IMG/VR virus record: IMGVR_UViG_3300045988_061855
Source of the DNA: a virus
Reading direction: 5' to 3' (one strand)
Length of the DNA stretch: 64,000 bases
Part shown: positions 1 through 64,000 of the stretch, one piece after another
Position numbering within the stretch: the first letter of the stretch is position 1
How the letters are laid out: each line of letters opens with the position of its first letter
Notes under the pieces: model-generated
Database searches by the model: none
Seen by the model: only the letters and a program-made list of their open reading frames with translations
Told to the model about the DNA's origin: nothing
Position numbers and translations under genes: made by a program

Positions 1-62
1 TGGGCAGAGATATTGATGGTGCCTGTGGACAGTTAAGGAATAAGTATATGGAGGAAGCATAA
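1..62 (+). CDS. 3' end of flanking gene (partial, product unknown)
   Basis: Frame open from window edge, ...GRDIDGACGQLRNKYMEEA, TAA at 60-62. Lies outside the integrase end of the phage, so probably host. Confidence 0.3.
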   Translation, partial: GRDIDGACGQLRNKYMEEA

Positions 63-162
63 ATACTGGGTTTGCGGCACAAATTACATTTCTCTTCTGT
101 TGTTTACATCATCTCAACTTATCGTCAAATTTGGTGTGGCTTTGTGTGATAAGCGGTGAGAC

Positions 163-237
163 AAGACGCAAACAAGACGCAAAAGACGCATATAACAAGA
201 CGCATTAACAAGGAGAGAAACATGGCAGGAAGACGCA
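163..237 (+). repeat. Five direct copies of AAGACGCA (starts 163,174,183,197,230)
   Basis: Read directly: acAAGACGCAaacAAGACGCAaaAAGACGCAtataacAAGACGCA...ggAAGACGCAg. The last copy overlaps integrase codons 3-5. Confidence 0.8.
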
Positions 238-1349
238 GTAACGGTGAAGGAAGTATCAGTTATGATAGCCGTAGAAAACGCTATAGAGCAAAAGTAACCA
301 TAGGTTGGGAACTAAATCCTGAGACTGGAAGAAGCAAACAGATTGTAAAAACACTCGGTTCTAATTATAAAACAAAAGGGGAGGCTGCAAGCGCATTATC
401 AGAATATTTGAAGACCCCGTTTGATATTGATAATAAAAACATTACATTTTCAGAGTTGTATTCTATTTGGTTTGATGATTGGATTGTAGACCATGAGTCT
501 CATCGATACAGAGCAAAATCTGCATATAAATATTGTTCGTCATTGTATGAGAAGAAGATGCGCGATATCACTATAATTGATATGAAGCATTGCATAAATA
601 ATGGCTCAATCATAGAAACAAGAGGTAAATACAAAGGTGAATTAAAAACAGCATCGCCATCGACGAAGGAAAGTATGAAATATCTATTTAATCATATGTT
701 TTCATACGCGGTTGAGGCTAGAATCGTCGATAGGAATTTTGCAAAAGAATTTTCACTTGATAAGAAAGTGGCTATAGAGAAAGAGCAGAACCATAAAGAT
801 AAAAGTCCATTTACAGAGAATGAAATGGATATATTATGGCGAAGTATTGAATTTGTACCATTTGCAGATATGATTATCTATGCTTGCTATAGCGGCTGGA
901 GACCCAGTGAGTTGGTTAAAATCAAAATGGAAAATGTACACATAGCTGAAGGATATATACAAGGTGGAATAAAAACAGATTCAGGAAAGAACCGTATAGT
1001 TCCAATACATCCTTTGGTAATGGATATTGTAAAAAAATACTATGATGAGGCAATGTCCGTAGGAAGCAAGTTCTTATTTAATGACATTAATAAAAAGAAA
1101 GGTATTGGTTTGAGCTACGATCAATACTTAACTAGGTTTAATAAGGTTATGGAACAATTAAAATTATCTATTGAGTATACACCTCATTACACAAGACATA
1201 CCTTTATAACAAAAGCCAAAAGGGCGCATATGGATGAGTATATATTAAAACTTATATCCGGTCATAAAGAAAAAGATATTACAGAACATGTATATACACA
1301 TAGAGAGTTATCTGAATTGATAGATGAAATGAATAGAATAGAAAAATAA
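222..1349 (+). CDS. int: Tyrosine recombinase / phage integrase
   Basis: ATG 222 sits behind AGGAGAG (211-217); the track's GTG 156 start was rejected. Catalytic signature: SGWRPSEL (Arg), HYTRHTF (HxxR), GHKEKDITEHVYTH (His/Tyr). Confidence 0.92.
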   Translation: MAGRRSNGEGSISYDSRRKRYRAKVTIGWELNPETGRSKQIVKTLGSNYKTKGEAASALSEYLKTPFDIDNKNITFSELYSIWFDDWIVDHESHRYRAKSAYKYCSSLYEKKMRDITIIDMKHCINNGSIIETRGKYKGELKTASPSTKESMKYLFNHMFSYAVEARIVDRNFAKEFSLDKKVAIEKEQNHKDKSPFTENEMDILWRSIEFVPFADMIIYACYSGWRPSELVKIKMENVHIAEGYIQGGIKTDSGKNRIVPIHPLVMDIVKKYYDEAMSVGSKFLFNDINKKKGIGLSYDQYLTRFNKVMEQLKLSIEYTPHYTRHTFITKAKRAHMDEYILKLISGHKEKDITEHVYTHRELSELIDEMNRIEK

Positions 1350-1354
1350 TTTTA

Positions 1355-1388
1355 GGAGCATTGGCATACAGCTGATGCTCTTTATTTT
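1355..1388 (+). terminator. Intrinsic terminator after int
   Basis: GGAGCAT (1355-61) pairs with ATGCTCT (1375-81), followed by TTTATTTT. Confidence 0.6.
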
Positions 1389-1480
1389 ATGTAGATAATT
1401 TTGGAGTAAAAATAATTACCATTATTTACCACATAATACAATAGGCATCTTATATTATACTTCAACAAAAAGGAGTATTT

Positions 1481-1774
1481 ATGAGAACTCATACATGTCT
1501 TGAATGCGGCGCTGTCCTAAAACACTATGACTTTGTGTCGAGAAGTGTACGGACACAAAATAGAAATTCAAATATCGTTAAAATAGAACGATTCAAATGC
1601 CCAGTATGTAAACACATACATAGGGTCTTACCAGATGATTTATATCCATATAAACAATATTCTGCGGAGATAATAAACGGAGTGCTAGATGGTAGCATTA
1701 CAAGTGATACATTAGAATATGAAGATTATCCATGCGAAGCAACTATGCATAGATGGCTTAATGAATTCCACTGA
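1481..1774 (+). CDS. Zinc-ribbon protein, DUF6431-like
   Basis: CLEC...CPVC followed by HRVLPDDLYPYKQY, a pattern I recall from DUF6431 proteins of Bacillota mobile elements. RBS AAAGGAG. Confidence 0.6.
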   Translation: MRTHTCLECGAVLKHYDFVSRSVRTQNRNSNIVKIERFKCPVCKHIHRVLPDDLYPYKQYSAEIINGVLDGSITSDTLEYEDYPCEATMHRWLNEFH

Positions 1775-1846
1775 AGTTGTTTTTACTGATTCTCAAGTTT
1801 AACCTAGAATAGACTTGCCGGCAATAATAATCAAGGAGATGATATT

Positions 1847-2260
1847 ATGGCAACAAAGATACGACCAGTATTATCAGAGAAAAACAAATATTACATAGAC
1901 AAGCATAGATACTACGAACTTAAGCATTTTTGTTTGCAATACGATGATTGGAAGAAGGCTTATTCTATATTAGACGGATACGATTCTTATCAAGTTGGAC
2001 TTGGCGTTAAATCATCAGGAGTTAGTGATCGCACGGCTGATTATGGAATGGCTAGGGCTTATTATTCTAATAGGATTGATATGATTGAAAGAGTTGCAAG
2101 ATTAACTGATTTGGAACTATCTTTCTATATTTTACAGGGAGTTACTGAAGGATATTCATACGATATTCTTAAAGCTAGGTTTGATATACCGTGTTGTAAA
2201 GATACATATTATGAACTGTATCGGCGATTCTTTTGGCTGCTGGATATTGAGAGAGGGTAA
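1847..2260 (+). CDS. Putative small transcription regulator (sigma region-4 / ArpU-RinA-like); function uncertain
   Basis: RBS AAGGAGA. Motif KHRYYELKHFCLQYDDWKK resembles small phage activator families. Assignment is by recollection only. Confidence 0.5.
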   Translation: MATKIRPVLSEKNKYYIDKHRYYELKHFCLQYDDWKKAYSILDGYDSYQVGLGVKSSGVSDRTADYGMARAYYSNRIDMIERVARLTDLELSFYILQGVTEGYSYDILKARFDIPCCKDTYYELYRRFFWLLDIERG

Positions 2261-2314
2261 GTTCACAGGACTATTTCTCTTTAATCTAGGTTACAATTAT
2301 ATCTATATTTGTGG

Positions 2315-2343
2315 TTGAATACCTAGCAGACAATTGTTATACT
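2315..2343 (+). promoter_or_regulatory. Sigma-A-type promoter for lipoprotein gene
   Basis: TTGAAT (2315-20), 17 nt, TATACT (2338-43), about 30 nt upstream of the RBS. Confidence 0.55.
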
Positions 2344-2373
2344 ATTTATATAATTTTAAGGAGGAACAAACAC

Positions 2374-2829
2374 ATGAAAAAAGTTATTCTAGGTTTATTA
2401 ACTGCGGCAACAGCTGTAAGTATTGTAGGTTGTGGCGGTACGTCATCTGATAGCGCTCAGGCAAATAATAGTAATATTGAAAGTACCGAAAACATTGAGG
2501 AGAGTGCTTCATGGAAGACATATGATGGACCATCAGCCACTAAAGAAGAATGGGAGTCAGATTCGTTTCTAACTGAGTTACCTTATCCAGAAATGGACAA
2601 TATTAACATTCATTATGAGAGTTCAACTTGGACAGACATTTTTATATATGAGACAACATCAAGTCAGTTTAAGACTTATGGTAATAAATGCAAATCAGCA
2701 GGATTTACTACGGATTTAACATTTGACAGTTCTTTCTTTATGGCTAAAAAAGGTGACTCAGAATTAACTATGTCGCGTAATCCAGATAATGGAATTATAG
2801 AAATTTCATATACATATCCTGAAAAGTAA
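2374..2829 (+). CDS. Secreted lipoprotein (moron)
   Basis: MKKVILGLLTAATAVSIVG|C lipobox. ATG 2374 sits behind AAGGAGG, and the gene has its own promoter. Confidence 0.8.
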   Translation: MKKVILGLLTAATAVSIVGCGGTSSDSAQANNSNIESTENIEESASWKTYDGPSATKEEWESDSFLTELPYPEMDNINIHYESSTWTDIFIYETTSSQFKTYGNKCKSAGFTTDLTFDSSFFMAKKGDSELTMSRNPDNGIIEISYTYPEK

Positions 2830-2842
2830 TATATAAAGAAAA

Positions 2843-2876
2843 AGAGGGCGCACCAGATAAAACTGATGTACCCTCT
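2843..2876 (-). terminator. Hairpin between convergent genes; U-tract only on minus-strand transcript
   Basis: AGAGGGcgCAcCAG pairs with CTGaTGtaCCCTCT. An A-run at 2835-2842 gives a U-tract for leftward transcription. Confidence 0.5.
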
Positions 2877-2884
2877 AAGCTAGA

Positions 2885-3061
2885 TTAGAGACCAACCATT
2901 CCCATTATGCCATTCATTTTATCAAGAGAAGACTTCCTTTCTCGGATAGCTCTTTCTAAGGACATTTTTGAATAAGATGTACCCTCAAGCTCTTCAATAG
3001 TCCATTCATCCCCTAAGTTTGACATTTCGTCAATAAATATTTCATATTCTTCTTTTTTCAT
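2885..3061 (-). CDS. Small protein, 58 aa (below ORF-track cutoff)
   Basis: Hand translation: MKKEEYEIFIDEMSNLGDEWTIEELEGTSYSKMSLERAIRERKSSLDKMNGIMGMVGL*. AAGGAGGT RBS at 3070-3077 on the minus strand. Confidence 0.6.
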   Translation of the reverse strand: MKKEEYEIFIDEMSNLGDEWTIEELEGTSYSKMSLERAIRERKSSLDKMNGIMGMVGL

Positions 3062-3093
3062 AATTGAAATACCTCCTTAAATTTTTCGTCTAT

Positions 3094-3123
3094 ATTATAC
3101 TACGATATATGGCTGTGAGTAAA
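3094..3123 (-). promoter_or_regulatory. Candidate sigma-A promoter for the minus-strand gene
   Basis: On the minus strand: TTTACT (3118-23), 18 nt, perfect TATAAT (3094-99). Confidence 0.45.
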
Positions 3124-3157
3124 TGAACAGAATATTAACAAATTGTAAATTCGCATT

Positions 3158-3176
3158 AAAAACATGCCCTTTAATG
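3158..3176 (+). promoter_or_regulatory. Early-region box copy (WWACA-N5-TNTWATG)
   Basis: aaaaACAtgcccTTTAATG, followed at once by the terminator hairpin 3178-3214. Confidence 0.65.
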
Positions 3177-3177
3177 G

Positions 3178-3214
3178 GAGAAAGAATAAAAGAAGCTTTC
3201 TCTTTTTTTATTTT
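3178..3214 (+). terminator. Hairpin plus T-run directly after box copy
   Basis: GAGAAAG (3178-84) pairs with CTTTCTC (3196-3202), then TTTTTTTATTTT. Confidence 0.6.
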
Positions 3215-3284
3215 CAGTACGAAGGTGACAGTAATATGTCTTATATTCGCATTGATGAAAGTTGAATAGAAAGGAGAGTTCAAA

Positions 3285-3521
3285 ATGGAAATGGCAGTTA
3301 TATTAGCATTTATTCTTGGAGCTGCAATTGGTGTAGTTATGTCTGTTGTATTGGATAAAATCAGATGCAGTAATAGAGATGCGTACGGAATTTTCAAGAT
3401 TAGACCCGTATCTGATGAAGATGGCGACACCGGTTTATATTCAGTAAATGTTGCTATTGTACCTAACCAAGATTTGCTTAATAAGAAACGGATAATTCTG
3501 GTCAAGGATTCGCACAATTAA
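3285..3521 (+). CDS. Small membrane protein
   Basis: RBS AAAGGAGAG. N-terminal TM segment VILAFILGAAIGVVMSVVL. Confidence 0.65.
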   Translation: MEMAVILAFILGAAIGVVMSVVLDKIRCSNRDAYGIFKIRPVSDEDGDTGLYSVNVAIVPNQDLLNKKRIILVKDSHN

Positions 3522-3561
3522 CAATTACTTTAATGACTATAAAATAAAGGAGGTCAATTCA

Positions 3562-3951
3562 ATGAACACAAGAAGTGTATTGGAAGATGAGATTGGACGA
3601 ATCTCAGCAAAATTGAATGAAATGGAGCCAGGTACCGAAGAGTATGAAAAGTTATCGAACCTACTCCACAAGTACATCGATAGGCGTACAGAACTTGAAA
3701 AAGCAGATTATGATGCTGACGAGAAAGCTCTTGCCAGGGAAGAGGGTAATGAGCTTAAGACTCAGCAACTTAATGAGGCTAAGAAAGATCGTATTACTAA
3801 AGTGGCTATGTGGGCTGTAGGTGGCATATCTGGAGGAGTTGTAAGTATTTGGGCTGCTCTTAAAGCGTTTAAATTTGATGGAGACGGACGAATATTCTCA
3901 TCTACATTTGGACGAGACAGTGTTAAGAACTTGATTAAATTTAAGAAGTAG
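3562..3951 (+). CDS. Coiled-coil protein with C-terminal TM anchor
   Basis: RBS AAAGGAGG. Charged helical N-terminal part, then VAMWAVGGISGGVVSIWAAL. Confidence 0.7.
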   Translation: MNTRSVLEDEIGRISAKLNEMEPGTEEYEKLSNLLHKYIDRRTELEKADYDADEKALAREEGNELKTQQLNEAKKDRITKVAMWAVGGISGGVVSIWAALKAFKFDGDGRIFSSTFGRDSVKNLIKFKK

Positions 3952-3964
3952 TTACATTTTAGGA

Positions 3965-3995
3965 GGCGCTAAGGAAACTTAGTGTCTTCTTTTTT
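3965..3995 (+). terminator. Intrinsic terminator
   Basis: GGCGCTAAG pairs with CTTAGTGTC (G.U pairs only on the + transcript), then a T-run. Confidence 0.6.
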
Positions 3996-4001
3996 CGTTT
4001 G

Positions 4002-4020
4002 AAAAACATATGCCTTTATG
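4002..4020 (+). promoter_or_regulatory. Early-region box copy
   Basis: aaaaACAtatgcCTTTATG, abutting the AAAGGAGAG RBS of the 4040 gene. Confidence 0.65.
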
Positions 4021-4039
4021 AAAGGAGAGTGATATTTTT

Positions 4040-4258
4040 ATGACAATTATTCAATTAGATAAAAGTTTAGAAACAATACAATCACTGGATATAAACAAGT
4101 ATAATAAAATATACTTCTTAACTTTAGTGGAGTCTAAAACAAGGAGTGGTACAGATAATTACGTGTTTAGGTCCAAGCGATTAGATTATTTGATGTTTAA
4201 TGAGCTTGAATCTTATTTGAATAATCCAGAATACATTCTGGTAAGAATCGAAAAGTGA
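4040..4258 (+). CDS. Hypothetical protein, 72 aa
   Basis: Strong RBS; flanked by box and terminator. Confidence 0.6.
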   Translation: MTIIQLDKSLETIQSLDINKYNKIYFLTLVESKTRSGTDNYVFRSKRLDYLMFNELESYLNNPEYILVRIEK

Positions 4259-4275
4259 TTAAAAAATCAGAGACT

Positions 4276-4300
4276 GAGTCCTAACAAGGGCTCTTTCTTT
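4276..4300 (+). terminator. Terminator family A (GAGTCCTAACAAGGGCTC + T-run)
   Basis: GAGTCC pairs with GGGCTC using G.U pairs; TTTCTTTT follows. Confidence 0.65.
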
Positions 4301-4319
4301 TAACTTAGGTGGTGAGCTG

Positions 4320-4679
4320 ATGAGATATCATTTTGATAAACCAGATATATATTATTCGTTATATGGGAAAAGATACATCTGTAATCATCCAGTATATAAC
4401 GAATGTACATTATATAAGATTGACGATAAAGGGTTAGCAGTTATACAGCAGCGGTATAATCCTGAAACGAAACATACATGGTGGACAGCTATAGACCCTT
4501 GGCTTACTGACCCGATATATTTGGATATTGGTTTTAAAAATCTATTTGATGCTCGTGCCGGGAAGTGTACGGACGGATTATATCCAACGATAACTGTAAG
4601 ACAGCTCATGTGGGCACTCAAAATGAAACCGATTCCAAGAGAGCGTTGGGAAACGTGCTTTGATAAACGAGATATTTAG
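4320..4679 (+). CDS. Hypothetical protein, 119 aa
   Basis: ORF with GGTGGTGAG RBS; no recognised motif. Confidence 0.65.
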   Translation: MRYHFDKPDIYYSLYGKRYICNHPVYNECTLYKIDDKGLAVIQQRYNPETKHTWWTAIDPWLTDPIYLDIGFKNLFDARAGKCTDGLYPTITVRQLMWALKMKPIPRERWETCFDKRDI

Positions 4680-4684
4680 CGTCA

Positions 4685-4702
4685 TTTACATGTACTTTAA
4701 TG
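4685..4702 (+). promoter_or_regulatory. Early-region box copy
   Basis: ttTACAtgtacTTTAATG, upstream of the RBS of the 4728 gene. Confidence 0.6.
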
Positions 4703-4727
4703 AGATACATATAAGGAGGATACTAAT

Positions 4728-4904
4728 ATGACTTGGAAGACTATTGAAGCAGCTAGGGAGATTAGACAATGGACGACTCAGATAGTAATACCGACAGTTG
4801 CAGTTGGTGTAGCTATTGCAGTTACTCCAGAGTTAAGAGAACCAGTTGTTGATACTTATAGGACAGTAAAAGAAAAAATTAAATCAAAGATATGTAGAAA
4901 GTAA
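4728..4904 (+). CDS. Small membrane protein, 58 aa (sub-threshold ORF)
   Basis: AAGGAGG RBS. MTWKTIEAAREIRQWTTQIVIPTVAVGVAIAVTPELREPVVDTYRTVKEKIKSKICRK*. Confidence 0.55.
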   Translation: MTWKTIEAAREIRQWTTQIVIPTVAVGVAIAVTPELREPVVDTYRTVKEKIKSKICRK

Positions 4905-4910
4905 AGCAAA

Positions 4911-4945
4911 GGGCTTGAGTCTTAGGACTTGGGCTCTTTCTTTTT
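4911..4945 (+). terminator. Terminator family B (GGGCTTGAGTCTTAGGACTTGGGCTC + T-run)
   Basis: 11-bp stem with four G.U pairs, so it folds only in the + transcript; TTTCTTTTT follows. Confidence 0.7.
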
Positions 4946-4953
4946 CGTGTAAG

Positions 4954-4970
4954 AAACATGTTCCTTTATG
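4954..4970 (+). promoter_or_regulatory. Early-region box copy
   Basis: aaACAtgttcCTTTATG, upstream of the 5004 gene. Confidence 0.6.
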
Positions 4971-5003
4971 AGAAAGTGATGAAACATTAAGGAGGATTTC
5001 AAA

Positions 5004-5219
5004 ATGGAAAAAGAACAGAGAACACAGAAGATTGACGAATTCTTGGAGAAATTTGATGAAATGATTAAGGCTGCTAATGCCATCGAAGATTTTAAATTTG
5101 AGATAGGTGTTACAATTCATAGTCGTGACAGCATGGTTTCTGATAGAGTACGGACAATTAACGGTATCAATGAAATATTTTCAAAGAATGATATGAAATG
5201 GTCATCATCAAATGCTTAA
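5004..5219 (+). CDS. Hypothetical protein, 71 aa
   Basis: AAGGAGG RBS; flanked by terminators. Confidence 0.6.
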   Translation: MEKEQRTQKIDEFLEKFDEMIKAANAIEDFKFEIGVTIHSRDSMVSDRVRTINGINEIFSKNDMKWSSSNA

Positions 5220-5223
5220 GGTT

Positions 5224-5249
5224 GAGCCCGCAAGGGCTTTTCCTTTTTC
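5224..5249 (+). terminator. Intrinsic terminator
   Basis: GAGCCC gcaa GGGCTT, then TTCCTTTTT. Confidence 0.6.
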
Positions 5250-5255
5250 GCACGA

Positions 5256-5273
5256 TATACAATCCCTTTAATG
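5256..5273 (+). promoter_or_regulatory. Early-region box copy
   Basis: taTACAatcccTTTAATG, upstream of the 5298 gene. Confidence 0.6.
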
Positions 5274-5297
5274 ACTGAAAGTAATAAGGAGGTTGAA

Positions 5298-5462
5298 ATG
5301 ATACTATTAATTATTTTGATACTTATCGTTTTTATACTAACTACGGTTGTAGTGCTTAGTGTAAGTGCAATAGGCAGTGCAGCTATACTTATATTTGGGG
5401 ACGTTATAGTATGTATTGGTTTTTTGGTATGGCTAATCAAAAAACTTGTTACTAAGGATTGA
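5298..5462 (+). CDS. Small hydrophobic membrane protein, 54 aa
   Basis: ATG behind AAGGAGG (the track's upstream start was rejected). MILLIILILIVFILTTVVVLSVSAIGSAAILIFGDVIVCIGFLVWLI... Confidence 0.55.
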   Translation: MILLIILILIVFILTTVVVLSVSAIGSAAILIFGDVIVCIGFLVWLIKKLVTKD

Positions 5463-5470
5463 TGAAAGAA

Positions 5471-5505
5471 GGGCTTGAGTCTTAGGACTTGGGCTCTTTC
5501 TTTTT
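5471..5505 (+). terminator. Terminator family B, second identical copy
   Basis: GGGCTTGAGTCTTAGGACTTGGGCTCTTTCTTTTT, identical to the copy at 4911. Confidence 0.7.
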
Positions 5506-5513
5506 ATCCGCGT

Positions 5514-5533
5514 AAAAAACAATTTATCTAATG
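5514..5533 (+). promoter_or_regulatory. Early-region box copy
   Basis: aaaaaACAatttaTCTAATG, ending 3 nt before the tRNA-like 5' end. Confidence 0.6.
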
Positions 5534-5536
5534 AGA

Positions 5537-5607
5537 GAATAGGTAGCTCAGGTGGTAGAGCAGCAGATTTATTCTGCGGGCCATGGGTTCGAGTCCCATT
5601 CTATTCT
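5537..5607 (+). tRNA. tRNA-like gene with aberrant anticodon arm (possible anticodon UUA, or pseudo-tRNA)
   Basis: Acceptor GAATAGG/TCTATTC, D arm GCTC-AGGTGGTA-GAGC and T arm ATGGG-TTCGAGT-CCCAT are all canonical. The anticodon arm GCAGA-TTTAT-TCTGC is 2 nt short. No encoded CCA. Confidence 0.55.
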
Positions 5608-5642
5608 CTTTTTTATTTTTTATAATAAGGAGGATTTATAGC

Positions 5643-6419
5643 ATGAAGTCACATTACCGATGGAAATGCAAAACTGCTACTGTACTAACATTTATTGGTG
5701 CAGCTGGTGTAGTAGCAACAGCTGTAACAACAGCTAAACAGACACCTAAAGCTTTAAGATTGCTTAAGGAAGCTAGTGATGAGAAAGGAGAGGAACTTAC
5801 ATTTGCAGAAAAGGCAACAGCTATGTTACCTGCATATTTGCCAGCCATAGTGACAGGCTCAGCGACTATTTTATGTATATTTGGCGCAAATATATTAAAT
5901 AAAAGGAGCCAGGCAAGTTTAGTAAGTGCGTATGGATTATTAGACCAGAGATTCAAAGATTATAAGAGAAAACTTATTGAATTATACGGACAGGATGCTC
6001 ATGAAAAGATAATCACTGAACTTGCAGCTGAGAAAGCAGAAAACCGATATATTTCTAGTTCATATCTCGGATGCAAATCTTGTGCATTATATTTAGACGA
6101 AAACGTTGGTAAGCCTGTATTATTTTATGAACCGGTATCTGATAGGTATTTTGAAGCTACTGTTGAGCAGGTCATGAACGCTGAATATCATCTTAATAGG
6201 AACTTTGCTCTGGCTGGTGCAGCTTTGCTTAATGAGTTTTATGATTTTATTGGAATAGAAGAACGACCGGAATTAGATGAAATGGGATGGGCTCCAACTG
6301 ATGAGGGCGAATTCTGGATTGAATTCAATCACGTTCCAAAGGACCTTCCAGATGGCAGGAGATGCTACATAATCGACATGCCATTTGAACCAAGGGTTAA
6401 TTTCGACGATTATGATTGA
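5643..6419 (+). CDS. DUF6353-like membrane-anchored protein, paralogue 1
   Basis: ATG 5643 behind AAGGAGG (the track start overlaps the tRNA-like gene). N-terminus VLTFIGAAGVVATAVTTAKQTPKALRLLKEA is shared with the 6910 and 9482 products. Confidence 0.75.
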   Translation: MKSHYRWKCKTATVLTFIGAAGVVATAVTTAKQTPKALRLLKEASDEKGEELTFAEKATAMLPAYLPAIVTGSATILCIFGANILNKRSQASLVSAYGLLDQRFKDYKRKLIELYGQDAHEKIITELAAEKAENRYISSSYLGCKSCALYLDENVGKPVLFYEPVSDRYFEATVEQVMNAEYHLNRNFALAGAALLNEFYDFIGIEERPELDEMGWAPTDEGEFWIEFNHVPKDLPDGRRCYIIDMPFEPRVNFDDYD

Positions 6420-6431
6420 TTGTCGTGTCAA

Positions 6432-6448
6432 ATACTTAGCCTATTATG
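6432..6448 (+). promoter_or_regulatory. Early-region box copy (weak upstream half)
   Basis: atACTtagccTATTATG, abutting the RBS of the 6465 gene. Confidence 0.35.
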
Positions 6449-6464
6449 GAAAGGAGGATTAATC

Positions 6465-6623
6465 ATGAAAGATAAGTTTGATTTTAAAACTCTTATAATA
6501 CCAGCTGCTATGGGAATTATGACATTTATCACAGCAGTTGTAGACAGTAAGAGAAGTAAGAAAATCGATGAGCTTAGCGAAAAGATTGATAAGCTCGAAT
6601 CTAAGGACGAAGAGGTTGCCTAA
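6465..6623 (+). CDS. Small membrane protein, 52 aa
   Basis: ATG behind AAAGGAGG. TM segment LIIPAAMGIMTFITAVV. Confidence 0.55.
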   Translation: MKDKFDFKTLIIPAAMGIMTFITAVVDSKRSKKIDELSEKIDKLESKDEEVA

Positions 6624-6686
6624 CGGCGCCTCTTTTCTTTTTTTATGTAACACTAAAATATTTAATATCAAAAAGGAGAATTTACT

Positions 6687-6920
6687 ATGAACAACATTAT
6701 TACAAACCCAACACAGAAAGAATTTAATGAGGCAATGGACATCGTTAAGGATTATTTAAGAATTAATAAAATTCAGTTTATTGCTTTTGATGCGGAGAAG
6801 AATGCCATAGTAGCCGCAATTGGATTTGAAGATGCTATGAATAATAAGAAAGAAATATTTGGTGACAGGTATGTCAGCATGTTTGATAAGAAGTTAGAGG
6901 AGAAAAAGAATGAGAACTAA
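6687..6920 (+). CDS. Hypothetical protein, 77 aa
   Basis: RBS AAAAGGAGA; overlaps the next gene's start. Confidence 0.6.
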   Translation: MNNIITNPTQKEFNEAMDIVKDYLRINKIQFIAFDAEKNAIVAAIGFEDAMNNKKEIFGDRYVSMFDKKLEEKKNEN

Positions 6921-7680
6921 TTTAGAAAAGATATTCAGACCCATAGCAAAACAGGTGTCAAAATATGGTCCTGAAATTGCTGTGGGTGTAGGTATTGCAG
7001 GAATGATTACGACAACTATTCTTGCTGTCAAAGCAACACCAAAAGCTTTGAAGTTAATAGATGAAGCTAAGAAAGAAGAAGCAGTTGAACTCAAACCTAC
7101 AGAAGTTGTCAAGGTTGCATGGAAACCATATATTCCAGTGATGATTTCAGGAGCATTATCCATAGGTTGCATAGTTGGAGCGAGCACAGTTCATGTAAAA
7201 AGAAACGCTGCTCTTGCTACGGCATATCAGTTGGCGGCTAACACACTCAGTGACTATAAAGAGAAAGTTATAGAGACCATCGGTGAAGAAAAAGAAAAAG
7301 AAGTACAGAAGAAAGTAGATGCTAAGAAAGTAGAAAAAATTAGTTCTACTGAGCCATCTTTTGTACGTAAGGGAAAGCCTTTATGTATTGAACCGATATC
7401 TGGTCGTCCATTTGAAATGGATTTGGAAGATGTCAAGGCCGCTATTAATAGACTCAATTATAGACTTACAGGTGGTATGGAAGAATGTATCTCTTTGTCA
7501 GAATGGTATGATGAGATTGGATTAAAACATACCGATGTATCAGATTATATGGGTTGGAATATTTACAGTGACGGCTTAATTACAGTAACTGAAGTCCCAA
7601 GTTCAACAGATGATGGCGAATTATGCTGGGTACTTGAGTATGCAGTATTACCACATTACAAGTATGAGAAAACGCGTTAA
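6910..7680 (+). CDS. DUF6353-like membrane-anchored protein, paralogue 2
   Basis: KYGPEIAVGVGIAGMITTTILAVKATPKALKLIDEAKKEE. Central and C-terminal blocks are also shared with paralogue 1 (e.g. MGW, F/YE). Confidence 0.8.
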   Translation: MRTNLEKIFRPIAKQVSKYGPEIAVGVGIAGMITTTILAVKATPKALKLIDEAKKEEAVELKPTEVVKVAWKPYIPVMISGALSIGCIVGASTVHVKRNAALATAYQLAANTLSDYKEKVIETIGEEKEKEVQKKVDAKKVEKISSTEPSFVRKGKPLCIEPISGRPFEMDLEDVKAAINRLNYRLTGGMEECISLSEWYDEIGLKHTDVSDYMGWNIYSDGLITVTEVPSSTDDGELCWVLEYAVLPHYKYEKTR

Positions 7681-7697
7681 AAACAACACCTTTAATG
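7679..7697 (+). promoter_or_regulatory. Early-region box copy
   Basis: aaaaACAacaccTTTAATG; overlaps the stop of the 6910 gene and lies upstream of the 7743 gene. Confidence 0.6.
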
Positions 7698-7742
7698 GAT
7701 AAATACATATCCAATTAATTATATTCTAGGAGGATTTATATT

Positions 7743-8036
7743 ATGTCAAACGAAGAAAAGAAAGTAATTGAAATGGAAGATACACAGGTATCAGAAGAAG
7801 CTACTGAAATCACAGCAGTTTCAGAGAGTAAAGGACAGAAAGTACGTAATTTTATTAAGAAAAACGGCAAGAAACTCGGAATTGGAGTTGGTGCAGGTTT
7901 AGGAATGATATTATGTTACGCTCTGGGAAAGAAATCTGGACATAGTGATTTGGAAGCTATGAATGATTATGTGGATGGCGATTACACGGTTCTTGATAAC
8001 GATGACAGCAATGATGAAGCTGTAGAAGAAAATTGA
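7743..8036 (+). CDS. Acidic protein with one TM segment
   Basis: AGGAGG RBS. LGIGVGAGLGMILCYALG flanked by acidic termini. Confidence 0.65.
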   Translation: MSNEEKKVIEMEDTQVSEEATEITAVSESKGQKVRNFIKKNGKKLGIGVGAGLGMILCYALGKKSGHSDLEAMNDYVDGDYTVLDNDDSNDEAVEEN

Positions 8037-8110
8037 ATATTTATTAAACCGAGAGGGAGATGCTCTTAACAGAGTGTCTTCCTTTTTTTTGGCTGAAAGG
8101 AGATATTAAT

Positions 8111-8302
8111 ATGCCAAGATATGTCTATAACGGACCAATTATGTCGTTTAATGTTTGTATTGCTAGTAATTGGAAAGGAGAGACATACGCTCCTTCCGAG
8201 GCAAAAGCAAGAAACAATTTAGCTTATCAATTTAAAAAGCAGAATAACAGGATTGCAGGAACAAATATTTCTCTTCCTGGCAGATTGCTAGAAACATATT
8301 AA
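8111..8302 (+). CDS. Hypothetical protein, 63 aa
   Basis: ATG behind AAAGGAGA; the track's upstream start lies inside a terminator. Confidence 0.6.
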   Translation: MPRYVYNGPIMSFNVCIASNWKGETYAPSEAKARNNLAYQFKKQNNRIAGTNISLPGRLLETY

Positions 8303-8314
8303 AGGAGATATTCA

Positions 8315-8959
8315 ATGAGCGAAGTAAAAATGGATATTAAACCAAACTCTCACAGATATAAAGCCGAACAGCAGGCCAAATTATCAGAAGAGAGAAAAGT
8401 AAGCAAAGTAACCAGTGGTAGGGTCAGAACTAAGAAGAAATCTGAGATTGCGAAGATGAAAGATTCTATCATATCCCCAGAAGCTAGTGGAATGCAGTCT
8501 TATATTTTTGGAAGTGTGCTTATACCAGCTGTAAAGAAATTGATGTCAGATATTGTAAAAGATGGTATTGACATCCTTCTGTATGGTGACACACGGAGAT
8601 CAAGTAGAGACCGTGACGACAGGGACAGGTATTCTAATGGAGCAACGTATGTCTCTTATAGAAGTTATTCTGATAGAGACCGTGACGACAGAGAGCGGAG
8701 ACGGGAATCAAGATATGCGTATGACTATAAAGAATTAATATTTGACAGTAGGTCAGATGCTAAAGAAGTTTTAGACACTCTACTTGATATTCTTGATACC
8801 TATGATTCAGTAAGTGTCGGGGATTTATATGATGCAGTAGGCATGAGTCACAATTACACGGACAATGATTATGGATGGACTAATTTAAGTTCAGCAGAGG
8901 TTGTTTGTATCAGAGGCGATTACATGCTCAGATTACCAAAGGCTAAGCCTTTAAGATAG
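8315..8959 (+). CDS. Protein with an RD/RE-rich low-complexity centre and a C-terminal globular domain
   Basis: RBS AAAGGAGA. RRSSRDRDDRDRY...SDRDRDDRERRRESRY, then ...VSVGDLYDAVGMSHNYTDNDYGWTNL... Confidence 0.7.
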   Translation: MSEVKMDIKPNSHRYKAEQQAKLSEERKVSKVTSGRVRTKKKSEIAKMKDSIISPEASGMQSYIFGSVLIPAVKKLMSDIVKDGIDILLYGDTRRSSRDRDDRDRYSNGATYVSYRSYSDRDRDDRERRRESRYAYDYKELIFDSRSDAKEVLDTLLDILDTYDSVSVGDLYDAVGMSHNYTDNDYGWTNLSSAEVVCIRGDYMLRLPKAKPLR

Positions 8960-8967
8960 GAGGAACT

Positions 8968-9081
8968 ATGAAGAAATCATTAGGATATTATTTAGGAAAT
9001 GCTTTTGCAGCTGTTATAGCAATATGTGTAATGGTGCTTATTATGACTCTTACATATAAACTGGTTATGTGGATTTTATAG
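8968..9081 (+). CDS. TM peptide, 37 aa (sub-threshold)
   Basis: TAGGAGGAACT-ATG. MKKSLGYYLGNAFAAVIAICVMVLIMTLTYKLVMWIL*. Confidence 0.4.
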   Translation: MKKSLGYYLGNAFAAVIAICVMVLIMTLTYKLVMWIL

Positions 9082-9092
9082 GGGGTTATATT

Positions 9093-9482
9093 ATGGCATA
9101 CGTTAAAGAAAATGACACGATTCAGAATAGTAGTAATCCAATAAATAGAAATGGAATTTTAAGCAAAGCAGAGTCAATTATTAATGGTGAGCGTCAGGGA
9201 ACATATGGTGATGCTGAAGATAGTTTTCAGACAATTGCAGATATGTGGAGTGCGTATCTGAACACAGAGATATCATCTGAAGATGTTGCTAATATGATGA
9301 TTCTTATGAAAGTTGCTAGGAATTCTAGTGGGGTTTACAAGGATGATAATTGGATTGATATTTGCGGTTATGCGGCATTGGGCGGAGAAATTCAGGCTGC
9401 TAAAAATGCAATTCATGTGCAGTTTGAAGAAAATAAAAAAATAACTGCATCTATTATTGATGGTTTGAAAGGAGATAAATAA
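9093..9482 (+). CDS. DUF6378-like protein
   Basis: GERQGTYGDAEDSFQTIADMWSAYL...MILMKVARN...DNWIDICGYAALGGE matches my recollection of DUF6378. Confidence 0.7.
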   Translation: MAYVKENDTIQNSSNPINRNGILSKAESIINGERQGTYGDAEDSFQTIADMWSAYLNTEISSEDVANMMILMKVARNSSGVYKDDNWIDICGYAALGGEIQAAKNAIHVQFEENKKITASIIDGLKGDK

Positions 9483-10447
9483 TGTTTAATTTTAATAATA
9501 TGGCTAACAAGGCTTCAAGAATGTTAAATAAGGTAGGATTTCAGGTAAAGAAATATAGTCCTGAGATTCTTATATGTGCTGGTGTGATTGGTGTAGGTGC
9601 AAGTGGTGTAATGGCTTGCAGAGCGACAACAAAGCTAAGTGATATCATTGATAAGGCTAATGACGACATCATCAAGACTGATGAGGTTATAGCTAATCCT
9701 GATATGTTACCAGAGGGGTCAGAAGAGTATACAGAAGAAGATGCCACTAAGGATAAAGTAATAATCAGAGCGCATATGGTAATGGATATTGTAAAGCTGT
9801 ATGCACCATCAGTTATATTAGGTGGATTATCACTCACAGCAATTCTTACATCTAACAATATTCTCAGGAAGAGAAATATTGCACTTGCAGCTGCTTATGC
9901 TTCAACTAACAAGACGCTTAAGGAATACAGACAGAGAGTTGTTGAGCGTTTTGGAGAAGATGTTGACAAACAGCTTAGATTTAATACAAAGCAGGAAGAA
10001 ATTGAAGAAACTGTCATAGATGAGAAGACTGGCAAAGAGAAGAAAGTTAAGAAGACTATAGAAGTGTTTGACCCTAACACTCTTGGCGATTTTGCGGTTA
10101 TATTTGATGAGTCTAATGTTAACTGGAGTAAGACACCTGGCGCTAATAAAATGTTTCTTATTAATCAGCAGAGATATCTAAACGATAAGCTTAAGGCTAA
10201 AGGACGTTTATTTGTAAACGACGTTAATGAAGCACTCGGATTCCCGTTGACAGCAGCTGGTCAGGTTGCTGGTTGGGTTTACGATGAGGAGCATCCTATA
10301 GGAGACAATTGTATTGATTTTGGATTGTTCGATTTAGACAATCCTAGAGCGGTAGATTTTGTCAATGGATATGAGCGAAGCATTATAATTGATTATAATT
10401 GTGATGGGAACATCTTGAAGTATCTTGATGAGCCCAGGATTAGATAG
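9482..10447 (+). CDS. DUF6353-like membrane-anchored protein, paralogue 3
   Basis: KKYSPEILICAGVIGVGASGVMACRATTKLSDII, with a longer middle region than the other two paralogues. Confidence 0.75.
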   Translation: MFNFNNMANKASRMLNKVGFQVKKYSPEILICAGVIGVGASGVMACRATTKLSDIIDKANDDIIKTDEVIANPDMLPEGSEEYTEEDATKDKVIIRAHMVMDIVKLYAPSVILGGLSLTAILTSNNILRKRNIALAAAYASTNKTLKEYRQRVVERFGEDVDKQLRFNTKQEEIEETVIDEKTGKEKKVKKTIEVFDPNTLGDFAVIFDESNVNWSKTPGANKMFLINQQRYLNDKLKAKGRLFVNDVNEALGFPLTAAGQVAGWVYDEEHPIGDNCIDFGLFDLDNPRAVDFVNGYERSIIIDYNCDGNILKYLDEPRIR

Positions 10448-10541
10448 CATTGGCTCGGGTAATGTATACCGAGATATGTTTGATTACCCTTGGTTATTCG
10501 GTTACTAATCGAGCCAAGGGTATTTTTACGAAGGGAGTATT

Positions 10542-11133
10542 ATGCAAATTAAGAACCAACTAGCTGCTATCGGAATGGCGTTTGTAATTGGTGTATCTTC
10601 ATTAATTCCTATTCATATGAAGAAGCCAGTTACGAACGAAATATTCAAAGCAAGTGTTTCAAGTGAAATTATTGTTCCAATGCAGTATAAAGTCGACGAT
10701 ACTGCTGAAGAAGATTTATATTTTGATGAATTAATTGAAGATGAAACCATTGAAATAGCAGAAATAGAAGAGTCTGTGATTGAGCAGACCTTCGTAATGT
10801 CAGATGACGAGATTGAATTGTTAACATTAGTTACTATGGCAGAAGCGGAAGGCGAAAGTGAATACGGTCAAAGATTGGTTATTGATACTATTCTGAATCG
10901 TATTGATTGCGAGCGTTTTGATAATTCATTAAGTGAGGTTATATATGCGCCTGGTCAGTTTTCTTCGGTGCGGACGAATAAACAGATGCTACGTTAAGGA
11001 AGATATTTACCAGCTAGTGATTGATGAGTTACTCAATCGAACAAATGACGAAGTTTTATATTTCACAGCAGGGCATTACAGTGAATATGGCACGCCTCTG
11101 TTTTGTGAAGGAAATCATTATTTTTCAAAATAA
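10542..11133 (+). pseudogene. SleB/CwlJ-type cell-wall hydrolase, reading frame broken near 10960-10997
   Basis: Frame 1 gives ...TMAEAEGESEYGQRLVIDTILNRIDCERF...YAPGQFSSVRTNKQMLR*. The +1 frame continues ...KEDIYQLVIDELLNRTNDEVLYFTAGHYSEYGTPLFCEGNHYF, the expected C-terminal part of the domain. Confidence 0.6.
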
Positions 11134-11145
11134 GGAGAATTTACT

Positions 11146-11679
11146 ATGAATAAGATTGATATGATATTTTCATTTATTCTTGGTGCCGCGGCAGGTTCTG
11201 TAGTCACCTGGGAAGTTGTAAAGTATAAATTTGATTTGGGTCCATACGAAGATATTATTGAAGAAGGCAGTTCTGAAAACTGTGAACTGACTAGCGTAGA
11301 AGGCATCGAAGGTGTAAAAAAAAACGCTAAAAATATAATAGAAACACAGGAGTATGTGGCTTATAACAAGAGCGAAGAAAAGGAGGAAGATGAAAGTATG
11401 AATAACACTGGACCATATGTGATCACACCAGATGAATACGATTGCTCTGAATACGAGCCAACAACTCTTAATTATTATGCAGATGGTGTTCTTACAGATA
11501 TCTACGATAATAAGATTGATGACATTGATGAGATGGTTGGTCTTGAATCTTTAGAACATTTCGGTGAGTATGAAGACGATACCGTATATGTCAGAGATGA
11601 TAGTAAAAAAGTTGACTATGAAATTCTTCGAAATTCAGAAGAATATTATGATTTGTATCCAGATGAGAGGAATGTTTAA
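11146..11679 (+). CDS. N-terminally anchored acidic protein
   Basis: AAGGAGA RBS. IFSFILGAAAGSVVTW TM segment, then a D/E-rich body. Confidence 0.7.
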   Translation: MNKIDMIFSFILGAAAGSVVTWEVVKYKFDLGPYEDIIEEGSSENCELTSVEGIEGVKKNAKNIIETQEYVAYNKSEEKEEDESMNNTGPYVITPDEYDCSEYEPTTLNYYADGVLTDIYDNKIDDIDEMVGLESLEHFGEYEDDTVYVRDDSKKVDYEILRNSEEYYDLYPDERNV

Positions 11680-12224
11680 TGAATATAGATGAAATAAACG
11701 ATGAATACTTTGCATGGCTGAGCGATAAAGTTTGCAAGGGTAGATTTTCCAAGGATGTTTCATATTCTGAATTATTACATGCGTTGCATAAAACAGAATT
11801 TAGGTGGAGGATGAGTAATGACACTAATCGTGCATCTGATGGTCTTATGCTTCGTCGTAGATTCGCATCATTCATGGGATTTGAAGAGGATTATTTCTTA
11901 CCATATATAACAGGACCTTGTACTGTATTGGAGATGATGATTGCACTTGCAATCAGATGTGAAGTAAGTATTATGGACAACCCAAAAGTTGGGGATAGAA
12001 CTGCGCAGTGGTTTTGGGAAATGATAAACAACATGGAACTTGGTGGTATGTATAATAATAACTTCGACAAGCGATATGTAAATGATGTCATTGATAGATT
12101 CATTGATAGGGAATACTCGCCAAACGGTAAAGGTGGATTGTTTTATATCAGGGATTGCAAATGTGATTTAGCAATGGTTGAGATATGGGACCAGATGTGT
12201 TGGTATCTTAACGGTATATCTTAG
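11679..12224 (+). CDS. Hypothetical protein, 181 aa
   Basis: Start overlaps the previous stop (TAATG); no recognised motif. Confidence 0.7.
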   Translation: MNIDEINDEYFAWLSDKVCKGRFSKDVSYSELLHALHKTEFRWRMSNDTNRASDGLMLRRRFASFMGFEEDYFLPYITGPCTVLEMMIALAIRCEVSIMDNPKVGDRTAQWFWEMINNMELGGMYNNNFDKRYVNDVIDRFIDREYSPNGKGGLFYIRDCKCDLAMVEIWDQMCWYLNGIS

Positions 12225-12244
12225 AAAGGAGGACTTGAAATGTA

Positions 12245-15200
12245 ATGCTTGATTTTTTAAAAATATCTGCTCGCAGCAAAAAGCAGGGCGTTACAGAGAT
12301 ATATCCTCGATTCATTATTAATAACAGAAGCACAGACCTCATGATACGAGGTGGAGATTTTTATGCAGTCTGGATTGAAGAGTCTGGTTTGTGGTCTACA
12401 GATGAACAGGATGTAATTCAAATGATAGACCATGAACTGGATAAATTTGCTGATGAGTATAAGCAACATTCCATGGGCGAAAGTGTTTATATTCTTCATA
12501 TGTGGGACAGCGAAACTGGCGTGATAGATTCTTGGCATAAATATTGCCAAAAGCAGATGAGAGATAATTTTCATCCGTTAGATGAAACACTCATATTTGC
12601 AAACACTAAGACAACTAAGAAGGATTACGCAAGTAAGCGATTGGAATATCCTTTGGAAAAAGGCGACACATCAGCATGGGATAAGCTCATTTCAACTTTA
12701 TATTCTCCAGAAGAAAGACATAAGATTGAATGGGCTATAGGAGCAGTAATCACTGGTGACTCTAAATGGATTCAGAAATTTATGGTATTCTATGGTGCTG
12801 CTGGAACAGGTAAATCAACAATTCTTAACGTTATACAGGAATTATTTAAAGGATATTATTCGGTCTTTGATGCTAAAGCATTAGGCTCATCTAGCAATGT
12901 ATTTGCTTTGGAGGCATTCAAGACAAATCCTTTGGTGGCTATCCAACATGATGGTGATTTATCTCATATTGAGGATAACACTAGGTTAAATAGTCTTGTA
13001 TCTCATGAGCTTATGACTGTGAATGAAAAGTTCAAGTCAACATATTCTAATAGATTTAATGCTTTCTTATTTATGGGTACAAATAAACCTGTAAAGATTA
13101 CGGATGGCAAATCTGGTCTTATTCGAAGACTTATCGATGTAACTCCATCAGGGAATAAATTGAATAGTAGAGAATATAAACAGGTTGTTAAGCAGGTTGG
13201 TTTTGAGTTGGGCGCTATAGCCTATCATTGTAAAAATGTTTATGACGAAGAACCAGATGCTTACGACAGCTATATCCCAATTGATATGATGGGAGCGTCA
13301 AATGACTTTTATAACTTTGTTATGGATTCATATTTTGTATTTTCTAGGGATGATGAGACAACTTTGAAAGCTTCTTGGGAAATGTACAAGGTATATTGCG
13401 ATGACGCAAAAGTACCTTACCCATATTCACAAAGAATATTTAAAGAAGAGTTGAAGAATTATTTCAAGGAATACGAAGAAGAACCAGACAGTAAAGGTCG
13501 TATGAAAAATATCTATAGAAAGTTTAAGAAAGAGATATTTGAATCTGAAAAAAAGTCGGAGGGTAAAAATGAGAATGTCAATTCAGAATCATGGCTCGTC
13601 ATTGAAGAATCTACAGGCAACACAACTTTCAGCAAAGAATGCTGTAGGTGTCCAGCTCAATATGCCACAGACAATGAGACTCCAACTATGCCATGGGATA
13701 AAGTCACAACAAAACTCAGTGATATTGACGAATCGAGACTTCATTATGTCAAGGTTCCTGAAAATCACATAGTTATTGATTTTGATATCAAGGATGAGAA
13801 AGGAGAAAAATCATTTGAAAAGAATTTGGCAGAGGCTAGTAAATGGCCTCCTACATACGCTGAAATCAGCAAAGGAGGCGCTGGGATACATCTTCATTAT
13901 ATTTATACTGGAGATGTTACTAAGCTTAGCCGAATATTTGCAGATGAAATAGAAATTAAGGTATTTACTGGAAAATCTTCATTGCGAAGGAAACTGACTA
14001 AATGTAATAACTTACCAATTGCAACCATCAGTTCTGGTTTACCTTTAAAGGAGGAAAAGAAAATGGTAAGTGGAGAGGTGATTAAATCTGAGCGAAGCTT
14101 ACGAGAGCTAATAAAGCGTAACTTGCTCAAAGAGATTCATCCAGGCACAAAGCCTAGTATGGATTTTATAGTAAAGATTCTGGATGACGCATATTCTAGC
14201 GGACTTAAATATGATGTGTCTGATATGAAAAATGCAATAATTGGATTTGCGGCGCAGAGTTCAAATCATTCGGATTATTGCTTAAAACTGGTTGACCAGA
14301 TTAAATGGAAATCAGAAGATATGGACAGTTCAAATGATGCAGATTCAGATGAACTTATATTTTATGATATTGAAGTATTCCCTAATTTGTTTCTTGTTAA
14401 TTGGAAAATACAGGGAGAAGGACGATCAGTTATACGAATGATTAATCCTAGTCCATCAGATATTGAAGAATTAACCAGATTCAAACTGGTCGGATTCAAT
14501 TGTAGAAGGTATGATAATCATTTGATATATGCACGAATGATGGGGTATACAAATGAGCAATTATACGATTTATCGCAGAGAATTATATCTGGTGATAGAA
14601 ATGCGTTCTTTGGTGCAGCATATAATTTAAGTTATACCGATGTATATGATTTTGCATCAGCTGGAAATAAAAAAAGTTTAAAGAAGCTTGAAATTGAGAT
14701 GGGAATACACCATCAGGAATTAGGTTTGCCATGGGATAAACCGGTCCCTAAGGAAATGTGGGTAAAGGTCGCTGAGTATTGTGATAATGATGTTATCGCT
14801 ACTGAGGCGGCCTTTAATTATTTATCGGCAGACTGGACGGCAAGACAGATTCTAGCCGATTTAGCAGATATGACTGTTAATGATACGACAAACACATTAA
14901 CAACCAAAATCATATTTGGTAATAATAAAAAACCTCAGAATGAATTTCATTATCGAGATTTATCAAAGCCAGTTCCACCAGAAGATATTGATGAGGAGAC
15001 ATATCAATTCTTAGCTAGGTCTTGTCCTAAGATGATGGAAAAAACTCATGGCGATGCTGGAAGTTTATTACCATATTTCCCAGGTTATAAGTTTGAAAAT
15101 GGTAAGTCTACTTACCGTGGAGAAGATGTTGGTGAAGGTGGATTCGCTCAGGGTGTTCCTGGTATGTATGGTAATGTCGCATTGTTAGATATTGCCTCTA

Positions 15201-16387
15201 TGCACCCACATAGTGTTATTGCTGAATGCTTGTTTGGTGTTAGATATACAAAGGCATTTCAGGATATTGTTGAGGGTCGAGTATCCATCAAGCATAAGGC
15301 ATGGGATGAAGTAAACCACATGCTAGATGGAAAGCTTACACCTTATATTCAGAAGGTTATTGATGGTGAGATGTCTGCTAAGCAGTTAGCAAATGCATTG
15401 AAGACCGCCATTAATTCAGTTTATGGTCTGACATCGGCAAACTTTGATAATCCATTTAGAGATATCCGTAATAAGGATAATATTGTTGCCAAGCGAGGAG
15501 CTCTGTTCATGATAGACCTTAAGAATGAGGTTCTGAAACGAGGATTCCAAGTTGCGCATATTAAGACGGATTCAATTAAGATTCCAGATGCTACGCCAGA
15601 GATTATTAAGTTTGTTATGGACTTTGGTGAACGATATGGATATACATTCGAGCATGAGGCTACATATGACAGAATGACTCTTGTTAACGATGCAGTTTAT
15701 ATTGCTAAATATAAGGACGCAGACGACTGTAAAAAGATGTATGGTTATATCCCGGGTGATAACGAAGAACACAGTAATCAGTGGACTGCTACTGGAACAC
15801 AGTTTGCGGTTCCATATTTGTTCAAGACACTATTTTCACATGAGAAAATTGAATTTGTGGATATGTGTGAGACATTCTCGGTATCTAAGGGTGACTTATA
15901 TTTGGATATGAATGAAGGATTGACAGATGTAAGTGGCTTAGAAAAAGAATTGGACAAGCTTGAATCTTTATATAAGAAGGGAAAGATATCAGATACAACT
16001 TTTGAGCCACAGGCCGCAGAACTTGTAGAGAAAATAAAAGCTGGTCATGACTTGCATTTTGTTGGACGAGTTGGACAGTTTACTCCTATAAAAAGGGGGT
16101 GCGGTGGCGGAGTATTATATCGTGTTAACGATGGTAAGAATTATGCAGCATCTGGCTCGACAGGTTTTAGATGGCTTGAATCAGAATCGGTGAAAGCGGC
16201 TAACATGTATGATGATATTGACCGTTCATTCTATCAGCGATTAATAGATGATGCGGTCGATACAATATCAAAGTATGGAGATTTTGAATGGTTCGTTTCG
16301 GACGACCCTTATATTTGTAAAGTGACTCCAGGGTTTATGAATATACCGGAAGATGCTGACGAAGACGAAGGGATGCCATTTGATTGA
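12245..16387 (+). CDS. Fusion protein: SF3/D5-like P-loop helicase + prim-pol-like domain + family B DNA polymerase with 3'-5' exonuclease
   Basis: P-loop GAAGTGKST (12794-12820). Prim-pol-like VIDFDIKD...GAGIHLHYIY. ExoI FYDIEVF, ExoII FNCRRYDNH, ExoIII YCDNDV. PolB motif A LDIASMHPHS, motif B KTAINSVYG, motif C IKTDSI. Confidence 0.9.
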   Translation: MLDFLKISARSKKQGVTEIYPRFIINNRSTDLMIRGGDFYAVWIEESGLWSTDEQDVIQMIDHELDKFADEYKQHSMGESVYILHMWDSETGVIDSWHKYCQKQMRDNFHPLDETLIFANTKTTKKDYASKRLEYPLEKGDTSAWDKLISTLYSPEERHKIEWAIGAVITGDSKWIQKFMVFYGAAGTGKSTILNVIQELFKGYYSVFDAKALGSSSNVFALEAFKTNPLVAIQHDGDLSHIEDNTRLNSLVSHELMTVNEKFKSTYSNRFNAFLFMGTNKPVKITDGKSGLIRRLIDVTPSGNKLNSREYKQVVKQVGFELGAIAYHCKNVYDEEPDAYDSYIPIDMMGASNDFYNFVMDSYFVFSRDDETTLKASWEMYKVYCDDAKVPYPYSQRIFKEELKNYFKEYEEEPDSKGRMKNIYRKFKKEIFESEKKSEGKNENVNSESWLVIEESTGNTTFSKECCRCPAQYATDNETPTMPWDKVTTKLSDIDESRLHYVKVPENHIVIDFDIKDEKGEKSFEKNLAEASKWPPTYAEISKGGAGIHLHYIYTGDVTKLSRIFADEIEIKVFTGKSSLRRKLTKCNNLPIATISSGLPLKEEKKMVSGEVIKSERSLRELIKRNLLKEIHPGTKPSMDFIVKILDDAYSSGLKYDVSDMKNAIIGFAAQSSNHSDYCLKLVDQIKWKSEDMDSSNDADSDELIFYDIEVFPNLFLVNWKIQGEGRSVIRMINPSPSDIEELTRFKLVGFNCRRYDNHLIYARMMGYTNEQLYDLSQRIISGDRNAFFGAAYNLSYTDVYDFASAGNKKSLKKLEIEMGIHHQELGLPWDKPVPKEMWVKVAEYCDNDVIATEAAFNYLSADWTARQILADLADMTVNDTTNTLTTKIIFGNNKKPQNEFHYRDLSKPVPPEDIDEETYQFLARSCPKMMEKTHGDAGSLLPYFPGYKFENGKSTYRGEDVGEGGFAQGVPGMYGNVALLDIASMHPHSVIAECLFGVRYTKAFQDIVEGRVSIKHKAWDEVNHMLDGKLTPYIQKVIDGEMSAKQLANALKTAINSVYGLTSANFDNPFRDIRNKDNIVAKRGALFMIDLKNEVLKRGFQVAHIKTDSIKIPDATPEIIKFVMDFGERYGYTFEHEATYDRMTLVNDAVYIAKYKDADDCKKMYGYIPGDNEEHSNQWTATGTQFAVPYLFKTLFSHEKIEFVDMCETFSVSKGDLYLDMNEGLTDVSGLEKELDKLESLYKKGKISDTTFEPQAAELVEKIKAGHDLHFVGRVGQFTPIKRGCGGGVLYRVNDGKNYAASGSTGFRWLESESVKAANMYDDIDRSFYQRLIDDAVDTISKYGDFEWFVSDDPYICKVTPGFMNIPEDADEDEGMPFD

Positions 16388-16397
16388 TGTTCGCTTG

Positions 16398-16416
16398 AAA
16401 AACACGGCATGTTATG
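16398..16416 (+). promoter_or_regulatory. Early-region box copy
   Basis: aaaaACAcggcaTGTTATG, just after the polymerase stop and upstream of the 16451 gene. Confidence 0.55.
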
Positions 16417-16450
16417 GATAAACATATCAAATCTAAGGAGGATTTATATT

Positions 16451-16645
16451 ATGAATACGTTAACATTGGATAGTAAACAGATTGGAAAAGTTGTATTTAA
16501 AGCAACTATTAGCTACTACATAGGTAAAAACATTGCGTTATCTGCTAACAGTATAATCAATAAGTTAGTAATAAAACCAAGTTTTACTACGTTGGCTAAT
16601 AACGGTAATAAAACAGCTCAGAAAATCCTAATGATATTAAAATAG
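16451..16645 (+). CDS. Hypothetical protein, 64 aa
   Basis: ATG behind AAGGAGG. Confidence 0.5.
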   Translation: MNTLTLDSKQIGKVVFKATISYYIGKNIALSANSIINKLVIKPSFTTLANNGNKTAQKILMILK

Positions 16646-16667
16646 GATTTCATATGTAATTTAAAAA

Positions 16668-16705
16668 GGCTCAGTGCAAAATGCATTGGGTCTTTTATTT
16701 TTTAT
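16668..16705 (+). terminator. Intrinsic terminator
   Basis: GGCTCAGTGCA pairs with TGCATTGGGTC (G.U pairs), then TTTTATTTTTT. Confidence 0.65.
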
Positions 16706-16732
16706 TAATTATATTTTAAGGAGATTTAGATT

Positions 16733-17236
16733 ATGGAATTAAAGATTTTAAAAAACGGAAACTTACAGATTGACGACGCAAGAATCATATTTAGAAACTT
16801 TAGAGGCGAGGCATCTAAGTACAATAATGCTGGAGACAGAAACTTTAGTTTAGTTATACCTGATCAGGAACTTGCAGATATGCTGACCAACGATACGAAT
16901 TCATACGGAGTAGGTTGGAATATTAAGGTCAAAGATTCACTTGATCCGGATGATGCACCTCGTATGCATATGAAAGTTAAGGTCAAGTTCTCACGTAAAG
17001 GACCTAATATTTATTTGGTTACCGGTGGACACCGTAAGCTTCTTACAGAAGATAATGTCGGATATCTTGATGATATAAATATAGCTTCTGTGAGAATGGA
17101 CATAAGACCATATGATGATGTAGTTAATGGTAAGCCGTTCAGAGCCGCATATCTTGCATCCATGGAAGTAACTCAGGATTTAGATAGATTCGCTGCTGAG
17201 TATGAAAGAGAAGACGAAGCTGAAGAGGATGAATAA
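16733..17236 (+). CDS. Putative ssDNA-binding protein (gp2.5-like architecture)
   Basis: Sits in the replication module. Acidic C-terminal tail EYEREDEAEEDE. FRNFRGE...RNFSLVIP and RMDIRPY blocks are reminiscent of T7 gp2.5-type SSBs. Family call is tentative. Confidence 0.6.
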   Translation: MELKILKNGNLQIDDARIIFRNFRGEASKYNNAGDRNFSLVIPDQELADMLTNDTNSYGVGWNIKVKDSLDPDDAPRMHMKVKVKFSRKGPNIYLVTGGHRKLLTEDNVGYLDDINIASVRMDIRPYDDVVNGKPFRAAYLASMEVTQDLDRFAAEYEREDEAEEDE

Positions 17237-17244
17237 TATTTTAC

Positions 17245-17276
17245 AGAGCCTTAGTTTATGCTGAGGCTCTTTTTTT
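17245..17276 (+). terminator. Intrinsic terminator
   Basis: AGAGCCT pairs with AGGCTCT, then TTTTTT. Confidence 0.65.
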
Positions 17277-17292
17277 AAAGGAGATTTTGAGT

Positions 17293-17559
17293 ATGATTAC
17301 AAATTATTTTTTAAATGGTGGAACATGGAGTTTATATGTAGATAAGGTTGATTCTTACGCGACTGTAAATGTTGGATTTTCTCATAATGATGATGAAGAC
17401 GAGACACAGTTTGATATTTCTTATCCGAATATCGGCGAGTTAAATACACTGTTTAACAACTTCGTTGCTGAGAATAACTTTGAAAACGTGAAAATATTAT
17501 ATGTGAATGTTATAAAAACAGCACATACAATATATGGATTGGAGGAAGCAGATGAGTAA
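17293..17559 (+). CDS. Hypothetical protein, 88 aa
   Basis: ATG 17293 behind AAAGGAGA. Confidence 0.6.
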   Translation: MITNYFLNGGTWSLYVDKVDSYATVNVGFSHNDDEDETQFDISYPNIGELNTLFNNFVAENNFENVKILYVNVIKTAHTIYGLEEADE

Positions 17560-17761
17560 TAAGTTAAAGGTTCAGAGATTAGATGATGGACTGATTATTG
17601 GTTATAGTCGCAAAGACCCTTTTTCACCTCCTGTGATGGTTGTTGGAAGAAAAAGGATGAACGATACGCCAGTTATAATAAACGCTTTCGAAGGTAAGGA
17701 AGCTGAAGAGTTATATAAGAAGCTGACTACCGTTGTAAAAAAGGATGATGCTAATGGCTAA
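17552..17761 (+). CDS. Hypothetical protein, 69 aa
   Basis: ATG behind GGAGGAAG; overlaps neighbouring genes. Confidence 0.6.
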   Translation: MSNKLKVQRLDDGLIIGYSRKDPFSPPVMVVGRKRMNDTPVIINAFEGKEAEELYKKLTTVVKKDDANG

Positions 17762-19004
17762 TTCATTTTTGAGAGATTACCAGATGGACGCTGTAAAAAA
17801 AATGAGTAATGGATGCATCTTAAATGGCGGTACTGGCTCTGGAAAATCACGGACTGGATTATATTACTACTTCAAAGAGCAGGGCGGTTGTCTTGAAAAT
17901 CAGGAAACGATTTATATGAAAAATCCAAAAGACTTATATATCATAACCACGGCTAAGAAGAGAGATTCATTGGAGTGGGAAGGCGAACTTGCCAACTTCT
18001 GTATGTCCAGTAATCCAAAGAATAATAAATTATATTCTAATAAAATTGTAGTTGACTCGTGGAATAATATAAAGAAGTATGCTGATACAACAGATGCTTT
18101 CTTTATATTTGACGAGGACAAGGTTACTGGTTCCGGAGTATGGGTTAAGGCATTCTTAAAGATATCTAAACATAACGATTGGATTATATTGTCGGCAACT
18201 CCAGGAGATACATGGAGTGATTATATTCCAGTATTTATAGCCAATAGGTTCTACAAGAATGTAACGGAGTTTAGAGAGCGGCACATCATATATTCAAGAT
18301 ATACCAAATGGCCTCAAGTTGACAGATACATCGATACAAATAGATTGATTAGGCTAAGAGACAGAATTCTTATAGATATGGATTTCGAGAGAAGTACCGT
18401 ACCGCACCATCAAGACATTCATGTCTCGTATGATATATCTAAGTATAAAGAGATACTGAAAACAAGATGGGACCCATATAAAAAAGAACCCATTGAGCAA
18501 GCGGCGGGGCTTTGCTATGTTCTGAGGCGGCTGGTTAACGAAGACGAATCAAGAGTTGTAGCTCTACTTGAATTACTGGATAAAACTGATAAGGCAATTA
18601 TATTCTACAATTTTGATTACGAACGGGATATATTACTTCATACTATGGCTGATTTGAATGAAACATTTGATAATTATGACGACATTTATGAGGTTACTGA
18701 ATGGAGCGGACATGCTCATCAGCCAGTTCCAACTTCAAAGAGATGGATATATTTGGTACAGTATACGGCTGGTTGCGAAGGCTGGAATTGCATTACTACT
18801 GACACAATTATATTTTACTCGCAAAATTACAGCTATAAGGTTATGGAGCAGGCGTGCGGTCGAATAGACCGAATGAATACACCATTTATTAATCTATATT
18901 ATTATCATTTGAAAAGCCGAGCTGGTATTGATTTAGCCATAACTAAAGCACTTAATGAAAAGAAAAAATTTAATGAACGGAAGTTTACTAAATGGGATAG
19001 GTAG
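17745..19004 (+). CDS. SF2 (DEAD/SNF2-like) helicase
   Basis: Motif I GGTGSGKS, motif II FIFDEDK, motif III LSATPG; C-terminal helicase lobe. The start may be ATG 17754. Confidence 0.85.
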   Translation: MMLMANSFLRDYQMDAVKKMSNGCILNGGTGSGKSRTGLYYYFKEQGGCLENQETIYMKNPKDLYIITTAKKRDSLEWEGELANFCMSSNPKNNKLYSNKIVVDSWNNIKKYADTTDAFFIFDEDKVTGSGVWVKAFLKISKHNDWIILSATPGDTWSDYIPVFIANRFYKNVTEFRERHIIYSRYTKWPQVDRYIDTNRLIRLRDRILIDMDFERSTVPHHQDIHVSYDISKYKEILKTRWDPYKKEPIEQAAGLCYVLRRLVNEDESRVVALLELLDKTDKAIIFYNFDYERDILLHTMADLNETFDNYDDIYEVTEWSGHAHQPVPTSKRWIYLVQYTAGCEGWNCITTDTIIFYSQNYSYKVMEQACGRIDRMNTPFINLYYYHLKSRAGIDLAITKALNEKKKFNERKFTKWDR

Positions 19005-19009
19005 GTGAG

Positions 19010-19147
19010 ATGATATTGATACTATTTGGAATAATTGTGGTCTTGGCGATTGGAACGGTACTCAATATTATATTTGCAGTTAACGAACCAGACGATGATA
19101 TTCGCGATGAGAACGACTCCTTTAATGAGAATAAAACAAAGGAGTGA
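19010..19147 (+). CDS. TM peptide, 45 aa (sub-threshold)
   Basis: MILILFGIIVVLAIGTVLNIIFAVNEPDDDIRDENDSFNENKTKE*. Confidence 0.4.
   Translation: MILILFGIIVVLAIGTVLNIIFAVNEPDDDIRDENDSFNENKTKE
19111..19127 (+). promoter_or_regulatory. Early-region box copy (weak upstream half)
   Basis: gaACGactccTTTAATG, upstream of the 19153 gene. Confidence 0.35.
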
Positions 19148-19152
19148 TTTAT

Positions 19153-19413
19153 ATGTGCGAGTATGAAATTATATTTTGTAAGGCGTTACATGAGAAATTA
19201 AAAGAAAAAGTAAAAGGCGGACTCTGGGTAAGGGTTAAAAATGACGATTGTTTATGGATTGATATTGTTCAGCGAGAACTTAATACAATAACACATATAC
19301 AAATTGGCAATCCTTTTTCAGAATTAATCGTTAAAGGCTTTTCTGTTGATGAGGCATGTGAGGAGGTTATAAAACAGTACAGACGGATAATATTAAGCCG
19401 TTGTTTTAAGTAA
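19153..19413 (+). CDS. Hypothetical protein, 86 aa
   Basis: ATG behind AAAGGAG. Confidence 0.6.
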   Translation: MCEYEIIFCKALHEKLKEKVKGGLWVRVKNDDCLWIDIVQRELNTITHIQIGNPFSELIVKGFSVDEACEEVIKQYRRIILSRCFK

Positions 19414-19475
19414 CATATTTAAGAGGTTTGGTCATATAGACTGAGCCTCTTATATTTTTTTGGAGGTGAAAAAAT

Positions 19476-19661
19476 ATGGGTTCATGTGGGGCTGACAATC
19501 CAATACCTAAAGCAGAATCACTGTCACAATGTAAAAAACGATGTAAAGCCGTAGCTAAAGATTTGGGATACGGTTATGACGTTGTGGATGCCATTAAACA
19601 AGCTAAGAGTAATGATGAGATTGACCGAATAATGATTGATGCTAGAAGGAGACAGGAATGA
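19476..19661 (+). CDS. Hypothetical protein, 61 aa
   Basis: GGAGGTG RBS. Confidence 0.55.
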   Translation: MGSCGADNPIPKAESLSQCKKRCKAVAKDLGYGYDVVDAIKQAKSNDEIDRIMIDARRRQE

Positions 19662-19816
19662 TAAGTAAACAAGATAGAGAAGTTCGTTTTGATAAATATT
19701 GCGAGCTGTGTAAGTACAAGGAGTTAGATGATATTAAAGACCCTTGTAATGCCTGCTTAGATGCACCATTTAACGAGTACTCACACAAACCAATATGTTT
19801 TGAAGAGAAAGAATAA
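19658..19816 (+). CDS. Cys-rich small protein, 52 aa (sub-threshold)
   Basis: ATGA overlap with the previous stop. MISKQDREVRFDKYCELCKYKELDDIKDPCNACLDAPFNEYSHKPICFEEKE*. Confidence 0.5.
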   Translation: MISKQDREVRFDKYCELCKYKELDDIKDPCNACLDAPFNEYSHKPICFEEKE

Positions 19817-19827
19817 TGGTCGTGTAA

Positions 19828-19845
19828 TTTACAAGTACTATTATG
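19828..19845 (+). promoter_or_regulatory. Early-region box copy
   Basis: ttTACAagtacTATTATG, abutting the AAAGGAG of the 19863 ORF. Confidence 0.55.
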
Positions 19846-19862
19846 AAAGGAGTGTGATATTT

Positions 19863-19949
19863 ATGAAACAGGGCGTCAAATTAGCGATTGTTGGTGTTGC
19901 TGGGTATTTCATAGGGCTTATGCTTGGTATAAAAAAACAAATATATTGA
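19863..19949 (+). CDS. TM peptide, 28 aa
   Basis: MKQGVKLAIVGVAGYFIGLMLGIKKQIY behind AAAGGAG. Confidence 0.4.
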   Translation: MKQGVKLAIVGVAGYFIGLMLGIKKQIY

Positions 19950-19980
19950 CGGCTAATTAAATAATAACACTGACGAGACA

Positions 19981-20007
19981 GAGTCCTAACAAGGGCTCTT
20001 TCTTTTT
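19981..20007 (+). terminator. Terminator family A copy
   Basis: GAGTCCTAACAAGGGCTCTTTCTTTTTTT. Confidence 0.65.
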
Positions 20008-20034
20008 TTACACATTTTAAGGAGGATTTACATT

Positions 20035-20319
20035 ATGGACGCAAAATTTGAATTAGGAAGAGTGGTTATAACTAAGAGTGCTGCTGAGAGATTAGAGAAT
20101 GATGATGAATTTTACGCTTTTGTCGAGGAATCTTTAGCCAGATACACACAGGGTGATTGGGGTGACACATGTGATGAAGACAAGAAGACTAATGACGCTG
20201 CTATAAAAGATAACGACAGAATTTTAGCAGTATATAAGTATAACGATACTACTACAATTTGGATAATTACGGAATGCGATAGAAGTGTAACAACTATTCT
20301 ATTTCCGAGCGAATATTAG
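20035..20319 (+). CDS. GDWG-motif protein (conserved plasmid/phage family, unknown function)
   Basis: ...RYTQGDWGDTCDEDKKTNDAAIKDNDRILAVY...IWIITECDRSVTTILFPSEY matches a widespread small family that I recall only as uncharacterised. Confidence 0.7.
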   Translation: MDAKFELGRVVITKSAAERLENDDEFYAFVEESLARYTQGDWGDTCDEDKKTNDAAIKDNDRILAVYKYNDTTTIWIITECDRSVTTILFPSEY

Positions 20320-20328
20320 GAGGTGCTT

Positions 20329-20487
20329 ATGAATAATACAACAAAAATAAAGATATTAGCATACGCCTCAGAACCAGATAAAGATACAGATTACAACGGA
20401 GATATTGTTGAATTTGAAGGCAAGAGATATTTTGTAAGTTTAGCAGAGGAACGAGTAGAGTTTCTTGAAATTATAAAGGAGGATTAA
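20329..20487 (+). CDS. Hypothetical protein, 52 aa (sub-threshold)
   Basis: AGGAGGTG RBS. MNNTTKIKILAYASEPDKDTDYNGDIVEFEGKRYFVSLAEERVEFLEIIKED*. Confidence 0.5.
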   Translation: MNNTTKIKILAYASEPDKDTDYNGDIVEFEGKRYFVSLAEERVEFLEIIKED

Positions 20488-20491
20488 CATT

Positions 20492-21085
20492 ATGAACTAT
20501 TTAGATACAGATAGGAACATAAAGCTGCCGACACCTAAGTGGTATACACCATATATTAAAGGGCATCCAATGATTAAACTTGGCGAGTTTTGTAGGACGC
20601 ATGGGATTGCTATAGAGAGTGAATATAACACATACCAAGATGTTACCACATTTTATTTTCGCAGACATAGTATGCTTGGTAAAGCTGCGGCTAGTTATCG
20701 TATTCCATGCGACGGAATAAATGAATATTATGATACATCACATATCGAATACATGATCATTAAACAAATCAGAAATGATTTTGATATTAAGGAGGAATTA
20801 CAATATATGGTAACACCAAGAAATAGTGGAAGATATGCAGCAACTATGAACACTCGTTATGGAATATGTAATAATAAGCCGGAAATCAAGAATGTTATAT
20901 TTTCAGGTCCATGCACAATTGTTCTGTGGTCAGATGGAGATAAGACAATCGTAAGATGCGGAGAAGATGACACGTTTGATAAAGAAAAAGGACTTGCTAT
21001 GGCTATTTCTAAGAAAATGTTAGGAACTAACAGTTCAAAGTCTAGCTATTATGATGTTTTTAAAAAATTTATTCAGGAGGCATAA
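20492..21085 (+). CDS. Hypothetical protein, 197 aa
   Basis: AAGGAGG RBS. C-terminal DTFDKEKGLAMAISKKMLG block. Confidence 0.7.
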   Translation: MNYLDTDRNIKLPTPKWYTPYIKGHPMIKLGEFCRTHGIAIESEYNTYQDVTTFYFRRHSMLGKAAASYRIPCDGINEYYDTSHIEYMIIKQIRNDFDIKEELQYMVTPRNSGRYAATMNTRYGICNNKPEIKNVIFSGPCTIVLWSDGDKTIVRCGEDDTFDKEKGLAMAISKKMLGTNSSKSSYYDVFKKFIQEA

Positions 21086-21087
21086 TT

Positions 21088-21420
21088 ATGGGAACTTTTG
21101 GAAACACATCAGATATTATAAGTAGTACAGTTGATAAAATTGTAACCACTGTGAATGAGACACAAGATGCATTTATATTTTCAACGCTGAGTAGTTATGC
21201 CACTGAACAGTATAACATTACAGTTGAAAAAGAAGAATTAGTACGTGCCATTCAGTTAATTCGAATGAGCAGAGAATATGGTCCTAGTATTGGTGAGCGT
21301 TGGGCAACTGCCACTCAGAATGCGGCAGAATTAAATCGTGCTTATGAAAAAGGACTTCAAGATGGCATACAGGAAGCACGTAAGAGATTAGAAAATACAT
21401 TTAAGGAGGAAAAGAAATGA
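21088..21420 (+). CDS. Hypothetical protein, 110 aa
   Basis: CAGGAGG RBS. Confidence 0.65.
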   Translation: MGTFGNTSDIISSTVDKIVTTVNETQDAFIFSTLSSYATEQYNITVEKEELVRAIQLIRMSREYGPSIGERWATATQNAAELNRAYEKGLQDGIQEARKRLENTFKEEKK

Positions 21421-21782
21421 TTTCAGAGAATAATATTTGTGAGTTGATAGATGTAAAAATCAATAAATCAGATAATAGATATGTTTTGTGTCTTACATAT
21501 AAATACCATGATGAATATGGTAATACACATGAAAGAGTAATTGATAATGTTCCATTACCACTTTATAATCATTTAGACAATATAATAATTAAGGAAACAT
21601 ACGGATCTCCGCTGTTTGGTCTTTACATACCCAAGACAATCGATGTCGGATTTGGCGAACAGGATGTAAGACCTGATTTTACATATATAGACCGTATAGT
21701 GGAATATGCAACAAAAGAAATGACAATCGAAGAAATTGAAAATAAACTCGGTCATAAGGTTAAGATTGTTAATAAGAAATAA
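21417..21782 (+). CDS. Hypothetical protein, 121 aa
   Basis: ATGA overlap with the previous gene. Confidence 0.65.
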   Translation: MISENNICELIDVKINKSDNRYVLCLTYKYHDEYGNTHERVIDNVPLPLYNHLDNIIIKETYGSPLFGLYIPKTIDVGFGEQDVRPDFTYIDRIVEYATKEMTIEEIENKLGHKVKIVNKK

Positions 21783-21793
21783 ACATTTTTAAG

Positions 21794-21827
21794 GGCTTTA
21801 GAGAATTCTAAGGCTCTTTTTTTATTT
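21794..21827 (+). terminator. Intrinsic terminator
   Basis: GGGCTTTAGA pairs with TCTAAGGCTC (G.U pairs), then a T-run. Confidence 0.65.
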
Positions 21828-21843
21828 AGGAGGATTTACATTA

Positions 21844-21990
21844 TGGATGAAAAATTTCAAAAGGCTAAAGAAATATTGAATAGCATGACTAATGCAATTT
21901 ACAAACAATATTTCGGAAAGAGAGGCAAAAAGAAAAACAAGTAAAATAGCTCGCGTGTTTCACGCACTCTGTAATGAGAAAGGAGAGTGA
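21844..21990 (+). CDS. Possible small ORF, 48 aa
   Basis: Strong TAGGAGGATTTACATT-ATG context, but the 3' part overlaps a box copy. Confidence 0.35.
21958..21976 (+). promoter_or_regulatory. Early-region box copy (weak upstream half)
   Basis: tttcACGcactcTGTAATG, abutting the AAAGGAGAG of the 21996 gene. Confidence 0.35.
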
Positions 21991-21995
21991 TATGT

Positions 21996-22178
21996 ATGTC
22001 AATAGAAAAAATGATACTAAATGTAGCAACTCATTATCATGCAAACTTAATTGATATTCATAATGCTTTACATGCTTTAGGTTTAAGAAGCGATGATCAA
22101 GCAGAAGAATTTAATAAAAGACATGTAATGAAGATTGTTGAGATGTATGAACGAAGAGGACATAGTATTACTAAATAA
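21996..22178 (+). CDS. Hypothetical protein, 60 aa
   Basis: ATG 21996 behind AAAGGAGAG. Confidence 0.55.
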   Translation: MSIEKMILNVATHYHANLIDIHNALHALGLRSDDQAEEFNKRHVMKIVEMYERRGHSITK

Positions 22179-22263
22179 AATTAGAGCCTTGGTTGAAATA
22201 TACTAGGGCTCTTTCTTTTTCATTTAACACACAAAAACAATAACAATAATTTAGGAGGATTAG

Positions 22264-22578
22264 ATGTTAGATAATGCTAAGGACCAATGTACAGTCAAGG
22301 ATCTAAAAGAACTATTGAATGAATTATCGAATAATGGATATGATAATATGCCGATATTTTTAGGCAATAAAACACCATTATTAAATGATGCTATTTGTAT
22401 AAGCTATGCATTTGATGTGGGGGTATATTTTAAGAATACTCATTATGATAAAGAGCTTGTTAATGCTGCTGACCAGTTAAAAAATGAAATTGATGTGGCG
22501 GTTAAAAAATATATAGCACATTGTTATTATGCTGGGCGTGATATTAAATCAGACGAGGAGGTTTTGCATCATGAGTAA
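22264..22578 (+). CDS. Hypothetical protein, 104 aa
   Basis: TAGGAGG RBS. Confidence 0.65.
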   Translation: MLDNAKDQCTVKDLKELLNELSNNGYDNMPIFLGNKTPLLNDAICISYAFDVGVYFKNTHYDKELVNAADQLKNEIDVAVKKYIAHCYYAGRDIKSDEEVLHHE

Positions 22579-22729
22579 TGATATTTCCAGTATGTACACA
22601 AAAGATCAAAATAAGAAAGCTGGGCGTCGAGGATATTCATTATGGAAACATGAGAAGGTAGCAATAATACCTCCAGCAGCTTATGGCGATTATATTTTGC
22701 AGGATAGAAGGAGAGGCAAAAAGAGATGA
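22571..22729 (+). CDS. Basic small protein, 52 aa
   Basis: ATG 22571 overlaps the upstream gene's end. MSNDISSMYTKDQNKKAGRRGYSLWKHEK... Confidence 0.5.
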   Translation: MSNDISSMYTKDQNKKAGRRGYSLWKHEKVAIIPPAAYGDYILQDRRRGKKR

Positions 22730-22989
22730 TAGTGTTGTTAATCGTTTTGTATTTAATAATAGGTCTTATAGTGTCAATTATTGGCACTTACGTTGACTAT
22801 AGGGAAAGCTGGCGAACTGATATTGTCGATTATATTGAGTATGATTTTTCTGTGGCTACTATCATAATTGTATTGTTCTTCTGGCCCATTATATTATTTT
22901 GGGTATTTATTTTATATGGGTGTAAAAATCTATATATGGCCACAACGATATTATTAGACAAATTTTATAGAAAGAGAGGTAAAAAATAA
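22726..22989 (+). CDS. Two-TM membrane protein
   Basis: MIVLLIVLYLIIGLIVSIIG... and ...IIIVLFFWPIILFWVFILYG. Confidence 0.65.
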   Translation: MIVLLIVLYLIIGLIVSIIGTYVDYRESWRTDIVDYIEYDFSVATIIIVLFFWPIILFWVFILYGCKNLYMATTILLDKFYRKRGKK

Positions 22990-22992
22990 AAT

Positions 22993-23310
22993 ATGTCAAG
23001 TAATAAACAGGAATGCTCATATAAATGCATAGGAGTTTGGCAAAATGATTATAGGTTATATCATGACGGCAAACATAATGAATTTTTTGTACTTACTCCT
23101 AAATTTAGAATTACACAATCTCCTCGCAGAATAAGCCCTGAACTAGCGGATTGGTGTAATAAGAAAATAGAAGAATGGAATGAGGCACATAAACCGGCAA
23201 CCACAGATATTATAAAGAGTGGAATAGGTCATAAGATAAACAATAAATATCACAATATGTTCTATGAATTAGAACAAAAACTTAAAGAAGGAGAGTCAAA
23301 TGATGAGTGA
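22993..23310 (+). CDS. Hypothetical protein, 105 aa
   Basis: ORF in the operon context. Confidence 0.65.
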   Translation: MSSNKQECSYKCIGVWQNDYRLYHDGKHNEFFVLTPKFRITQSPRRISPELADWCNKKIEEWNEAHKPATTDIIKSGIGHKINNKYHNMFYELEQKLKEGESNDE

Positions 23311-23488
23311 TGTTTTGGTTATTAAGTCTAGACGCGCAGTCAGACCTGAAAGATTGAGAGAATTGAGAAGAAATATTTTAGAACAGAAAGAAACTGGTGT
23401 GATTGTTTTACCATCATGCGTTGATGCTGTGGTTGTTCCAGATGATATTAAAATTGTTATTGATGATGATGAAAGGGAAGAAAGGTAA
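23300..23488 (+). CDS. Hypothetical protein, 62 aa
   Basis: GAAGGAGAG RBS. Confidence 0.55.
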   Translation: MMSDVLVIKSRRAVRPERLRELRRNILEQKETGVIVLPSCVDAVVVPDDIKIVIDDDEREER

Positions 23489-23494
23489 AAAATA

Positions 23495-24457
23495 ATGAGT
23501 AAAGAATACGATTTATATTTAGAACAGCATAGAGCTAACGTAGCTAAAGGATTCTATTGGATTCAGGAAAATCTACCAGAGTTATTGATAGACATCCCTA
23601 ATGTATCATATGAACATCAGATTTGTTATTCTCACGATAATTCTAAGGACGATAGTGCAGAATACAAAGCATATGATGCTTATTTTTATGGGAGAAACAG
23701 GTCTTTTCAAGTTGTGCAGGATTTCCAGTATGCATGGCTTACACATATTCATAAAAATCCACATCATTGGCAGCATTGGATTCTTGTTCATGATGATATC
23801 AAGAATGGAAAGTTAGAGACAATCCTTGAGATACCATATAATTATATTATAGAAATGATTTGCGATTGGTGGGCTTTTAGTTGGGCTCGCAGCAATTTAT
23901 ATGAGATATTCAACTGGTATGATGAGCATTCAAAAAATATGAAACTTGCGCCAGAAACCAGAACAACTGTTGAAAGCATTCTGAATAAGATAAAAAATAC
24001 GCTTGATAACTCAGAGATTATTCACAGTGGAGTTAAGGGGATGAAATGGGGTGTTAAAAACGGTCCACCATATCCGATAAAATATAACGGACGAGTTGCA
24101 GCTATACAGAAACGTGATAGAATAGTAGAAAATGCTATTAAATCCGGAGAAGTAATAAAAACTATAAATAGAGATAAACAGGAACGTCATAATAAAACAC
24201 AACACATTCCAGGAAGAAGTTATCTAAATGGTGATACAGAATATGCACAGAAATTAGTGAATAAATACAGTGGGACTGGTGAATCAAAACTTGATCATCA
24301 TGGTAAATGGAATCATCGAGAACGAATATTCGCGGATGAGGATATTGGTATGTATGTGGATGATCAAGGTACAGAAATACCATCGAATGTTGGAATGATA
24401 GTATATTCTAATACTGGAACACATATTTATCCGGCACGAAGAAAGGAGAACAAATAA
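23495..24457 (+). CDS. Fusion: DUF5662-like N-domain + HxGVxGMKWG motif + C-terminal polymorphic-toxin type 50 (Ntox50)-like domain
   Basis: N-domain: HDNSKDDSAEY...HIHKNPHHWQHW...EMICDWWAFSW. Middle: IIHSGVKGMKWGVKNGPPYP. C-terminus: DKQERH..IPGRSYL..AQKLVNKYSGTGE...DIGMYVD...GMIVYSNTGTHIYPAR. Confidence 0.8.
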   Translation: MSKEYDLYLEQHRANVAKGFYWIQENLPELLIDIPNVSYEHQICYSHDNSKDDSAEYKAYDAYFYGRNRSFQVVQDFQYAWLTHIHKNPHHWQHWILVHDDIKNGKLETILEIPYNYIIEMICDWWAFSWARSNLYEIFNWYDEHSKNMKLAPETRTTVESILNKIKNTLDNSEIIHSGVKGMKWGVKNGPPYPIKYNGRVAAIQKRDRIVENAIKSGEVIKTINRDKQERHNKTQHIPGRSYLNGDTEYAQKLVNKYSGTGESKLDHHGKWNHRERIFADEDIGMYVDDQGTEIPSNVGMIVYSNTGTHIYPARRKENK

Positions 24458-24670
24458 ATGAAACTTAGTCAGAATCTTGAAGGAAGAAACGTTAAAATAA
24501 CATGTGTAGATGGAGATGTATTTACTGGGCAGGTCAGTGATTATGTATTTCCAGAAGATAATGAACCTGAAGGAGTAGCAGCAATAGATATTGATAATTG
24601 TCCTCAGAGTTCTGGAGAAAGCGTTAGCTTTAATGAAGATGAAATAGCTAACATTGAAGTGATTAACTAA
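24458..24670 (+). CDS. Small acidic protein directly downstream of the toxin-like domain (candidate immunity/partner)
   Basis: The stop of 23495..24457 abuts this ATG (TAAATG). 70 aa: GRNVKITCVDGDVFTGQVSDYVF... Confidence 0.65.
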   Translation: MKLSQNLEGRNVKITCVDGDVFTGQVSDYVFPEDNEPEGVAAIDIDNCPQSSGESVSFNEDEIANIEVIN

Positions 24671-24697
24671 AAAGTCGCTTTAAACATTTGAATGCTT

Positions 24698-24737
24698 AAA
24701 CCCATGAGCCTTTATAAGCTTGTGGGTTATTTTATTT
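24698..24737 (+). terminator. Intrinsic terminator
   Basis: AAACCCATGAGC pairs with GCTTGTGGGTT (G.U pairs), then ATTTTATTT. Confidence 0.6.
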
Positions 24738-24755
24738 AAAAGGAGAGAAAACACT

Positions 24756-24956
24756 ATGAAACTTGGAGACTTTTTATTAAGCGCATATAACGATGTTGCC
24801 GTTGTTAATGCCCGTCGCGAAACAGAAGTTTATATTAAATATGATATTGATCCAGCTAAATATCTTAACGCCGATATTTTGAATAGAGAAATTAAGGCAA
24901 TTGGAGCTGGTGATGGAGAGTTTAGGGTTTTACTTGAGGAGGGGGATAATGATTGA
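24756..24956 (+). CDS. Hypothetical protein, 66 aa
   Basis: ATG behind AAAGGAGAG. Confidence 0.55.
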   Translation: MKLGDFLLSAYNDVAVVNARRETEVYIKYDIDPAKYLNADILNREIKAIGAGDGEFRVLLEEGDND

Positions 24957-25134
24957 TTTTTGGTTATCTAAAAATGTTGCTGACGCACTGTATGGTCTTA
25001 TTGTTTTAGCCATGTTTTTTATAATAATGTTTATTGTGAGTGCTATCAAAAGTGTATTTAACAGGCATAATAAAAAGAAATTTTATAAACAGTTTAAAGA
25101 GTCTAAGAGAAAGGATGATAAAAATAATGGATAA
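24949..25134 (+). CDS. Small TM protein, 61 aa
   Basis: LYGLIVLAMFFIIMFIVSAI followed by a basic tail. Confidence 0.55.
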   Translation: MIDFWLSKNVADALYGLIVLAMFFIIMFIVSAIKSVFNRHNKKKFYKQFKESKRKDDKNNG

Positions 25135-25378
25135 ATTATATTTGGTTCATGGAAATACTTGGTATGAGGGATATGGACATTGTGAGAATCTTTATGGAGT
25201 GTTTACAGATAGAAAAACAGCTGAGAAGGTTAAGGCTGAAGTAACAGTGAAACTCTATGAGAAAGAAATGCATAATATAAACACCAATGTTGAGAGTATT
25301 TCTGATATTGAAATTGATATTTTGGAAGTCGATGCTAACCAGGTTACTGATATAGAATTAGGAGGATACGTTGAATGA
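25127..25378 (+). CDS. Hypothetical protein, 83 aa
   Basis: Overlapping start/stop chain with neighbouring genes. Confidence 0.6.
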   Translation: MDKLYLVHGNTWYEGYGHCENLYGVFTDRKTAEKVKAEVTVKLYEKEMHNINTNVESISDIEIDILEVDANQVTDIELGGYVE

Positions 25379-25806
25379 GAGGCAAATTAAAGTTAGATGA
25401 AACATCAGTTGCTAAAATAATTGAAATTGCCATGTCTAATAATGAAAAATGTAAGGCTTGTAAGTTCAGAGGCATGTGCTTTTTTGCTTACTCATGCCTT
25501 AGCAACAATTATAAATACTATTTAAAGGGAGATACGGAAATGATTAGAGAATTGAAAAATTGGACTGAAACAACAAAAGGATTATACAGGTATGTTGTTG
25601 GTGCTTCGGTATGTTATGAGATTCACATAATGTATCATGCTAAGGATACTGATATTTTAACAGCGAACGCTTCATTATATATAGTTGGTGATTGGTTTAA
25701 GCCTGTAAGCAGCACTAACTTCTTTGAGAGGAAGCTATTATTAAATGGTCCTGTAGCAGCATGTTTAGAAAAAGCTGCTGAAGACGAAAAGGAGATGGGA
25801 AAATAA
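25375..25806 (+). CDS. Hypothetical protein, 143 aa
   Basis: AGGAGG RBS. Confidence 0.65.
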   Translation: MRGKLKLDETSVAKIIEIAMSNNEKCKACKFRGMCFFAYSCLSNNYKYYLKGDTEMIRELKNWTETTKGLYRYVVGASVCYEIHIMYHAKDTDILTANASLYIVGDWFKPVSSTNFFERKLLLNGPVAACLEKAAEDEKEMGK

Positions 25807-25988
25807 TGATAAAAATTATAGAACTTGGAACCATTAGAAAGCAAAAATGTCAACGTTGTGGATGTTTATTCTCTTACGAAAATGAAGATGTGATAACGGA
25901 AAGAAATGAACACATGCTTCTTGGGTTTCATAAAATATACATAAATTGTCCACAGTGTGAACAGAAAATAGTATTAGGAGTGTGCTAA
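25806..25988 (+). CDS. Zinc-ribbon protein, paralogue A
   Basis: MIKIIELGTI..CQRCGCLFSYENEDV...CPQCEQKI; paralogous to the 26529 gene. Confidence 0.6.
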   Translation: MIKIIELGTIRKQKCQRCGCLFSYENEDVITERNEHMLLGFHKIYINCPQCEQKIVLGVC

Positions 25989-26121
25989 GCGATGAGTGAA
26001 TTAAATTTTGAGAAATGTAATGGTTGCCCATATTATTTTGAAGAGATAGACCAGTGTATGTTCGGAGATGATGATATTCCTGATAATTTAGAGAAAAAAT
26101 GCAAGACGGAGGATATATCAA

Positions 26122-26265
26122 ATGATTAAAAAAATAATAGCCTCGATAATGTGTTCTTTTGTTAAGTTGTATTTTAAATTAGACAACGAATGCACTTGTT
26201 ACTGCATCGGAACAAATGGCGATAATGATGATTATGATATTCATAGAAGGAGATATAAAACATGA
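26122..26265 (+). CDS. Possible small ORF, 47 aa
   Basis: GACGGAGG RBS. MIKKIIASIMCSFVKLYFKLDNECTCYCIGTNGDNDDYDIHRRRYKT*. Confidence 0.35.
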   Translation: MIKKIIASIMCSFVKLYFKLDNECTCYCIGTNGDNDDYDIHRRRYKT

Positions 26266-26453
26266 TAAAATATATTAATGAGATGTGTGAAAAATACAAG
26301 TGTGATATTCAGTTAACTTTCAAATTATATGGGGAATTACGAATAGTTGTCGTGGCAAACGGGCATATGGATTATTTGATGATTGATTCAAATACCGACG
26401 AAAATACTGTGAAAAAAAGTATCGAAGATACAATAAGGAGGTGCTTACAATGA
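26262..26453 (+). CDS. Hypothetical protein, 63 aa
   Basis: AAGGAGA RBS. Confidence 0.55.
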   Translation: MIKYINEMCEKYKCDIQLTFKLYGELRIVVVANGHMDYLMIDSNTDENTVKKSIEDTIRRCLQ

Positions 26454-26528
26454 TATTTATAATTCATAATACATAATCTTAAATATGACACTGATGAGAA
26501 ATATTTTGAAGAATTGGAGGAAACGTGA

Positions 26529-26717
26529 ATGATTAAAATTATTAAGCCTGGAACAATAACAGAATTGAGATGCTATAAATGCGGATGCTTATTCAGTTAT
26601 GAAAAAGAAGATATAGAAATTAAAAAAGTGAATATATCAGATCCTTTATCTACGCAATATAAATATATAACTTGCCCACAGTGTAAAAAGGAAATAACAT
26701 TGGAGGCTACGAGATGA
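26529..26717 (+). CDS. Zinc-ribbon protein, paralogue B
   Basis: MIKIIKPGTI..CYKCGCLFSYEKEDI...CPQCKKEI. Confidence 0.6.
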   Translation: MIKIIKPGTITELRCYKCGCLFSYEKEDIEIKKVNISDPLSTQYKYITCPQCKKEITLEATR

Positions 26718-27109
26718 TTAAATTAGAAGGTAGAGTTCTATTATTTGATGTGATCAATCAACTCTCTAATAAAATATCTAAAGATTGTAAACTTACTATG
26801 CCCGAAAAAGTTCCTTTGACTTGGAATTTTGAGCATGATAAACCTATTGGATTTGCTACGCCAATCAGAGATAATAAGGGCATTTATGCCACAGCAGAAA
26901 CATTTTCCAATGAATATATTGGCATCGAAGATATCCGGGATATTCTTACAGATGGAAAGATTGGTGTTGGTGGATACTATAGTATAAATAAAAGGCACAA
27001 CGAAGGAGAACTAGACATCATTGATGAAGCAACATTACTAGATATTGGACTAACTTTGGCGCCGGTTCGTGAAGAATATTATTTTAAAATTATGGAGGAA
27101 AAGAAATGA
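26714..27109 (+). CDS. Hypothetical protein with a prohead-protease-like N-terminal motif
   Basis: KVPLTWNFEHDKPIGFA..NKGIYATAETF resembles EVPLVWNHEHNDPNAVLGHA..KDGVYAYGMF in the 43577 product. Confidence 0.65.
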   Translation: MIKLEGRVLLFDVINQLSNKISKDCKLTMPEKVPLTWNFEHDKPIGFATPIRDNKGIYATAETFSNEYIGIEDIRDILTDGKIGVGGYYSINKRHNEGELDIIDEATLLDIGLTLAPVREEYYFKIMEEKK

Positions 27110-27361
27110 TTAAATTAGAGCATGTAGTTCTGGCAAGTCCGGAGCAGATGGAGTTTATTATTGAGGGTATGCGAAACCCTATGAATTCATGGGAGAAAGG
27201 AGACAGTAAACTGGCGACCGCTGGATATGACGTTGTCGGGTTCGATCTTGGAGACGCTGATCTCGCTCTGATGCGGCGACTCTCCAAAGCAGGTACTGAC
27301 CATAGAAAATTCATGCGAATGATTCCGGTGTATGTGAGAATCACTGCGCCGTTGTATTGGT
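27106..27361 (+). CDS. ThyX-like (divergent) protein, exon 1
   Basis: ...GDADLALMRRLSKAGTDHRKFMRMIPVYVRITAPLYW, then T27361 begins a codon completed in exon 2. The unspliced frame stops at TAG 27361-63. Confidence 0.75.
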
Positions 27362-27416
27362 AGTTCTTTCTGCCAATGAAACACTTTGCCTAGTTATTGC
27401 TAGGGGTCACGCTAAA

Positions 27417-27434
27417 TTTACATCTCCTATAATG
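27417..27434 (+). promoter_or_regulatory. Early-region box copy (inside intron)
   Basis: ttTACAtctccTATAATG, abutting the AAAGGAG of intron ORF 1. Confidence 0.6.
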
Positions 27435-27449
27435 AAAGGAGTGATTTAT

Positions 27450-27644
27450 ATGATAGCTAGAATGGCATTAACAATCAACATTAATTCCAAAAAAGGCAAA
27501 TATTTTGTGAAGCAGATGTTACCTAAATGTAAACATATGGTAACTATCAGATCAAGCAAAGTCTTAGATGGATATACTGATTATATAATGGACATTGAAG
27601 ATTATTATATAGCACAAGAATTATTAGAAAAGATTGAGTCCTAA
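27450..27644 (+). CDS. Intron ORF 1, 64 aa, no homing-endonuclease motif seen
   Basis: Looped out by the helix GTCACGCTAAA (27406-16) / TTTAGCGTGGC (27667-77). AAAGGAG RBS. Confidence 0.5.
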   Translation: MIARMALTININSKKGKYFVKQMLPKCKHMVTIRSSKVLDGYTDYIMDIEDYYIAQELLEKIES

Positions 27645-27661
27645 CATGGGCTCTTTCTTTT
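27636..27661 (+). terminator. Terminator family A copy (inside intron)
   Basis: GAGTCCTAACATGGGCTCTTTCTTTTT; its 5' arm encodes the last codons ES* of intron ORF 1. Confidence 0.55.
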
Positions 27662-28025
27662 TATATTTTAGCGTGGCTAACGGGGAACCACCCATTGGAA
27701 TCCCGTGGGAAACATTTCAAAGATATATTTTCGCGAAAATTACATGGTGTATTATGAGAGAATAAGGCCCGTGGAATTAAAAATATTAACCACAATTCTA
27801 GGGTGACTAGTAACGGTGGAGATTCTATTAGAATCGTAGTTAGGCAAGATCCTTATTCTTTTTTGTTTTTATTTCTTTTATATTTTTGAAATGAACCTGT
27901 AGAGGCTATCCCCTATGCCTTCCGGGCGGGGGAGTAGGGCTACTATTGATACGTAGCTGGGTTTTAGGAAACGAAGCCCATGAAAACCGAAATGGTGTCC
28001 TATTGTTTTTTGTGTGTTAGCGAGA

Positions 28026-28043
28026 TTTACAACTCCTTTTATG
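28026..28043 (+). promoter_or_regulatory. Early-region box copy (inside intron)
   Basis: ttTACAactccTTTTATG, abutting AAAGGATGG. Confidence 0.6.
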
Positions 28044-28060
28044 AAAGGATGGTGATATTT

Positions 28061-28285
28061 ATGTTTAATTTTTTTAAGAAAAAAGTCAGAGAAGAGGACC
28101 CAATATTGAAGGAGATAAACCAACAAACTGAAGAATTAAAAGCTATAACCGATTCTATGCGTAGAGATAACGAATCATTAGAAGCTGATATTCAAATTGC
28201 GGAAAAATTATTACTCAATAGGGGATACTCACAAGAGGATTTGGAAAAATTAAAAATAAAATCGAAACTCAAAATAGTTAAGTAA
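28061..28285 (+). CDS. Intron ORF 2, 74 aa coiled-coil, no homing-endonuclease motif seen
   Basis: MFNFFKKKVREEDPILKEINQQTEELKAITDSMRRDNESLEADIQ... Confidence 0.5.
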   Translation: MFNFFKKKVREEDPILKEINQQTEELKAITDSMRRDNESLEADIQIAEKLLLNRGYSQEDLEKLKIKSKLKIVK

Positions 28286-28375
28286 AAATTAGGGGAAGAC
28301 TCAGAGTAAAATCTTGGTCTTTTCTCTTTTGTATTTAACACACAAAAAACAATAGTAAAAGATAGTCCATTAATG

Positions 28376-28857
28376 GGAAAGAATTTGATACTTATAAAGT
28401 TGGTACTGTTGCGAACTCTTGCAGTACAATGCACAAGATTGCTGAGAAAGAGTTTACACTGGAGGATTTCTCTACGGAGCATCTGATGACCTGGAATGAC
28501 GATTTCACAGCGGATTGCGTTATTGATTATGGACATTCTCCTGACGGTTATCCTTCTGGTAAAGTTCCCATGGATATTTTAGGCAACACTATTAAGATGC
28601 TAAATGAAGCTAGGGATAAATATTTAAACTTTTCGTCTTTAAATGTTAATACTGAAAATGCTAAAAAAGATATTTGGTGGCAGATGATCCAGCTTCTTCC
28701 GAGCAGCTATAACCAGACACGCAACGTTATGATGAATTATGAGGTGCTGACAAACATATATAAGTCTCGCAAAGACCACAAGCTGGACGAATGGAGAGAG
28801 TTCTGTAAGTGGATTGAAACTTTACCTTATAGTGAATTAATTATCGGAGGTGAATAA
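28376..28857 (+). CDS. ThyX-like (divergent) protein, exon 2
   Basis: GG completes the Trp codon, then KEFDTYKVGTVANSCSTMHKIAEKEF...NYEVLTNIYKSRKDHKLDEWREFCKWIETLPYSELI. The spliced product is 245 aa. Confidence 0.75.
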
Positions 28858-28862
28858 ACATA

Positions 28863-29120
28863 ATGACTTTTGATGATTTGATAGTCATCACACCAAATGT
28901 AAGATTAGCTGATTTAATACAGCTATTTTTATTAGGATATGATGATAAAATATACTTTGATGTGGAGATCAATAGCGGAAATGATGTTATTACGCTAGAT
29001 AATGTGCGCATAATAGCACCAGAGTTACAACCCTATTACGACTATAAGATCGCATATCTTGGTGAACCTGATTATGAATCGCATGCTAATTTAGAGGTAA
29101 CATTAAAAAGAGTGGTATAA
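28863..29120 (+). CDS. Hypothetical protein, 85 aa
   Basis: GGAGGTG RBS. Confidence 0.6.
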   Translation: MTFDDLIVITPNVRLADLIQLFLLGYDDKIYFDVEINSGNDVITLDNVRIIAPELQPYYDYKIAYLGEPDYESHANLEVTLKRVV

Positions 29121-29284
29121 ATGACCACTATATTTTTAATATTATTAATCATTCGCACAATTAGTTTGCAATTGGGACGTTTATATTTATGATATGTGTA
29201 TCTATTAGCTATGATATAGCGACGTCAGATTTACAAGACAGATTTAAGTTCTGGTTACTTTCAAATTAAGGAGGATTTTACATT

Positions 29285-29641
29285 ATGACAACGCACAATA
29301 AATATGACAATGATATTTTAAAGCAACTTACAAGGATTGCTAACGCTTTAGACAGGATAGCTAAGAGATTACCAGAAGAATGTGATACAGCTGAGTACGC
29401 AAAAGAGAATCCAGATTGGACTGAGAAAATTGAAAAGATGGCTTCTGGTTATTATTTACAGGTAATAAGATGTAAAGACTGTAAATGCTTCATACCATTG
29501 GAAGATATGAAAAAATGCCCGGAATACAAGGATTACCCATTTGATGCAGCAGAAAAAGTACATTCTGATGGTATATGTACAAATACTGATAAATGGGTTT
29601 ACACAAGTGATTTCTGTAGTGAGGCTAAAAACTCGCAGTAA
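29285..29641 (+). CDS. Cys-rich hypothetical protein, 118 aa
   Basis: AAGGAGG RBS. CKDCKC...C...C. Confidence 0.65.
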   Translation: MTTHNKYDNDILKQLTRIANALDRIAKRLPEECDTAEYAKENPDWTEKIEKMASGYYLQVIRCKDCKCFIPLEDMKKCPEYKDYPFDAAEKVHSDGICTNTDKWVYTSDFCSEAKNSQ

Positions 29642-29658
29642 AAACATGTTCCTTAATG
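29640..29658 (+). promoter_or_regulatory. Early-region box copy
   Basis: aaaaACAtgttcCTTAATG, upstream of the 29689 gene. Confidence 0.6.
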
Positions 29659-29688
29659 AGTAAATTATAATCTAAGGAGGAATTAATT

Positions 29689-29883
29689 ATGACATCAGAA
29701 GAAAGAATTGATGAACTTGAAAAGAGGGTTCGTATTATGGAAATGAAAAATGATAATCTGGGAAAGCGTTTAGACATCATGTCTGAGCAATTACAGATTG
29801 TTAATATTTCGTTAGTTCAAATATACGGCATTCTTGACCTTCAGGATAAAATCAATCGTATTAACATGATGACTAAACAGTAG
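29689..29883 (+). CDS. Small coiled-coil protein, 64 aa
   Basis: AAGGAGG RBS. Confidence 0.6.
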   Translation: MTSEERIDELEKRVRIMEMKNDNLGKRLDIMSEQLQIVNISLVQIYGILDLQDKINRINMMTKQ

Positions 29884-29900
29884 TAATTTATTAAAGCAAA

Positions 29901-29936
29901 GGGCTTGAGTCTTAGGACTTAGGCTCTTATTTTTTA
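29901..29936 (+). terminator. Terminator family B, third copy
   Basis: GGGCTTGAGTCTTAGGACTTAGGCTCTTATTTTTT. Confidence 0.65.
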
Positions 29937-29956
29937 TATTTAGGAGGTAATATTCA

Positions 29957-30109
29957 ATGATGACACAGGAACAGATGGAAATTGAAATCATGAAGTTAAA
30001 AATGGAAAACAACGAGATTAAGGAGATTATATTAGAAATGCAGCAGCAAATAAAAGAGACAGTCAGTTTACTTGAGCAGGTAGCTGTCTTAATGACTTCG
30101 AGAAAGTAG
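29957..30109 (+). CDS. Small coiled-coil protein, 50 aa (sub-threshold)
   Basis: TAGGAGGT RBS. MMTQEQMEIEIMKLKMENNEIKEIILEMQQQIKETVSLLEQVAVLMTSRK*. Confidence 0.45.
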   Translation: MMTQEQMEIEIMKLKMENNEIKEIILEMQQQIKETVSLLEQVAVLMTSRK

Positions 30110-30118
30110 GCAATTAGT

Positions 30119-30748
30119 ATGAAAAAGAAAACAACAAAATTTATATTATTAGGATTAATGATTTCGGTTATTGCATTCGCTTTAACTGGCTGTGAAATGT
30201 TTAACAGTGGCGTACAGTCAATGAAAGGAAGTATTGAAGGAAATGAATATTTAGCTGAATTTTATACCAATAACGGTGAAAAATTCATGACTATGCATGG
30301 TGAGCGTATAGACCTTAATGCTAACACCGTAAGAGAATATGATTATGCTGAGGGTGGTTATAACAAAGTACAGTCATCAGTTGTAACAATCACCATAGAC
30401 GGTAAAGAAGTGGAAAACTGTGGAAGTACAGTGATATTTGCAGAGGAAGGACTTGAGCCGGATGTAGACTTAGAGCAGCAGGATATTGAAAGTAATAGTA
30501 CCGGGAATATAGGGGAACTTCCAATCGTAGCAAATACGATTAATCGTTATAAGAATATGCTTGGTAAATCAAGAACAGTAGTAATTCAATCACAACTTGG
30601 CGACCCAATATGTGCATATTCAGGAGATAGCGTTTATTACGAAGTTTGTGAGAAGTTACCTAAAACTACAAAGTTATCAATAGATGGTAAGGCTTTATAT
30701 ATTCATAGAGCCAACTTTCAGATTATTGATAATAGTTTGTTGGATTGA
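30119..30748 (+). CDS. Lipoprotein
   Basis: MKKKTTKFILLGLMISVIAFALTG|C lipobox. Confidence 0.75.
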   Translation: MKKKTTKFILLGLMISVIAFALTGCEMFNSGVQSMKGSIEGNEYLAEFYTNNGEKFMTMHGERIDLNANTVREYDYAEGGYNKVQSSVVTITIDGKEVENCGSTVIFAEEGLEPDVDLEQQDIESNSTGNIGELPIVANTINRYKNMLGKSRTVVIQSQLGDPICAYSGDSVYYEVCEKLPKTTKLSIDGKALYIHRANFQIIDNSLLD

Positions 30749-30766
30749 TAAGAAAGGATATTAACT

Positions 30767-30907
30767 ATGGCAAAGATATTATTAAGTGAGAGCGATATGA
30801 AAGCTCTTAATAATGGCGAGATTGTAAGTGCTATGATTTATGGATATTTAATTGGTATTCAGAAAGACACTAGAAAACCAGAGAAGGCTAAAGAAGAGGA
30901 GGAGTAA
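30767..30907 (+). CDS. Possible small ORF, 46 aa
   Basis: MAKILLSESDMKALNNGEIVSAMIYGYLIGIQKDTRKPEKAKEEEE*. Confidence 0.4.
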   Translation: MAKILLSESDMKALNNGEIVSAMIYGYLIGIQKDTRKPEKAKEEEE

Positions 30908-30911
30908 TGTT

Positions 30912-31274
30912 ATGGCATATATTATGAATATTAATATACAGGCCGATGAGGACATACAATATATTCTTAGAAATATAAAAAAATCAGATACAGGAGCTTA
31001 TGTTTTTATGTCTGATAATAGAGAATCACTCATAAATATTTTTTGTGAGATACTACGCGATATTAATGAGACAATATATACAAGCAATAAATCATTGGAT
31101 TTAATAAAAATAAAAGGGTTCGTATCAGAGGCGTATACAGATATATCGTTAGATTGCAACACCGACAAGTATTCATATGAGTTAAATTATGATGATTTTT
31201 CAATAAGTTTTAAATTAACTAGCATAAATGTATTTACTATCTATAGCGATATTATTCAAATTAAGGAGGAATAA
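30912..31274 (+). CDS. Hypothetical protein, 120 aa
   Basis: ATG behind GAGGAGGAG; the track's TTG start was rejected. Confidence 0.6.
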   Translation: MAYIMNINIQADEDIQYILRNIKKSDTGAYVFMSDNRESLINIFCEILRDINETIYTSNKSLDLIKIKGFVSEAYTDISLDCNTDKYSYELNYDDFSISFKLTSINVFTIYSDIIQIKEE

Positions 31275-31278
31275 TGTT

Positions 31279-31500
31279 ATGTCTGATATCAAAAAATGTG
31301 ATAGATGTGGAAAAACATACGAGTATGATTTTTCTGATAAGCCCACGGATACTGAAACGAGATATCTAACTACCATTACTTTGAATGCAAAAGATTTGTG
31401 GAAACGTGAGTATCATAAAACTTATGACTTGTGTGCCGACTGCTGTGTGTCTTTAATGGAATGGTTAAATTTTGATATGGCTGAAGAAAGGAAAGACTAA
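31279..31500 (+). CDS. Cys-rich small protein, 73 aa
   Basis: CDRCGK...CADCC; AAGGAGG RBS. Confidence 0.6.
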   Translation: MSDIKKCDRCGKTYEYDFSDKPTDTETRYLTTITLNAKDLWKREYHKTYDLCADCCVSLMEWLNFDMAEERKD

Positions 31501-31745
31501 TGATATGCGATTGGAATGAAGTATTTAACCCTACTCCTGAACAGAAAAAATATTATGAAGACGAATATAAAAAACTATTACAAAGCGCATATGACGAGCA
31601 TAAATGTTTTACATGTAGACATTATATTTCTGATGAACCTGAGCGAGACTTTATTCAACCTTGTCCAACATGTGAGATTACTGGTCATGCTGCTATTACA
31701 ACTTGTGATAAATATGAGAGCAACGGTAAGGAGGAAATACATTGA
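31500..31745 (+). CDS. Cys-rich small protein, 81 aa
   Basis: CFTC...CPTC...C. Confidence 0.6.
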   Translation: MICDWNEVFNPTPEQKKYYEDEYKKLLQSAYDEHKCFTCRHYISDEPERDFIQPCPTCEITGHAAITTCDKYESNGKEEIH

Positions 31746-31907
31746 AAGAGAAGCTTAATTTATATTTTACAGTAAAGGCTTTGAAATATCGTTTTGAGCC
31801 TGCTGGGTTTAGATATCGTTTGTACTCTTGGCTTGTCAGAAAGACTGACTAACATACGCGACATATACTTATTATATTATGAGAAAATAATAAGGAGGAT
31901 TTATATT

Positions 31908-32048
31908 ATGCTTACATTTATGTTTGATAGTGTTGAAGAATTAGTTAAATTCAGGGAGGAATGTATTGAAAAATACAATGAGGTTCCTAGAATTTCAGCG
32001 GTTTTTCATGGCAACGAACATACATATTTTGCAAGGGTTAATATGTAG
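31908..32048 (+). CDS. Hypothetical protein, 46 aa
   Basis: AAGGAGGATTTATATT-ATG context. Confidence 0.45.
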   Translation: MLTFMFDSVEELVKFREECIEKYNEVPRISAVFHGNEHTYFARVNM

Positions 32049-32121
32049 TAATTATTAAAAGAAATGTTCTTGGCATTTGCTGAGGCTTTTCTTTTTGCTC
32101 TGTCGGATATGGTCGTGTGAG

Positions 32122-32138
32122 ATACATAGTGTGTTATG
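32122..32138 (+). promoter_or_regulatory. Early-region box copy
   Basis: atACAtagtgTGTTATG, abutting AAAGGATGG. Confidence 0.5.
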
Positions 32139-32156
32139 GAAAGGATGGTGATATTT

Positions 32157-32426
32157 ATGACGGATATTGAAAAGCAAATAGAGGCTATGGGATACGAAGT
32201 TCGTGTTAGTGACATGTCTAATGAGTATATTGTTTATGAGAATAAAAAAAGTGATCAAGAAGTAACCTTAGAATGGGATTACGAAGATCAGTATTGTATG
32301 ATACATTCGCAAACAATATCAAGAGAAAAAGATTGGATAGGACAGACACATCAAATGCCTATGCCATTAACTATTTGTGAAGCTGAAATATTTATGGCTA
32401 GACTTAAAGAATTACGAGAGTCCTAA
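32157..32426 (+). CDS. Hypothetical protein, 89 aa
   Basis: ATG 32157 behind AAAGGATGG. The last codons ES* lie in the terminator's 5' arm. Confidence 0.6.
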   Translation: MTDIEKQIEAMGYEVRVSDMSNEYIVYENKKSDQEVTLEWDYEDQYCMIHSQTISREKDWIGQTHQMPMPLTICEAEIFMARLKELRES

Positions 32427-32447
32427 CAAGGGCTCTTTCTTTTTTAT
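32418..32447 (+). terminator. Terminator family A copy
   Basis: GAGTCCTAACAAGGGCTCTTTCTTTTTT. Confidence 0.65.
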
Positions 32448-32461
32448 ATTTAGGAGGGTTT

Positions 32462-32644
32462 ATGAATATAGTTAGTGGATATTGGAAGAGTATTGATGGC
32501 TCCGTTACGTACGGATATTGCACTTGTGGTAGAGAGGTAAAATCTACCAAAGAGGAAAGAGATGAAAAATGTCCTATGTGTGGAGCAAAAATTGTGTGGG
32601 ATTTGGGTAATCCTGAGTTATGGATTGGACAGAAAAAGCAGTGA
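32462..32644 (+). CDS. Zinc-ribbon protein, 60 aa
   Basis: CTCG...CPMCG; TAGGAGGG RBS. Confidence 0.55.
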   Translation: MNIVSGYWKSIDGSVTYGYCTCGREVKSTKEERDEKCPMCGAKIVWDLGNPELWIGQKKQ

Positions 32645-32652
32645 TTTTATGG

Positions 32653-32668
32653 GTAACCAATTGGTTAC
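32653..32668. promoter_or_regulatory. Operator-like palindrome O1
   Basis: GTAACCAATTGGTTAC, a perfect 16-bp palindrome. Confidence 0.65.
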
Positions 32669-32734
32669 AGGTATGCTTTTTTGAAGATTTTTTATATGAT
32701 TTTATATTTTTGAAAAATTGCATTTTTGACTGGT

Positions 32735-32750
32735 GTAACCGTTTGGTTAC
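32735..32750. promoter_or_regulatory. Operator-like palindrome O2
   Basis: GTAACCGTTTGGTTAC. Confidence 0.6.
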
Positions 32751-32788
32751 TCGATGGTATTTATTATGATACAAAAAGGCTAAAAAAC

Positions 32789-32834
32789 GGCTATTTTTGG
32801 TCATTTTTGGCTATATTTTGCCCATTTTTGGCTA
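32789..32834 (+). repeat. Phased ~10-bp direct repeats (GGCTATTTTT-like), 4-5 units
   Basis: GGCTATTTTT GGTCATTTTT GGCTATATTTT GCCCATTTTT GGCTAA, read directly. Confidence 0.7.
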
Positions 32835-32838
32835 ACAT

Positions 32839-32853
32839 CGCATAATTAATACC
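32839..32853. repeat. Left arm of perfect 15-bp inverted repeat
   Basis: CGCATAATTAATACC; its reverse complement lies at 33673-33687. Confidence 0.75.
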
Positions 32854-32858
32854 AAAGT

Positions 32859-32875
32859 GTTAACCGACTGGTTAC
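32859..32875. promoter_or_regulatory. Operator-like palindrome O3 (one extra base)
   Basis: GTTAACCGACTGGTTAC. Confidence 0.5.
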
Positions 32876-32929
32876 ACCCCCTTATTACATAATAAAAAAA
32901 TTAAATATATTAAAGGACTTTTTGCAGGT

Positions 32930-32945
32930 GTAACCAATTGGTTAA
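32930..32945. promoter_or_regulatory. Operator-like palindrome O4
   Basis: GTAACCAATTGGTTAA, about 40 bp upstream of the XRE gene start. Confidence 0.6.
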
Positions 32946-32982
32946 TACCCCTTTATTTTTAGCACAAAGAAAGGAGCATGTT

Positions 32983-33231
32983 ATGCATAACAACGAATAC
33001 ATAAGTGAAGTCGAGTTTATAGATATCTTTGCAGATAACTTAAGAGATATTATGTATGAAATGGATATAAGCGAAGGAGAGTTAGCAAGAAGGACTGGGT
33101 TATCCAAAATGGCAATCAGTAGATATCTTAATAAAAAAAGAATGCCAACATTAAAAGCGCTGGTAAATCTATCATATGTACTCTGTGTACCGATAACTGA
33201 TTTAATACCAACATATGCAATGATTGATTAG
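32983..33231 (+). CDS. XRE-family (Cro/CI-type) helix-turn-helix regulator
   Basis: ATG behind AAAGGAG. ...ISEGELARRTGLSKMAISRYLNKKRMPTLKALVNLSYVL... is a typical HTH_XRE pattern. Confidence 0.8.
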   Translation: MHNNEYISEVEFIDIFADNLRDIMYEMDISEGELARRTGLSKMAISRYLNKKRMPTLKALVNLSYVLCVPITDLIPTYAMID

Positions 33232-33256
33232 AAGATATAATGGAGGATTTATATTT

Positions 33257-33619
33257 ATGAAAAATAATGTAAGGGTGGGAATACTAGAAACCGGTCAAGT
33301 ATTTGATTCTATAACGGCGTGTGCCAATTATATTGGAGGGAATGCAAGACATGCCAGTATTGTGAGTCGGAATCCGAGAATGACTTGCAAAGGCTATCAT
33401 ATAGTTCGAATAGATGAACCAATTCCTGAAATTGATCTATCGAGAAGTTTTGTCGGACGACCTGGAATTCGTGTAAGGATTGTTGAGACAGGCGATGAAT
33501 TCGATTCAATCAAAGAGTGTGCAGAATTTATGAATTGTAGTAGTGGGAGAATACATGATGCTCTTACAGGTTACAATAATATTCATACATATAACGGTTA
33601 TCATTTTACATATGTGTGA
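33257..33619 (+). CDS. Protein of two tandem homing-endonuclease-type DNA-binding modules (NUMOD/IENR-like), no nuclease domain
   Basis: VGILETGQVFDSITACANYIGG..CKGYHIV and VRIVETGDEFDSIKECAEFMNC..YNGYHFTYV. Confidence 0.7.
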   Translation: MKNNVRVGILETGQVFDSITACANYIGGNARHASIVSRNPRMTCKGYHIVRIDEPIPEIDLSRSFVGRPGIRVRIVETGDEFDSIKECAEFMNCSSGRIHDALTGYNNIHTYNGYHFTYV

Positions 33620-33630
33620 TTTATATTTAT

Positions 33631-33668
33631 GGGCTTTAGTGTGACAAACTAAGGCTCTTATTTTTTGC
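33631..33668 (+). terminator. Intrinsic terminator
   Basis: GGGCTTTAGT pairs with ACTAAGGCTC (G.U pairs), then a T-run. Confidence 0.65.
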
Positions 33669-33672
33669 TTAT

Positions 33673-33687
33673 GGTATTAATTATGCG
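33673..33687. repeat. Right arm of perfect 15-bp inverted repeat
   Basis: GGTATTAATTATGCG. Confidence 0.75.
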
Positions 33688-33692
33688 AGCGT

Positions 33693-33713
33693 AAAAAACA
33701 TGCCCTTTTATAG
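33693..33713 (+). promoter_or_regulatory. Early-region box copy (variant heptamer)
   Basis: aaaaaACAtgcccTTTTATAG, with no ORF downstream before a terminator. Confidence 0.55.
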
Positions 33714-33755
33714 GAGAGATAACTAAAAACGCGCTATTTATATTTTTTGGAACGT

Positions 33756-33793
33756 ACTCAGGTGACCTTCGGGCCCTGGGTCTTTTTATTTTT
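33756..33793 (+). terminator. GC-rich intrinsic terminator
   Basis: ACTCAGGTGACC ttcg GGCCCTGGGT, then CTTTTTATTTTT. Confidence 0.65.
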
Positions 33794-33822
33794 GTGACTA
33801 AATAATTGAGAGGAGAATAGTT

Positions 33823-34116
33823 ATGAAAAAAGAAAGTGAATTCCAGGCAAGTCTTAAGAAAGAATTAAAAAAGATGTTTCCTGGATGTATTGTGACCAAA
33901 TTGGATGCTGGTTGCATTCAAGGAATACCAGACCTACTTATTCTGTATGGAAAGCATTGGGCTACACTTGAAAATAAGAGAAGTGCTAATGCAAAGAAAA
34001 GACCTAATCAGGATTTTTATGTCAATAAGATGAATGATATGTCGTTTTCCAGATTTATATATCCAGAGAATAAGGAGGAAGTATTGAATGAACTTCGTAA
34101 AGCATTTGAATCTTGA
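33823..34116 (+). CDS. VRR-NUC-type nuclease
   Basis: ...GIPDLLILYGKHWATLENKR...NQDFYVNKMN fits the PD-(D/E)xK / VRR-NUC pattern. Confidence 0.8.
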   Translation: MKKESEFQASLKKELKKMFPGCIVTKLDAGCIQGIPDLLILYGKHWATLENKRSANAKKRPNQDFYVNKMNDMSFSRFIYPENKEEVLNELRKAFES

Positions 34117-34642
34117 AGGATTGCATGCACCATTTAGTGCAAGTCAATCGGCATGGCTGCGATATTCTGATGATAAAGCAATTGCTGTTTATAGAAAAAA
34201 GAAAGCAGCAGAGATGGGAACCAGACTTCATGCATGGGCTAAAGACACAATTGATCTAGGTATCAAGCAGGCAAGGAGCAATAAAACACTATGTGCATAT
34301 GTCAATGATGCAATTGGTTTTAGAATGGACACTGAAGTAGTTTTATATTATTCAGATTATTTCTTTGGAACAGCAGATGCTATATCTTTTAATAAAAATG
34401 TATTGAGAATACATGATTTAAAAACTGGCGATTCAGGACATATGGAACAGCTTATGGTTTATGCTGCGTTGTTCTGTTTGGAATACAGAGTGAAGCCTGG
34501 TGATATTAGGATAGAGCTTCGTCTTTATAAAAATGATGAGGTCGAAGTATTTAATCCTACAGCAGAAGATATTTTACCAATCATGGATAAGATTGTTAGT
34601 CTTAATAAAATTATGGAAGAAATTGACGAGGGGGTAAGATAA
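34088..34642 (+). CDS. PD-(D/E)xK family nuclease (Cas4/RecB-like fold)
   Basis: ...FFGTADAISFNKNVLRIHDLKTGDSGHMEQLMVYAALF... fits the D...D/ExK...Q..Y pattern. Confidence 0.7.
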   Translation: MNFVKHLNLEGLHAPFSASQSAWLRYSDDKAIAVYRKKKAAEMGTRLHAWAKDTIDLGIKQARSNKTLCAYVNDAIGFRMDTEVVLYYSDYFFGTADAISFNKNVLRIHDLKTGDSGHMEQLMVYAALFCLEYRVKPGDIRIELRLYKNDEVEVFNPTAEDILPIMDKIVSLNKIMEEIDEGVR

Positions 34643-34643
34643 T

Positions 34644-37535
34644 ATGAATTCAGTAGCAGAAGAGATTCTTTCCTATATTGGAAGTCAAGCATTCAGCGAA
34701 GAAGAATTTCTTGCTCATTATGGAATGCCTCGTCGAAGTGGAAGATATCCATGGGGCTCGGGAGAGGAGCCATTTCAACATAGTGGAGATTTCTTATCAA
34801 GAGTTGAAGAGATGAGAAAATCTAAGTTTACTTATACTGATGAAGATGGCGTAAAATGGACTGGTGACAATGCAATAGCTAAATCTCTTGGGTACACTTC
34901 AAGTGATTTTAGAACTGTATGTGCCATCGCTAATAATGAGCGTAGGGCTGTAAAAGTTGCCGCCGCTAAAGCATTAAAAGAAAAAGGATTTAATGCAACT
35001 GAAATTGGTAGGCAGATGGGAATTAACGAATCGTCTGTTAGGTCTTTACTCGATGAAAAAGCAGAAGAGAGAATGAACCAGGCTAGAGCAACTGCTGATT
35101 TTTTAAAGGAACAAGTTGATAAAAAGAAAATGATAGATGTTGGTTCAAAAGCCAACCTTGAATTAAATGTTTCTAAAGAGAAAATGGATCAGGCTCTTTA
35201 TATGTTGCAGGCAGAAGGTGGTTATGAAATCTGGGGAAATAGATTTCCACAGGCAACTAATAAAGGACAGTTGACAACTCAGAAGGTTCTGTGTGTTCCT
35301 GGAACACCACACAGTGCCATATATGATTTTGGTAAGGTTCAGACTATTGGCGATTATATTACTAGAGACGATGGAAAAACATTTGAAAAGAAGTTTCATT
35401 ATCCTGAGAGTTTGAACTCTAAGCGTCTTGAAATCTGTTATGCAGAAGATGGGGGTATAAAGAAAGATGGTCTTATTGAACTTAGAAGGAATGTCCCAGA
35501 TCTTTCATTAGGAGAGTCTCGATATTCTCAGGTTCGTATTATGGTGGATGGTAAGAAATACATAAAAGGAATGGCAGTATATGCTGATGATTTACCAGAA
35601 GGCATAGACGTTAGATTTAACACCAATAAATCAAATAAATTATCTAAGCTGGAATGTCTCAAGGATGTTAAGAGCGACCCAGACAATCCTTTTGGAGCCC
35701 TCATCAAAGAAGAAGGCGGACAGTATTGGTATACAGATTCAAAGGGTAAAAAGAAGCTTGGATTAATTAATAAAACAAGAGAAGAAGGAGAATGGGAAGA
35801 ATGGAAAGATTCTTTACCATCTCAGTTCTTGTCAAAACAGAATAAGGTATTAGCTGAGAAACAGCTAGGAATTGCCAAGGCAGATAAGCAGTCTGAGTTT
35901 GATGACATAATGGCATTGAACAATCCTACTATTAAAAAATATTATCTTGATAAATTTGCATCATCATGCGACTCAGCAGCAGTGCATTTACAGGCAGCTG
36001 CGTTGCCAGGTCAGAAGTATCACGTAATATTACCATTAACTACAATGAGTGATAGAGAAGCTTATGCTCCTGATTATGCTGATGGAACTAAACTTGCATT
36101 GGTAAGATTCCCACATGGTGGAACATTTGAAATACCTATAGTTACTGTTAATAATAGAAATAAAGAAGCTATTAAGATGATTGGTAAGTCTTCAACAGAT
36201 GCCATAGGTATTAACGCTAATGTCGCAGGAAGATTATCGGGTGCAGATTTTGATGGCGATACTGTTATGTGTATTCCAACCCATGATAGGGGCGGAAAAG
36301 TAAAAATTACATCTACTCCAGAATTAAAAGACTTAGAGGGATTTGATCCTAAGCTTAATTATGGTGGCGAATGTAGAAAAGATAGTGATGGTAAAGAACA
36401 TTATTATCGTAATGGTAGAGAGTATCGCCTGATGACAAAGACCGATACTGAGATGGGAAAAATTTCTAATCTTATTACTGATATGACCCTGATAGGTGCA
36501 ACTGAAGATGAGCTTGCAAGAGCAGTAAAACATTCAATGGTTGTTATCGATGCAGAGAAACATCATCTGGATTATAAGCAGAGTGAGCTTGATAATAACA
36601 TTGTTGCACTTAAGAAGAAGTATCAGGGGAAAGCTCAAGGCGGAGCAGCTACAATTATCTCACAATCAAAAGGTGAGTATGATGTAGATAAAAGACAGGG
36701 TACTCCTCGTACTAATCTTAAGCGTAACGAGTATAAGAATAATCCAGAAAAGGGAGACATTTGGTATGACCCAAGTCGACCTGAAGGTGCCCTTCTCTAC
36801 AAGAAAGCTGACGATGCTGACTATCAGATAACCAAGGTTGATAAGAGAACTGGTGAGGTAACCACTATTACTAAAACCCGCCAACAGAAGAGTACTAAGA
36901 TGGCCGAGACAGATGATGCCAATACACTGGTATCTACTCATCGCCATCCTATGGAATTAGTGTATGCTGATTATGCTAATGCAATGAAAGATATGGCTAA
37001 CAAGGCTAGAATTGCTATAGCAGATGCAGGTAAGGTTGCATACAGTAGGGAGGCTAAGAGTAAGTATGAGGTGGAGGTAAAATCTCTTTTAGAAAAACTT
37101 AATAATGCTGAAAAGAATGCCGTTAGAGAGAGAGCCGCACAGAGAATTGCTAATGCCAACATAAATGAGAAATTAGAAGCTAATCCTGACATGAAAGCTA
37201 AAGATAAAAAGAAAGTTTCTCAGCAGGCTTTAAGTAAGGCAAGACTTGAAGTTGGTTCTGTTAAGAGACGAGATAGAAACATAGTAATCACTGATAATGA
37301 ATGGGAAGCTATTCAGGCAGGTGCTGTGAGTGAAACGATTCTTAAACGAATACTGAATAATTCAGACCCAGATTCGTTGAGAGCAAAGGCAATGCCTAAA
37401 GAATCATCAGCATTATCAGATGCTAAGATAGCCAGAATTAAAGCTATGTCTGCTTCATACACAATTGCACAGATAGCTGATAAACTTGGCTATTCAACAT
37501 CAACAATTTCTAAAGCTTTGAAAGGAGGAAATTAA
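34644..37535 (+). CDS. Candidate single-chain two-barrel RNA polymerase (beta-like + beta-prime-like DPBB) with flanking HTH-like segments
   Basis: DGKKYIKGMAVYADDLPEGIDVRFNTN (about 35553-35627) compares with the beta-subunit GDKMAGRHGNKGV..EDMP..G.PVDIVLNP. LVRFPHGG...AIGINANVAGRLSGADFDGDTVMCIP (DFDGD at 36246-36260) compares with the beta-prime [10 protein letters not shown]...[26 protein letters not shown]. Confidence 0.6.
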   Translation: MNSVAEEILSYIGSQAFSEEEFLAHYGMPRRSGRYPWGSGEEPFQHSGDFLSRVEEMRKSKFTYTDEDGVKWTGDNAIAKSLGYTSSDFRTVCAIANNERRAVKVAAAKALKEKGFNATEIGRQMGINESSVRSLLDEKAEERMNQARATADFLKEQVDKKKMIDVGSKANLELNVSKEKMDQALYMLQAEGGYEIWGNRFPQATNKGQLTTQKVLCVPGTPHSAIYDFGKVQTIGDYITRDDGKTFEKKFHYPESLNSKRLEICYAEDGGIKKDGLIELRRNVPDLSLGESRYSQVRIMVDGKKYIKGMAVYADDLPEGIDVRFNTNKSNKLSKLECLKDVKSDPDNPFGALIKEEGGQYWYTDSKGKKKLGLINKTREEGEWEEWKDSLPSQFLSKQNKVLAEKQLGIAKADKQSEFDDIMALNNPTIKKYYLDKFASSCDSAAVHLQAAALPGQKYHVILPLTTMSDREAYAPDYADGTKLALVRFPHGGTFEIPIVTVNNRNKEAIKMIGKSSTDAIGINANVAGRLSGADFDGDTVMCIPTHDRGGKVKITSTPELKDLEGFDPKLNYGGECRKDSDGKEHYYRNGREYRLMTKTDTEMGKISNLITDMTLIGATEDELARAVKHSMVVIDAEKHHLDYKQSELDNNIVALKKKYQGKAQGGAATIISQSKGEYDVDKRQGTPRTNLKRNEYKNNPEKGDIWYDPSRPEGALLYKKADDADYQITKVDKRTGEVTTITKTRQQKSTKMAETDDANTLVSTHRHPMELVYADYANAMKDMANKARIAIADAGKVAYSREAKSKYEVEVKSLLEKLNNAEKNAVRERAAQRIANANINEKLEANPDMKAKDKKKVSQQALSKARLEVGSVKRRDRNIVITDNEWEAIQAGAVSETILKRILNNSDPDSLRAKAMPKESSALSDAKIARIKAMSASYTIAQIADKLGYSTSTISKALKGGN

Positions 37536-37537
37536 GC

Positions 37538-37810
37538 ATGACTAAAGTATCTAATGATTGTAGATTGACTACATTTGACAATCCTTACAATCCATTTACA
37601 CAGTTTGCTGAATGGTTGTTGTTTGACAATTCAAAAGATTACTTTACATTAAACAAACTTGCTAGAATTGAACAAGTTGATGAAAGTATGTCTGAGAATG
37701 AAATAAACATTGAACATGAAAGAGCAATTGATGAAATTATACAGAACGATTTCCTCAACATCTATAAAAAAGTGTACAGAAATGAAGAAATAAATGAACA
37801 GATCGCATGA
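37538..37810 (+). CDS. Hypothetical protein, 90 aa
   Basis: AAAGGAGG RBS. TFDNPYNPFTQFAEWLLFD motif, recalled from other Bacillota phages; function unknown. Confidence 0.65.
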   Translation: MTKVSNDCRLTTFDNPYNPFTQFAEWLLFDNSKDYFTLNKLARIEQVDESMSENEINIEHERAIDEIIQNDFLNIYKKVYRNEEINEQIA

Positions 37811-37828
37811 TATATGTGTAAAAGCATA

Positions 37829-37858
37829 GAGGGGGGTCTAAAAAATTAACACCCCCTC
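37829..37858 (+). other. G/C-rich hairpin in the packaging-proximal non-coding region
   Basis: GAGGGGGGT (37829-37) pairs with ACCCCCTC (37851-58), conspicuous in AT-rich surroundings. Confidence 0.6.
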
Positions 37859-37922
37859 CCATCATCGCGCCGGTCTTTATATTTTCCCCGGAGGGAATTT
37901 TCGAAAAAGCAAATCCATTTTT

Positions 37923-38060
37923 TAGACAGCATTTAAACGAACCTATAATATTTAAAGCACTTAGTACAAGTTGTAAGTCACCTCTCGATTATATTTTATT
38001 GCGCCATGATGTAAATTCTCCTTTCTTTGGGTATTATAGGTTCTTTTAAGTGCTGTCTTA
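37923..38060. repeat. Long imperfect inverted repeat (about 28-bp arms) upstream of the terminase genes
   Basis: TAGACAGCATTTAAACGAACCTATAATA (37923-50) versus TATTATAGGTTCTTTTAAGTGCTGTCTTA (38032-60). Confidence 0.65.
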
Positions 38061-38115
38061 TTCTTTATAAAGACTACAAAACTAACAGAGAAATACAAGA
38101 AAGGAGGCGGTAAGG

Positions 38116-38439
38116 ATGCCTAAAGTCAAGAATTCTGGTACTCAAAGAAGAATGCGTCCGGCATTAACACCAGAAGCACGAGAAAATCAGCTCATTTCTT
38201 TAGCTGTAGACCTTGCCGAAAAGCAGTTAAGAGAGGGAACAGCTTCATCTCAGGTAATTACGCATTATTTGAAAATGGGTTCACCAAGTGAACGGCTCAA
38301 AAGAGAACAGATGGAAGAAGAGAACGAGTTGCTCAAAGCAAAAACTAAAGCTATCAGAGAGTCAGGAGACATGTCTGTAATGTATGAAAAAGCTATAAAG
38401 GCAATGCAGTCGTATTCTGGAAAGGATGAAGATGAGTAG
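38116..38439 (+). CDS. Putative terminase small subunit
   Basis: First gene of the late block. ...ENQLISLAVDLAEKQLREGTASSQVITHYLKMGS... resembles small-terminase-annotated proteins I recall. Tentative. Confidence 0.5.
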   Translation: MPKVKNSGTQRRMRPALTPEARENQLISLAVDLAEKQLREGTASSQVITHYLKMGSPSERLKREQMEEENELLKAKTKAIRESGDMSVMYEKAIKAMQSYSGKDEDE

Positions 38440-38851
38440 GATTCTTTCATATTCAGAGTTAATTACTATTCCATCTTTTGAGGAGCGATTTGAGTATCTC
38501 AATCTTAATGGTAGAGTTGGAGATGCAACATTTGGGTGTGATAGATATTTGAATCAGGCATTTTATAAGTCTAAAGGGTGGTTGCGTGTAAGAGATGATA
38601 TAATTATACGAGATAACGGATGCGATTTAGCGTTTCCTGGTAGAGATATTGATGGACAGATATTGATTCATCATCTTAATCCAATAACAAAATATGATGT
38701 GATTAATCATACCAGAAAATTGTTAGACCCAGAAAATCTTGTATGTACAATTAAACAGACTCATGATGCGATTCACTATGGTGATGAGCGGTTACTTATA
38801 AAAAATCCGATAGAACGAAAAATAAATGACACATGTCCTTGGAAACATTAA
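38426..38851 (+). CDS. HNH endonuclease
   Basis: ...GQILIHHLNPITKYDVINH...NLVCTIKQTHDAIHYG (H-N-H); positioned next to the terminase genes. Confidence 0.85.
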   Translation: MKMSRILSYSELITIPSFEERFEYLNLNGRVGDATFGCDRYLNQAFYKSKGWLRVRDDIIIRDNGCDLAFPGRDIDGQILIHHLNPITKYDVINHTRKLLDPENLVCTIKQTHDAIHYGDERLLIKNPIERKINDTCPWKH

Positions 38852-38861
38852 CGGAGGAGAT

Positions 38862-39203
38862 ATGACAGATAGTATATTAAACTCAATCAAAGGATCGCTA
38901 TATATAGATGAATCTGAAAAAGGATTTGATAGCGACATAATTATGCATATCAATTCTGTATTTATGGTGCTTAATCAGCTTGGTGTCGGTCCAGATGAAG
39001 GATTCACAATAAGCGATGATTCGGCAACATGGTCAGATTTTCTTGGCGAAGATAAATCATTAGAAGGTGTAAAGACCTATGTTTATATGAAGGTTAGAAT
39101 GATTTTTGACCCGCCGACTAGCAGCTCAGTAATGGATTCTATGAAGCGGTCAATTGATGAACTTGAATGGCGATTGAATATCGCCGTATCAAATAAAAAG
39201 TAG
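38862..39203 (+). CDS. Hypothetical structural-module protein (possibly head-tail connector-like)
   Basis: ATG behind ACGGAGGAG; the call rests on position only. Confidence 0.6.
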   Translation: MTDSILNSIKGSLYIDESEKGFDSDIIMHINSVFMVLNQLGVGPDEGFTISDDSATWSDFLGEDKSLEGVKTYVYMKVRMIFDPPTSSSVMDSMKRSIDELEWRLNIAVSNKK

Positions 39204-39212
39204 AGGGCAATT

Positions 39213-39746
39213 ATGGAACAGAATGAATTAATGCATTACGGAGTTATGGGAATGAAATGGGGTATTAGAAGAGCCGCTTCCAAGAGTTCCCAAAACAATA
39301 AATTAGAATTGAAAGCCTTGAAATATGATAAGAAAGCAGCAATCCAATCAAAAAAATCAGAAAATGCACATTCTAAGAATGATCTTGGTACAGCGAATAA
39401 GAAGGCTAAAAAAGCAAACGAATATTTGAAGAAAGCTGCTAAATTACAGACTAAAGCATTAAAAACAGACAATGACATAAAGCGAAGTAATTTAGAGAAA
39501 AAAGCGGAAACCCTAAAGTATAAATCAGCAAAAAAAAACATAGACGCAGACAGGATTTCAAAACTAACTGGATATGGTTATAAGGCTATGCAGTATTCTG
39601 TTAAATCAGATAAATTTAAAAAGAAAGCAGCAAAAGCACGAATGATGATTTCCAGTAATAACAGATACATTACAATGATGAATCATCGTGTTAGTACGTT
39701 GCCAAAAGATAAACAGGAATTAGCGATGAAGTACCTGGGTAAATAG
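39213..39746 (+). CDS. Lys-rich protein with N-terminal HYGVxGMKWG motif
   Basis: ELMHYGVMGMKWGIRRA, then a K/A-rich helical body. Confidence 0.7.
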   Translation: MEQNELMHYGVMGMKWGIRRAASKSSQNNKLELKALKYDKKAAIQSKKSENAHSKNDLGTANKKAKKANEYLKKAAKLQTKALKTDNDIKRSNLEKKAETLKYKSAKKNIDADRISKLTGYGYKAMQYSVKSDKFKKKAAKARMMISSNNRYITMMNHRVSTLPKDKQELAMKYLGK

Positions 39747-39756
39747 GAGGCTCAAA

Positions 39757-40545
39757 ATGGAAAACGAATTATACCATCATGGCGTCCTAGGTCAGAAATG
39801 GGGCGTAAGAAGATACCAGAATAAAGATGGAAGTCTTACTATGGCTGGAAAGAAGCGTGCATTGCGAATCCAGAACGACTATACAGAACTTACTAATAAT
39901 AAGAAGTATAGAGACCGTAATGGTAATATGACATATGCTGGTCGTAAAAAGGCTCTTGCTTTACAGAATGAATATACAAATGTTACTGGTAAAAAACACC
40001 TTATAGCATTTAATAACAAGACTGGTGCAGGCAAGCAGACTCATCAGAAGAGCGTTAGTGAGATGAGTAATCAGGAATTGCAGGCAAAGGTTGATAGACT
40101 TCGATTAGAGAAGCAATTAAAAGACCTTACGCCAGAACATAAAACAGCTGGTCAGAAATTTGTCGACTTTGTCAAGGATACATCAATGTCCATAATTAAG
40201 GATAAGGGAACTAGAATACTTGGTGATTATGTCGATAAGCAGGTTCGAGATGCTATAGGACTTAATAAGAAAGACCCATTAACCAAGTCTCAGAAACTTG
40301 CTCAGGATGCCAAAGATGCGGCAAACAAGAAAGTAATTGCTCAGGTTGAAGATTACTTTAAAGAGCGAGATAAAGGCAAGAATACAGCAACTGAGACTAA
40401 GAAAGATTCTGGATATACTATGACAGAAGCTCAGAAGAAAGAACATGATGCATTATTTGGTAATCATGAAACAAAAACTGAATCAGATGCTGAAAAGCGC
40501 AAAAGAGAACATGACCGATTGTTCTCAGGAAGATATGTAGATTAA
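39757..40545 (+). CDS. Lys-rich protein with N-terminal HHGVLGQKWG motif
   Basis: ELYHHGVLGQKWGVRRYQNKDGSLT, followed by repeated ...(M/Y)AG(K/R)K(R/K)AL..QN(D/E)YT... units. Confidence 0.7.
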   Translation: MENELYHHGVLGQKWGVRRYQNKDGSLTMAGKKRALRIQNDYTELTNNKKYRDRNGNMTYAGRKKALALQNEYTNVTGKKHLIAFNNKTGAGKQTHQKSVSEMSNQELQAKVDRLRLEKQLKDLTPEHKTAGQKFVDFVKDTSMSIIKDKGTRILGDYVDKQVRDAIGLNKKDPLTKSQKLAQDAKDAANKKVIAQVEDYFKERDKGKNTATETKKDSGYTMTEAQKKEHDALFGNHETKTESDAEKRKREHDRLFSGRYVD

Positions 40546-40554
40546 GGAGAATAT

Positions 40555-42318
40555 ATGGCGTTATCGAATACAGCCACACCGATTTATTATGGCAGGTTTC
40601 GAGATGCCGTAATTAGAGGCGAAATACCAGTATGCGAGGAAATTTCTATGGAGATGAATCGTATAGATGCTCTTATAGCAAATCCTGGTGTATGGTATGA
40701 CGATAAAGCGGTAAATGGCTTTATAAAATATTGTGAGAGTGAACTTACATTAACCAATGGCGATGATTTATTTCTTCTCGATTCATTTAAGCTGTGGGCT
40801 GAGGAAATTTTTGGTTGGTATTATTATATAGAACGAAGTATTTATGTACCAGACAAAGATAATCATGGCGGACATTACGAGAAGAAAATCATAAGAAAAA
40901 GGCTCATAAATAAGCAGTATTTAATCGTTGCCAGAGGTGCAGCTAAGTCAATGTATGCGTCGTGCATACAAAATTATTTCTTGAATGTAGATACATCTAC
41001 ATCTCATCAGATAACAACAGCCCCAACAATGGCTCAGGCAGAAGAGGTTATGTCACCTTTTAGAACAGCCATAACAAGAGCCAGAGGTCCATTATATCAA
41101 TTCTTAACAGAAGGCTCATTGCAGAACACGACAGGCTCAAAGGCTAATCGTGTAAAGTTGGCAAGTACCAAGAAAGGAATACAGAATTTCCTCACAGGTT
41201 CGTTATTAGAAGTAAGACCTATGTCAATAGATAAATTGCAGGGATTACGAGTTAAAGTAGCTACCGTCGATGAATGGCTCTCCGGCGATGTTAGAGAAGA
41301 TGTTGTTGAGACACTTGAACAGGGAGCTGCAAAGGAACAGGGTGGCGGACAGAATGACGATTATTTGATAGTCGCCATTAGTTCTGAAGGTACTGTTCGT
41401 AATGGTTCTGGCGATACAATCAAAATGGAGCTAATGAAAATCCTTAAGGGAGAACATAATGCTCCTCATACATCTATTTTCTGGTACAAGCTCGACAGCA
41501 TTGATGAAGTAGGTGACCCGTCTAAGTGGCCCAAAGCCAATCCTAATCTGGATAAGACTGTCACATATGAGACATATCAAGAAGCGGTCGAAACAGCTGA
41601 AAAAAATCCTGCTAAGAGAAACGATATACTTGCAAAGCGATTCGGACTTCCGATGGAAGGTTATACATATTACTTTACATATGAAGAAACTCTTCCACAT
41701 AGAAAGAAAGAATTTTGGCAGATGCCTTGTGCGTTGGGAGCAGACCTTTCTCAAGGCGACGATTTCTGTGCTTTTACATTTCTATTTCCGTTATCCAGCG
41801 GTTCATTCGGAGTTAAAACCCGTAACTATATAACAGAATTAACATTAAAAAAACTACCTTTGGCTCTTAGGAATAAATATGAAGAGTTCATTAATGAAGG
41901 TAGTCTTATTGTTATGCCTGGAAATATCTTAGACATGATGCAGGTTTATGATGATTTGGATGAATTCATAATTCGAACCGCTTATGACGTAAGATGCTTC
42001 GGTTATGACCCATATAATGCTAAAGAGTTTGTGGAACGATGGGAACGAGAAAATGGAGCATACGGAATAGAAAAAGTTATACAGGGGGCTAAGACTGAAT
42101 CTGTACCGTTAGGAGAGTTAAAGAAATTAGCTGAAGAAAGAATGTTGTTGTTCGACGAGGGGTTGATGACATTCACAATGGGAAATTGTATCACCATCGA
42201 AGATACCAATGGTAATCGTAAATTATATAAAAACAGATATGATGCCAAGATTGACGCTGTGGCTGCAATGATGGATGCATTTGTAGCATATAAGCACAAT
42301 CGTGAGGCTTTTGAGTAG
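40555..42318 (+). CDS. terL: Terminase large subunit
   Basis: Walker A-like ARGAAKS, Walker B VATVDEW, nuclease-half acidic motifs (GADLSQGDD, KIDAVAAMMDA); 587 aa, immediately before the portal. Confidence 0.9.
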   Translation: MALSNTATPIYYGRFRDAVIRGEIPVCEEISMEMNRIDALIANPGVWYDDKAVNGFIKYCESELTLTNGDDLFLLDSFKLWAEEIFGWYYYIERSIYVPDKDNHGGHYEKKIIRKRLINKQYLIVARGAAKSMYASCIQNYFLNVDTSTSHQITTAPTMAQAEEVMSPFRTAITRARGPLYQFLTEGSLQNTTGSKANRVKLASTKKGIQNFLTGSLLEVRPMSIDKLQGLRVKVATVDEWLSGDVREDVVETLEQGAAKEQGGGQNDDYLIVAISSEGTVRNGSGDTIKMELMKILKGEHNAPHTSIFWYKLDSIDEVGDPSKWPKANPNLDKTVTYETYQEAVETAEKNPAKRNDILAKRFGLPMEGYTYYFTYEETLPHRKKEFWQMPCALGADLSQGDDFCAFTFLFPLSSGSFGVKTRNYITELTLKKLPLALRNKYEEFINEGSLIVMPGNILDMMQVYDDLDEFIIRTAYDVRCFGYDPYNAKEFVERWERENGAYGIEKVIQGAKTESVPLGELKKLAEERMLLFDEGLMTFTMGNCITIEDTNGNRKLYKNRYDAKIDAVAAMMDAFVAYKHNREAFE

Positions 42319-42330
42319 GAGACAAATTAA

Positions 42331-43584
42331 ATGGAGTTATCTATTACTGATAGAATGAAGCACGCATTTAATGCGTTTATGAATCGAGACCCTACAGCTT
42401 ATTATAATAGGAATCTTGGTTCTAGTTATTCCATACGACCCGACCGACCGAGATTAAGTCGTGGAAATGAGCGTTCAATTATTACTGCAATATTCAATCG
42501 AATAGCGATGGATGTGGCAGCAATAGATATAACACATTGCAGATTGGATGAGAACAATCGATTCATAGAAAAAATCGATTCCGGACTCAACAATTGTTTG
42601 AATCTGGAAGCAAATGTAGACCAGAGTGGACGAGCATTTATACAGGATGCAGTTATGTCTATGTTAGATGAGGGTGTGGTTGCGCTTGTTCCAGTTGACA
42701 CTGATTTGAATCCAGCAAGCACTGATTCATATGACATACTTACAATGAGAACTGGAAAGATTCTTGAATGGTATCCAGCACATGTCAAAGTAAGGCTTTA
42801 CAATGACCGTACTGGAGAGAAAGAAGACCTTATGCTGGCTAAGCGAGACGTGGCAATTATTGAAAATCCATTATTTGCCATAGTCAATGAGCCTAATTCA
42901 ACGATGCAGCGACTTATGAGAAAATTAAGTTTACTAGATGTGACAGATGAACAAACGGCATCAGGAAAGCTGGATTTAATCATTCAGTTGCCGTATGTAG
43001 TCAAGTCAGAGGCTAGGCGTGAACAGGCTAATCAGCGTCGAAAAGATATAGAACAACAGTTGGCAGAAGGTAAATATGGAATTGCATATACCGATGGTAC
43101 CGAGAAAATCACTCAGCTTAACCGTTCAGTAGAAAACAATCTCATGAAACAAGTCGAATACCTGACTAATATGGTATACAGTCAAATAGGCATTACCCAG
43201 TCAGTTTTAGACGGAACTGCTGATGAAAAAACAATGCTTAACTATAACAACCGAACAGTCGAACCGATTGTATCGGCTATCGTTGATGAGCTGAAGCGTA
43301 AGTTCCTTACAAAAACAGCTCGTACTCAGCTGCAATCAATATCGTTCTTTAGAGACCCATTTAAACTGGTTCCAGTAAACGATATTGCTGAAATCGCAGA
43401 TAAATTCACTAGAAATGAAATCATGACTTCAAATGAAATTCGCCAGATTGTTGGAATGAAGCCTTCTAATGACCCTAAGGCGGACCAGCTTATTAATAGT
43501 AACATTAGTCAGGCTAAAGAAGATAATGTTCCTAGTGAGGGAAATGAAGAATATGGAGAAGGAGGAAAAAGTCAAAATGAGTAA
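42331..43584 (+). CDS. Portal protein
   Basis: 417 aa, located between TerL and the capsid protease; acidic C-terminal tail. Confidence 0.75.
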   Translation: MELSITDRMKHAFNAFMNRDPTAYYNRNLGSSYSIRPDRPRLSRGNERSIITAIFNRIAMDVAAIDITHCRLDENNRFIEKIDSGLNNCLNLEANVDQSGRAFIQDAVMSMLDEGVVALVPVDTDLNPASTDSYDILTMRTGKILEWYPAHVKVRLYNDRTGEKEDLMLAKRDVAIIENPLFAIVNEPNSTMQRLMRKLSLLDVTDEQTASGKLDLIIQLPYVVKSEARREQANQRRKDIEQQLAEGKYGIAYTDGTEKITQLNRSVENNLMKQVEYLTNMVYSQIGITQSVLDGTADEKTMLNYNNRTVEPIVSAIVDELKRKFLTKTARTQLQSISFFRDPFKLVPVNDIAEIADKFTRNEIMTSNEIRQIVGMKPSNDPKADQLINSNISQAKEDNVPSEGNEEYGEGGKSQNE

Positions 43585-45376
43585 CTACGATTTTAGTGGC
43601 TATGCTACTAGAAATGACTTGCTGTGTCAGGATGGTCGAACAATACGACAGAATGCATTCGTTGATAACGATGGCTGTGAGGTTCCGCTTGTGTGGAACC
43701 ATGAACACAATGACCCTAATGCTGTATTAGGACATGCGGTATTGGAAAATCGTAAAGATGGTGTTTATGCATACGGTATGTTCAATGATACTGAACAGGG
43801 GCAGATGGCGAAGAAACTGGTTCAGAAAGGCGATGTTAAATCATTGTCGATATGGGCAAATCAGTTAAAGCAGATAGGTAATGATGTAATCCACGGAAAC
43901 ATCAGGGAACTCAGTCTTGTATTGGCTGGAGCGAACCCAGGTGCGTACGTGGATTTTGTTATGGCTCACAGTGTTGATGAAGAGGATACATTATACGCTT
44001 CGTATGATGAGAATATCATGCTTTATCACTCGGCTGATGAGTCAGAGAAAAAGGAGGACAAGCAGGAAATGGCAGACAACGCAAAGTCACAGGAAGACAA
44101 CAGCGATGATAAGACTGTTGAAGATGTAATCAACACAATGAATGAAGAACAGAAGAATGTTCTTTATACACTTATTGGAATGGCTCGAGAAGATGGAGCT
44201 GATGATGAAGATGAAAAAGGAGGAAATGGAAACATGAAACATAATGTTTTCGACAATGAAGGTGATACAAGGCAGTCTAATGTTCTTAGTCACTCAGATG
44301 AGCAGCAGATTATTTCACTTGCTAAGCAGACAGGTGTTGGAAGTCTTAAAGCTGCTATGGAAATCTTTGCAGAAGAGAGCGGTACATTAGCTCATGGTGT
44401 GTTTGGAGATGAAACAGAGAAGTTATTCCCAGAATATGAGCTTCTTAAGAAGGGTGAGCCAGAAACACTCGAGAGAGATCAGAGCTGGATTGGACATGTA
44501 ATTTCTGGTATTCATAAGAGTCCAATTAGTAGAATCAGAACAAGACAGGCTGATGCTCGTATTGCTGAACTCAGAGCCAAGGGATATCAGAAGAAGGGTT
44601 CTTATAAGCAGGAAATGGCCGACATCAAGCTTATTGGAAGAACAACCGATCCACAGACAATATTTATCAAAGCAGATATGCACAGAGATGATATTACTGA
44701 TATCGTAGATTTTGATGTTGTAGGATATCAGTGGAGACTCATGAGACATATTCTTCTTGAGGAACTTGCTATTGCTGCTTTAATTGGCGATAGTAGAGAT
44801 GAGGCTGACCCAGATAAAATTCATGAAGAGCATATTCGTTCTATTTGGAATGATGACGACCTTTATTGTATTCATCAGTCAATCGATTATGAAAAGATGA
44901 AGACGAAGCTCAATGGTACTAATACTGGGGCTAACTTCGGAGAAGAATACATTAAGGCTGAAGCAACAATTGCCGCAGCACTTTATGCAAGAGAAAAGTA
45001 TAAGGGTTCGGGTAGCCTTGATTACTACTGCACACCACATGCACTTAATGTTATGTTACTCGCTAGAGATCTTAACGGTAGAAGAATCTACTCTTCAAAG
45101 GCTGACCTTGCAGCAGCACTTAATGTAGAAAATATCTACACCGTAGAGCAGTTTGAGGGAAAGACAAGAGAAGTAACTTCAGGCGGAACTAAGAAGCTTG
45201 TAGGTCTCTTTGTTAATCTTGGAGACTATCAGTTTGGTTCCACAAAGGGTGGTGAAATCACAAAGTTTGACGACTTTGATATGGATTTCAATAGATACAA
45301 GTATATGCTTGAAACAAGACTCTCAGGTTCATTAACAAAGCTGTATTCAGCTATTGCGCTTGAAGAAGATGCCTAA
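43577..45376 (+). CDS. Prohead protease - major capsid protein fusion
   Basis: ATG 43577 behind GGAGAAGGAGG. N-terminal HK97-type protease pattern (PLVWNHEHN..GHA, VKSLSIWAN), an acidic linker, and a C-terminal ~330-aa capsid-like domain. Confidence 0.8.
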   Translation: MSNYDFSGYATRNDLLCQDGRTIRQNAFVDNDGCEVPLVWNHEHNDPNAVLGHAVLENRKDGVYAYGMFNDTEQGQMAKKLVQKGDVKSLSIWANQLKQIGNDVIHGNIRELSLVLAGANPGAYVDFVMAHSVDEEDTLYASYDENIMLYHSADESEKKEDKQEMADNAKSQEDNSDDKTVEDVINTMNEEQKNVLYTLIGMAREDGADDEDEKGGNGNMKHNVFDNEGDTRQSNVLSHSDEQQIISLAKQTGVGSLKAAMEIFAEESGTLAHGVFGDETEKLFPEYELLKKGEPETLERDQSWIGHVISGIHKSPISRIRTRQADARIAELRAKGYQKKGSYKQEMADIKLIGRTTDPQTIFIKADMHRDDITDIVDFDVVGYQWRLMRHILLEELAIAALIGDSRDEADPDKIHEEHIRSIWNDDDLYCIHQSIDYEKMKTKLNGTNTGANFGEEYIKAEATIAAALYAREKYKGSGSLDYYCTPHALNVMLLARDLNGRRIYSSKADLAAALNVENIYTVEQFEGKTREVTSGGTKKLVGLFVNLGDYQFGSTKGGEITKFDDFDMDFNRYKYMLETRLSGSLTKLYSAIALEEDA

Positions 45377-45409
45377 TAAGTCTAAAAAAGTAAATAAGTA
45401 GGAGGAAGA

Positions 45410-45694
45410 ATGATGGATAGAGTATTTCACCATGATGACAGCATGTATGTTGCTGTAAATAAGGTCTATACAAAGGCTGACGGAGTTGCTTATTCGGATG
45501 CAGAGTGCAAGGTATCAATCGATGCTGAAACTCTTGAAAAGCTGTTCTTAGAAGGAATGGTTGTAGTAGTTGATGGCGCTTCTTATAAGCCAATCAGCTG
45601 CAAAGTTGCATCAAAGGTAGCAACAGTTACATATGTAACAGCTGACAGTTCTGCGGCTACAACAGCTAAGCTCGCAACAGTTAAGTCTAAGTAG
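45410..45694 (+). CDS. Small head-module protein, 94 aa
   Basis: TAGGAGGAAG RBS; Ala/Thr/Val-rich C-terminus. Confidence 0.6.
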   Translation: MMDRVFHHDDSMYVAVNKVYTKADGVAYSDAECKVSIDAETLEKLFLEGMVVVVDGASYKPISCKVASKVATVTYVTADSSAATTAKLATVKSK

Positions 45695-45709
45695 TCGGAG
45701 GATAAAAAG

Positions 45710-46036
45710 ATGAGTAAATGGACTGGAAAGGTTGGATTTGCAGTTAACGGTGAAGTTGAGCCTGGATTATGGGTAGATGAAGTAGTTGAGAAAGTGTATA
45801 AAGGCGAACTGCTTAGTGATAGATGGAGACGACAGAATTCCATTGGAATTAATGACAACATCAACTTATTGAATTCCATAAGCATAATTGCAAATCCATA
45901 TGCTTTTGAGCATTGCTCATCGATTGCTTATGTTGAAATCAAGGGGGAGAAATGGAAAGTAACTGATATAGATGCTTCCACTCCTCCTAGATTAATACTG
46001 ACTGTAGGGGGTGTATACAATGGCGAGCAGGCTTGA
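45710..46036 (+). CDS. Head-tail joining module protein, 108 aa
   Basis: Call rests on position and size. Confidence 0.6.
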   Translation: MSKWTGKVGFAVNGEVEPGLWVDEVVEKVYKGELLSDRWRRQNSIGINDNINLLNSISIIANPYAFEHCSSIAYVEIKGEKWKVTDIDASTPPRLILTVGGVYNGEQA

Positions 46037-46325
46037 ATTGCAGACAAAACTTGAAGAGTTATTGGGAACTAGGCATGTGTATTATCAATCCCCCGCCTCA
46101 GTCAAAATGGAGTATCCAGCTATAGTGTATTCACTGAACAACAGAGATATAAGAAAAGCGGATAACTCAGTATATACAGCAAACACAAGATATACAGTCA
46201 CGGTAATTGATAAACGACCAGATAATTCAGTAATCGATAAGTTACTAGGATTACAGTATTGCTCATATGACAGGCAGTATATAGCTGACAACCTTTACCA
46301 TGACGTATTAACACTATATTTTTAA
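46020..46325 (+). CDS. Head-tail joining / tail completion-like protein, 101 aa
   Basis: ATG 46020. ...LGTRHVYYQSPASVKMEYPAIVYSL... resembles the DUF3168-type pattern; tentative. Confidence 0.6.
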   Translation: MASRLELQTKLEELLGTRHVYYQSPASVKMEYPAIVYSLNNRDIRKADNSVYTANTRYTVTVIDKRPDNSVIDKLLGLQYCSYDRQYIADNLYHDVLTLYF

Positions 46326-46338
46326 TGGAGGAATATAA

Positions 46339-47001
46339 ATGGCTAAGTTAAAGTGGGACGTTTCTGGGGAACGTTCGTATGAAACAGGTATTAGCAATGG
46401 CGTATTATATGTTCAGGATGAGAACGGAAAGTATCCAAAGGGTGTTGTTTGGGACGGTTTAATATCAGTTACAGAGAGTCCATCCGGAGCTGAACCAACA
46501 GCATTATACGCTGATAATATTAAGTATCTTAACCTCTTATCTACAGAGGAGTTTAGTGCGACAATTGAAGCTTATAAGTCACCAGCTGAGTTCGATGAGT
46601 GTGATGGTTCAAAGGCTGTTGCTGAAGGCGTTACTTTTGGTCAGCAGGATAGAAAGCAGTTTGGATTTGCTTATAAGACTATTCTTGGTAACGATATTGA
46701 TAAGAATAACCATGGATATAAGTTACATCTTATATATGGAGCATTGGCTGCACCATCAGAGAAACCCTACAACACAGTTAATGATAGTCCAGAGGCTATT
46801 ACATTATCATGGGAGGTTTCAACAACTCCTGTTGAGGTTGAAGGTTTTAAGCCAACAGCAACAGTTACTATTGACAGTACAAAGGTTGACGCTCAGAAGC
46901 TTAAGAAGCTTGAAGACATTCTCTTCGGTGCAGATGCTGGAGATGGTCCAAGACTTCCGCTTCCTGATGAAATAGTAACTCTCATGAAAGCAGCAGAATA
47001 A
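46339..47001 (+). CDS. Major tail (tube) protein
   Basis: 220 aa, located immediately before the chaperone-like genes and the tape measure. Confidence 0.7.
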   Translation: MAKLKWDVSGERSYETGISNGVLYVQDENGKYPKGVVWDGLISVTESPSGAEPTALYADNIKYLNLLSTEEFSATIEAYKSPAEFDECDGSKAVAEGVTFGQQDRKQFGFAYKTILGNDIDKNNHGYKLHLIYGALAAPSEKPYNTVNDSPEAITLSWEVSTTPVEVEGFKPTATVTIDSTKVDAQKLKKLEDILFGADAGDGPRLPLPDEIVTLMKAAE

Positions 47002-47023
47002 TAAGAATATTATGATCATTTTT

Positions 47024-47057
47024 GACTCCGCTTGAAATATAGCGGGGTCTTTTTTTA
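47024..47057 (+). terminator. Hairpin plus T-run after the tail tube gene
   Basis: GACTCCGCT pairs with AGCGGGGTC, then TTTTTTTATTT. Confidence 0.65.
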
Positions 47058-47079
47058 TTTAGGAAGGAGAATTTACGAT

Positions 47080-47493
47080 ATGTTAAAGATTACAAAAACA
47101 TATGAAGATTGGAATGATACAGAAAGAACCGAGGACTTTTATTTTAATCTTACTGAGGCCGAGATTACAGAGCTTCAGATTGGTACAGTTGGCGGATTCG
47201 CAGAAACAATTGAGAAGATAGTTAATGCAAAGGACCAGTCTGAACTTATTAAGATTTTCAAGGAACTTGTTCTTATGGCATACGGTAAGAAATCAGCAGA
47301 TGGTAAGAGATTTATGAAAGATGATGATACCAAGAAGGAATTTGTGGAGAATCCAGCTTATTCTATTATCTTCATGGAACTGGTATCAGATGCAGAAAAG
47401 GCTGCTGAATTTATTAACGGCATTATGCCAAAGAGTATTGATAAAGCCGAACTCCAGAAGAAAACTAATGAGTTAATGGCTAAGTATAACTAA
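47080..47493 (+). CDS. Tail assembly chaperone-like protein
   Basis: ATG behind GGAAGGAGA; acidic, 137 aa, in the canonical position. Confidence 0.6.
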   Translation: MLKITKTYEDWNDTERTEDFYFNLTEAEITELQIGTVGGFAETIEKIVNAKDQSELIKIFKELVLMAYGKKSADGKRFMKDDDTKKEFVENPAYSIIFMELVSDAEKAAEFINGIMPKSIDKAELQKKTNELMAKYN

Positions 47494-47516
47494 GAAAAAT
47501 CAGGGAGGTAAGAGAT

Positions 47517-48068
47517 ATGCTTCAGATAGTTGTTCCACCACCTTTATTAGAAGAATGGGATGAGTTGAGGGAAGAATTTGTATATCACGAATCTGGTAAG
47601 CCGTATGTGCTACAACTTGAACATTCTCTTATCTCACTTTCAAAATGGGAAGAAAAGCATTGTAAGCCATTCATATCATCAGAGAAAAACGAAGAAGAGA
47701 ATCTGGATTACATCCGATGTATGACACTTACACCGCATGTTCCTGATGAAATATATGACCGCTTAACAAAAGAAAATATAAAAGAAATTTTAGACTACAT
47801 TGAAGCTCCGATGACTGCCACTACTTTTTCAGATAGAGGACCTAAAACCCCTAGCCGAGAAAAAGTGACCGCGGAGCTTATTTATTATTGGATGATTAAA
47901 TGTCAGATACCTATTGAGTTTCAGAAATGGCATCTCAATAAGTTAATAACATTAATACGGGTTTGTGAAGTAAAAGATTCACCGCCTAAGAAGCATAGTC
48001 AACGGGAATTACTTAATCATCATGCTGCTGTAAATGCAGCAAGACGAAAAGCACACACGAAAGGATGA
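47517..48068 (+). CDS. Second tail assembly-like protein
   Basis: Has its own GGGAGG RBS, 23 nt after the previous stop. No slippery site seen. Confidence 0.55.
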   Translation: MLQIVVPPPLLEEWDELREEFVYHESGKPYVLQLEHSLISLSKWEEKHCKPFISSEKNEEENLDYIRCMTLTPHVPDEIYDRLTKENIKEILDYIEAPMTATTFSDRGPKTPSREKVTAELIYYWMIKCQIPIEFQKWHLNKLITLIRVCEVKDSPPKKHSQRELLNHHAAVNAARRKAHTKG

Positions 48069-48073
48069 TTATT

Positions 48074-49087
48074 ATGGAATTTTATGGAATTGATGTATCA
48101 CATTATCAGGGAAATATAGATTGGAACGCAGTAGCTAAGACTGGTATTAATTTTGCATTTGTAAAAGCTGGTGGTTCAGAAGATGGAATCTATACAGAAT
48201 CAATGTTTGAAAAGAATTATGCCGGAGCTAAGGCAGCCGGATTAAATGTAGGAGCCTATTATTTTCCAGGTTCTAATTTTACATCAGAAGAAGCAGGAAT
48301 CGCCGATGCTAGACGTTTCTTGGATATCATCGCTGGTAAGACATTTGAAATGCCTGTAGCTCTTGATTTGGAAGGCACTAAACCGGAAGATAAAGATGGA
48401 GCTACCATAGCTACCATAGCATTTTGCAAGATTATGGAAGCTGCTGGCTATTATGTAATGATTTATGGCGGCGACATATTCAGCTTCAACGATCGTTTAA
48501 ATCTTGGTGAATTAGACGAATTCGATAAGTGGGTTGCCAGATATGGCTCAGAACCACAGTATGTAAAGGAATATGGAATTTGGCAGTATTCATCAACTGA
48601 TTATGTTGACGGTATTACAGAAAATACAGTTGATAAGGATGTAGCATATAAGAACTATCCAGAAATTATCAAGAATGCTGGACTTAATGGTTTTTCATCA
48701 GATGCTGTAGATGAACCAGAAAATGAGACTCCAGATGAACCTGCTATTGAAGAGCCAGAAGAATCGTCAGATGAACCAGTCACTTATGTAATACAGTCTG
48801 GTGACACATTATCTGAAATCGCTGCAAGATACAATACAACGGTAGATGAACTGGTTGAATTAAATGGAATTGATAACCCGGATTTAATTTATCCTGGAAA
48901 TGAAATCACTGTTAAGGCAGGTTCTTCGAGGGATGATGACTGTGATGTAGCATATCAGGTTAGACCTGGTGACACATTATCTGAAATTGCTGCAAGATAC
49001 AATACAACAGTTGGGAGATTAGTAGAGGTTAATGGAATTGATAACCCGGATTTAATTTATCCTGACACTATATTAAAAATTAAATAA
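48074..49087 (+). CDS. Endolysin: GH25 muramidase + two LysM domains
   Basis: FYGIDVSHYQGNIDWNAVAKTGINFAFVKA (GH25). Two copies of GDTLSEIAARYNTTV..L.E.NGIDNPDLIYP (LysM). ATG 48074 preferred over 48065 on RBS spacing. Confidence 0.9.
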   Translation: MEFYGIDVSHYQGNIDWNAVAKTGINFAFVKAGGSEDGIYTESMFEKNYAGAKAAGLNVGAYYFPGSNFTSEEAGIADARRFLDIIAGKTFEMPVALDLEGTKPEDKDGATIATIAFCKIMEAAGYYVMIYGGDIFSFNDRLNLGELDEFDKWVARYGSEPQYVKEYGIWQYSSTDYVDGITENTVDKDVAYKNYPEIIKNAGLNGFSSDAVDEPENETPDEPAIEEPEESSDEPVTYVIQSGDTLSEIAARYNTTVDELVELNGIDNPDLIYPGNEITVKAGSSRDDDCDVAYQVRPGDTLSEIAARYNTTVGRLVEVNGIDNPDLIYPDTILKIK

Positions 49088-49100
49088 TAAAGGTATAACT

Positions 49101-49478
49101 ATGATTAGCTTCAGACAAAAGGGCGACTTTTCGAAGTTGAATAAATACTTTGAAAGGGTTAGAGAGGCTGCTCGAATCGGCGTATTAGACAAGTATGGTC
49201 GAGAGGGAGTGGCAGCCCTTGCGTCTGCTACACCTATAGACACAGGAGTAACCGCCAATTCGTGGTATTACGAGATAAATCGTCAAAATGGAAGTGTTTC
49301 AATCGAGTTTAAAAATTCGAATATAAACAATGGTGTTCCTATAGCAATAATTTTGCAATATGGACATGCCACTGGAAACGGAGGCTGGGTTCAGGGTCGA
49401 GATTATATTAATCCTGCTATCCAGCCTATTTTTGACGCAATCGCAGATAACGCTTGGAGGGAGGTTACTAAAGCATGA
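49101..49478 (+). CDS. HK97 gp10-family protein
   Basis: ...LASATPIDTGVTANSWYYEI... fits the gp10-family pattern. Confidence 0.75.
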   Translation: MISFRQKGDFSKLNKYFERVREAARIGVLDKYGREGVAALASATPIDTGVTANSWYYEINRQNGSVSIEFKNSNINNGVPIAIILQYGHATGNGGWVQGRDYINPAIQPIFDAIADNAWREVTKA

Positions 49479-52400
49479 GTAGCAAAGAAGTTGACGAGCG
49501 TGTCGTCGAAATGCGGTTTGATAATGCTCAGTTTGAGAAAAATGTTCAGACGAGTATGTCAACATTAGATAAGTTAAAAGCCAAACTTAATTTTAATGGT
49601 GTTTCTAAAGGTCTTGAAGATGTTGGAAATGCCACTAAAAAACTTGAGTTTTCAGGTGTGACTTCTGGTATAGAAGCAGTGCAGGCGAAGCTCTCAGCAA
49701 TGGAAGTAATAGGTGTTACTGCATTGGCTAATATAACTAATTCTGCGGTTAATGCTGGAAAGAGAATTGCATCAGCTATAACCATTGACCCAGTTCGAGA
49801 TGGTTTTAACGAGTATGAAACTCAGATGAACGCAGTTCAGACGATTCTGGCGAATACTCAGAAAGAGGGAACAAATGTAAAACAAGTTAATGCTGCACTT
49901 GACCAGTTAAATACTTACGCTGATAAGACCATATACAATTTTACGGAGATGACACGTAATATTGGTACTTTCACAGCAGCAGGTGTTAAGTTGGATACTT
50001 CCGTGTCGGCTATTCAGGGTATAGCCAATCTAGCCGCAGTGTCAGGTTCAACATCTCAACAGGCGTCTACTGCCATGTATCAGCTTTCACAGGCTTTGGC
50101 ATCTGGTACAGTTAAACTTATGGACTGGAATTCAGTTGTTAATGCAGGCATGGGCGGTCAGGTATTTCAGGATGCATTAATAAGAACATCTGAAAAACTG
50201 GGAACCGGTGCAAAAGCATATATTGATGCTGCTGGTTCATTTAGAGAATCACTGTCAAAGGGTTGGTTGACGACAGATGTTCTTACTGAGACTTTAGATA
50301 TGTTTTCTACAGCAGCTGATACTGAAGAAGAATATGCAGCTGCTATTCAGAAGTTCGTCAATGAAGGATATTCAGAAGAACAGGCTGTAGATATGGCCAA
50401 TATGGCTAAAACTGCTGGTGAAGCAGCAACAAAGGTTAAGACATTTACACAGCTTATAGACACACTCAAGGAGGCACTTGGTTCTGGATGGACAACCACA
50501 TGGCGATTAATAATTGGTGACTTCGAAGAGGCTAAGGAACTCTGGACAAATGTTTCAGATGTTCTTAGCAAGTTAATTAACAACGCTTCAGAGGCAAGAA
50601 ATAAATTAGTAGAGGGAGTTATGTCTTTTAACCCTTTTACTAATATGCTTAATAAACTCGAGAATTCTGACATTGGAAAAACTGTTAAACAGATAAATAA
50701 TTTAACAAATAGTCTCGAATATTATCAGAAAGCAGTAACTGATGTATGGAAAGGTGATTATAAGAATTCTGATACAGGACGATATGAATTGCTTGATGAA
50801 GCTGGATATAATCATCAAGTTATACAGGATTTAGTTAATAAAGGTTATGAATATGAACTTACAGTAGAAGATGTGCAGGAAGCGGAAGCTAAGTTTGCAG
50901 ATTCATTAGGCGACTCTACTGAAGAAATTCAAAATGAATCTAAGCAATTGGCGAAGCTTTCAGATGAACAGTTAAGCCATGCTGGTTTGACCGATGATGA
51001 GATTTCTATGTATAGAGATTTGGAAAAACAGTCTGAGAAAACTGGCAAATCTATAGAAGAACTCATTAACGATATGAGTGCGAAGGATGGCAGAACTTTA
51101 TTATGGGATGGATTTGGTAATATTGGAGAAACTCTCATAATTACATTTACAGCCATAAAGGATGCATTTTCTGAGATATTCCCAGCGCCATCCGTTGCTA
51201 AGATTTATGGTGTTATCGATGGATTTAATGCACTTACTGAAAAGATGAAAGAATTCAGTAGCACACATGCATATGATGTAGAGCAGACTTTCAAAGGATT
51301 GTTTGCAGTAATTGATATTGTGCGAATGGTTTTAAGTTCCGGTCTTACAGTTGCATTTAAAGCATTGAAAGGAATCCTTAGTGCATTTGATATAGACATC
51401 ATTGAATTTACAGGTTACATAGGTGAAGCACTTGTTAATCTTCGTAATTGGTTGAAAAACAATGATTACATCGAGAAATCTTTCAAGAAAGTAGGAGAAG
51501 GTTTAAAAGTTGTAATCGACGGAATAAAGAAACTTATAGATTTACTTAAAAAATCGCCAAGAATTCAGAAATTTGTTGATATTATAAAAGATATTGACCT
51601 AAAAGAAGCTGGCGGATTTGTCGTTGAAGGTCTTAAGAAAGGCTTATCGTCAGGATTAACCATTATTCCAGATATGCTGAAAGATATAGGTTTAAAACTA
51701 TTATCAGCATTTGAGAAAGTGCTTAGAATTGCTTCCCCATCTAAAGAGATGGAGGCTGATGGTGAATTTGTAGTTGCTGGATTGGTTAAAGGTATAGAAA
51801 ACACTGCATCTACAGTATGGGATGCAATAAAAGACATTGGTACAAAGATAATTACCAAGTTTAAAGAGATTAAGGTCGGCGAAGCATTAACTAAGGTTAT
51901 ATCAGTTGGTGCTGGCGTTGGAATGCTAGCCATCACAAAGAACCTTGTTGACACATTTAAGAATATAACAGCCCCAATGGCTAGTGTTGGTGAATTTATA
52001 GAGACACTTGATAAGTCAGTCAAAAAGACAGCTAAAGCGATAGGTAAGAATCTTAAAGCATCTGCATTTGAGAAGAAAACAGAAGGTGTTCGTAATCTTG
52101 CATTGGCACTTTTAGCATTATCTGCGGCAGTATTTATAATGTCAAAGATAGACACTAAAAAGTTATGGTCTACAGTTGGTGCAATAGGTGTATTGGCTGT
52201 AATACTTGTTGGGTTGGCAGTTGCAATTAGTAAGCTGACAGATTCTGCTGTTGAATTGGATAGCAATAGCAAGACACTTAAGTTAAGTGGGTTAAAAACT
52301 ACACTCATAAGTATAGGTGTGGCTCTAGCATTAATGGCGGCAACTGTTAAGATCATGGGAAGTTTAAATCCTGATGCGTATATGCAAGGATTGTTGGGTC

Positions 52401-55400
52401 TTGTTACTCTTATGGGTGTTATGATGCTTTTAATAGTATCTATGAGTTTACTTGTATCTGACAATAATAGTAAGAGTATACAGCAGGCTGGAAAAGCTAT
52501 GAAGAAGATTGCTACAGCAATGCTTCTTATGGTAGCTGGCATAGCTATTCTTGGAAATATGAAACCAGAGAAGTATGCTCAGGGCCTTGATGGGTTTAAT
52601 ACTATCACGGCAGCTTTACTTGCAACCATAATCGGTTTAGTAGCATTAACTTATATAGCAACAGACAAAGACATATCTCAGGTTGGAAACTTAATGCTTA
52701 AGATAAGTGCCTCTATGTTATTAATGGCTGTTATGCTCAAAATGCTTAAGTCCATTGAACCAGCAGAAATGATAAAAGGAGCATTAATAGTTGGAGCTGC
52801 AATTGGTCTTGTCGTGGTGTTAGTTGCTTTATCACATCTTGGAAAGAAAAATGGGAAAGACATATCTCAGGTTGGAAACCTGATGCTAAAGATAAGTGCC
52901 TCTATGTTATTAATGGCTGTTATGCTCAAGGTACTTAAATCGGTAGATTATGCTGAAATTGGAAAAGGTGCATTAATCTTGGCTGGAGTTGCAGTATTAA
53001 TTGCTGGATTGGTCGCATTAACTCATAAAGCATCTGATAAACAGATAAAAGGAATCGGTAAAATGCTATTGGCTGTATCGCTGTGCTTTGCAGTTATGGC
53101 TGGTGTGTGTTTAGTTCTTGGGTTATTGCCGGTTGACAAAATAGTTCAGGGATTAGCGGCTGTAGCAGCATTCACAATATTAATAGAGGGATTAATAGCT
53201 GTGGCAGCGATTGCTGGTAAAGTAGATGAGAATGCATCTAAAACTTTAATGAGTGCTGCAATTGCGATAGGTGTTATGGCTGCCGCAGTGGCAATATTAT
53301 CTATACTCAAACCGGAGAAGATAATAGTGGCTACAGCATGTATGAGCGTACTAGTCGGATTATTTGCATTGGTTGAGTTCTGTGCTTCAAAAGTACAAGG
53401 AGCAATGGGGTCTTTGATTGCTATGGCAGTTGTTATAGGGCTTCTTGGTGGATTACTCATTGCTATATCATGTTTGCCGGTAGAGAAAACTATGGTCGCG
53501 ACAGCAGAATTAGCGATATTAATGGCAGTTATGGCTGGAGTGATGTTCTTAGTAAGTAAAGTCCCAGTCAGTGCGGCTATAACTGGCGCTGCTGGATTAG
53601 CTGCATTCATAGGAATATTTGCAGCCACATTAGCAATTCTCGGCGGTCTTAGTAAGATACCAGGAGTATCAGATATAGTTAATTCCGGAGGAGAGTTCTT
53701 AGCAAATATTGGATATGCTCTTGGAAATTTCATTGGTAGTATTATTGGCGGATTCGGCGCAGGTGTTTCTTCAGGACTACCTGAAATTGGAACTAACCTT
53801 GCATTATTTATGGAAAATGCTCAGCCATTTTTCGATGGTATTACCGGTATAGATGCTGTGTCAATGATAGCGAATATTGGTTCATTAACAGCTGCTATAT
53901 TATTACTAACAGCAGCTGATTTTATATCCGGCATGGCTACATTTATGAAAGGTAAGAATTCATTTTCTCAGTTAGGAAAAGAGCTTTCAGCATTTATAGT
54001 AAGTGCTCAGCCATTTATAGATGGTGCTAAATCGCTCACTGGTGAGATGATGGAGGGTGTTAAGGCGTTATCAGAAACATTACTGATGCTTACTGCCGCT
54101 GATTTAATAGATGGAATAAGCTCTTGGTTGACTGGAGGAACATCATTATCAGATTTTGCCGAACAGTTAAAGCCTTTTGGTGAAGCAATGGTAGAATTTT
54201 CTGATGTGGTTGCTGGAAAGATTGATATTGATGCAGTTAATTCCGCAGCAAACGCTGGAAAGATAATGGCTGAGATGGAGAAGAGTGTCACTAAAACAGG
54301 TGGCGTAGTGCAGTGGTTTACCGGTGAGCATGATATGGGTAAATTCTCAACACAATTAGTTCAGTTTGGTAGAGCAATAGTTCGTTTCTCCGACACTGTA
54401 TCGGTTGGAGTGAATGAAGAAGCCATAACAGCCGCTGCAAATGCCGGAAAGATTATGGCTGAAATGCAGAAAGACATTACACCATCTGGGGGCGTTGTAG
54501 AATGGTTTACCGGTGAAAAAGATATGGGTAAATTCTCAACACAGCTAACTCAGTTCGGAAATGCTATTGTTAATTTTTCTAGTAAAGTGGCTGGAAAGAT
54601 AGATGAAGGAGCAGTAACAGCAGCCGCAAATGCCGGTGCAATAATTGCAGATATGCAAAAGAATATAGCCCCATCAGGTGGTGTAGTGCAGTGGTTTACA
54701 GGCGATAAAGACATGAGTGCATTCTCTAAACAGTTAGTTCAGTTTGGTGAAGCAATCGTTAAATATTCCGATAAGGTCACAAATGTTGATGCTACAGGTG
54801 TCGAAAAGTCTCTAACATTTTCAAGAGCATTGCTCGGTGTAATAAACAGTTCATTATCAATAAATGAAAATGGGATAACTAAGTTTGGTAAAACAGCAGA
54901 TATTGGTACGACAATTCAGGCATATGCTGAGAAGATAGCGTCTGTAAACTTAACATCGGTAACCACATCAATCAGTGCTGCAAAACAATTACGAGACTTT
55001 GTACAGAGTTTAAATAACTTTGATATATCTGGAATAGCAACCTTCGATGAGGCTGTTAAAGAATTTTCAAAAGTTAATATGAGTTCGATAAAGAATGTAC
55101 TTGATGGATATTCTTCAGAATTCAATGCCCTTGGAAAGAAATTCTTAACTTCGTTGGTCGAAGGCTATTCATCAAAAGAAGAAAGCTTTTTAGCAGCGGT
55201 TGACTCAAGTTTACAAAGAGCCATAGAAACAATTAATTCATACTATCAGAGCATTAATAGCAGCGGAGCATATCTGGTTAGTGGCTTTGTCTCTGGTATA
55301 AACGTCAATACGTTCAGAGTAGAAGCATCTGCTAGAATAATGGCTAAGGCAGCATATGATGCAGCTAAAAGAGAATTGGATATCAATTCGCCATCTAGGG

Positions 55401-55882
55401 TTATGGAAAAATTAGCTAGTTATGTTCCTGCTGGATTTGCTAAGGGTATTAATAATAATCTTGGATTAGTTAATGTGTCATCTTCCGATATGGCTAATAC
55501 GGTCATTGACGGTGTTAGCAACGCCATATCCAAGATATCAGAACTTATAAATGGTGATATGAATATGCAACCAACTATAAGACCTGTCGTGGATTTGTCG
55601 GATGTTCAGACAGGTGTTGGAGCGATAGCAGCTATGATGCCTACAGGAGGTACTATAGGTATTTCTGGAGGCTTTAATACCGTTGCTACAATGATGAACC
55701 GCAATCGTCAAAATGGAAATAATGACGAAGTTATTTCAGCCATTAACAAACTCGATAAGAGTTTAAATGGTCTTTCTAAACCAACATACAACGTTGGTGG
55801 AATAACATATGATGATGGAAGTGCAGTATCCGATGCTGTACAGGAATTAATAAGAGCAGCTAGAATAGATAGGAGGTCATGA
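49475..55882 (+). CDS. Tape measure protein, 2135 aa
   Basis: N-terminal tape-measure block (...VKLMDWNSVVNAGMGGQVFQDAL...), long helical regions, and internal hydrophobic and 62-aa repeats. Position fits. Confidence 0.9.
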   Translation: MSSKEVDERVVEMRFDNAQFEKNVQTSMSTLDKLKAKLNFNGVSKGLEDVGNATKKLEFSGVTSGIEAVQAKLSAMEVIGVTALANITNSAVNAGKRIASAITIDPVRDGFNEYETQMNAVQTILANTQKEGTNVKQVNAALDQLNTYADKTIYNFTEMTRNIGTFTAAGVKLDTSVSAIQGIANLAAVSGSTSQQASTAMYQLSQALASGTVKLMDWNSVVNAGMGGQVFQDALIRTSEKLGTGAKAYIDAAGSFRESLSKGWLTTDVLTETLDMFSTAADTEEEYAAAIQKFVNEGYSEEQAVDMANMAKTAGEAATKVKTFTQLIDTLKEALGSGWTTTWRLIIGDFEEAKELWTNVSDVLSKLINNASEARNKLVEGVMSFNPFTNMLNKLENSDIGKTVKQINNLTNSLEYYQKAVTDVWKGDYKNSDTGRYELLDEAGYNHQVIQDLVNKGYEYELTVEDVQEAEAKFADSLGDSTEEIQNESKQLAKLSDEQLSHAGLTDDEISMYRDLEKQSEKTGKSIEELINDMSAKDGRTLLWDGFGNIGETLIITFTAIKDAFSEIFPAPSVAKIYGVIDGFNALTEKMKEFSSTHAYDVEQTFKGLFAVIDIVRMVLSSGLTVAFKALKGILSAFDIDIIEFTGYIGEALVNLRNWLKNNDYIEKSFKKVGEGLKVVIDGIKKLIDLLKKSPRIQKFVDIIKDIDLKEAGGFVVEGLKKGLSSGLTIIPDMLKDIGLKLLSAFEKVLRIASPSKEMEADGEFVVAGLVKGIENTASTVWDAIKDIGTKIITKFKEIKVGEALTKVISVGAGVGMLAITKNLVDTFKNITAPMASVGEFIETLDKSVKKTAKAIGKNLKASAFEKKTEGVRNLALALLALSAAVFIMSKIDTKKLWSTVGAIGVLAVILVGLAVAISKLTDSAVELDSNSKTLKLSGLKTTLISIGVALALMAATVKIMGSLNPDAYMQGLLGLVTLMGVMMLLIVSMSLLVSDNNSKSIQQAGKAMKKIATAMLLMVAGIAILGNMKPEKYAQGLDGFNTITAALLATIIGLVALTYIATDKDISQVGNLMLKISASMLLMAVMLKMLKSIEPAEMIKGALIVGAAIGLVVVLVALSHLGKKNGKDISQVGNLMLKISASMLLMAVMLKVLKSVDYAEIGKGALILAGVAVLIAGLVALTHKASDKQIKGIGKMLLAVSLCFAVMAGVCLVLGLLPVDKIVQGLAAVAAFTILIEGLIAVAAIAGKVDENASKTLMSAAIAIGVMAAAVAILSILKPEKIIVATACMSVLVGLFALVEFCASKVQGAMGSLIAMAVVIGLLGGLLIAISCLPVEKTMVATAELAILMAVMAGVMFLVSKVPVSAAITGAAGLAAFIGIFAATLAILGGLSKIPGVSDIVNSGGEFLANIGYALGNFIGSIIGGFGAGVSSGLPEIGTNLALFMENAQPFFDGITGIDAVSMIANIGSLTAAILLLTAADFISGMATFMKGKNSFSQLGKELSAFIVSAQPFIDGAKSLTGEMMEGVKALSETLLMLTAADLIDGISSWLTGGTSLSDFAEQLKPFGEAMVEFSDVVAGKIDIDAVNSAANAGKIMAEMEKSVTKTGGVVQWFTGEHDMGKFSTQLVQFGRAIVRFSDTVSVGVNEEAITAAANAGKIMAEMQKDITPSGGVVEWFTGEKDMGKFSTQLTQFGNAIVNFSSKVAGKIDEGAVTAAANAGAIIADMQKNIAPSGGVVQWFTGDKDMSAFSKQLVQFGEAIVKYSDKVTNVDATGVEKSLTFSRALLGVINSSLSINENGITKFGKTADIGTTIQAYAEKIASVNLTSVTTSISAAKQLRDFVQSLNNFDISGIATFDEAVKEFSKVNMSSIKNVLDGYSSEFNALGKKFLTSLVEGYSSKEESFLAAVDSSLQRAIETINSYYQSINSSGAYLVSGFVSGINVNTFRVEASARIMAKAAYDAAKRELDINSPSRVMEKLASYVPAGFAKGINNNLGLVNVSSSDMANTVIDGVSNAISKISELINGDMNMQPTIRPVVDLSDVQTGVGAIAAMMPTGGTIGISGGFNTVATMMNRNRQNGNNDEVISAINKLDKSLNGLSKPTYNVGGITYDDGSAVSDAVQELIRAARIDRRS
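52060..53600 (+). repeat. At least eight tandem ~60-aa two-helix hydrophobic units inside the tape measure
   Basis: Two units are near-identical at DNA level: 52670-52745 versus 52859-52934, period 189 nt (DISQVGNLMLKISASMLLMAVMLK...). Confidence 0.8.
54220..54790 (+). repeat. Three tandem ~62-aa repeats inside the tape measure
   Basis: AANAGKIMAEM(E/Q)K...GGVV(Q/E)WFTG(E/D)(H/K)DM(G/S)(K/A)FS(T/K)QL(V/T)QFG.AIV.(F/Y)S..V, three times. Confidence 0.8.
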
Positions 55883-55883
55883 T

Positions 55884-58409
55884 ATGGCTAGTGTATCAGG
55901 TTTGACTATAAAACGACAGACTGGCAGTAGCACATATTATGCTACATGGGATTTTGACAGTTCCATATCACAGTCTACTGGTGGTGGAGTCAATGAAGGT
56001 GACTGGGTCACAATTAATGATGGCGCAACTTGGTATAATGGAGTAGAAATAGCTGATTGGTGTTTTAGCGAGACATGGATGGTTATTCAAGTATCTGGAG
56101 ACAGAGCCGTACTTGGTGAAAATCAGGGTGGAGGCCATGACATACAAAGCCCGATTAATGTTAACGATTTGAGTGGTGGAAGTGGTGAATCTACTGAAAC
56201 TATAACTGACACATTAGAGAATTATGATGTGCAATGGTATTATGATACTGGAGACGACATATGGTTTGAAGGCACATCTGATTCGCCAACATCCACTCAT
56301 TCGGTATACTCGTCACCACCTAGCAATGCACTTAGAATCAAAGTCAAGGTTACCCCAGTATCAAAGACTTATACAGTTAACGATAATGAGACATCCTATT
56401 GGGCAGGTGAGGCAAATGAAGAAGAGTTTTCATTGGCTGGGGACCCTCCTGAAACTCCAACGACGCCTACAACTGAAATTGAAAAATTAAAGTTAACAGC
56501 GTCTATAGAAAACATATCAGATCCAAGAACGGACCAGATAGAATTCGAAGTATACAACGATTTAGTTAAAGTTAATAGCACAATCGTTGATGTAAAGTTA
56601 TGTATGGCTTCTATGTCTACAAATGTCATAGCTGGCGGAAAATACCGAGTTAGATGTAGAGCCATCAATCTTTATTACTCATCTAAGATATATGGAGAGT
56701 ATTCAGAATTTACAAGTGAGCTATTAACTATACCTGCGCCAGTTACTAATGTCGTTGCTTCGGCTGATAGTAAAACATCAGTTGTATTAGATTTTGACAA
56801 ATCTTCCACAGCGACGGGGTATAAAATTGAATATGTTACGAACCGTGATTACTTTGATACGTCATCGCAAACCAGTTCGTTATCGGTAACGACTAACAGA
56901 GCGCATGTTATAGGACTTGACACTGGTAAAGAATGGTTTTTCAGAGTTGCTGCTACGAATAGTAAAGGAGATTCAGAGTGGAGTGATATTGTTTCATTAA
57001 CAATAGGCTCTGCTCCAGCAGCTCCTACAACATGGTCATCTACAGCTACAGCTATCGTAGGTGAACCATTGAATTTATATTGGGTACACAATGCAAAAGA
57101 TAATTCAAGTCAAACATTTGCTCAGGTAGAGATTGATGTTAATGGAACTGTTAAAACTTATACTCAAAAGAATAGTACAGATGAGGAAGAAAAAGATAAA
57201 ACAAGTTCTTTCTCTATAAATACTTCTCAGTATACAGAAGGAACGGTATTAAAATGGCGAGTTAAGACGGCTGGAGCAACAAATGAATATGGCCCATGGT
57301 CAGTACAGAGGCAGGTAAATATTTATGCTCAACCTACATTAGAACTTGGACTCACTAACGCATCAGGTGTTTCCGTGGAAACAATATCAGCATTTCCGTT
57401 TTATATTTCAGCAGTTACAGGACCGAAAACTCAGTCACCAATAGGCTATCATCTCACTATAACAGCCGAAGAATCTTATACAACAGTTGATGCTGTCGGA
57501 GAAGATAAGATTGTCAATTCTGGAGATGATGTATATTCACAGTACTTCGATATATTTACAAGTTTGAAAGCTGAGATATCCGCGTATAACATAGCTATAA
57601 AAAACGGTATGCATTACACCATTACATGTGTTGCATCAATGAATTCAGGTTTGTCTGTACAAAAAACATTATCATTTAATGTTGCATGGGATGCTATAAA
57701 GTACAAACCTAATATCTCAATAAGTGTGAATAAGAAAAATTTTACAGCTTATCTAAGACCTTATTGCCTTGACATGAATAATAAAGAAACAGATAAGGTC
57801 ATAATATCAGTATTTCGTCGTGAATTCGATGGTTCATTCACTGAAATAATCTCAAACATTGAAAATAACAAAAACACATATATTACTGACCCTCATCCAG
57901 GTCTGGATTATGCAAGATATAGGATTGTAGCAACAGAAAAATCTACGGGAACTATTAGTTACTATGATGCTCCTGGCTATCCAATAGGATGCCGTTTTGC
58001 GGTGATTCAATGGGATGAAAAATGGAGAAATCTTGAAAATGCTACAGTTGACGCACAGGAACAAACACCATGGACTGGTTCTTTGTTGTTACTAAAGTAC
58101 AATCTTGATGTTAGTGACAGTAATGCTCCTGATAAATCGTTAGTTGAGTATGCTGGTCGAAAGCACCCAGTATCTTACTACGGAACACAGTTAGGAAGTA
58201 CATCAACATGGAGTGTAGAGATACCAAGGAATGATAAAGATACTTTATATGCAATAAGAAGACTCTCAACATGGATGGGAGATGTATATGTTAGAGAACC
58301 ATCAGGAAGCGGATATTGGGCTAGTGTAACAGTAAGTTATGATATAAAGCATACTGAATTAACTATACCAGTATCATTAACAATTACAAGAGTAGAAGGA
58401 GAAAAGTAA
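55884..58409 (+). CDS. Distal tail protein-like with FN3-type insertions
   Basis: Immediately after the tape measure. FN3-like segments (..PAPVTNVVASADSKTSVVLDFDKSSTATGYKIEY...WFFRVAATNSKGDSEWS). Confidence 0.7.
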   Translation: MASVSGLTIKRQTGSSTYYATWDFDSSISQSTGGGVNEGDWVTINDGATWYNGVEIADWCFSETWMVIQVSGDRAVLGENQGGGHDIQSPINVNDLSGGSGESTETITDTLENYDVQWYYDTGDDIWFEGTSDSPTSTHSVYSSPPSNALRIKVKVTPVSKTYTVNDNETSYWAGEANEEEFSLAGDPPETPTTPTTEIEKLKLTASIENISDPRTDQIEFEVYNDLVKVNSTIVDVKLCMASMSTNVIAGGKYRVRCRAINLYYSSKIYGEYSEFTSELLTIPAPVTNVVASADSKTSVVLDFDKSSTATGYKIEYVTNRDYFDTSSQTSSLSVTTNRAHVIGLDTGKEWFFRVAATNSKGDSEWSDIVSLTIGSAPAAPTTWSSTATAIVGEPLNLYWVHNAKDNSSQTFAQVEIDVNGTVKTYTQKNSTDEEEKDKTSSFSINTSQYTEGTVLKWRVKTAGATNEYGPWSVQRQVNIYAQPTLELGLTNASGVSVETISAFPFYISAVTGPKTQSPIGYHLTITAEESYTTVDAVGEDKIVNSGDDVYSQYFDIFTSLKAEISAYNIAIKNGMHYTITCVASMNSGLSVQKTLSFNVAWDAIKYKPNISISVNKKNFTAYLRPYCLDMNNKETDKVIISVFRREFDGSFTEIISNIENNKNTYITDPHPGLDYARYRIVATEKSTGTISYYDAPGYPIGCRFAVIQWDEKWRNLENATVDAQEQTPWTGSLLLLKYNLDVSDSNAPDKSLVEYAGRKHPVSYYGTQLGSTSTWSVEIPRNDKDTLYAIRRLSTWMGDVYVREPSGSGYWASVTVSYDIKHTELTIPVSLTITRVEGEK

Positions 58410-59470
58410 TGATTGATTGGCATGAGTCGATGGAACAGACCTTTGAGTATTACGTTGTCGATCCAGGGACTTGGAAAGACAAACAGAAACTTGATACGGT
58501 CAAACCTGGTTCAACAATTAAGCGTGATTCAAAGTCTGATACGTTGGGTTCAGCATCAATTAAAATTACGGGTCTGGTAGGAGAGTGTTATATAAGGGCA
58601 TATCTTATAGCAATTCAAAATGGAGTTACTTATAAAGAGCCTTTAGGAACATTTCTTGTCCAGACCCCTTCTTCTTCGTTTGATGGAAAGGTAAAAAGTG
58701 TCACATTAGACGCTTATACGCCTTTAATAGAGCTGAATGAAAACCCTCCAGCTCTTGGATATTTCACACCAAAGAAATCAAATACTATGGATGAAGTATA
58801 CAGACTGGCTAGGGATAATTGTAGGGCTCCAGTGGTGCCGTCAAAGTCTGATAAAGTGTTATATTCAGATTTTGTTGCAAACACCAGTGATACTTGGCTT
58901 ACATATTGTAAAGATTTGGCCGCAAATGCTGATTATGAACTTGGATTGGATGAGATGGGGAGAATTATATTTCCTCCAACCCAAGAATTAGAGTCATTGC
59001 AGCCAGTGACAACATATAATGATGATAATAGTTCGATATTGTTACCAAGTATAACAATGGAGCACGATATATATGGAATACCTAATGTTGTTGAAATAGT
59101 GTATTCAAACAATAATGATTACTATTATTCACGAGTAGTAAATGATGATGTAAATAGCCCTACTTCTACGGTTAATAGAGGAAGAGAAATTATACATAGA
59201 GTTACTGATTTGAACTTAGCAGGTATCCCAACAAATGCACAAGTTGATGAATATGCCGAGAAGCTTTTAAAGTCACTATCTACAGTAGAATATACAATTA
59301 CATATACGCATGGTTATTGCCAGACTCGTTTAGGCGATTGTGTAAGACTGAATTACAAAGCTGCTGGATTGACTGATGTAAAAGCAAAAGTTATATCGCA
59401 ATCAATAACTTGTGAATCTGGTTGTCCTGTTGAAGAGACTGCCAAATATACTAAAAACTTATGGAGGTGA
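58409..59470 (+). CDS. Tail-associated (Tal/baseplate hub N-terminal-like) protein
   Basis: Positioned after the Dit-like gene; 353 aa. Confidence 0.65.
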   Translation: MIDWHESMEQTFEYYVVDPGTWKDKQKLDTVKPGSTIKRDSKSDTLGSASIKITGLVGECYIRAYLIAIQNGVTYKEPLGTFLVQTPSSSFDGKVKSVTLDAYTPLIELNENPPALGYFTPKKSNTMDEVYRLARDNCRAPVVPSKSDKVLYSDFVANTSDTWLTYCKDLAANADYELGLDEMGRIIFPPTQELESLQPVTTYNDDNSSILLPSITMEHDIYGIPNVVEIVYSNNNDYYYSRVVNDDVNSPTSTVNRGREIIHRVTDLNLAGIPTNAQVDEYAEKLLKSLSTVEYTITYTHGYCQTRLGDCVRLNYKAAGLTDVKAKVISQSITCESGCPVEETAKYTKNLWR

Positions 59471-59478
59471 GCGTTGTA

Positions 59479-62400
59479 ATGCCATTAAGCGAAAATCTTA
59501 AAGACCAATTTGCCAAAATGGTTAATACCGACAATCCCAAGGAGAACATAGGCAATGCTGTGTACGGTACTGTTAAAGTTTATTCAGATGGTACAAAGGC
59601 AGTAGTGTTGGATGGTTCAAATATTGCAACTCCGTTTGAAACCGTTACCGATGCAGAAGATGGCGATAGAGTAACAGTGACAATCAGGAATCACAAAGCA
59701 GTTGTTACTGGTAATCTTAGTTCACCAGCTGCTAGAACTGATGCTGTTAAAACCAACAGTGAGAAGATTGGAGAATTCAACACCGTACTCTCTAATAAAG
59801 TTGATACCGATGAACTTGATGCTCAGGTAGGCAGAATCAATACCCTTGAATCAGATAACGCTACAATTAAGCATAAATTAGCTGCATCTGAAGGCGAATT
59901 TAAGGAAATAAAAACCAAACAGCTTGAAGTTGAGGAAAAAGTCACAGCAGCTGAAGCAGAAATTAAAACAATAAAGAGCGATAAAATCGATGCTACGGTT
60001 GTCGAGTCGGAGTATACAAAGACTAAAGTTTTTGATGCGTTAGCCGGTACTGTTGGTACATTAAACGGTGACTTTTCGAACTTCAAGAATACGACAACAG
60101 AAAAACTTGATGCTCATAAAGCTGACATAGACGAACTGAATACCAAGAAACTTAATTCTGAAGATGCAGATTTGAAATATGCCAATATTGATTTCACTAA
60201 TATTGGTACGGCTGCAATGGCGTATTTTTATGCACAGTCAGGTCTTATTAAGAATGTAGTAGTTGGTGACCAGACAATCACTGGAGAGTTAATCGGTGTC
60301 ACAATCAAAGGTGATTTAATTGAAGGTAATACAGTTGTCGCAGATAAGCTTGTTATAAAAGGTGAGGATGGACTGTATTACAAGTTAAATACTGATGGTA
60401 TTACCGCCGAGGCTGAACAGACTGATTACAACAGTATCAATGGACAAGTAATCAGAGCCAAATCAGTAACAGCATCTAAAATAGACGTTAAAGATTTGGT
60501 GGCTTTTGATGCAACCATTGCCGGATTCAAAATAGATGACAACGCCATACATTCTATAGGAAAAGAATCAGCGACTAGTGGAGTTCGTGGTATATATCTT
60601 GGAAAAGACGGTCAAATGGCTGTCGGTGACAGTAATCATTATATTAAATATTATAAGGATACGGATGGTAGCTTCAAACTCGCAATATCTGCCGAGAGTA
60701 TGGAGTTTAGTTCGGGAACCAGTGTTAAAGACGCAATTGATGATGTTAATAATAAAGTTAATAATATTAAGTCGATTAAAAACACGACCGTAACTTATCA
60801 GGTAGGGGATAGCAATACAAAAGCTCCTACTGGCACCTGGAGTCCAAACATTCCATCAGTGACTGTTGGAAAATATTTATGGACAAGAACAGTGTTCACA
60901 TATTCAGATAATACGATAAGCACATCATATGGTATAAGCTCTATGGGTGCTAAAGGTGACCAAGGTATACCTGGTACGAATGGTCAAAATGGAAAAAGTA
61001 TAGGTTCAGTTATTAATTATTATCTGGCTACAAATGCTAATACAGGAGTTACGGCTAGTACATCAGGTTGGACAACCACTGTACAATCTGTATCTACCAG
61101 TAAAAAATATTTGTGGAATTATGAGATTGTTAAGTATACTGACGGAACAATAGCAAGTACGACGGCACCTTGTGTAATTGGAAGTTATGGTGATACTGGA
61201 GAAGCTGGAAAGAATTTTAATTGGAATTTGATTAAATATAATTATATAGAAGCAATGGCAGCTGAAATTGATAAGAGTGAATATGTTAAGAGCGGAAAAG
61301 TAATATGTGAAGGCGATAATATTAATTCCGGGTTTAAGATTGATTCTGCTGATTGTTACGAACCATCTACTAAATATATTCTTAGTGGATATATTACGGT
61401 AATCAGTAAGACATGTAATAATTTGTATTTTTATAATGGCAAGAATCATGTATTTATTTCTTTATTAATAGATGGTAGAAATTATTCAACACCATTTGGT
61501 AATGAATTAATAGCCGCAAATTCAATATTAAACGATGGTAAATCACATTATTTCGAATTAAGATTTCAAACGGCTACTGATATACCAGACGATAGCAGTG
61601 TCTTGTATACATATATACAGCTTAATAAATCGAATGCTACAAATATTAGATATCAAATTACCGGATTAAAACTTGAAAAAGGAACAGAAGCTACTGATTG
61701 GTGTCCAGCTCAGGAAGACCTTAAGGGCGAAAAAGGCGATACTGGAGCTACAGGAAAAGGTGTTAAGTCTACCGCTATAACATACCAGGCAGCAGCAAAC
61801 GGTACGACTGTTCCAACTGGTACATGGGTAGCATCACCACCAACAACCACATCAGCATTACCTTATATGTGGACTCGAACTATTATTACATATACTGATA
61901 ATACAATATCCACTTCATATAGTATTGGTTCTACTCCGGAAGGAATACAGGTTGGTGGAAGGAATTTGTTAACCGGTTCCGCAGGTTGGACTAAAGCCAA
62001 TCCAGCAAAAAGTACAAATGCAGCAGATGGATATGCGTATATTGGTGGAAGAGTATATCTTGAAAATGGTAAGACATATACTTTGCAAGCTGTTAGTGAT
62101 TCCGTATGGGCTACAGAACATGGCGATCGAACTGGTAAAGCAACAATATGGATTCATGGTTTATTAGGAGATGATTTTCACAGAGTTTTTTGTGGAGATG
62201 GTATAACATCGGGACGATATACATGGACATTTGTTCATACATCAGCTACTCAGAATTGTGAAATAAGAATCAACGGTTATAGTAAAATTACAAGTTTCTG
62301 GGACATTAAGATTGAATCGGGTAACAAAGCCACAGACTGGACACCAGCACCTGAAGATATCGATTACGCTATAAGTGATGTTAATTCCAAGATAACTAAA

Positions 62401-63876
62401 ACAAAAGAAGAAATAACGCAGTCGGTATCCAAAACATATCAGACAAAAAATGATATGGGCAACTATTATACAACTAAACAGACTGATGCTGCTATAAAAA
62501 CTCGTTGTGACAATGTTGAGTTAAAAGTTGATGGAATTAAGATTGGTGGAAGGAATCTTGCACAAAAAACGTCTAGTAAGTACTATGTTAGTTTTTCCAA
62601 GTTCAATGGAAACGATAACGTTTGTTTTAGCATTGGAAACACTTTAACTGATGGGTTATCAGTAGGCGACATAATATCAATTAAGTTAGTATGCAAATAT
62701 ACTAATATAGCATCTGTAAGCGGAAAAACTCCTCAGGTTCGTATTATTGGAGCTGGTAATGTAACAGGTTGGAATGATAATGGATATTTTCCAGTAAACA
62801 ATTTTACTAAGTTATCTGGTTCTAATGGTGAAGTAACAATAATATATCAGGCAACAATAAATGAAAATCACGTTAAAAATTCTTATTGGAATACGTTACT
62901 CAGAACAGATGCGATTCAAAGTGGCACAATACAATGCAAAATGTTTAAAGTTGAACGCGGTACAAGATATACAGACTGGACACCAGCACCTGAAGACGTT
63001 GATTCAGCTATAAACGATGTAAGTGAAAGTACTAATCAATATATTACAGATGTCTCTGACAGCTTGGGAAAAACAGAAGAAGAGTTAGCCGACTTGAAAT
63101 CTAATACCAATGCTACACTTAAATTATGTGTAAAAGAAGATGAAACTGGACGCCTAAAGTCTATGATAGAAGCCATTGCAGATACTATCAACATCACGGC
63201 AAAAGGTGGATTGAATCTTACTGGTAATAGATTCAGCGTAAGTAGTACAAATCTTACTATTACTAAAGATGGTAGCATGACATGTAAGAAAATTGTTGCT
63301 ACGGGCGGAACTGTAGGTGGATGGCAAATTCAATCTGATGGATTGTATTCAATGTCAGGAGAACAAGGATCATCACTCAGTCTTATGAATCTAGGAAATT
63401 TTAAAGGCTCTTCTGAAGATGATTTAATCATATCGTTTAGAAGATGGAATACCTATCCGTTTTATGTAACTAGTGGCGGAGAATTAGGATGTCGAAAATT
63501 AGCTATTTCGGTTGGATATAACAAGTTAAATCAGCGTGCAACTACATCAGCAAATGATACTCAAGCGTTTAATTATGCATGGACAATAAATGGTACAGGA
63601 TTGTTTATACTTAATGCTGGATTATGGACTGATACCACTGATGATTATGGAACCACTAATTGTGCTATTTATGTCAATGGAGCATGTGTCACATCAAATA
63701 CTCATCGATATGGTGAAAATTCAAGCTCAGTAGAATTAGATGCCGGTGCAACATTTGTATACTGGTTCAGGAATGCTAATAATCAGAAAGTGCTATTACA
63801 AGCAGGCTCAACAAAAACAGGAAACAAAACACTCACATACACTGTTCAAGGCTTATTTGGCTTGGCAGTAACTTAA
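59479..63876 (+). CDS. Tail fibre / host-recognition protein, modular
   Basis: N-terminal coiled coil. Collagen-like GAKGDQGIPGTNGQNGKS and GEKGDTGATGKG. Three ~50-aa (V/I)(T/N)Y..(P)TG.W...Y(L/M)W.R....Y(S/T)D(N/G)TIS(T)... repeats. Junction motif (A/Y)TDW(T/C)PA(P/Q)ED three times. Confidence 0.85.
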   Translation: MPLSENLKDQFAKMVNTDNPKENIGNAVYGTVKVYSDGTKAVVLDGSNIATPFETVTDAEDGDRVTVTIRNHKAVVTGNLSSPAARTDAVKTNSEKIGEFNTVLSNKVDTDELDAQVGRINTLESDNATIKHKLAASEGEFKEIKTKQLEVEEKVTAAEAEIKTIKSDKIDATVVESEYTKTKVFDALAGTVGTLNGDFSNFKNTTTEKLDAHKADIDELNTKKLNSEDADLKYANIDFTNIGTAAMAYFYAQSGLIKNVVVGDQTITGELIGVTIKGDLIEGNTVVADKLVIKGEDGLYYKLNTDGITAEAEQTDYNSINGQVIRAKSVTASKIDVKDLVAFDATIAGFKIDDNAIHSIGKESATSGVRGIYLGKDGQMAVGDSNHYIKYYKDTDGSFKLAISAESMEFSSGTSVKDAIDDVNNKVNNIKSIKNTTVTYQVGDSNTKAPTGTWSPNIPSVTVGKYLWTRTVFTYSDNTISTSYGISSMGAKGDQGIPGTNGQNGKSIGSVINYYLATNANTGVTASTSGWTTTVQSVSTSKKYLWNYEIVKYTDGTIASTTAPCVIGSYGDTGEAGKNFNWNLIKYNYIEAMAAEIDKSEYVKSGKVICEGDNINSGFKIDSADCYEPSTKYILSGYITVISKTCNNLYFYNGKNHVFISLLIDGRNYSTPFGNELIAANSILNDGKSHYFELRFQTATDIPDDSSVLYTYIQLNKSNATNIRYQITGLKLEKGTEATDWCPAQEDLKGEKGDTGATGKGVKSTAITYQAAANGTTVPTGTWVASPPTTTSALPYMWTRTIITYTDNTISTSYSIGSTPEGIQVGGRNLLTGSAGWTKANPAKSTNAADGYAYIGGRVYLENGKTYTLQAVSDSVWATEHGDRTGKATIWIHGLLGDDFHRVFCGDGITSGRYTWTFVHTSATQNCEIRINGYSKITSFWDIKIESGNKATDWTPAPEDIDYAISDVNSKITKTKEEITQSVSKTYQTKNDMGNYYTTKQTDAAIKTRCDNVELKVDGIKIGGRNLAQKTSSKYYVSFSKFNGNDNVCFSIGNTLTDGLSVGDIISIKLVCKYTNIASVSGKTPQVRIIGAGNVTGWNDNGYFPVNNFTKLSGSNGEVTIIYQATINENHVKNSYWNTLLRTDAIQSGTIQCKMFKVERGTRYTDWTPAPEDVDSAINDVSESTNQYITDVSDSLGKTEEELADLKSNTNATLKLCVKEDETGRLKSMIEAIADTINITAKGGLNLTGNRFSVSSTNLTITKDGSMTCKKIVATGGTVGGWQIQSDGLYSMSGEQGSSLSLMNLGNFKGSSEDDLIISFRRWNTYPFYVTSGGELGCRKLAISVGYNKLNQRATTSANDTQAFNYAWTINGTGLFILNAGLWTDTTDDYGTTNCAIYVNGACVTSNTHRYGENSSSVELDAGATFVYWFRNANNQKVLLQAGSTKTGNKTLTYTVQGLFGLAVT

Positions 63877-63897
63877 AAAGAAAAGGAGATTAATATT

Positions 63898-64000
63898 ATG
63901 TTAGAAACAAGAAGCGATATTACATTATCAGGAACAAGCTACATCGAAAAAGCTGTAGCTGGAGCAGAAACAAAGATGAGAACAGATGTTGTTTATCTCA
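63898..64000 (+). CDS. Start of next tail-module gene (partial)
   Basis: AAAGGAGA RBS. MLETRSDITLSGTSYIEKAVAGAETKMRTDVVYL... runs off the window. Confidence 0.5.
   Translation, partial: MLETRSDITLSGTSYIEKAVAGAETKMRTDVVYL

Follow-up and report, generated by a model that had tools for sequence, protein, structure and literature searches.

Promoters of the T7 type are conserved over ~23-27 bp up to +1, occur in many copies per genome and need no sigma factor, and T7 RNA polymerase (RNAP) is itself an early gene product made by the host RNAP. In this work, we analysed a 64,000-nt stretch of viral DNA (IMG/VR record IMGVR_UViG_3300045988_061855, hereafter the window), a prophage of a gut bacterium, that carries 20 copies of a short box and encodes a 963-aa single-chain RNAP candidate. 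The box resembles T7 promoters in its AT-rich melting segment (TATA then G in T7, TATAAT then G in the box) and in the purine initiation inferred for it. However, the polymerase folds are unrelated, right-hand and Pol I-like in T7 RNAP but double-psi-barrel in the 963-aa protein, and box recognition is proposed to occur via HTH domains instead of the T7 specificity loop.

A precedent for the box is found in Thermus phage P23-45, whose single-chain, two-barrel enzymes gp96 (virion RNAP) and gp64 (non-virion RNAP) are related to cellular RNAPs and are each tied to their own strongly conserved, multi-copy promoter motif upstream of pre-early/early genes; the virion delivers one of the two, and the motif occurs only in relatives encoding the enzyme (PMC10770324). 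The P23-45 motifs are nevertheless unrelated to the box, and no sequence similarity was detectable between the 963-aa protein and the P23-45 enzymes. The former has an HTH module fused to either end and lacks a fusion to the tape measure protein, and its lineage lacks TSS or ChIP data.

YonO of SPbeta is likewise encoded by a prophage and is a single-chain polymerase with a DxDGD loop, of the same broad QDE-1/RdRP-like branch (PMC5467207), and a phage 1706 protein has been listed as one of five 'YonO-like' families (PMC2919709). In both SPbeta and the window, the gene lies just upstream of late/structural genes. For YonO, only one TSS has been mapped, that of a late operon, and the sequence of the promoter has not been determined (PMC5467207). 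In contrast, the 20 boxes of the window are all early/middle, and a PWM scan of SPbeta (72 kb, encoding YonO) found no box cluster. No HTH modules are described for YonO, and neither BLASTP nor profile comparison detected similarity between YonO and the 963-aa protein.

Finally, the N4 virion RNAP and crAss-like phage gp66 (Drobysheva 2021 as cited in PMC10770324) are particle-carried polymerases that are injected and serve early genes independently of the host enzyme, gp66 being a two-barrel, YonO/QDE-1-like enzyme. The N4 enzyme recognises DNA hairpins, and both enzymes are giant (>2000 aa) and encoded among structural genes, whereas virion association in the 963-aa lineage amounts to one depositor annotation, in phage 1706. 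No earlier description of the box was found in the literature.

Census and sequence of the box

The first-pass annotation had listed 17 copies of a bipartite pattern, WWACA-N5-TNTWATG, none of them in the late module. Taken strictly, this pattern has 12 exact matches in the window, all on the + strand, versus 1.06 expected, and none of 100 shuffled sequences reached 12, so that enrichment over shuffled sequence holds. A PWM spanning positions -26..+2 (position 0, or G0, being the G of ATG) was then applied to both strands and retrieved 20 sites, all on the + strand and all between 3.1 and 33.7 kb. Scores in the window were sharply bimodal, i.e. 21-35 bits for the 20 sites (17-33 bits in a leave-one-out analysis excluding each training site from its own PWM) and <14 bits for the next-best match on either strand; the mean maximum in Markov-random sequence was 13. 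In the same scan, the minus strand and the late 30 kb, used as negative controls, held no site cluster, confirming the absence of boxes from the late module. All 17 listed copies proved real once anchored on the G of ATG, but three others had been missed (G0 3535, 27756 and 31881).

The box consists of TCGY (-25..-22), ACA (-14..-12) and cTnTWATG (-7..0) followed by a purine, i.e. ~27 nt in total, with TCGY ~14-15 nt upstream of the heptamer. G occupies -23 in 19/19 window sites and C occupies -24 in 16/19. Because these conserved positions lay outside the earlier pattern, the sites form one tripartite family and not a bipartite one. The three patches are ~10 nt apart, the intervening sequence is variable and no base-pairing is conserved within the box, which is the pattern of a duplex-DNA face read by a protein. 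Indeed, spaced one helical turn apart (~-24, ~-13, -7..0), the patches fall on one face of the DNA.

Genes and non-coding units downstream of the boxes

Sixteen of the boxes are followed at 15-45 nt by an SD and ATG, and the other four drive non-coding units. It had been stated that most copies follow a terminator; this was overstated, a predicted intrinsic terminator lying <=80 nt upstream of only 8/20 boxes (4-77 nt away), while another seven directly adjoin or overlap the stop codon of the ORF before them. The first-pass annotation was right that several boxes end 0-3 nt before an AAAGGAG RBS (seven sites), that one ends 3 nt before a tRNA-like gene, and that two (position 0 at 3176 and 33712) are followed only by a terminator.

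Box 1 (3150..3177, G0 3176, 34.8 bits) precedes a hairpin of ~38 nt with a T7 run (3177-~3215, upstream of ORF 3285-3521), whose stem extends from +2 into the T-run. The overlooked box 2 (3509..3536, G0 3535) has its SD at +12 and an ATG at 3562 (129 aa). Box 3 (3994..4021, G0 4020; SD at +3, ATG 4040), box 5 (4944..4971, G0 4970; ATG 5004) and box 6 (5247..5274, G0 5273; ATG 5298) stand 4, 5 and 8 nt past a terminator, respectively, and box 4 (4676..4703, G0 4702; ATG 4728) overlaps the stop of ORF 4320-4679. Box 7 (5507..5534, G0 5533) heads a unit with a suppressor-type tRNA, anticodon tta, on the + strand at 5537..5608 (ARAGORN; Rfam tRNA, 56 bits), in the fold of which the AGA of the leader is paired to the TCT of the trailer, lengthening the acceptor stem up to the T-run.

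Further downstream are box 8 (6422..6449, G0 6448; SD at +3, ATG 6465), box 9 (7671..7698, G0 7697; ATG 7743), box 10, directly 3' of the DNA polymerase gene (16390..16417, G0 16416; ATG 16451), box 11 (19101..19128, G0 19127; ATG 19153), box 12 (19819..19846, G0 19845; SD at +2, ATG 19863), box 13 (21950..21977, G0 21976; SD at +4, ATG 21996) and box 14 (27408..27435, G0 27434; SD at +2, ATG 27450). Box 15 (27730..27757, G0 27756), also overlooked, drives a structured non-coding RNA of ~102 nt ending in a T-run (27757-~27865, + strand). It is followed by box 16 (28017..28044, G0 28043; SD at +2, ATG 28061), box 17 (29632..29659, G0 29658; ATG 29689) and box 18 (31855..31882, G0 31881; ATG 31908), the third one missed and the weakest site (21.4 bits), with ACT instead of ACA, then by box 19 (32112..32139, G0 32138; SD at +3, ATG 32157). 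Box 20 (33686..33713, position 0 at 33712), the only window site with A at position 0, heads the endonuclease/exonuclease/RNAP operon and is followed by a non-coding leader, a terminator-like hairpin (33771-33795) and an ATG at 33823.

RNA geometry was assessed on 15 box-driven non-coding units from seven loci in six phages or phage groups. The terminal stem before the T-run starts at +1..+5 in 14 of them. Of the tRNA or tRNA-like genes called by a tool, that of FP_oengus (ARAGORN) starts at +1 and that of the window at +4, and a tRNA-like unit of P092, not called by ARAGORN, starts at ~+7 by eye. As terminal stems and tRNA genes begin just past G0, the RNA 5' end is placed at the box.

The 963-aa protein and the box in related phages

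The RNAP candidate (34644..37535, + strand) carries GADFDGD at 533-539 and, 47 residues before it, an invariant R488-x-P490; it matches phrog_4291 (E=0), and HTH modules lie close to both of its ends (~95-140 and ~926-960). Foldseek matched its AF2 model to QDE-1 (E=2e-7) and RDR2 (E=4e-4); the model is moderate (pLDDT 71, pTM 0.51) and TM-scores are low (0.2-0.3). A match to PF05183 by HHpred has been reported (bioRxiv 10.1101/842583). Identification as an RNAP thus rests on the DFDGD loop, the upstream RxP, the Foldseek matches and published HHpred and PSI-BLAST assignments. Orf75 of phage 1706 is 38% identical (E=7e-175) and was annotated 'structural protein' by its depositors. Directly 3' of the RNAP gene there is always, in this lineage, a gene for a 90-aa protein (37538..37810, + strand), kept in FP_oengus, P092, CapnMurica and the 61% group; it has no Pfam match and is a possible RNAP cofactor.

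The PWM trained on this window alone finds the box, at up to 36 bits, in every examined relative encoding the 963-aa family, i.e. gut contigs and phages of Faecalibacterium, Arthrobacter, Streptomyces, Gordonia and Lactococcus, and in each it marks early transcription units on the coding strand. The box accompanies this family in phages of three bacterial classes and two phyla. The 99% relatives with sequence reaching that far have 4-10 sites <=10 kb upstream of the RNAP gene; a box at 36.3 bits occurs in the 61% group and boxes at 33 and 31 bits in MT835495. Counts are 14 in FP_oengus, 10 in CapnMurica, 13 in OlympicHelado, 8 in Duffington and 10 in Lactococcus P092, and phage 1706 has 12 variant sites. 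Over 71 sites compiled from six phages (P092 counted by its 7 sites above the PWM cut-off), C-13 was present in 71, T-4 and T-1 in 70 each and G0 in 69, and +1 was a purine in all 71. A box at the position equivalent to box 20, with a hairpin and T-run directly after, was found in the 61% group, MT835495, FP_oengus and CapnMurica; in OlympicHelado the equivalent box (32052) has a T-run ~25 nt on, where the hairpin was not folded.

All members with a TCGY patch retain the HTH-N recognition helix, (N/S)ES(S/T)VR, and P092, alone in having SPGSVTN there, is alone in lacking the patch. This co-variation was counted for a pairing of RNAP and box; it rests on a single evolutionary event, with no independent replicate.

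Proposed promoters of the phage RNAP and competing readings

We consider it probable that the 20 boxes serve as promoters for the RNAP that the phage itself encodes (34644-37535), a single-chain, two-barrel polymerase of the QDE-1/YonO kind, and that this holds lineage-wide, in the absence of transcript or binding data. Support is comparative and structural inference only, since no experimental 5'-end or binding data exist. The sequences directly show the motif with its enrichment, its bias in strand and region and its conservation, the geometry of RNA 5' ends, and the protein's fold and catalytic motif, whereas promoter function, the identity of the reader, the assignment of domains to patches and delivery by the virion are inferred. 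All computational tests applied agree with the first-pass proposal of a phage-specific promoter, with initiation at or just after ATG(A/G), which gains from stems starting at +1..+5 and from the features below that do not fit sigma-A. Likewise, the inference that the 34644 product may be the reader is favoured by the box travelling with its family, by its DFDGD loop and by its QDE-1/RDR2-like fold.

It is possible, though in our estimation unlikely, that the boxes are promoters of a host RNAP redirected by a specificity factor, either encoded by the phage or an unusual one of the host, much as MotA/AsiA act at T4 middle promoters or as an alternative sigma would, the 963-aa polymerase then doing something else, e.g. 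late-gene transcription as YonO. Like sigma-A promoters of Firmicutes and Actinobacteria, the box has a TATAAT-like hexamer and an upstream element with TTnnCA-like bases; its -10-like heptamer is a perfect TATAAT+G in actinophages and P092, so that some host RNAP use cannot be excluded. Moreover, the RNAP gene, like yonO, whose product transcribes late genes only, is placed just before the late module, and the region with boxes is interspersed with intrinsic terminators, signals that host RNAP obeys.

However, 14-15 nt separate the upstream patch from the hexamer, versus 16-18 in sigma-A promoters, there is an additional ACA patch 5 nt before the hexamer, and position -5, equivalent to A-11 of the -10 hexamer, is not conserved (T in 11/19 window sites). 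No -35 was found at 16-18 nt from the window boxes, in line with the earlier remark that none lies at 17 nt, the conserved TCGY taking its place; no TG extension was seen at these boxes, and sigma-70-type promoters were not enriched. The RNA 5' end falls at the hexamer end, versus ~7 nt downstream in sigma-A promoters. As foreseen in the first pass, seven sites would lose part of their SD if transcription began ~6 nt past the hexamer; such a start would also cut the tRNA or tRNA-like genes beginning at +1 (FP_oengus) and +4 (window), and it disagrees with the terminal stems. As for the factor itself, the non-structural core common to four box-bearing phages includes the RNAP but no sigma factor, and no recognisable DNA-binding domain in its other proteins. 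The regulator at 1847, earlier suggested to act with host RNAP, is a weakened candidate: it is common only to the window and temperate FP_oengus, and tblastn found no match in the examined early-region sequence of P092 and CapnMurica, both of which have boxes. Since the box is nearly identical in phages of Actinobacteria, Clostridia and Bacilli, any such factor would need to be host-independent.

RNA processing, the alternative raised in the first pass, is very unlikely but not excluded. Here a phage or host endoribonuclease would recognise ~27 nt in long read-through transcripts and cleave just behind the ATG, and mRNAs, tRNA and small RNAs would receive their 5' ends in this way. Stem geometry locates 5' ends but is silent on how they are made, and the 12 boxes without a predicted upstream terminator could be reached by read-through. 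The fit is poor for the eight boxes lying 4-77 nt past strong intrinsic terminators, as little upstream RNA would contain them. Patch spacing, variable gaps and lack of pairing point instead to a protein on duplex DNA, boxes 1-3 head the early region without an obvious upstream feeding promoter, and no lineage-conserved RNase candidate was recognised beyond generic nucleases. Least credible of all are orientation-specific sites for a repressor or other DNA-binding protein that silence or pause transcription instead of starting it, like the 'stoperators' of cluster A mycobacteriophages: the boxes are multi-copy, asymmetric, single-orientation and intergenic as stoperators are, and the window is a prophage with an integrase, but the box also occurs in members without an annotated integrase or repressor in the regions read and in phage 1706, called virulent in its paper's title, the long late operon has no boxes, the boxes stand in constant register to both RNA 5' ends and gene starts, and no repressor is conserved across the lineage.

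If the boxes are promoters of the phage RNAP, the two HTH modules are inferred to read the two upstream patches, TCGY and ACA, while the catalytic core would melt the AT-rich patch and initiate with a purine, either at the G of ATG or one base further on. Each box would start a short early or middle transcription unit; many of these units end at intrinsic terminators, and their products include the suppressor-type tRNA and several small RNAs with a hairpin. The RNAP gene, located at the downstream end of the region with boxes, is box-driven too, hence the first enzyme needs a source. In phage 1706 the homologue carries a virion-protein annotation, so that upon infection the first polymerase molecules may arrive with the DNA, an inference resting on that one depositor annotation in a distant relative. 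The leader and terminator-like hairpin ~60-85 nt downstream of the RNAP-operon box in the window, and the hairpin and T-run that follow this box directly in most relatives, would throttle the resulting positive-feedback loop; no prophage induction trigger was identified. Against promoters of the phage RNAP, we counted that late-module transcription is left unexplained and that YonO, the only relative by name to have been characterised, shows the opposite pattern, with late genes transcribed from a single promoter (PMC5467207). If this reading is true, nearly the same start signal serves related viruses of bacteria as distant as Streptomyces and Lactococcus.

Box repertoire and genomic context

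A putative promoter motif of about 27 nt, hereafter the box, recurs along the early part of the window. With the sites aligned on the G of its terminal ATG (position 0), it comprises T-25, C-24, G-23, Y-22 and G-21 (TCGY patch), A-18, then A-14, C-13 and A-12 (ACA patch) and, downstream, C-7, T-6, n, T-4, W, A-2, T-1 and G0, followed by a purine at +1. The bipartite motif proposed in the first-pass annotation is real, its pattern being enriched (12 exact matches, all on the + strand, vs 1.06 expected), but it is larger than was described. G-23 was present in 19 of 19 window sites, though it lies outside the pattern used for site selection. A PWM spanning -26 to +2 gave 20 window sites at 21-35 bits (17-33 bits in leave-one-out scoring, i.e. 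with each training site removed from its own PWM); everything else scored below 14 bits on either strand, and the mean maximum on random sequence was 13 bits. The 17 sites listed earlier were all recovered among these 20, but that count fell short, since 3535, 27756 and 31881 had been overlooked. All 20 boxes are on the + strand within 3150-33713 and, as had been noted, none occurs in the late module, the last one ending at 33713.

The convincing genes of the window (GC about 35 %) run on the + strand. An integrase (156-1349) is followed by a long run of small early genes and by three DUF6353 paralogues (5583-6419, 6910-7680 and 9482-10447) kept lineage-wide, from Lactococcus to Arthrobacter phages. 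The replication genes encode a 1380-aa primase/polymerase, an ssDNA-binding/annealing protein and a helicase, and the RNAP operon a small endonuclease-like protein, a Cas4-type exonuclease and the 963-aa RNAP candidate (34644-37535, +). The late module (HNH/terminase/portal/capsid/tail) starts at ~38.1 kb. A 99 %-identical copy of the 963-aa protein was found in Lachnospira eligens, on a 601-kb contig; the window was therefore taken to be prophage DNA from a Lachnospiraceae bacterium of the gut.

An SD and an ATG follow 16 of the 20 boxes, the start codon lying 16-46 nt past position 0, and in seven of these 16 cases the SD starts at +2 to +4. Non-coding units follow the remaining four, all on the + strand: a 38-nt hairpin with T7 (3177 to ~3215), a tRNA with anticodon tta (5537-5608; Rfam tRNA, 56 bits), a 102-nt structured RNA (27757 to ~27865) and the non-coding, box-headed leader of the RNAP operon (33713 to ~33795). 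Apart from the tRNA, an Rfam search of the window returned nothing. Predicted intrinsic terminators, which were enriched solely on the + strand of the early region, lie 4-77 nt 5' of eight boxes, and seven others adjoin the preceding stop codon. Multi-copy promoters specific to a phage RNAP are of a known kind (T7, N4, P23-45), and the multi-copy test for such promoters was met here, with 20 coding-strand copies, far above chance, upstream of transcription units.

Two further features of this region were observed. Terminator hairpins at 4908-4939, 5468-5499 and 29899-29928 are nearly identical (AAGGGCTTGAGTCTTAGGACTTGGGCTCTT) and the same SD-spacer cassette, AAAGGAGnGTGATATTTATG, follows seven boxes; duplication or exchange of whole terminator-promoter-RBS modules seems to have taken place. 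Moreover, the tta tRNA is of the UAA suppressor type, and the window ORFs are intact in the standard code, with no hint of recoding. In the Faecalibacterium phage FP_oengus, the equivalent box-driven position is occupied by a tRNA-like gene whose anticodon loop is abnormal (2935-3006 of its locus, L025), and the Lactococcus phage P092 has two tRNA-like units without an ARAGORN call (~8607-8690 and ~8995-9080 of L024). Instead of serving in decoding, the box-driven tRNA may represent a tRNA-like small RNA conserved in the lineage.

Distribution of the box across the lineage

When 7.7 kb of the window was compared with annotated phages by megablast, no match was obtained; relatives were reached at the protein level only. 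These relatives were scanned with the PWM trained on the window alone, and the box was found in all ten RNAP-encoding phages or groups with enough early-region sequence, i.e. phages of six host genera from two phyla and two groups of gut contigs (apart from SPbeta, only genomes encoding this RNAP were scanned). Among gut contigs, IMG/VR relatives with 98-99 % RNAP identity had 4-10 sites in the 10 kb 5' of the gene where sequence reaches, the group at 61 % had a 36.3-bit site ~1 kb 5' of the gene plus others, and the gut scaffold MT835495 (56 %) had two, at 33 and 31 bits. In FP_oengus (44 %), 14 sites were of the form gACGCGAAAAAnnCA-N5-CTTTATG, and in the Arthrobacter phage CapnMurica (44 %) 10 sites read CTCGCAAGAATTACA-N5-TTATAATG. 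The Streptomyces phage OlympicHelado (43 %; 59 % GC) showed 13 sites reaching 32 bits (CTCGCAAGAATTACAnGnCCTATAATG followed by AGACCCCTAC) and the Gordonia phage Duffington (43 %) eight. Both lactococcal phages had the box too: 12 sites in 1706 (38 %), as TTyrCAwGTTTTACA-N5-CTATAGTA followed by GAAAG, and 10 in P092 (34 %), as TTTTACAyACCCTATAATG, without the TCGY patch. CHPC971, considered as an independent lactococcal data point, was left out because it belongs to the same genus as 1706.

A compilation of 71 sites from six phages, to which P092 contributed the seven above the PWM cut-off, gave C-13 in 71/71, T-4 and T-1 in 70/71 each, G0 in 69/71 and a purine at +1 in 71/71. In every box-bearing genome, the boxes lie on the coding strand of the early region, and one box lies directly 5' of the endonuclease/exonuclease/RNAP operon in all lineages but the lactococcal one, in which this operon is differently arranged. 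In the 61 % group, MT835495, FP_oengus and CapnMurica, a hairpin and T-run come immediately after the RNAP-operon box; in the window a terminator-like hairpin lies ~60-85 nt downstream of it, and in OlympicHelado, whose leader was not folded, a T-run ~25 nt downstream. This leader hairpin looks like an attenuator on a self-activating operon.

No clear boxes were found in the 10 kb of L002, the sole, distant locus obtained from a GTDB genome scan. Two isolated observations concern the scanned loci. The L003 segment of MT835495 (30001-69826) has 48 % GC, vs 43 % in the first 50 kb, and no boxes, and this 'UNVERIFIED' scaffold may be chimeric. In FP_oengus, a 17-bit PWM match inside a tail gene (L025 36368, CTCGCAAGAATTACTATCCCTATTTTC) lacks the terminal ATG and is probably due to chance or a relic.

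Inferred RNA 5' ends and the sigma-A alternative

Fifteen box-driven non-coding units were drawn from seven loci (six phages or phage groups), and in 14 of them the stem closing the RNA before the T-run starts at +1 to +5, mostly at +1 or +2. These terminal stems read AGAGAATAG...CTATTCTCT-T6 for the window tRNA, GAAGGAGA...TCTCTTTC-T6 in FP_oengus, AGAAGAA...TTCTTCT-T10 in P092 and both AGAAGG...CCTTCT and AAAGGTAAGG...CCTTGCCTTT in CapnMurica. The tRNA or tRNA-like genes called by the tool start at +1 (FP_oengus) and +4 (window), and a P092 tRNA-like unit, placed by eye in the absence of an ARAGORN call, at about +7. Since the nucleotides of the stems and tRNAs must be transcribed, the RNA 5' end was inferred to be at 0 or +1, indirectly and without 5'-end mapping. 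That the boxes are promoters starting at 0 or +1 is, in our judgement, very likely, albeit without experimental test.

An alternative is a sigma-A promoter, in which TnTWAT would be the -10 element. The criteria retained were an A at position 2 and a T at position 6 of the -10, a -35 separated from it by 16-18 nt and transcription starting ~7 nt past the hexamer. In sigma-70-family promoters A-11, the second position of the -10 hexamer, is near-invariant; when TnTWAT is read as a -10, this position is an A in only 4 of 19 window sites. The spacer between the conserved upstream patch and the hexamer is 14-15 nt, and no TG extension was seen at the 19 aligned window sites. Furthermore, the inferred RNA 5' end directly adjoins the hexamer, and a sigma-A start, ~6 nt further downstream, was rejected because it would truncate seven SDs and cut the acceptor stems of the tRNA and tRNA-like genes starting at +1 and +4. 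A consensus scan revealed no enrichment of sigma-70-type promoters anywhere in the window. On the A-11 equivalent, the spacer, the inferred 5'-end position and this lack of consensus enrichment, the box does not qualify as a sigma-A promoter.

The polymerase candidate and its proposed recognition of the box

The 963-aa protein matches phrog_4291 end to end. It carries the motif GADFDGD (residues 533-539), invariant in family alignments of 10 and 27 sequences, as are R488 and P490, 47 residues before D535; no second DxDGD-type motif was found in the window. An invariant Arg-x-Pro ~30-45 residues upstream of the DxDGD loop has been described in QDE-1 (R962/P964) and Rpb1 (R446/P448) (PMC2919709), and RxP together with GADFDGD matches this R-x-P...DxDGD signature of two-barrel polymerases. 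Sequence searches of Pfam and PDB (phmmer, hmmsearch) detected HTH modules only, at ~95-158 and 910-960, the C-terminal one resembling LuxR/GerE-type (sigma-4-like) domains; the PDB searches found no sequence or profile similarity to solved RNAPs, and similarity to YonO was not detected either (BLASTP E=0.5; hhalign of the family profile, probability 0.3 %). The AF2 model has a pLDDT of 71, with cores at 260-340 and 460-545 above 80. Compared with PDB, it gave significant matches only to QDE-1 (E=2e-7) and to maize and Arabidopsis RDR2 (E=4e-4 to 8e-3), with probability 1.0. TM-scores to QDE-1/RDR2 were low (0.2-0.3), so that the match concerns the core and not the whole architecture. Judged from loop, RxP and predicted fold, the protein would fit the two-barrel QDE-1/RDR/YonO-like single-chain branch, its activity being inferred. 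Koert et al. described the same cross-phylum lineage, reported an HHpred match to the RdRP family PF05183 (95.7 %) and presented the protein as a possible RNAP and signature gene; the word 'promoter' is absent from their article (bioRxiv 10.1101/842583).

Full-length homologues occur in 251 annotated phage records. The lineage includes more than 250 isolated phages of Arthrobacter, Gordonia, Streptomyces, Rhodococcus, Microbacterium, Curtobacterium, Lactococcus and Faecalibacterium, and metagenomic homologues number at least 8000, many of them of human gut origin; in most of its genomes the RNAP gene is annotated merely as 'HTH DNA-binding protein'. This gene closes the right end, as the last large one, in those records whose ends are marked as virion ends or probably correspond to them. 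Immediately after it always comes a gene for a 90-aa protein conserved across the lineage (37538-37810; phrog_4303), which could be a polymerase cofactor or cos-related. Directly beyond the operon, a segment of roughly 95 nt (~37826-37905) made up of a G-run hairpin, CATCGCGCCGGTCTTT and CCCCGGnGGG, in this order, shows strong conservation among the window, the 61 % group, MT835495 and even FP_oengus. It coincides with the genome ends of linear relatives, where the ReqiPepy6 record marks a 3' cos overhang, and is therefore probably cos. The late-module leader contains an inverted repeat (37924-37957/38025-38058; 34-nt arms, 85 % complementary, 67 nt apart), each arm of which includes GAACCTATAAT, with sigma-70-like hexamers facing each other. 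At the corresponding position of the 61 % group a long inverted repeat also occurs, with another sequence. The window repeat is a candidate late-promoter or regulatory element, the other candidate source of late transcripts being read-through from the last box.

To identify what may read the box, we considered the non-structural core common to the window, FP_oengus, P092 and CapnMurica. It comprises the DUF6353 paralogues, a 214-aa protein, the polymerase/primase, the helicase, the small endonuclease-like protein, the exonuclease, the 963-aa protein and the 90-aa protein behind it. The ssDNA-binding/annealing protein had tblastn matches in P092 and CapnMurica only, FP_oengus having an annotated annealing protein that remained unmatched. 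This core contains no sigma factor and, outside the 963-aa protein, no recognisable DNA-binding domain. A hint at recognition comes from the N-terminal HTH (HTH-N), whose recognition helix is (N/S)ES(S/T)VR in every phage with the TCGY patch, including 1706, in which the patch is degenerate. P092, alone in lacking the patch, has SPGSVTN, and its HTH-N is only 17 % identical to that of the window protein, against 34 % overall. This co-variation represents a single evolutionary event; metagenomic relatives of P092 with other recognition helices (P0128, P0137, P0127) had few boxes in their 10-kb flanks, too few to decide.

The full statement, i.e. that the boxes are promoters at 0/+1 and are read by the 963-aa polymerase, appears probable to us, with somewhat less assurance than the start position alone and in the absence of binding or transcription data. 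The phage-specific promoter favoured in the first-pass annotation is thus backed by comparative, geometric and structural inference, not by experiment. The regulator encoded at 1847-2260, suggested there as acting with host RNAP, was rejected as the box reader since, among the four phages compared, it is restricted to the two temperate members, the window and FP_oengus. SPbeta, which encodes YonO, was dropped as a model: its scanned 72 kb has no box cluster, the yonN-yonK gap with the mapped YonO start site has no box, and YonO is not detectably similar to the 963-aa RNAP.

The 1847-2260 protein (137 aa) and the integrase are both common to the window and FP_oengus only, and this restriction to the other temperate member makes a lysogeny-related role more likely for the former. 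The sole convincing minus-strand gene (2885-3061) encodes 58 aa behind a good RBS and is divergent to the first box; it and the 1847-2260 gene are candidates for lysogeny control, no classical repressor having been recognised.

As the RNAP gene is itself box-driven, the first enzyme needs a source. A scan for DxDxD in all ORFs, including the 2135-aa tape measure protein, found no second, virion-borne RNAP in the window. In phage 1706, orf75, a full-length homologue of the 963-aa protein (38 % identity, E=7e-175), is labelled 'structural protein' in the authors' own GenBank record (EU081845). ReqiPepy6 gp106 bears the same annotation by similarity, and its record has a cos end ~280 nt after the gene following the RNAP. 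If the 1706 annotation reflects virion proteomics, the enzyme would be delivered with the DNA, as in N4, crAss-like phages and P23-45.

A broader and still doubtful possibility joins these elements into a self-contained system with a virion-carried enzyme, promoters read by HTHs, stability across phyla and a prophage switch. Box and HTH-flanked two-barrel polymerase would then be complete without any host factor. The sigma-4-like HTHs would read the duplex promoter, HTH-N on TCGY and the second HTH on ACA, with initiation at the end of TATAATG. While the lineage moved between Actinobacteria and Firmicutes, the system would have changed very little, and freedom from host sigma factors may partly have allowed these phylum jumps. 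In temperate members, the attenuated box-driven RNAP operon could act as a positive-feedback switch, the prophage remaining silent until a first polymerase molecule is present.

The literature searched has no account of the box or of transcription in this lineage, and querying it with the box sequences themselves gave nothing but unrelated primers. It likewise does not describe the tripartite architecture on one face of the DNA, the association of the box with a QDE-1-like polymerase flanked by HTHs, or the near-identity of the box in phages of two phyla. For YonO, the promoter sequence and unaided recognition were still to be determined (PMC5467207), and how single-chain RNAPs of the YonO/QDE-1 type find promoters is an open question. 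In the present lineage, 71 compiled examples with clear invariant positions define a candidate promoter of 27 bp, and the HTH modules built into the polymerase suggest a mode of recognition, so that the question becomes directly testable. Once the box is recognised, operon maps for genomes of the lineage follow immediately, and tRNA-like and small RNAs driven by it come to light. A compact orthogonal expression system, which might work in both high-GC and low-GC Gram-positive bacteria, is also suggested.

Follow-up and report, generated by a model that had tools for sequence, protein, structure and literature searches.

Structure of the interrupted gene

The window analysed here is a stretch of 64,000 nucleotides of viral DNA (IMG/VR record IMGVR_UViG_3300045988_061855). 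It contains two ORFs, 27106..27363 (85 aa) and 28429..28857 (142 aa), that flank an insert with two small ORFs, ORF1 and ORF2 (Table 1). An earlier note, made from the DNA letters, had regarded the flanking ORFs as halves of one protein separated by a td-like group I intron. When 27106-27361 is joined to 28376-28857, a protein of 245 aa results (MIKLEH...APLYW-WKEFDTYKVGTVANSCSTMH...), which matched phrog_6721 end to end, in a single stretch over residues 1-243 (E 6.5e-81). The spliced product aligned without gaps across the junction (...APLYW/WKEFDTYK...) to 15 uninterrupted homologues. Around the junction, Y84, D90, T91, G95 and T96 are invariant in these homologues, and W85, W86, K87 and E88 nearly so. 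The mRNA needed at the junction reads TAT TGG TGG AAA. Exon 1 can extend no further than T27361, which is followed by A, and exon 2 can begin no earlier than G28376, which is preceded by G where T is needed. Because only one junction position fits, the intron was assigned to 27362-28375, and the splice points proposed earlier, after T27361 and after G28375, were confirmed as in frame. The predicted spliced-exon junction is CCGUUGUAUUGGU joined to GGAAAGAAUUUGAU, also written CCGTTGTATTGGT joined to GGAAAGAATTTGAT.

The earlier note had considered that homologues might turn out to be two separate genes; the best 80 IMG/VR homologues are all single uninterrupted genes. Among 154 pairs of intron-bearing loci, the median dN/dS was 0.116 at a dS of 1.43, and the values per exon were 0.13 for exon 1 and 0.15 for exon 2. 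These values (dN/dS about 0.12) indicate purifying selection on both exons and suggest that the gene is still functional in the intron-bearing loci.

Table 1. Positions of the exons, predicted intron elements and cassettes in the window
Feature	Position	Strand	Description	Support
Exon 1	27106..27361	+	residues 1-85 and first base of the W86 codon	ORF; N-terminus MIKLEH and residues 1-85 align to uninterrupted homologues
Predicted group I intron	27362..28375	+	1014 nt, starts AGUUCUUUCU, ends AUUAAUG	unique junction; IMG/VR relatives; covariation
Exon 2	28376..28857	+	last two bases of the W86 codon to E245, and stop	ORF; homologue alignment
P1	27356..27377	+	AUUGGU 27356-61 / guide GCCAAU 27372-77; U27361.G27372 at 5' splice site	
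P10	27364-71 / 28376-83	+	8 bp; 5' strand UUCUUUCU (TTCTTTCT) / exon 2 GGAAAGAA	
P3	27381..27385 / 27994-27998	+	5' strand ACACU / GGUGU	100% paired, 2/5 pairs compensatory
Hairpin A	27389..27404	+	CCUAGU UAUU GCUAGG	4/6 pairs compensatory
Hairpin B	27406..27677	+	11-bp stem 27406-16/27667-77, cassette 1 in loop	4/6 stem pairs compensatory
J3/4-P4-P5-P6 5' segment	27678..27709	+	J3/4 UAA; P4 CGGG 27681-84 / CCCG 27702-05	P4 invariant
P5	27688-90 / 27696-98	+	CCA / UGG	2/3 pairs compensatory
P6	27707-09 / 27896-98	+	5' strand GGG / CCU	1/3 pairs compensatory
P6a	27713..27893	+	15-bp stem 27713-27/27879-93, cassette 3 in loop	8/8 counted pairs compensatory
P7	27904..27910 / 28361-67	+	5' strand GGCUAUC / GAUAGUC	100% paired; pseudoknot with P3
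P7.1	27911-13 / 27929-31	+	inner stem 27917-19/27925-27	compensatory changes
P7.2	27939-43 / 27953-57	+		falls within the search 24-mer
P7.3	27958-64 / 27974-80	+		compensatory changes
P8	28000..28355	+	perfect 20-bp stem 28000-19/28336-55, cassette 2 in loop	
3' tail	28368..28375	+	CAUUAAUG, terminal G28375, without P9 domain	
Cassette 1	hairpin B loop	+	box 27417-49; ORF1 27450-27644 (64 aa); terminator-like hairpin 27636-53 and T run	
Cassette 2	P8 loop	+	box 28020-60; ORF2 28061-28285 (74 aa); terminator-like hairpin about 28292-28325 and T run	
Cassette 3, non-coding	P6a loop	+	box variant TTCGCGAAAATTACATGGTGTATTATGAGAGAAT; 12-bp closing stem 27756-67/27851-62; T run	
Cassette outside the intron	19815..20010	+	box; 28-aa ORF; near-identical terminator AGAGUCCUAACAAGGGCUCUUUCUUUUUUU	

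Predicted fold of the intron RNA

The group I hallmarks listed in the earlier note were all present: a 6-bp P1 (ATTGGT/GCCAAT in the DNA) with U.G at the 5' splice site, an adjacent 8-bp P10 on the same guide segment, G as the last intron base, and the 11-bp helix that loops out ORF1, which covaries in relatives. Two further helices were found beyond those, the 20-bp P8 around ORF2 and the 15-bp P6a.

We evaluated the fold on 26 distinct copies, employing a mini-intron alignment with author-chosen anchors and trimmed loops. For P1, P10, P3-P8 and P7.1-7.3, 97.9% of cells were paired versus 38-47% in slid-partner controls, a comparison biased towards the observed pairing by the way in which the alignment was built and by the derivation of the fold from the same sequences. 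Compensatory (two-sided) changes occurred in 33 of the 80 pairs and in all core helices except the invariant P4. The covariation score was 0.281, compared with 0.04-0.07 for the slid controls, and none of 500 shuffles reached that value. In P7, a U-A pair is replaced by C-G at one locus (L154), and G.U and A-U alternate; this helix contains G-C pairs and forms the region of the predicted guanosine-binding site. Pairing of P7.2 is uninformative, as the search 24-mer covers this hairpin. In relatives, P8 is a hairpin of 7 bp, with compensatory changes in 5 of its 7 pairs.

At the splice sites, the guide is invariant in the 26 copies, and the five counted P1 pairs were 98.5% paired (only two mispairs); P10 was 96.6% paired in the 26 relatives, with one-sided changes because its exon side is coding. 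G28375 is kept in all 29 complete copies.

P3 was placed by positional comparison, as an unconstrained search for the best P3 had too large a search space and was dropped. At the positions of the P3 strands, introns in other genes carry AAUGGU/GCCAUU, CACUCU/AGAGUG, UGCUCCU/AGGAGUA, AUAUCU/AGAUAU, AAUUUU/AGAAUU and ACCUU/AGGGU. A td-like P3 (GGCU 27675-78 with AGCC 27975-78) was rejected; inspection of an alignment by eye showed no covariation for it, and its partner strand lies within the covarying P7.3 hairpin. The topology departs from the textbook in having two hairpins between the 5' strand of P3 and J3/4, no P9, and only 8 nt separating P7' from the splice site. A 3' tail of 7-9 nt is also found in the same-gene copies listed, whereas family introns in other genes have a P9 hairpin there.

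Comparison with the T4 td intron and the EF1 element

The window intron (1014 nt) is similar in size to the group IA2 intron of T4 td (1016 nt), and each interrupts a phage gene at a highly conserved motif, in the window the most conserved one of the gene. The two share AACGGGGAACC...AAUCCCGUG in J3/4-P4-P5, GGGGAGUAGGG, and AGAUAGUC in J8/7-P7'. A local match of 32 columns over J3/4-P4-P5 scored 26, compared with 14.2 +/- 2.1 for shuffles (0/300); a second td string, GGGGAGTAGGG, is present exactly, all these td-like strings being short. Both introns also place additional hairpins between P7 and P3' and ORFs in terminal loops. In td, P3 is preceded by P2 and a P9/P9.1/P9.2 domain is present, whereas in the window the 5' strand of P3 follows directly after P1, before two hairpins, and just 8 nt follow P7'. 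The td intron encodes the GIY-YIG endonuclease I-TevI in P6, and the window copy encodes none. The td gene specifies thymidylate synthase (ThyA), whereas the protein interrupted in the window has a predicted ThyX fold, not the ThyA fold, and this ThyX fold would suggest a role in nucleotide metabolism. Thus, 'td-like' describes the window intron only in part: its core strings are IA-type and its hairpins of the P7.1/P7.2 type, whereas P9 is missing and the P3 5' strand lies elsewhere.

The nearest relative in an annotated phage record is an element of Enterococcus phage EF1 (MF001358, L005), which bears a GIY-YIG ORF, lies beside a CDS called 'DNA polymerase III alpha subunit' and is not annotated as an intron. 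Blastn showed 78-84% identity to this intervening sequence in the DNA polymerase region, over P7-P7.3-P3', and to related elements in Lak megaphages; the local alignment score against EF1 was 90, above all 300 shuffles. The segment J3/4-P4-P5-P6 5' (27678..27709) matches both td and EF1 in sequence, and J8/7 with P7' (AAGAUAGUC) is common to both. EF1 and the window intron agree in the order of their elements (P1, P3 5', hairpin A, hairpin B, UAA, P4) and share the core 24-mer used in the IMG/VR search. Unlike the window intron, the EF1 element sits in another host gene, has its GIY-YIG-like ORF in P6 and a P9 hairpin, and lacks cassettes.

The intron family in IMG/VR and profile searches

The 24-mer of the intron core was found in 68 IMG/VR loci; in 41 of these, the intron ends and exon 2 begins as in the window, within the same gene, and both junctions were located in 28. 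Across the same-gene loci, intron length ranges from 308 nt (ORF-less) to 2277 nt, and the loop of hairpin B has only 2-4 nt in L139, L154 and L148. Relatives at the same site encode a GIY-YIG endonuclease (L095), an HNH endonuclease (L143 and L096) or a 234-aa nuclease-like ORF. ORFs of relatives matched GIY-YIG with 49.4 bits, and HNH_3, NUMOD4 and an I-HmuI NUMOD-like domain above cut-offs. The P6a loop of relatives holds endonuclease genes or small ORFs. In the window copy, by contrast, Pfam searches of ORF1 and ORF2 revealed no homing endonuclease.

Of the checks suggested in the earlier note, the covariance-model scan formally went against it. Rfam RF00028 gave no group I match at gathering or E-value thresholds in the whole window or in 27000-28900, none on the 371-nt core or the 308-nt ORF-less relative even at E 10, and none in the related loci and ORF-less relatives. 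However, the same search missed the T4 td intron and the EF1 element, so this negative result is uninformative. Megablast of the region against phages found no match, and a literature search for thyX with a group I intron returned no relevant case.

Based on P1, P10, the terminal G, the covarying P3-P8 core with its P3/P7 pseudoknot, the homology to EF1 and the endonuclease-bearing relatives, the group I assignment was upheld. The segment 27362-28375 is very probably an endonuclease-less group I (IA-type) intron with cassette-filled loops in a ThyX-fold gene of a gut phage, and its sequence predicts that it is spliced at this locus.

Alternative explanations of the interruption

The window copy lacks an endonuclease, carries terminators inside the intron and has no Rfam match, and truncated intron fragments occur in two related phages (L004 and L159). 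All this would fit a dead gene, into which cassettes and an intron remnant have been inserted, with nothing being spliced and the ORFs decaying as pseudogene halves. Such decay is hard to reconcile with two intact exon frames, with a dN/dS of about 0.12-0.15 across intron-bearing lineages (synonymous sites being near saturation), with core helices kept through compensatory changes, and with intact P1, P10 and terminal G; moreover, the inserts are confined to terminal loops behind long helices. We therefore consider a dead gene very unlikely. Even less likely, in our judgement, is a naturally split gene, whether its parts are two separately translated subunits or RNA pieces joined in trans after cuts at the terminators. 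The boxes before ORF1 and ORF2 and the terminators after them could give separate transcripts, and the 142-aa ORF opens at an ATG (28429), but a start there would miss the invariant WKEFDTYKVGTVANSCST block, and neither a ribosome-binding site nor a start is found at 28376. Nor does a box precede the segment 27667-27730 (hairpin B 3' strand and the 5' strands of P4-P6), which would leave this part of a ribozyme assembled in trans with no promoter of its own. The single-gene structure of the best 80 homologues also speaks against a split gene.

Nothing but the interruption itself favours an element of another kind (group II intron, intein, translational bypass), and we assign these a negligible probability. 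The insert lacks the GUGYG start and the AY end of a group II intron and encodes no reverse transcriptase; no frame relative to exon 1 is free of stop codons in the insert, which excludes an intein; and at 1014 nt the insert is far longer than the known bypass of T4 gene 60, about twenty times its length.

Cassettes in the loops of the intron

The predicted group I intron of the window contains three box-plus-terminator cassettes in three RNA loops: one with ORF1, one with ORF2, and a non-coding one inside the 15-bp helix that was absent from the earlier note. Three matches to the box, TTTACA-N8-WWTGAAAGGAG, lie in the window (19828, 27417 and 28026), against an expectation of 0.15, and the hairpins with T runs after ORF1 and ORF2 are far stabler than shuffles (z -5.0 and -2.7); that each intron ORF is equipped with a box and a terminator-like hairpin, as noted earlier, is borne out by these values. 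Hairpins in the boxes that might sequester the RBS were no stabler than shuffles (z -1.4 and -1.1) and are not conserved. The TTTACA and TATAAT-like parts of the box are just 5 nt apart. A reading of the box as a sigma-70 promoter was rejected, as the promoter scan performed at chance (14 found versus 13.5 expected).

Neither ORF1 nor ORF2 belongs to a Pfam family, in agreement with the earlier view that they are not endonucleases. A non-endonuclease gene in an intron loop is known from fungal mitochondria, in which rps3 lies in a group I intron of rnl; rps3 is one conserved gene of host function, whereas the window has several interchangeable small cassettes, each with a terminator. Related phages carry the same cassettes in different loops, and also as tandem arrays that are not part of an intron. 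For example, the ORF2 homologue lies in P6a in L130 and in P8 in the window, and in L158 it belongs to a tandem array not associated with an intron. Cassettes nearly identical to those of ORF1 and ORF2, together with segments of the intron, also occur on IMG/VR contig 3300045988_090789. The same box motif with shifted ORF slots points to cassette swapping between related genomes. With two to three strong terminator-like hairpins between the exons, there should be less full-length pre-mRNA; we infer that the internal terminators are read through and that ORF1 and ORF2 are expressed.

These cassettes resemble the PeSL (promoter-early stem-loop) cassettes reported for T4-type phages (PMC2839356, PMC4122927). 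In both, a short stem-loop-plus-box motif bounds small ORFs of no assigned function, the ORFs change slots between related genomes, and tandem arrays (here in L158) are formed. The motif of the window is unrelated to PeSL in sequence, its box is only a candidate promoter, and its cassettes are located inside ribozyme loops, a location that is not known to have been described for PeSLs.

A ThyX-fold host protein without the ThyX motif

To model the host protein, we used P0002, about 84% identical to the spliced product. AlphaFold gave a model with pLDDT 90.9 from a 60-sequence alignment including 50%-cluster representatives, whereas 27 close homologues gave pLDDT 46. All 50 matches listed by Foldseek against PDB were ThyX, with a full-length match at E 1e-7, probability 1.00 and TM 0.5-0.66. 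A Pfam search of the host protein gave no match at E up to 10, the host-family HMM gave none against PDB sequences, and comparison with one ThyX sequence by hhalign gave no significant match (probability below 1%). The resemblance to ThyX proposed earlier is therefore borne out in the fold but not in profile matches.

Compared with ThyX (PF02511; PDB 1o26 and 3ah5), the host protein is alike in fold, with identity of just 12-15%. It has ThyX-like local motifs (G-x-x-H...ITAPLYW versus GHE...VKAPIFV in ThyX, and LLP), and its N206 and R217 correspond to N163 and R174 of ThyX. The ThyX motif RHR(x)7S...R is not kept, however, the host protein reading TYKVGTVANSCSTMH. By hand alignment, R78-H79-R80 is replaced by T-Y-K, R90 by T or M, R147 by I, R165 by E and H53 by T; the earlier note was right in reporting that the RHR motif is lacking. 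As modelled, the host protein has a ThyX fold without the RHR/R90 motif. Because the motif residues are replaced, FAD/dUMP chemistry is doubtful, and the changes, as read from sequence, argue against thymidylate synthesis by the host family. The family, without the FAD/dUMP arginines, may perform a different nucleotide chemistry. It comprises 4112 clusters at 50% identity, and such a large ThyX-fold family (about 4100 clusters) has no assigned function.

Proposed mechanism and origin

If the intron works as predicted, transcription would run through it and the RNA would fold into the P3-P8 core. Free guanosine would attack after U27361, held in P1 by the guide GCCAAU; the 3'-OH of exon 1 would then attack after G28375, the 8-bp P10 keeping exon 2 in position, and the product would be a spliced mRNA for the 245-aa protein. 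Catalysis by the intron RNA is a prediction from these elements.

The intron probably descends from a mobile family, in other members of which P6a or P8 houses a nuclease gene of the GIY-YIG, HNH or another type. The window copy would have lost its endonuclease, and its hairpin B, P6a and P8 loops would have been refilled with box- and terminator-bounded cassettes, putatively the modular units of small-gene arrays in these phages. Exchange of the cassettes probably took place by recombination between conserved ends, as with PeSL of T4-type phages, and the closing helices of 11, 15 and 20 bp would hold the inserts away from the ribozyme core. Here, loops of an intron serve as slots for the shuffled cassettes that also make up variable regions of the phage, which connects two forms of plasticity in phage genomes.

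We tentatively combine these points in a reading that is possible, though on balance doubtful: a selfish intron has turned into a carrier, whose loops serve as neutral pads for cassettes encoding small proteins and possibly a small RNA. Selection on the cargo would keep the endonuclease-less intron, output of the ThyX-fold protein would depend on read-through or antitermination, and the chemistry of the host family may differ.

Group I introns in phage genes have been found by the thousand in gut phages, and splicing of predicted ones was confirmed from metatranscriptomes in other phages (PMC12880540); the presence of such an intron in a phage gene is ordinary and of a kind already known. Since the Rfam model is blind to this widespread intron family, split genes are annotated as fragments. 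The unusual layout (P3 before two hairpins, no P9) makes the family useful for ribozyme structure work, and its 308-nt ORF-less member is a ready test substrate.

An intervening sequence splits a single phage gene

The ORFs 27106..27363 and 28429..28857, described in the earlier note as two halves of one protein, were both confirmed in the window. Joining T27361 to the base after G28375 gave a 245-aa product that matched PHROG 6721 (function unknown) in a single stretch (residues 1-243, E 6.5e-81), which upheld that description. Among 5.8 billion proteins searched, at least 8000 homologues were scored; the best 120 were uninterrupted and, along their whole length, 64-84% identical to the predicted spliced product. 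Likewise, all 27 tblastn matches in phage records were single pieces (20 covering at least 80% of the query), as was the gene in each of the best 80 IMG/VR loci (80/80). When 15 uninterrupted homologues were aligned with the product, conservation was highest in the junction block ITAPLYWWKEFDTYKVGTVANSCSTMH, and the alignment ran through the junction without a gap. Exon 1 reaches no further than T27361 and exon 2 starts no earlier than G28376, so that only one placement of the junction is possible; this defines an intervening sequence of 1014 nt, 27362-28375, preceded by U and ending in G.

Using 29 intron-bearing copies, we estimated dN/dS over a 70-codon stretch across the junction. The median was 0.116 at a median dS of 1.43; taken separately, exon 1 gave 0.13 and exon 2 gave 0.15. 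Selection thus still acts on the whole of the interrupted gene, and for this the intron has to be removed.

The intervening sequence shows a covarying group I fold

Structural elements of the intron, derived by comparing relatives (window coordinates)
Element	5' strand	3' strand	Remark
P1	27356-61	27372-77	U.G at 5' splice site
P10	27364-71	28376-83	3' strand is the exon 2 start
P3	ACACU 27381-85	GGUGU 27994-98	pseudoknot with P7
Hairpin A	27389-94	27399-404	
Hairpin B	27406-16	27667-77	cassette 1 (ORF1) in loop
J3/4	UAA 27678-80		single-stranded
P4	27681-84	27702-05	invariant
P5	27688-90	27696-98	
P6	27707-09	27896-98	
P6a	27713-27	27879-93	cassette 3 (non-coding) in loop
P7	27904-10	28361-67	
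P7.1, P7.2, P7.3	within 27911-80		three hairpins, P7 to P3'
P8	28000-19	28336-55	cassette 2 (ORF2) in loop
3' tail	28368-75		CAUUAAUG, last base is the terminal G

For covariation analysis, 29 complete copies were aligned with three variable loops trimmed to GAAA, leaving 26 distinct sequences. In comparisons that favour the structure because it was derived from these same sequences, standard pairs occupied 97.9% of cells (38-47% with partners slid by 1-3 columns), 33 of 80 pairs changed on both sides (8-14 for the slid versions), and the covariation score was 0.281 (0.04-0.07 slid). None of 500 shuffles reached any of the observed pairing measures, and the count of independent pair types is hard to explain otherwise. 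Compensatory changes were found in P3, hairpins A and B, P5, P6, P6a, P7, P7.1, P7.3 and P8, whereas P4 and P7.2, being invariant, give no covariation information. Among the 26 sequences, P1 was invariant except for two mispairs, and P10 showed only one-sided changes, as expected because one of its strands is coding.

P3 is further supported by family members residing in other genes, in which its strands were read off at the same positions: AAUGGU/GCCAUU in Enterococcus phage EF1, and CACUCU/AGAGUG, UGCUCCU/AGGAGUA, AUAUCU/AGAUAU, AAUUUU/AGAAUU and ACCUU/AGGGU in loci L142, L124, L118, L103 and L097, respectively.

The intron had been called td-like, after the thymidylate synthase group I intron of T4. 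This label fits only in part: the sequence resembles td only in J3/4-P4-P5, in GGGGAGUAGGG and in the string at J8/7-P7'. In td, P2 precedes P3, whereas here the 5' strand of P3 directly follows P1, ahead of hairpins A and B. Unlike the td pattern, the intron also lacks P9; a P9 hairpin is present in family members in other genes.

The covariance-model scan proposed in the earlier note proved uninformative. Rfam matched only a tRNA in the whole window and, at E up to 10, gave no group I match in 27000-28900 or in the 371-nt core. With release 15 and E up to 1-10, the T4 td intron used as control (locus L007, located by a td 3' segment 100% identical to T4), the EF1 element (L005) and a 308-nt ORF-less relative (L139) also went undetected, and the Lak megaphage elements likewise gave no match. 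Because the same search misses all of these, the negative result says nothing on this subclass; IA-type phage introns are invisible to this standard Rfam scan. The intervening sequence is a genuine group I intron with a conserved structure, from an IA-type family beyond the coverage of the Rfam model. Both the observation and the interpretation of the earlier note thus found support. The intron differs from known introns in details and is not by itself a separate class of element.

Relatives range from endonuclease-bearing to ORF-less introns

By blastn, window 27894-27997 was 78-84% identical to sequences in Enterococcus phage EF1 and Lak megaphages, and 27649-27760 was 82% identical to a human-gut phage contig. 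The EF1 match lies in an intervening sequence after a CDS annotated 'DNA polymerase III alpha subunit'; this sequence contains a GIY-YIG-like ORF and carries no intron annotation in the record. The 24-mer GTAGGGCTACTATTGATACGTAGC (27934-57) was present in 68 IMG/VR loci. The same intron 3' end, followed directly by GGRAAGARTTYGAYAC (the exon 2 start), occurred in 41 of them, and for 28 of these 41 an exon 1 ending in ...TAYTGGT was also located. Intron lengths among relatives ranged from 308 to 2277 nt, with ORF-less forms of 308 nt (L139/L111) and 447 nt (L154).

At the same site, the intron loop of L095 encodes a GIY-YIG endonuclease (PF01541, 49.4 bits), and those of L143/L096 encode a protein with HNH_3, NUMOD4 and I-HmuI-NUMOD matches, all above curated cut-offs. 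Loops in four loci (L116, L120, L134 and L149) encode a protein of 233-234 aa that contains repeated CxC...SCGC modules and weakly matches DUF2726; L138 and L137 have longer or shorter versions, and the 308-nt intron retains a remnant corresponding to the last residues of this ORF. Endonuclease-bearing, remnant-bearing and ORF-less forms are the stages through which homing introns typically pass.

Larger cargo genes were seen in P8 loops of relatives (L140, L105, L106, L129, L144). They encode, for example, a 293-aa protein with an N-terminal DUF7211 motif (LSHHGVKGQKWG) and a GNAT-like protein of 152 aa (weak match); an 84-aa crAss001_48-related protein is encoded in P6a.

Intron loops carry interchangeable cassettes

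Neither ORF1 (27450-27644) nor ORF2 (28061-28285) matched a Pfam family, and only weak PHROG matches were found; in agreement with the earlier note, the window copy contains no endonuclease. The box and terminator-like hairpin noted at both ORFs were also confirmed. The box TTTACA-N8-WWTGAAAGGAG precedes each ORF (3 copies in the window against 0.15 expected), and a stable hairpin with a T run follows (z -5.0 and -2.7 for ORF1 and ORF2). Promoter function was sought for this box but could not be demonstrated. The third copy, at 19815-20010, is not in the intron; it comprises a box, a 28-aa ORF and a terminator (z -4.25) nearly identical to that after ORF1. The product of this ORF is a hydrophobic peptide, MKQGVKLAIVGVAGYFIGLMLGIKKQIY.

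The cassette in P6a lacks an ORF. Its box is a variant with ATGAGAGAAT replacing ATGAAAGGAG, and it also contains a 12-bp closing stem and a T run. As judged by eye, the closing stem covaries in L107, L154 and L132, and a module of this type also occurs outside any intron, in a cassette array of L158 (IMGVR_UViG_3300045988_169751). Non-coding cassettes were located at window 27731-27878, in P6a of L107/L109/L154, in the hairpin B loop of L132 and at L158:980-1125. They share the box variant TATTATGAGAGAAT without a Shine-Dalgarno sequence, about 80-150 nt of variable sequence, a covarying closing stem of 8-12 bp and then a T run. The non-coding cassette may be a small RNA gene; it had no Rfam match, and its fold z-score was just -1.7.

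ORF2 lies in P8 in the window and on contig 3300045988_090789 (L123/L156), and its homologues lie in P6a in L130 and, 81% identical, outside any intron in L158. Other small ORFs alternate among hairpin B, P6a and P8 across relatives. The L158 array (100-1350) consists of at least four tandem cassettes, whose units share a composite motif: terminator hairpin, T run, CGCGAA..ACA, TATTATGAAAGGAG, then an ORF. These distributions show that cassettes move between loops and outside introns. A similar shuffling of modules, mediated by PeSLs, is known from T4-type phages (PMC2839356, PMC4122927).

The intron stands apart by lacking both an endonuclease and P9, by its unusual placement of P3 and by its three interchangeable, terminator-bearing cassettes. 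Splicing, read-through of the terminators and expression of the cassettes are predicted.

Truncated pieces of the same intron adjoin cassettes in two loci. L004 (MT835485.1) 1690-2350 retains only hairpin B through P6, with P4 damaged; in L159 (IMGVR_UViG_3300045988_156397) 195-470, J6/7 is fused to P3'-P8-P7' and this in turn to a duplicate of the host gene's 3' end. Both pieces look like recombination debris at cassette boundaries.

The host protein resembles ThyX in fold

The ThyX likeness claimed for the host protein was borne out at the level of fold but not by sequence methods, which placed it in no family; hhalign against Thermotoga maritima ThyX (sequence identical to PDB 1kq4) was not significant. 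We modelled an uninterrupted homologue (P0002, ~84% identical to the spliced product) with AlphaFold from a 60-sequence alignment including 50%-cluster representatives (pLDDT 90.9, pTM 0.86). All 50 PDB matches listed by Foldseek were ThyX (E from 1e-7, probability 1.00, TM 0.5-0.66, 12-15% identity). In a residue mapping made by hand rather than by computed structural alignment, ThyX R78-H79-R80 would correspond to T91-Y92-K93, consistent with the motif divergence noted earlier; R90, R147, R165 and H53 appear to be replaced, and N163 and R174 to be retained as N206 and R217. The host is a ThyX-fold protein but probably not a thymidylate synthase. Its family is large, with 4112 clusters at 50% identity (E <= 1e-3), and the intron site lies five residues upstream of the ThyX-motif position.

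Phage context

The window derives from an uncultured human-gut phage whose terminase and portal region shares ~70% identity with unverified phage contigs from human faeces. Group I introns are common among gut phages, and metatranscriptomes have confirmed that they are spliced in another clade (PMC12880540). The intron lies amid many small same-strand ORFs at 25375-30100; variable stretches of small genes like this one are typical of phage early regions. Paralogous CxxC...CPQC proteins are encoded at 25806-25988 and 26529-26717.

Follow-up and report, generated by a model that had tools for sequence, protein, structure and literature searches.

Does the 963-aa ORF located beside the packaging module of this phage encode an RNA polymerase contained in a single chain, and if so, which template does it use and which genes does it transcribe? 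The window, i.e. the whole 64,000-nt stretch of IMG/VR record IMGVR_UViG_3300045988_061855, had been the subject of an earlier note, which proposed that this ORF combines the two catalytic barrels of the multisubunit RNA polymerases in one polypeptide. The ORF is present on the + strand, and all peptides quoted in that proposal were found in its translation: HYG..PWG (aa 25-38), GFNATEIGRQMGINESSVRSLL (aa 115-136), DGKKYIKGMAVYADDLPEGIDVRFNTN (aa 302-328), LVRFPHGGTFEIPIV (aa 486-500), DAIGIN...GADFDGDTVMCIP (aa 519-545) and YTIAQIADKLGYSTSTISKAL (aa 939-959). The proposal was correct and the family was already known; the assignment of residues and the reading of a repeated early-region box are corrected here. 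The features of the locus are listed in Table 1.

Table 1. Coordinates of the features discussed in the text (positions in the window).
Feature	Position	Strand	Basis
Integrase	156-1349
Primase-polymerase fusion	12245-16387
Endonuclease	33823-34116	+	PHROG 93 / PHROG 3953 assignments for the nuclease pair
Cas4/RecB-like exonuclease	34088-34642	+	PHROG 93 / PHROG 3953 assignments for the nuclease pair
Single-chain two-barrel RNA polymerase homologue, 963 aa (1706/FP_oengus-type, PHROG 4291)	34644-37535	+	ORF, ATG start
N-terminal family signature, aa 22-46, FLAHYGMPRRSGRYPWGSGEEPFQH	34707-34781	+	G27, S32, G33, R34, G38, G40 invariant
N-terminal HTH, aa 104-136, sigma-70 region 4-like	34953-35051	+	Pfam HTH_28, aa 104-136
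Predicted first (beta-like) double-psi beta-barrel, aa ~255-330	35406-35633	+	Model strands E262-326; invariant columns
Predicted second (beta-prime-like) double-psi beta-barrel, aa ~455-546	36006-36281	+	Model strands E458-546; invariant columns
Predicted metal-binding loop D535-F-D537-G-D539, in second barrel	36246-36260	+	Invariant columns
C-terminal HTH, aa 926-960	37419-37523	+	Pfam HTH_23, E 6e-8, 32.7 bits vs. cut-off 24.6
Conserved 90-aa protein, always 3' of polymerase gene (PHROG 4303)	37538-37810	+	PHROG; synteny
cos region	37829-37897	.	Contig ends; ReqiPoco6 homology; relatives' alignment
cos G-run/C-run inverted repeat	37829-37859
cos cut after 37865; 9-nt overhang CGCGCCGGT	37866-37874
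cos palindrome TTCCCCGGAGGGAA	37884-37897
Leader hairpin, 31-bp stem, in the leader of the late operon	37924-38058	+	RNAalifold covariation
Late (packaging, head, tail) operon	38116-63876	+	Gene map; no intergenic gap >33 bp
HNH	38426-38851		PHROG/Pfam
Connector	38826-39203		PHROG/Pfam
TerL	40555-42318		PHROG/Pfam
Portal	42331-43584		PHROG/Pfam

Family membership and earlier descriptions

Comparison with PHROG profiles identified a full-length match between the ORF and PHROG 4291, named "RNA-dependent RNA polymerase" (E=0, 1176.5 bits, aa 18-961 vs. profile positions 7-907 of 909). Judged by sequence similarity, this is the family typified by ORF75 of Lactococcus phage 1706 and the 'putative RNA polymerase' of Faecalibacterium phage FP_oengus. 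The known relatives, which the earlier note took to be few, were found in 251 of the 50,697 phage records, i.e. cultured phages of both Firmicutes and Actinobacteria; gut metagenomes add more than 8000 near relatives, and the family, a very large one, forms 2379 clusters at 50% identity. The names 'RNA-dependent RNA polymerase' and 'putative RNA polymerase' are in use for some homologues, but most depositors label them 'helix-turn-helix DNA-binding protein', an annotation that still prevails. Nor is an HTH-bearing version from a temperate siphovirus new, as had been suggested: besides its entry in PHROG, the phage 1706 family was described in 2010 as a branch of the YonO-like proteins (PMC2919709) and again in 2021, when the architecture of an HTH combined with an RdRP-like core and DxDGD was reported together with an HHpred match of the family alignment to Pfam RdRP at 95.7% (bioRxiv 10.1101/842583). 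The 963-aa protein, a single chain related to cellular RNA polymerase, belongs to a known family and is not a new kind of enzyme. The literature search revealed no activity, transcript map or promoter reported for any member of the 1706-type family, and the Arthrobacter phage paper is silent on the homologous protein.

Predicted fold, catalytic residues and terminal domains

The AF2 model of the protein was obtained with high scores (pLDDT 89.4, pTM 0.84), and its comparison with the PDB by Foldseek, a check that the earlier note had suggested, identified QDE-1 as the best match (E 1.2e-9, for 7y7q_B, to 1.5e-7; probability 1.0), followed by RDR2 (E 4.5e-6 to 1.8e-4, probability 1.0). The largest subunits of Pol II (Rpb1) and Pol III were matched weakly (E ~9e-3, probability ~0.3), and the search of BFVD retrieved models of phage proteins named 'RNA dependent RNA polymerase'. 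The modelled strands cluster at aa 262-326 and then at aa 458-546, in agreement with the beta-then-beta-prime order put forward before. Thus, the model predicts two double-psi beta-barrels in one polypeptide, with the beta-like barrel first and the beta-prime-like barrel second. Could the DFDGD motif instead be part of an unrelated fold (e.g. Toprim/primase), with the likeness to RNA polymerases reduced to a chance motif? All significant Foldseek scores are to two-barrel polymerases, with no support for Toprim/primase, and in the model the motif follows the final helix of a six-stranded barrel and precedes its final strand, so that we give this reading a negligible chance.

The alignment of the ORF product with 102 relatives (103 sequences; relatives 44-56% identical) revealed invariant residues in both predicted barrels: D275, G276, R298, K308, G309 and D322 in the first, and R488, P490, D535, D537, G538 and D539 in the second. 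The 'paired lysines' K304/K305, to which the earlier note had drawn attention in the beta-like barrel, are not conserved; the family consensus in this region is VDGTHYLKGMA and the invariant basic pair comprises R298 and K308. Residues R488 and P490 form an R-x-P motif 47 residues before D535, with the range of ~35-47 residues before the DxDGD loop taken as the membership criterion. The corresponding motif is R446/P448 in Rpb1 and R962/P964 in QDE-1, and the first barrel of the reference proteins contributes an Asp and two basic residues (D837/K979/K987 in Rpb2, D709/R738/K743 in QDE-1; PMC2919709). The order of D275 (and D322), R298 and K308 matches that of the QDE-1/Rpb2 set, with equivalence suggested by order and spacing, and the spacing of the eight invariant catalytic residues as a whole resembles the set listed for QDE-1 and Rpb1/Rpb2 in PMC2919709. 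All residues expected to bind metals and substrate appear to be invariant, which would be hard to explain without catalysis. Model, structural matches and invariant residues thus agree with the claim of a single-chain two-barrel polymerase, and the ORF product is most likely a putative catalytically competent enzyme of the QDE-1/RDR2/YonO fold class.

The HTH segments said to flank the core were retrieved with different confidence. The C-terminal one passes the Pfam threshold (Table 1), and in this region the family profile matches only HTH proteins among PDB sequences. The N-terminal one, as Sigma70_r4, falls just below it (aa 113-136, E 8e-5, 22.5 bits vs. cut-off 24.1), and many relatives carry precomputed matches to PF04545/PF08281. 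The Pfam hmmscan of the protein with E-values up to 1 returned HTH families only and no RdRP (PF05183), which is absent also from all 120 closest relatives, and the phmmer search of PDB sequences with the ORF gave only a chance match.

Or perhaps the polymerase-like core is dead, and the protein acts as an HTH DNA-binding regulator or as a cos/packaging accessory factor? Such a role would agree with the label preferred by most depositors, with the position of the gene next to cos and with a faint match to Terminase_5 (gpP-like) at aa 108-134 (Pfam, E 0.068). However, the residues expected to bind metals and substrate are invariant among 103 diverged sequences from two phyla and the confidence of the model is very high in the core, which makes a dead core extremely doubtful.

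Gene neighbourhood and predicted role

The nuclease genes at 33823-34642 abut the polymerase gene with no gap, and the gene order is repeated in FP_oengus, ReqiPoco6 and Scap1. On the 3' side lies the small PHROG 4303 protein, which has 2365 homologues and a well-defined model (AF2 pLDDT 87), and for which no Pfam match, PDB sequence match or PDB fold match was found. No other large gene separates the polymerase gene from cos, and the genes mapped downstream (HNH, connector, TerL, portal) agree with its reported position just upstream of the packaging module. The cos site was located by means of at least 13 independent IMG/VR contigs that end at ...CACCCCCTCCnnnCAT, the annotated 9-nt 3' cos overhang of ReqiPoco6 at the homologous place and an alignment of 25 relatives, among them three linear genomes whose ends were joined. 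The cos region is conserved across phyla.

Across cos, RNAalifold analysis identified a leader hairpin in which 29 of the 31 pairs exhibit compensatory changes; 94.9% of the cells in the alignment are paired, vs. 72% in shuffled and 33-45% in slid controls. The hairpin is more stable on the + strand in 14 of 18 relatives, with G.U pairs on that strand, its apical region carries the near-invariant TTCTCCTTTC, and it matches no Rfam family. A small ORF on the minus strand was considered as the source of TTCTCCTTTC and rejected, since the window copy has only three codons and the G.U pairs favour the + strand.

The reiterated box of the early region, which had been put forward as a possible promoter of the polymerase, turned out to be the 3' half (descending arm and T-run) of intrinsic-terminator-like hairpins placed just after stop codons. 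There are 21 such hairpins on the coding strand of the early region vs. one in the polymerase unit and late operon together (at 47024, in the late operon), a distribution that fits transcription of the early genes by the host polymerase and of the late genes by a different enzyme. A sigma-70-like match, TTTAGA-17-TATAAT at 37921-37949, precedes the late operon, through which the host polymerase could serve these genes as well; such matches occur here at chance frequency, and it was dismissed as evidence of a host-type promoter.

We propose, with a probability of roughly 0.6 for this as the whole explanation, that the protein works as a DNA-dependent RNA polymerase and transcribes the late operon. 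The host RNA polymerase would make the enzyme from the nuclease-polymerase transcription unit, and the enzyme would then act on the late operon, a single unit with no gaps and almost no terminators that begins just across cos. Its built-in HTHs, resembling sigma region 4, may provide promoter recognition without a separate sigma factor, and the candidate promoter site is the stretch from cos to the first late gene, which is conserved across phyla and contains the covarying leader hairpin. The precedent is YonO of the Bacillus prophage SPbeta: this processive DNA-dependent RNA polymerase reads the SPbeta late genes as a single operon (PMC5467207), which lies just downstream of its own gene. Transcription of the late genes is the most likely role by analogy with YonO, whose gene also lies just upstream of the late operon, and by gene order, in which the late operon follows across cos with no other large gene between the polymerase gene and cos.

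A different role is suggested by database annotations and by the N-terminal signature. GenBank labels the homologues in 1706 (ORF75) and ReqiPoco6 (gp106) 'structural protein', the latter by similarity, and the structural proteins of phage 1706 were reportedly assigned by mass spectrometry of virions; these labels point to presence in virions and possibly to an early role. The polymerase may thus be packaged, perhaps via its disordered N-terminal peptide, injected, and used to transcribe the first genes of the next infection, with a late role being optional, much as N4 vRNAP and crAss-like gp66 are injected with the DNA and transcribe the first genes. The invariant signature lies partly in a segment predicted to be disordered (aa 13-33, pLDDT <50), retrieves by tblastn against all phages the very 251 records that the full-length protein retrieves, and is found in no other ORF of the window (phmmer and regex). 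Its first half (LxHYGVK) resembles DUF7211 (PF23847), its sole Pfam match, although with 13-17 bits (E 0.004-0.06) the N-terminal peptides of the polymerases miss the gathering score of 27 bits. Three other proteins of the window reach 28-42 bits for DUF7211, two of them encoded inside the packaging module; no mention of this domain was found in the literature. Moreover, once the genome is circular, the gene adjoins the late operon in the same orientation. Against delivery with the virion, the gene is grouped with replication-module nucleases and, in virion DNA, is split by cos from the structural genes, the similarity to DUF7211 stays below threshold, and the early region, with its many terminator-like hairpins, looks built for the host polymerase. 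The integrase indicates that the phage is temperate, and a prophage that is being induced contains no virion proteins; its early transcription therefore cannot depend on an injected enzyme. We regard this role as rather unlikely. Clearly improbable is a combined scheme, in which a sigma-independent, promoter-specific polymerase would read the non-coding, phylum-spanning conserved segment from cos to the hairpin, at the left genome end, with its sigma-4-like HTHs, be loaded into the capsid with the two DUF7211 proteins by its DUF7211-like N-terminal tag, and arrive with the DNA to start at the genome end.

It could also be asked whether, instead of acting as a transcriptase, the enzyme uses RNA or single-stranded templates, e.g. 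copying the leader hairpin RNA or making primers, given that the closest structures, QDE-1 and RDR2, are RNA-dependent (QDE-1 uses also ssDNA) and that a strongly structured + strand element adjoins the gene. However, we know of no need of a dsDNA phage for an RNA-dependent RNA polymerase, the phage already encodes a primase-polymerase fusion, and the database name 'RNA-dependent RNA polymerase' was inherited from a Pfam family with no experiment behind it. YonO, the one member of this branch from bacteria or phages to have been characterised, is DNA-dependent (PMC5467207), and we consider activity on such templates very improbable.

If active, this family would represent the single-chain two-barrel RNA polymerase found most widely among siphoviruses, both temperate and virulent. 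A compact enzyme with its own DNA-recognition domains would bear on the evolution of multisubunit polymerases and sigma factors, as well as on orthogonal expression tools for Gram-positive bacteria.

Comparison with known systems

The protein shares with the multisubunit beta/beta-prime polymerases the predicted double-psi beta-barrels, the DFDGD metal loop and the RxP motif, but carries both barrels in one chain; sequence searches detected no homology to multisubunit RNAP outside the motifs and found no msRNAP-specific domains (clamp, flap, trigger loop). The best structural matches are QDE-1 of Neurospora and RDR2 of plants (850-1000 aligned columns, probability 1.0), in which the invariant Asp/Arg/Lys, RxP and DxDGD residues follow one another in the same order and at the same spacing. 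They differ in sequence (identity ~10-12%), and the TM-scores are only ~0.3 because the domains are arranged differently; moreover, these eukaryotic enzymes act in RNA silencing and possess no HTH domains. The crAss-like gp66 and the tape-measure-fused RNAP of P23-45 are likewise phage-encoded single-chain two-barrel polymerases, but are much larger and encoded among structural genes, and the crAss-like models gave marginal Foldseek scores (E 0.09-0.4).

YonO resembles the protein in being a single ~100 kDa chain with two barrels, in the order of the motifs RxPH, DxDGD, G.ISN.IT and ID..K (hhalign), in the location of its gene just upstream of the late operon and in belonging to a temperate phage. 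Unlike the window protein, YonO carries a Cys4 cluster at its C-terminus, but neither the terminal HTHs nor the N-terminal HYG...WG motif. BLASTP gave no meaningful alignment between the two; hhalign against the YonO family alignment (full length and each barrel) yielded E-values of 0.002-0.08 with low probability, and the full family profiles aligned over 149 columns only (E 0.025, probability 2%). In a weak alignment (hhalign, E 0.078) R298 pairs with R266 of YonO, and K308 with K271. The 1706-type proteins and YonO were treated as separate families in PMC2919709.

The closest relatives are 1706 ORF75, the FP_oengus protein and the actinobacteriophage proteins of PHROG 4291, homologous over the full length (34-57% identity over 90-100%). 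They share the architecture of the window protein (N-terminal motif, HTH, two barrels, HTH) and its synteny, with a Cas4-like exonuclease upstream and a small conserved protein downstream, followed by cos. The leader hairpin after cos is common to the window, 1706 and FP_oengus, and is not evident in ReqiPoco6 or Scap1. The window copy resides in an integrase-bearing prophage of Lachnospira eligens, whereas phage 1706 is described as virulent.

Fold and active site of the polymerase

The Pfam scan of the 963-aa protein identified only helix-turn-helix (HTH) domains, one at each end: HTH_23 (aa 930–960), which exceeds the Pfam threshold, and Sigma70_r4 (aa 113–136), slightly under it. The ORF, for which the coordinates, strand, start, length and every peptide quoted in the earlier note were confirmed, starts 2 bases past the stop codon of the exonuclease gene that precedes it and is followed after 3 bases by the next gene, and hence lies inside a tight transcription unit.

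The AlphaFold2 model, built from an alignment of the protein with 102 representatives (44–56% identity), has a mean pLDDT of 89.4 and a pTM of 0.84. The Foldseek search of the PDB identified QDE-1 as the best match (E 1.2e-9 and up, probability 1.0), followed by RDR2 (E 4.5e-6 to 1.8e-4) and, after a gap, by the largest subunits of Pol II and Pol III (E about 9e-3), while the matches in a viral model library were phage models named 'RNA dependent RNA polymerase' and a few stand-alone double-psi-barrel proteins. The TM-scores are low (about 0.3), which we read as the domains being placed differently relative to each other within what appears to be the same fold, because 850–1000 columns align. 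The contrary outcome named in the earlier note, a Toprim or primase fold, was absent from the Foldseek matches to the model.

Invariant columns of the 103-sequence alignment include D275, G276, R298, K308, G309 and D322 in the first, beta-like barrel (aa ~255–330), and R488, P490, D535, D537, G538 and D539 in the second, beta-prime-like barrel (aa ~455–546); a further invariant set (M604, G605, N609, D613, D636, K639, H640) lies in two long helices. Eight residues are common to all two-barrel polymerases (in QDE-1: D709, R738, K743, R962, P964, D1007, D1009 and D1011; PMC2919709), and our protein matches them in residue type and order, with similar spacing. Both the fold and the invariant active-site residues thus bear out the initial interpretation of the ORF as a single-chain two-barrel RNA polymerase. 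The 'paired lysines' K304/K305 of that interpretation are not conserved in the alignment, where the invariant basic pair is R298 and K308.

The N-terminal motif has the family consensus LxHYG[VTM][KP]R[RH]SGRYP[WY]GSG, which resembles the first half of DUF7211; its Pfam matches are to that family alone and lie below threshold. True DUF7211 matches (motif ELxHYGVxGMKWGVRR) are found in three other proteins of the window, and the genes of two of these lie between those of the connector and the large terminase; no literature on DUF7211 was found.

A known and widespread family

The earlier observation was real. The polymerase is a member of a known and very common family, so the claim of novelty fails. 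The protein matches PHROG family 4291, 'RNA-dependent RNA polymerase', over its whole length (aa 18–961, E=0). The phage 1706 protein has already been counted among five YonO-like families (Ruprich-Robert and Thuriaux 2010, PMC2919709), and the family itself was described by Koert et al. (bioRxiv 10.1101/842583), who reported HTH domains at both ends, the DxDGD loop, an HHpred match to Pfam RdRP (95.7%) and a conserved block of helicase, HNH, RecB exonuclease, HTH protein and hypothetical protein, and suggested RNA polymerase activity. In the literature found, no activity assay is reported for any member of this 1706-type family.

The polymerase has more than 8000 close relatives. It is 99% identical to a protein of Lachnospira eligens that bears only the name 'helix-turn-helix domain-containing protein'. 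When cluster representatives were searched exhaustively, 2379 clusters matched (E<=1e-3). Full-length homologs (tblastn, 34–57% identity) occur in 251 of 50,697 phage records, among them Lactococcus 1706-like phages, Faecalibacterium FP_oengus and phages of Arthrobacter, Gordonia, Streptomyces, Rhodococcus, Curtobacterium and Microbacterium; their labels vary between HTH protein, RNA-dependent RNA polymerase, putative RNA polymerase and structural protein.

From Lactococcus to Streptomyces phages, the polymerase gene is always followed by that of a 90-aa protein (PHROG 4303) with invariant residues T12, D14, N15, P16, P19, W26, D30, Y35 and R43. This protein is predicted to fold with confidence (pLDDT 87), and neither a Pfam family nor a PDB fold matches it. 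It may be a cofactor of the polymerase or a factor that acts at the DNA end.

Genome layout, cos and leader hairpin

The window is a prophage (see table), and its gene order recurs in FP_oengus, ReqiPoco6, Scap1 and some 40 relatives from metagenomes.

Features of the window
Feature	Position	Strand	Remarks
Integrase	156-1349		
Terminator-like hairpins (examples)	4276-4293, 4908-4939, 5468-5499, 19980-19999, 22183-22212, 27636-27653, 29899-29928, 32416-32437, 33631-33657	+	early region
tRNA	5537-5607	+	Rfam RF00005, 56.2 bits; ARAGORN anticodon TTA
Three paralogous early genes	5583-6419, 6910-7680, 9482-10447		PHROG 2152
Primase-polymerase fusion	12245-16387		
Helicase	17745-19004		
DUF7211 proteins	23495-24457, 39213-39746, 39757-40545		true matches
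Polymerase unit	33823-37810		endonuclease, exonuclease, polymerase, small protein
Polymerase ORF	34644..37535	+	ATG start, 963 aa
90-aa protein	37538-37810	+	PHROG 4303
Gap after polymerase unit			305 bp, contains cos
cos and flanks	37829-37897		G-run/C-run inverted repeat, CAT/CGCGCCGGT, then TCTTTATATTTTCCCCGGAGGGAATTTT
Leader hairpin	37924-38058	+	31-bp stem, about 50 nt after cos
Late operon	38116 to at least 63876		packed, no gap above 33 bp

At least 13 independent IMG/VR contigs terminate exactly at ...CACCCCCTCCnnnCAT, the CAT of cos, and three finished linear genomes (1706, ReqiPoco6 and Scap1), once their ends are joined, align with the window across this site, where a 9-nt 3' overhang is annotated in ReqiPoco6. 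By comparison of these sequences, the cut in the window is predicted after 37865, with 37866-37874 as the 9-nt 3' overhang. With this cut, virion DNA has the polymerase gene as the last large gene at its right end, and the late operon (packaging, head and tail genes) starts at its left end; in the circular or prophage form the two are adjacent and co-oriented. Some 110 bp around cos are conserved across phyla, in Lactococcus phage 1706, gut Clostridia prophages, and Rhodococcus and Streptomyces phages.

The late-operon leader contains a long hairpin, whose stem pairing is kept in 94.9% of cells among 15 relatives (72% after shuffling, 33–45% after sliding), with compensatory changes in 29 of the 31 pairs. 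In 14/18 relatives the fold is more stable on the + strand, and the G.U pairs lie on this strand, which points to a hairpin formed in RNA (or single-stranded DNA) with the same sense as the late operon. Within the apical region, TTCTCCTTTC is nearly invariant; it is complementary to the Shine-Dalgarno sequence of the late operon's first gene. The hairpin was found in 1706 and FP_oengus, is not obviously present in ReqiPoco6 and Scap1, and matched no Rfam family. It may serve as an RNase III site, control translation, or act as a promoter or regulatory element of the phage polymerase. At two relatives' loci (L046 and L050) the leader appears, by eye, to contain a tRNA-like insert 3' of the hairpin.

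Terminators, proposed role and relation to YonO

The reiterated box GGGCTCTTTCTTTTT, proposed earlier as a possible promoter of the polymerase, has 16 occurrences when up to 3 mismatches are allowed (2.7 expected). Every + strand copy in the early region forms the 3' arm and T-run of a hairpin just past a stop codon, so the promoter reading was rejected; by position and structure, the box hairpins are intrinsic terminators or, at the least, indistinguishable from them in appearance. The + strand scan revealed 21 terminator-like hairpins in 1-33.7 kb and, from 33.7 kb onward, a single one at 47024, which is thus the only one in the polymerase unit and the late operon (26 kb) together. Many of the early hairpins share the sequence GAGTCCTAACAAGGGCTC or AAGGGCTTGAGTCTTAGGACTTGGGCTC, then TTTCTTTTT; such identity among terminators is unusual and unexplained. 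The ochre-suppressor-like TTA-anticodon tRNA sits between one such hairpin and the next gene; no recoding is evident in the window, whose ORFs read normally with the standard code.

The fold, the invariant active-site residues, the terminal HTH domains, the gene order and the temperate lifestyle are established; the following scheme is what we infer. Host polymerase probably transcribes the early region, which is punctuated by terminators and includes the polymerase gene, and the phage enzyme would next transcribe the long late operon, with its HTH domains, one of them sigma region 4-like, as natural candidates for promoter recognition. The main alternative is that the polymerase is delivered in the virion and acts as an early enzyme, as the 'structural protein' label of 1706 ORF75 and the invariant yet disordered N-terminal peptide suggest. 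We rate this possibility lower, because a temperate phage at induction cannot depend on an injected enzyme, although the early and late roles are not mutually exclusive.

The late role is proposed by analogy with YonO, a DNA-dependent RNA polymerase that is processive and reads the late genes of SPbeta as a single operon (PMC5467207). Direct sequence comparison of the polymerase with YonO found nothing, and the profile-profile alignment with the YonO family revealed RxPH, DxDGD, G.ISN.IT and ID..K in matching order, with weak statistics (E 0.025 over the full length; barrel 2, 0.002; barrel 1, 0.078). On these comparisons the polymerase falls outside the YonO family and belongs to a sister family within the same superfamily. 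As in our window, the SPbeta late operon begins just downstream of the polymerase's own gene.
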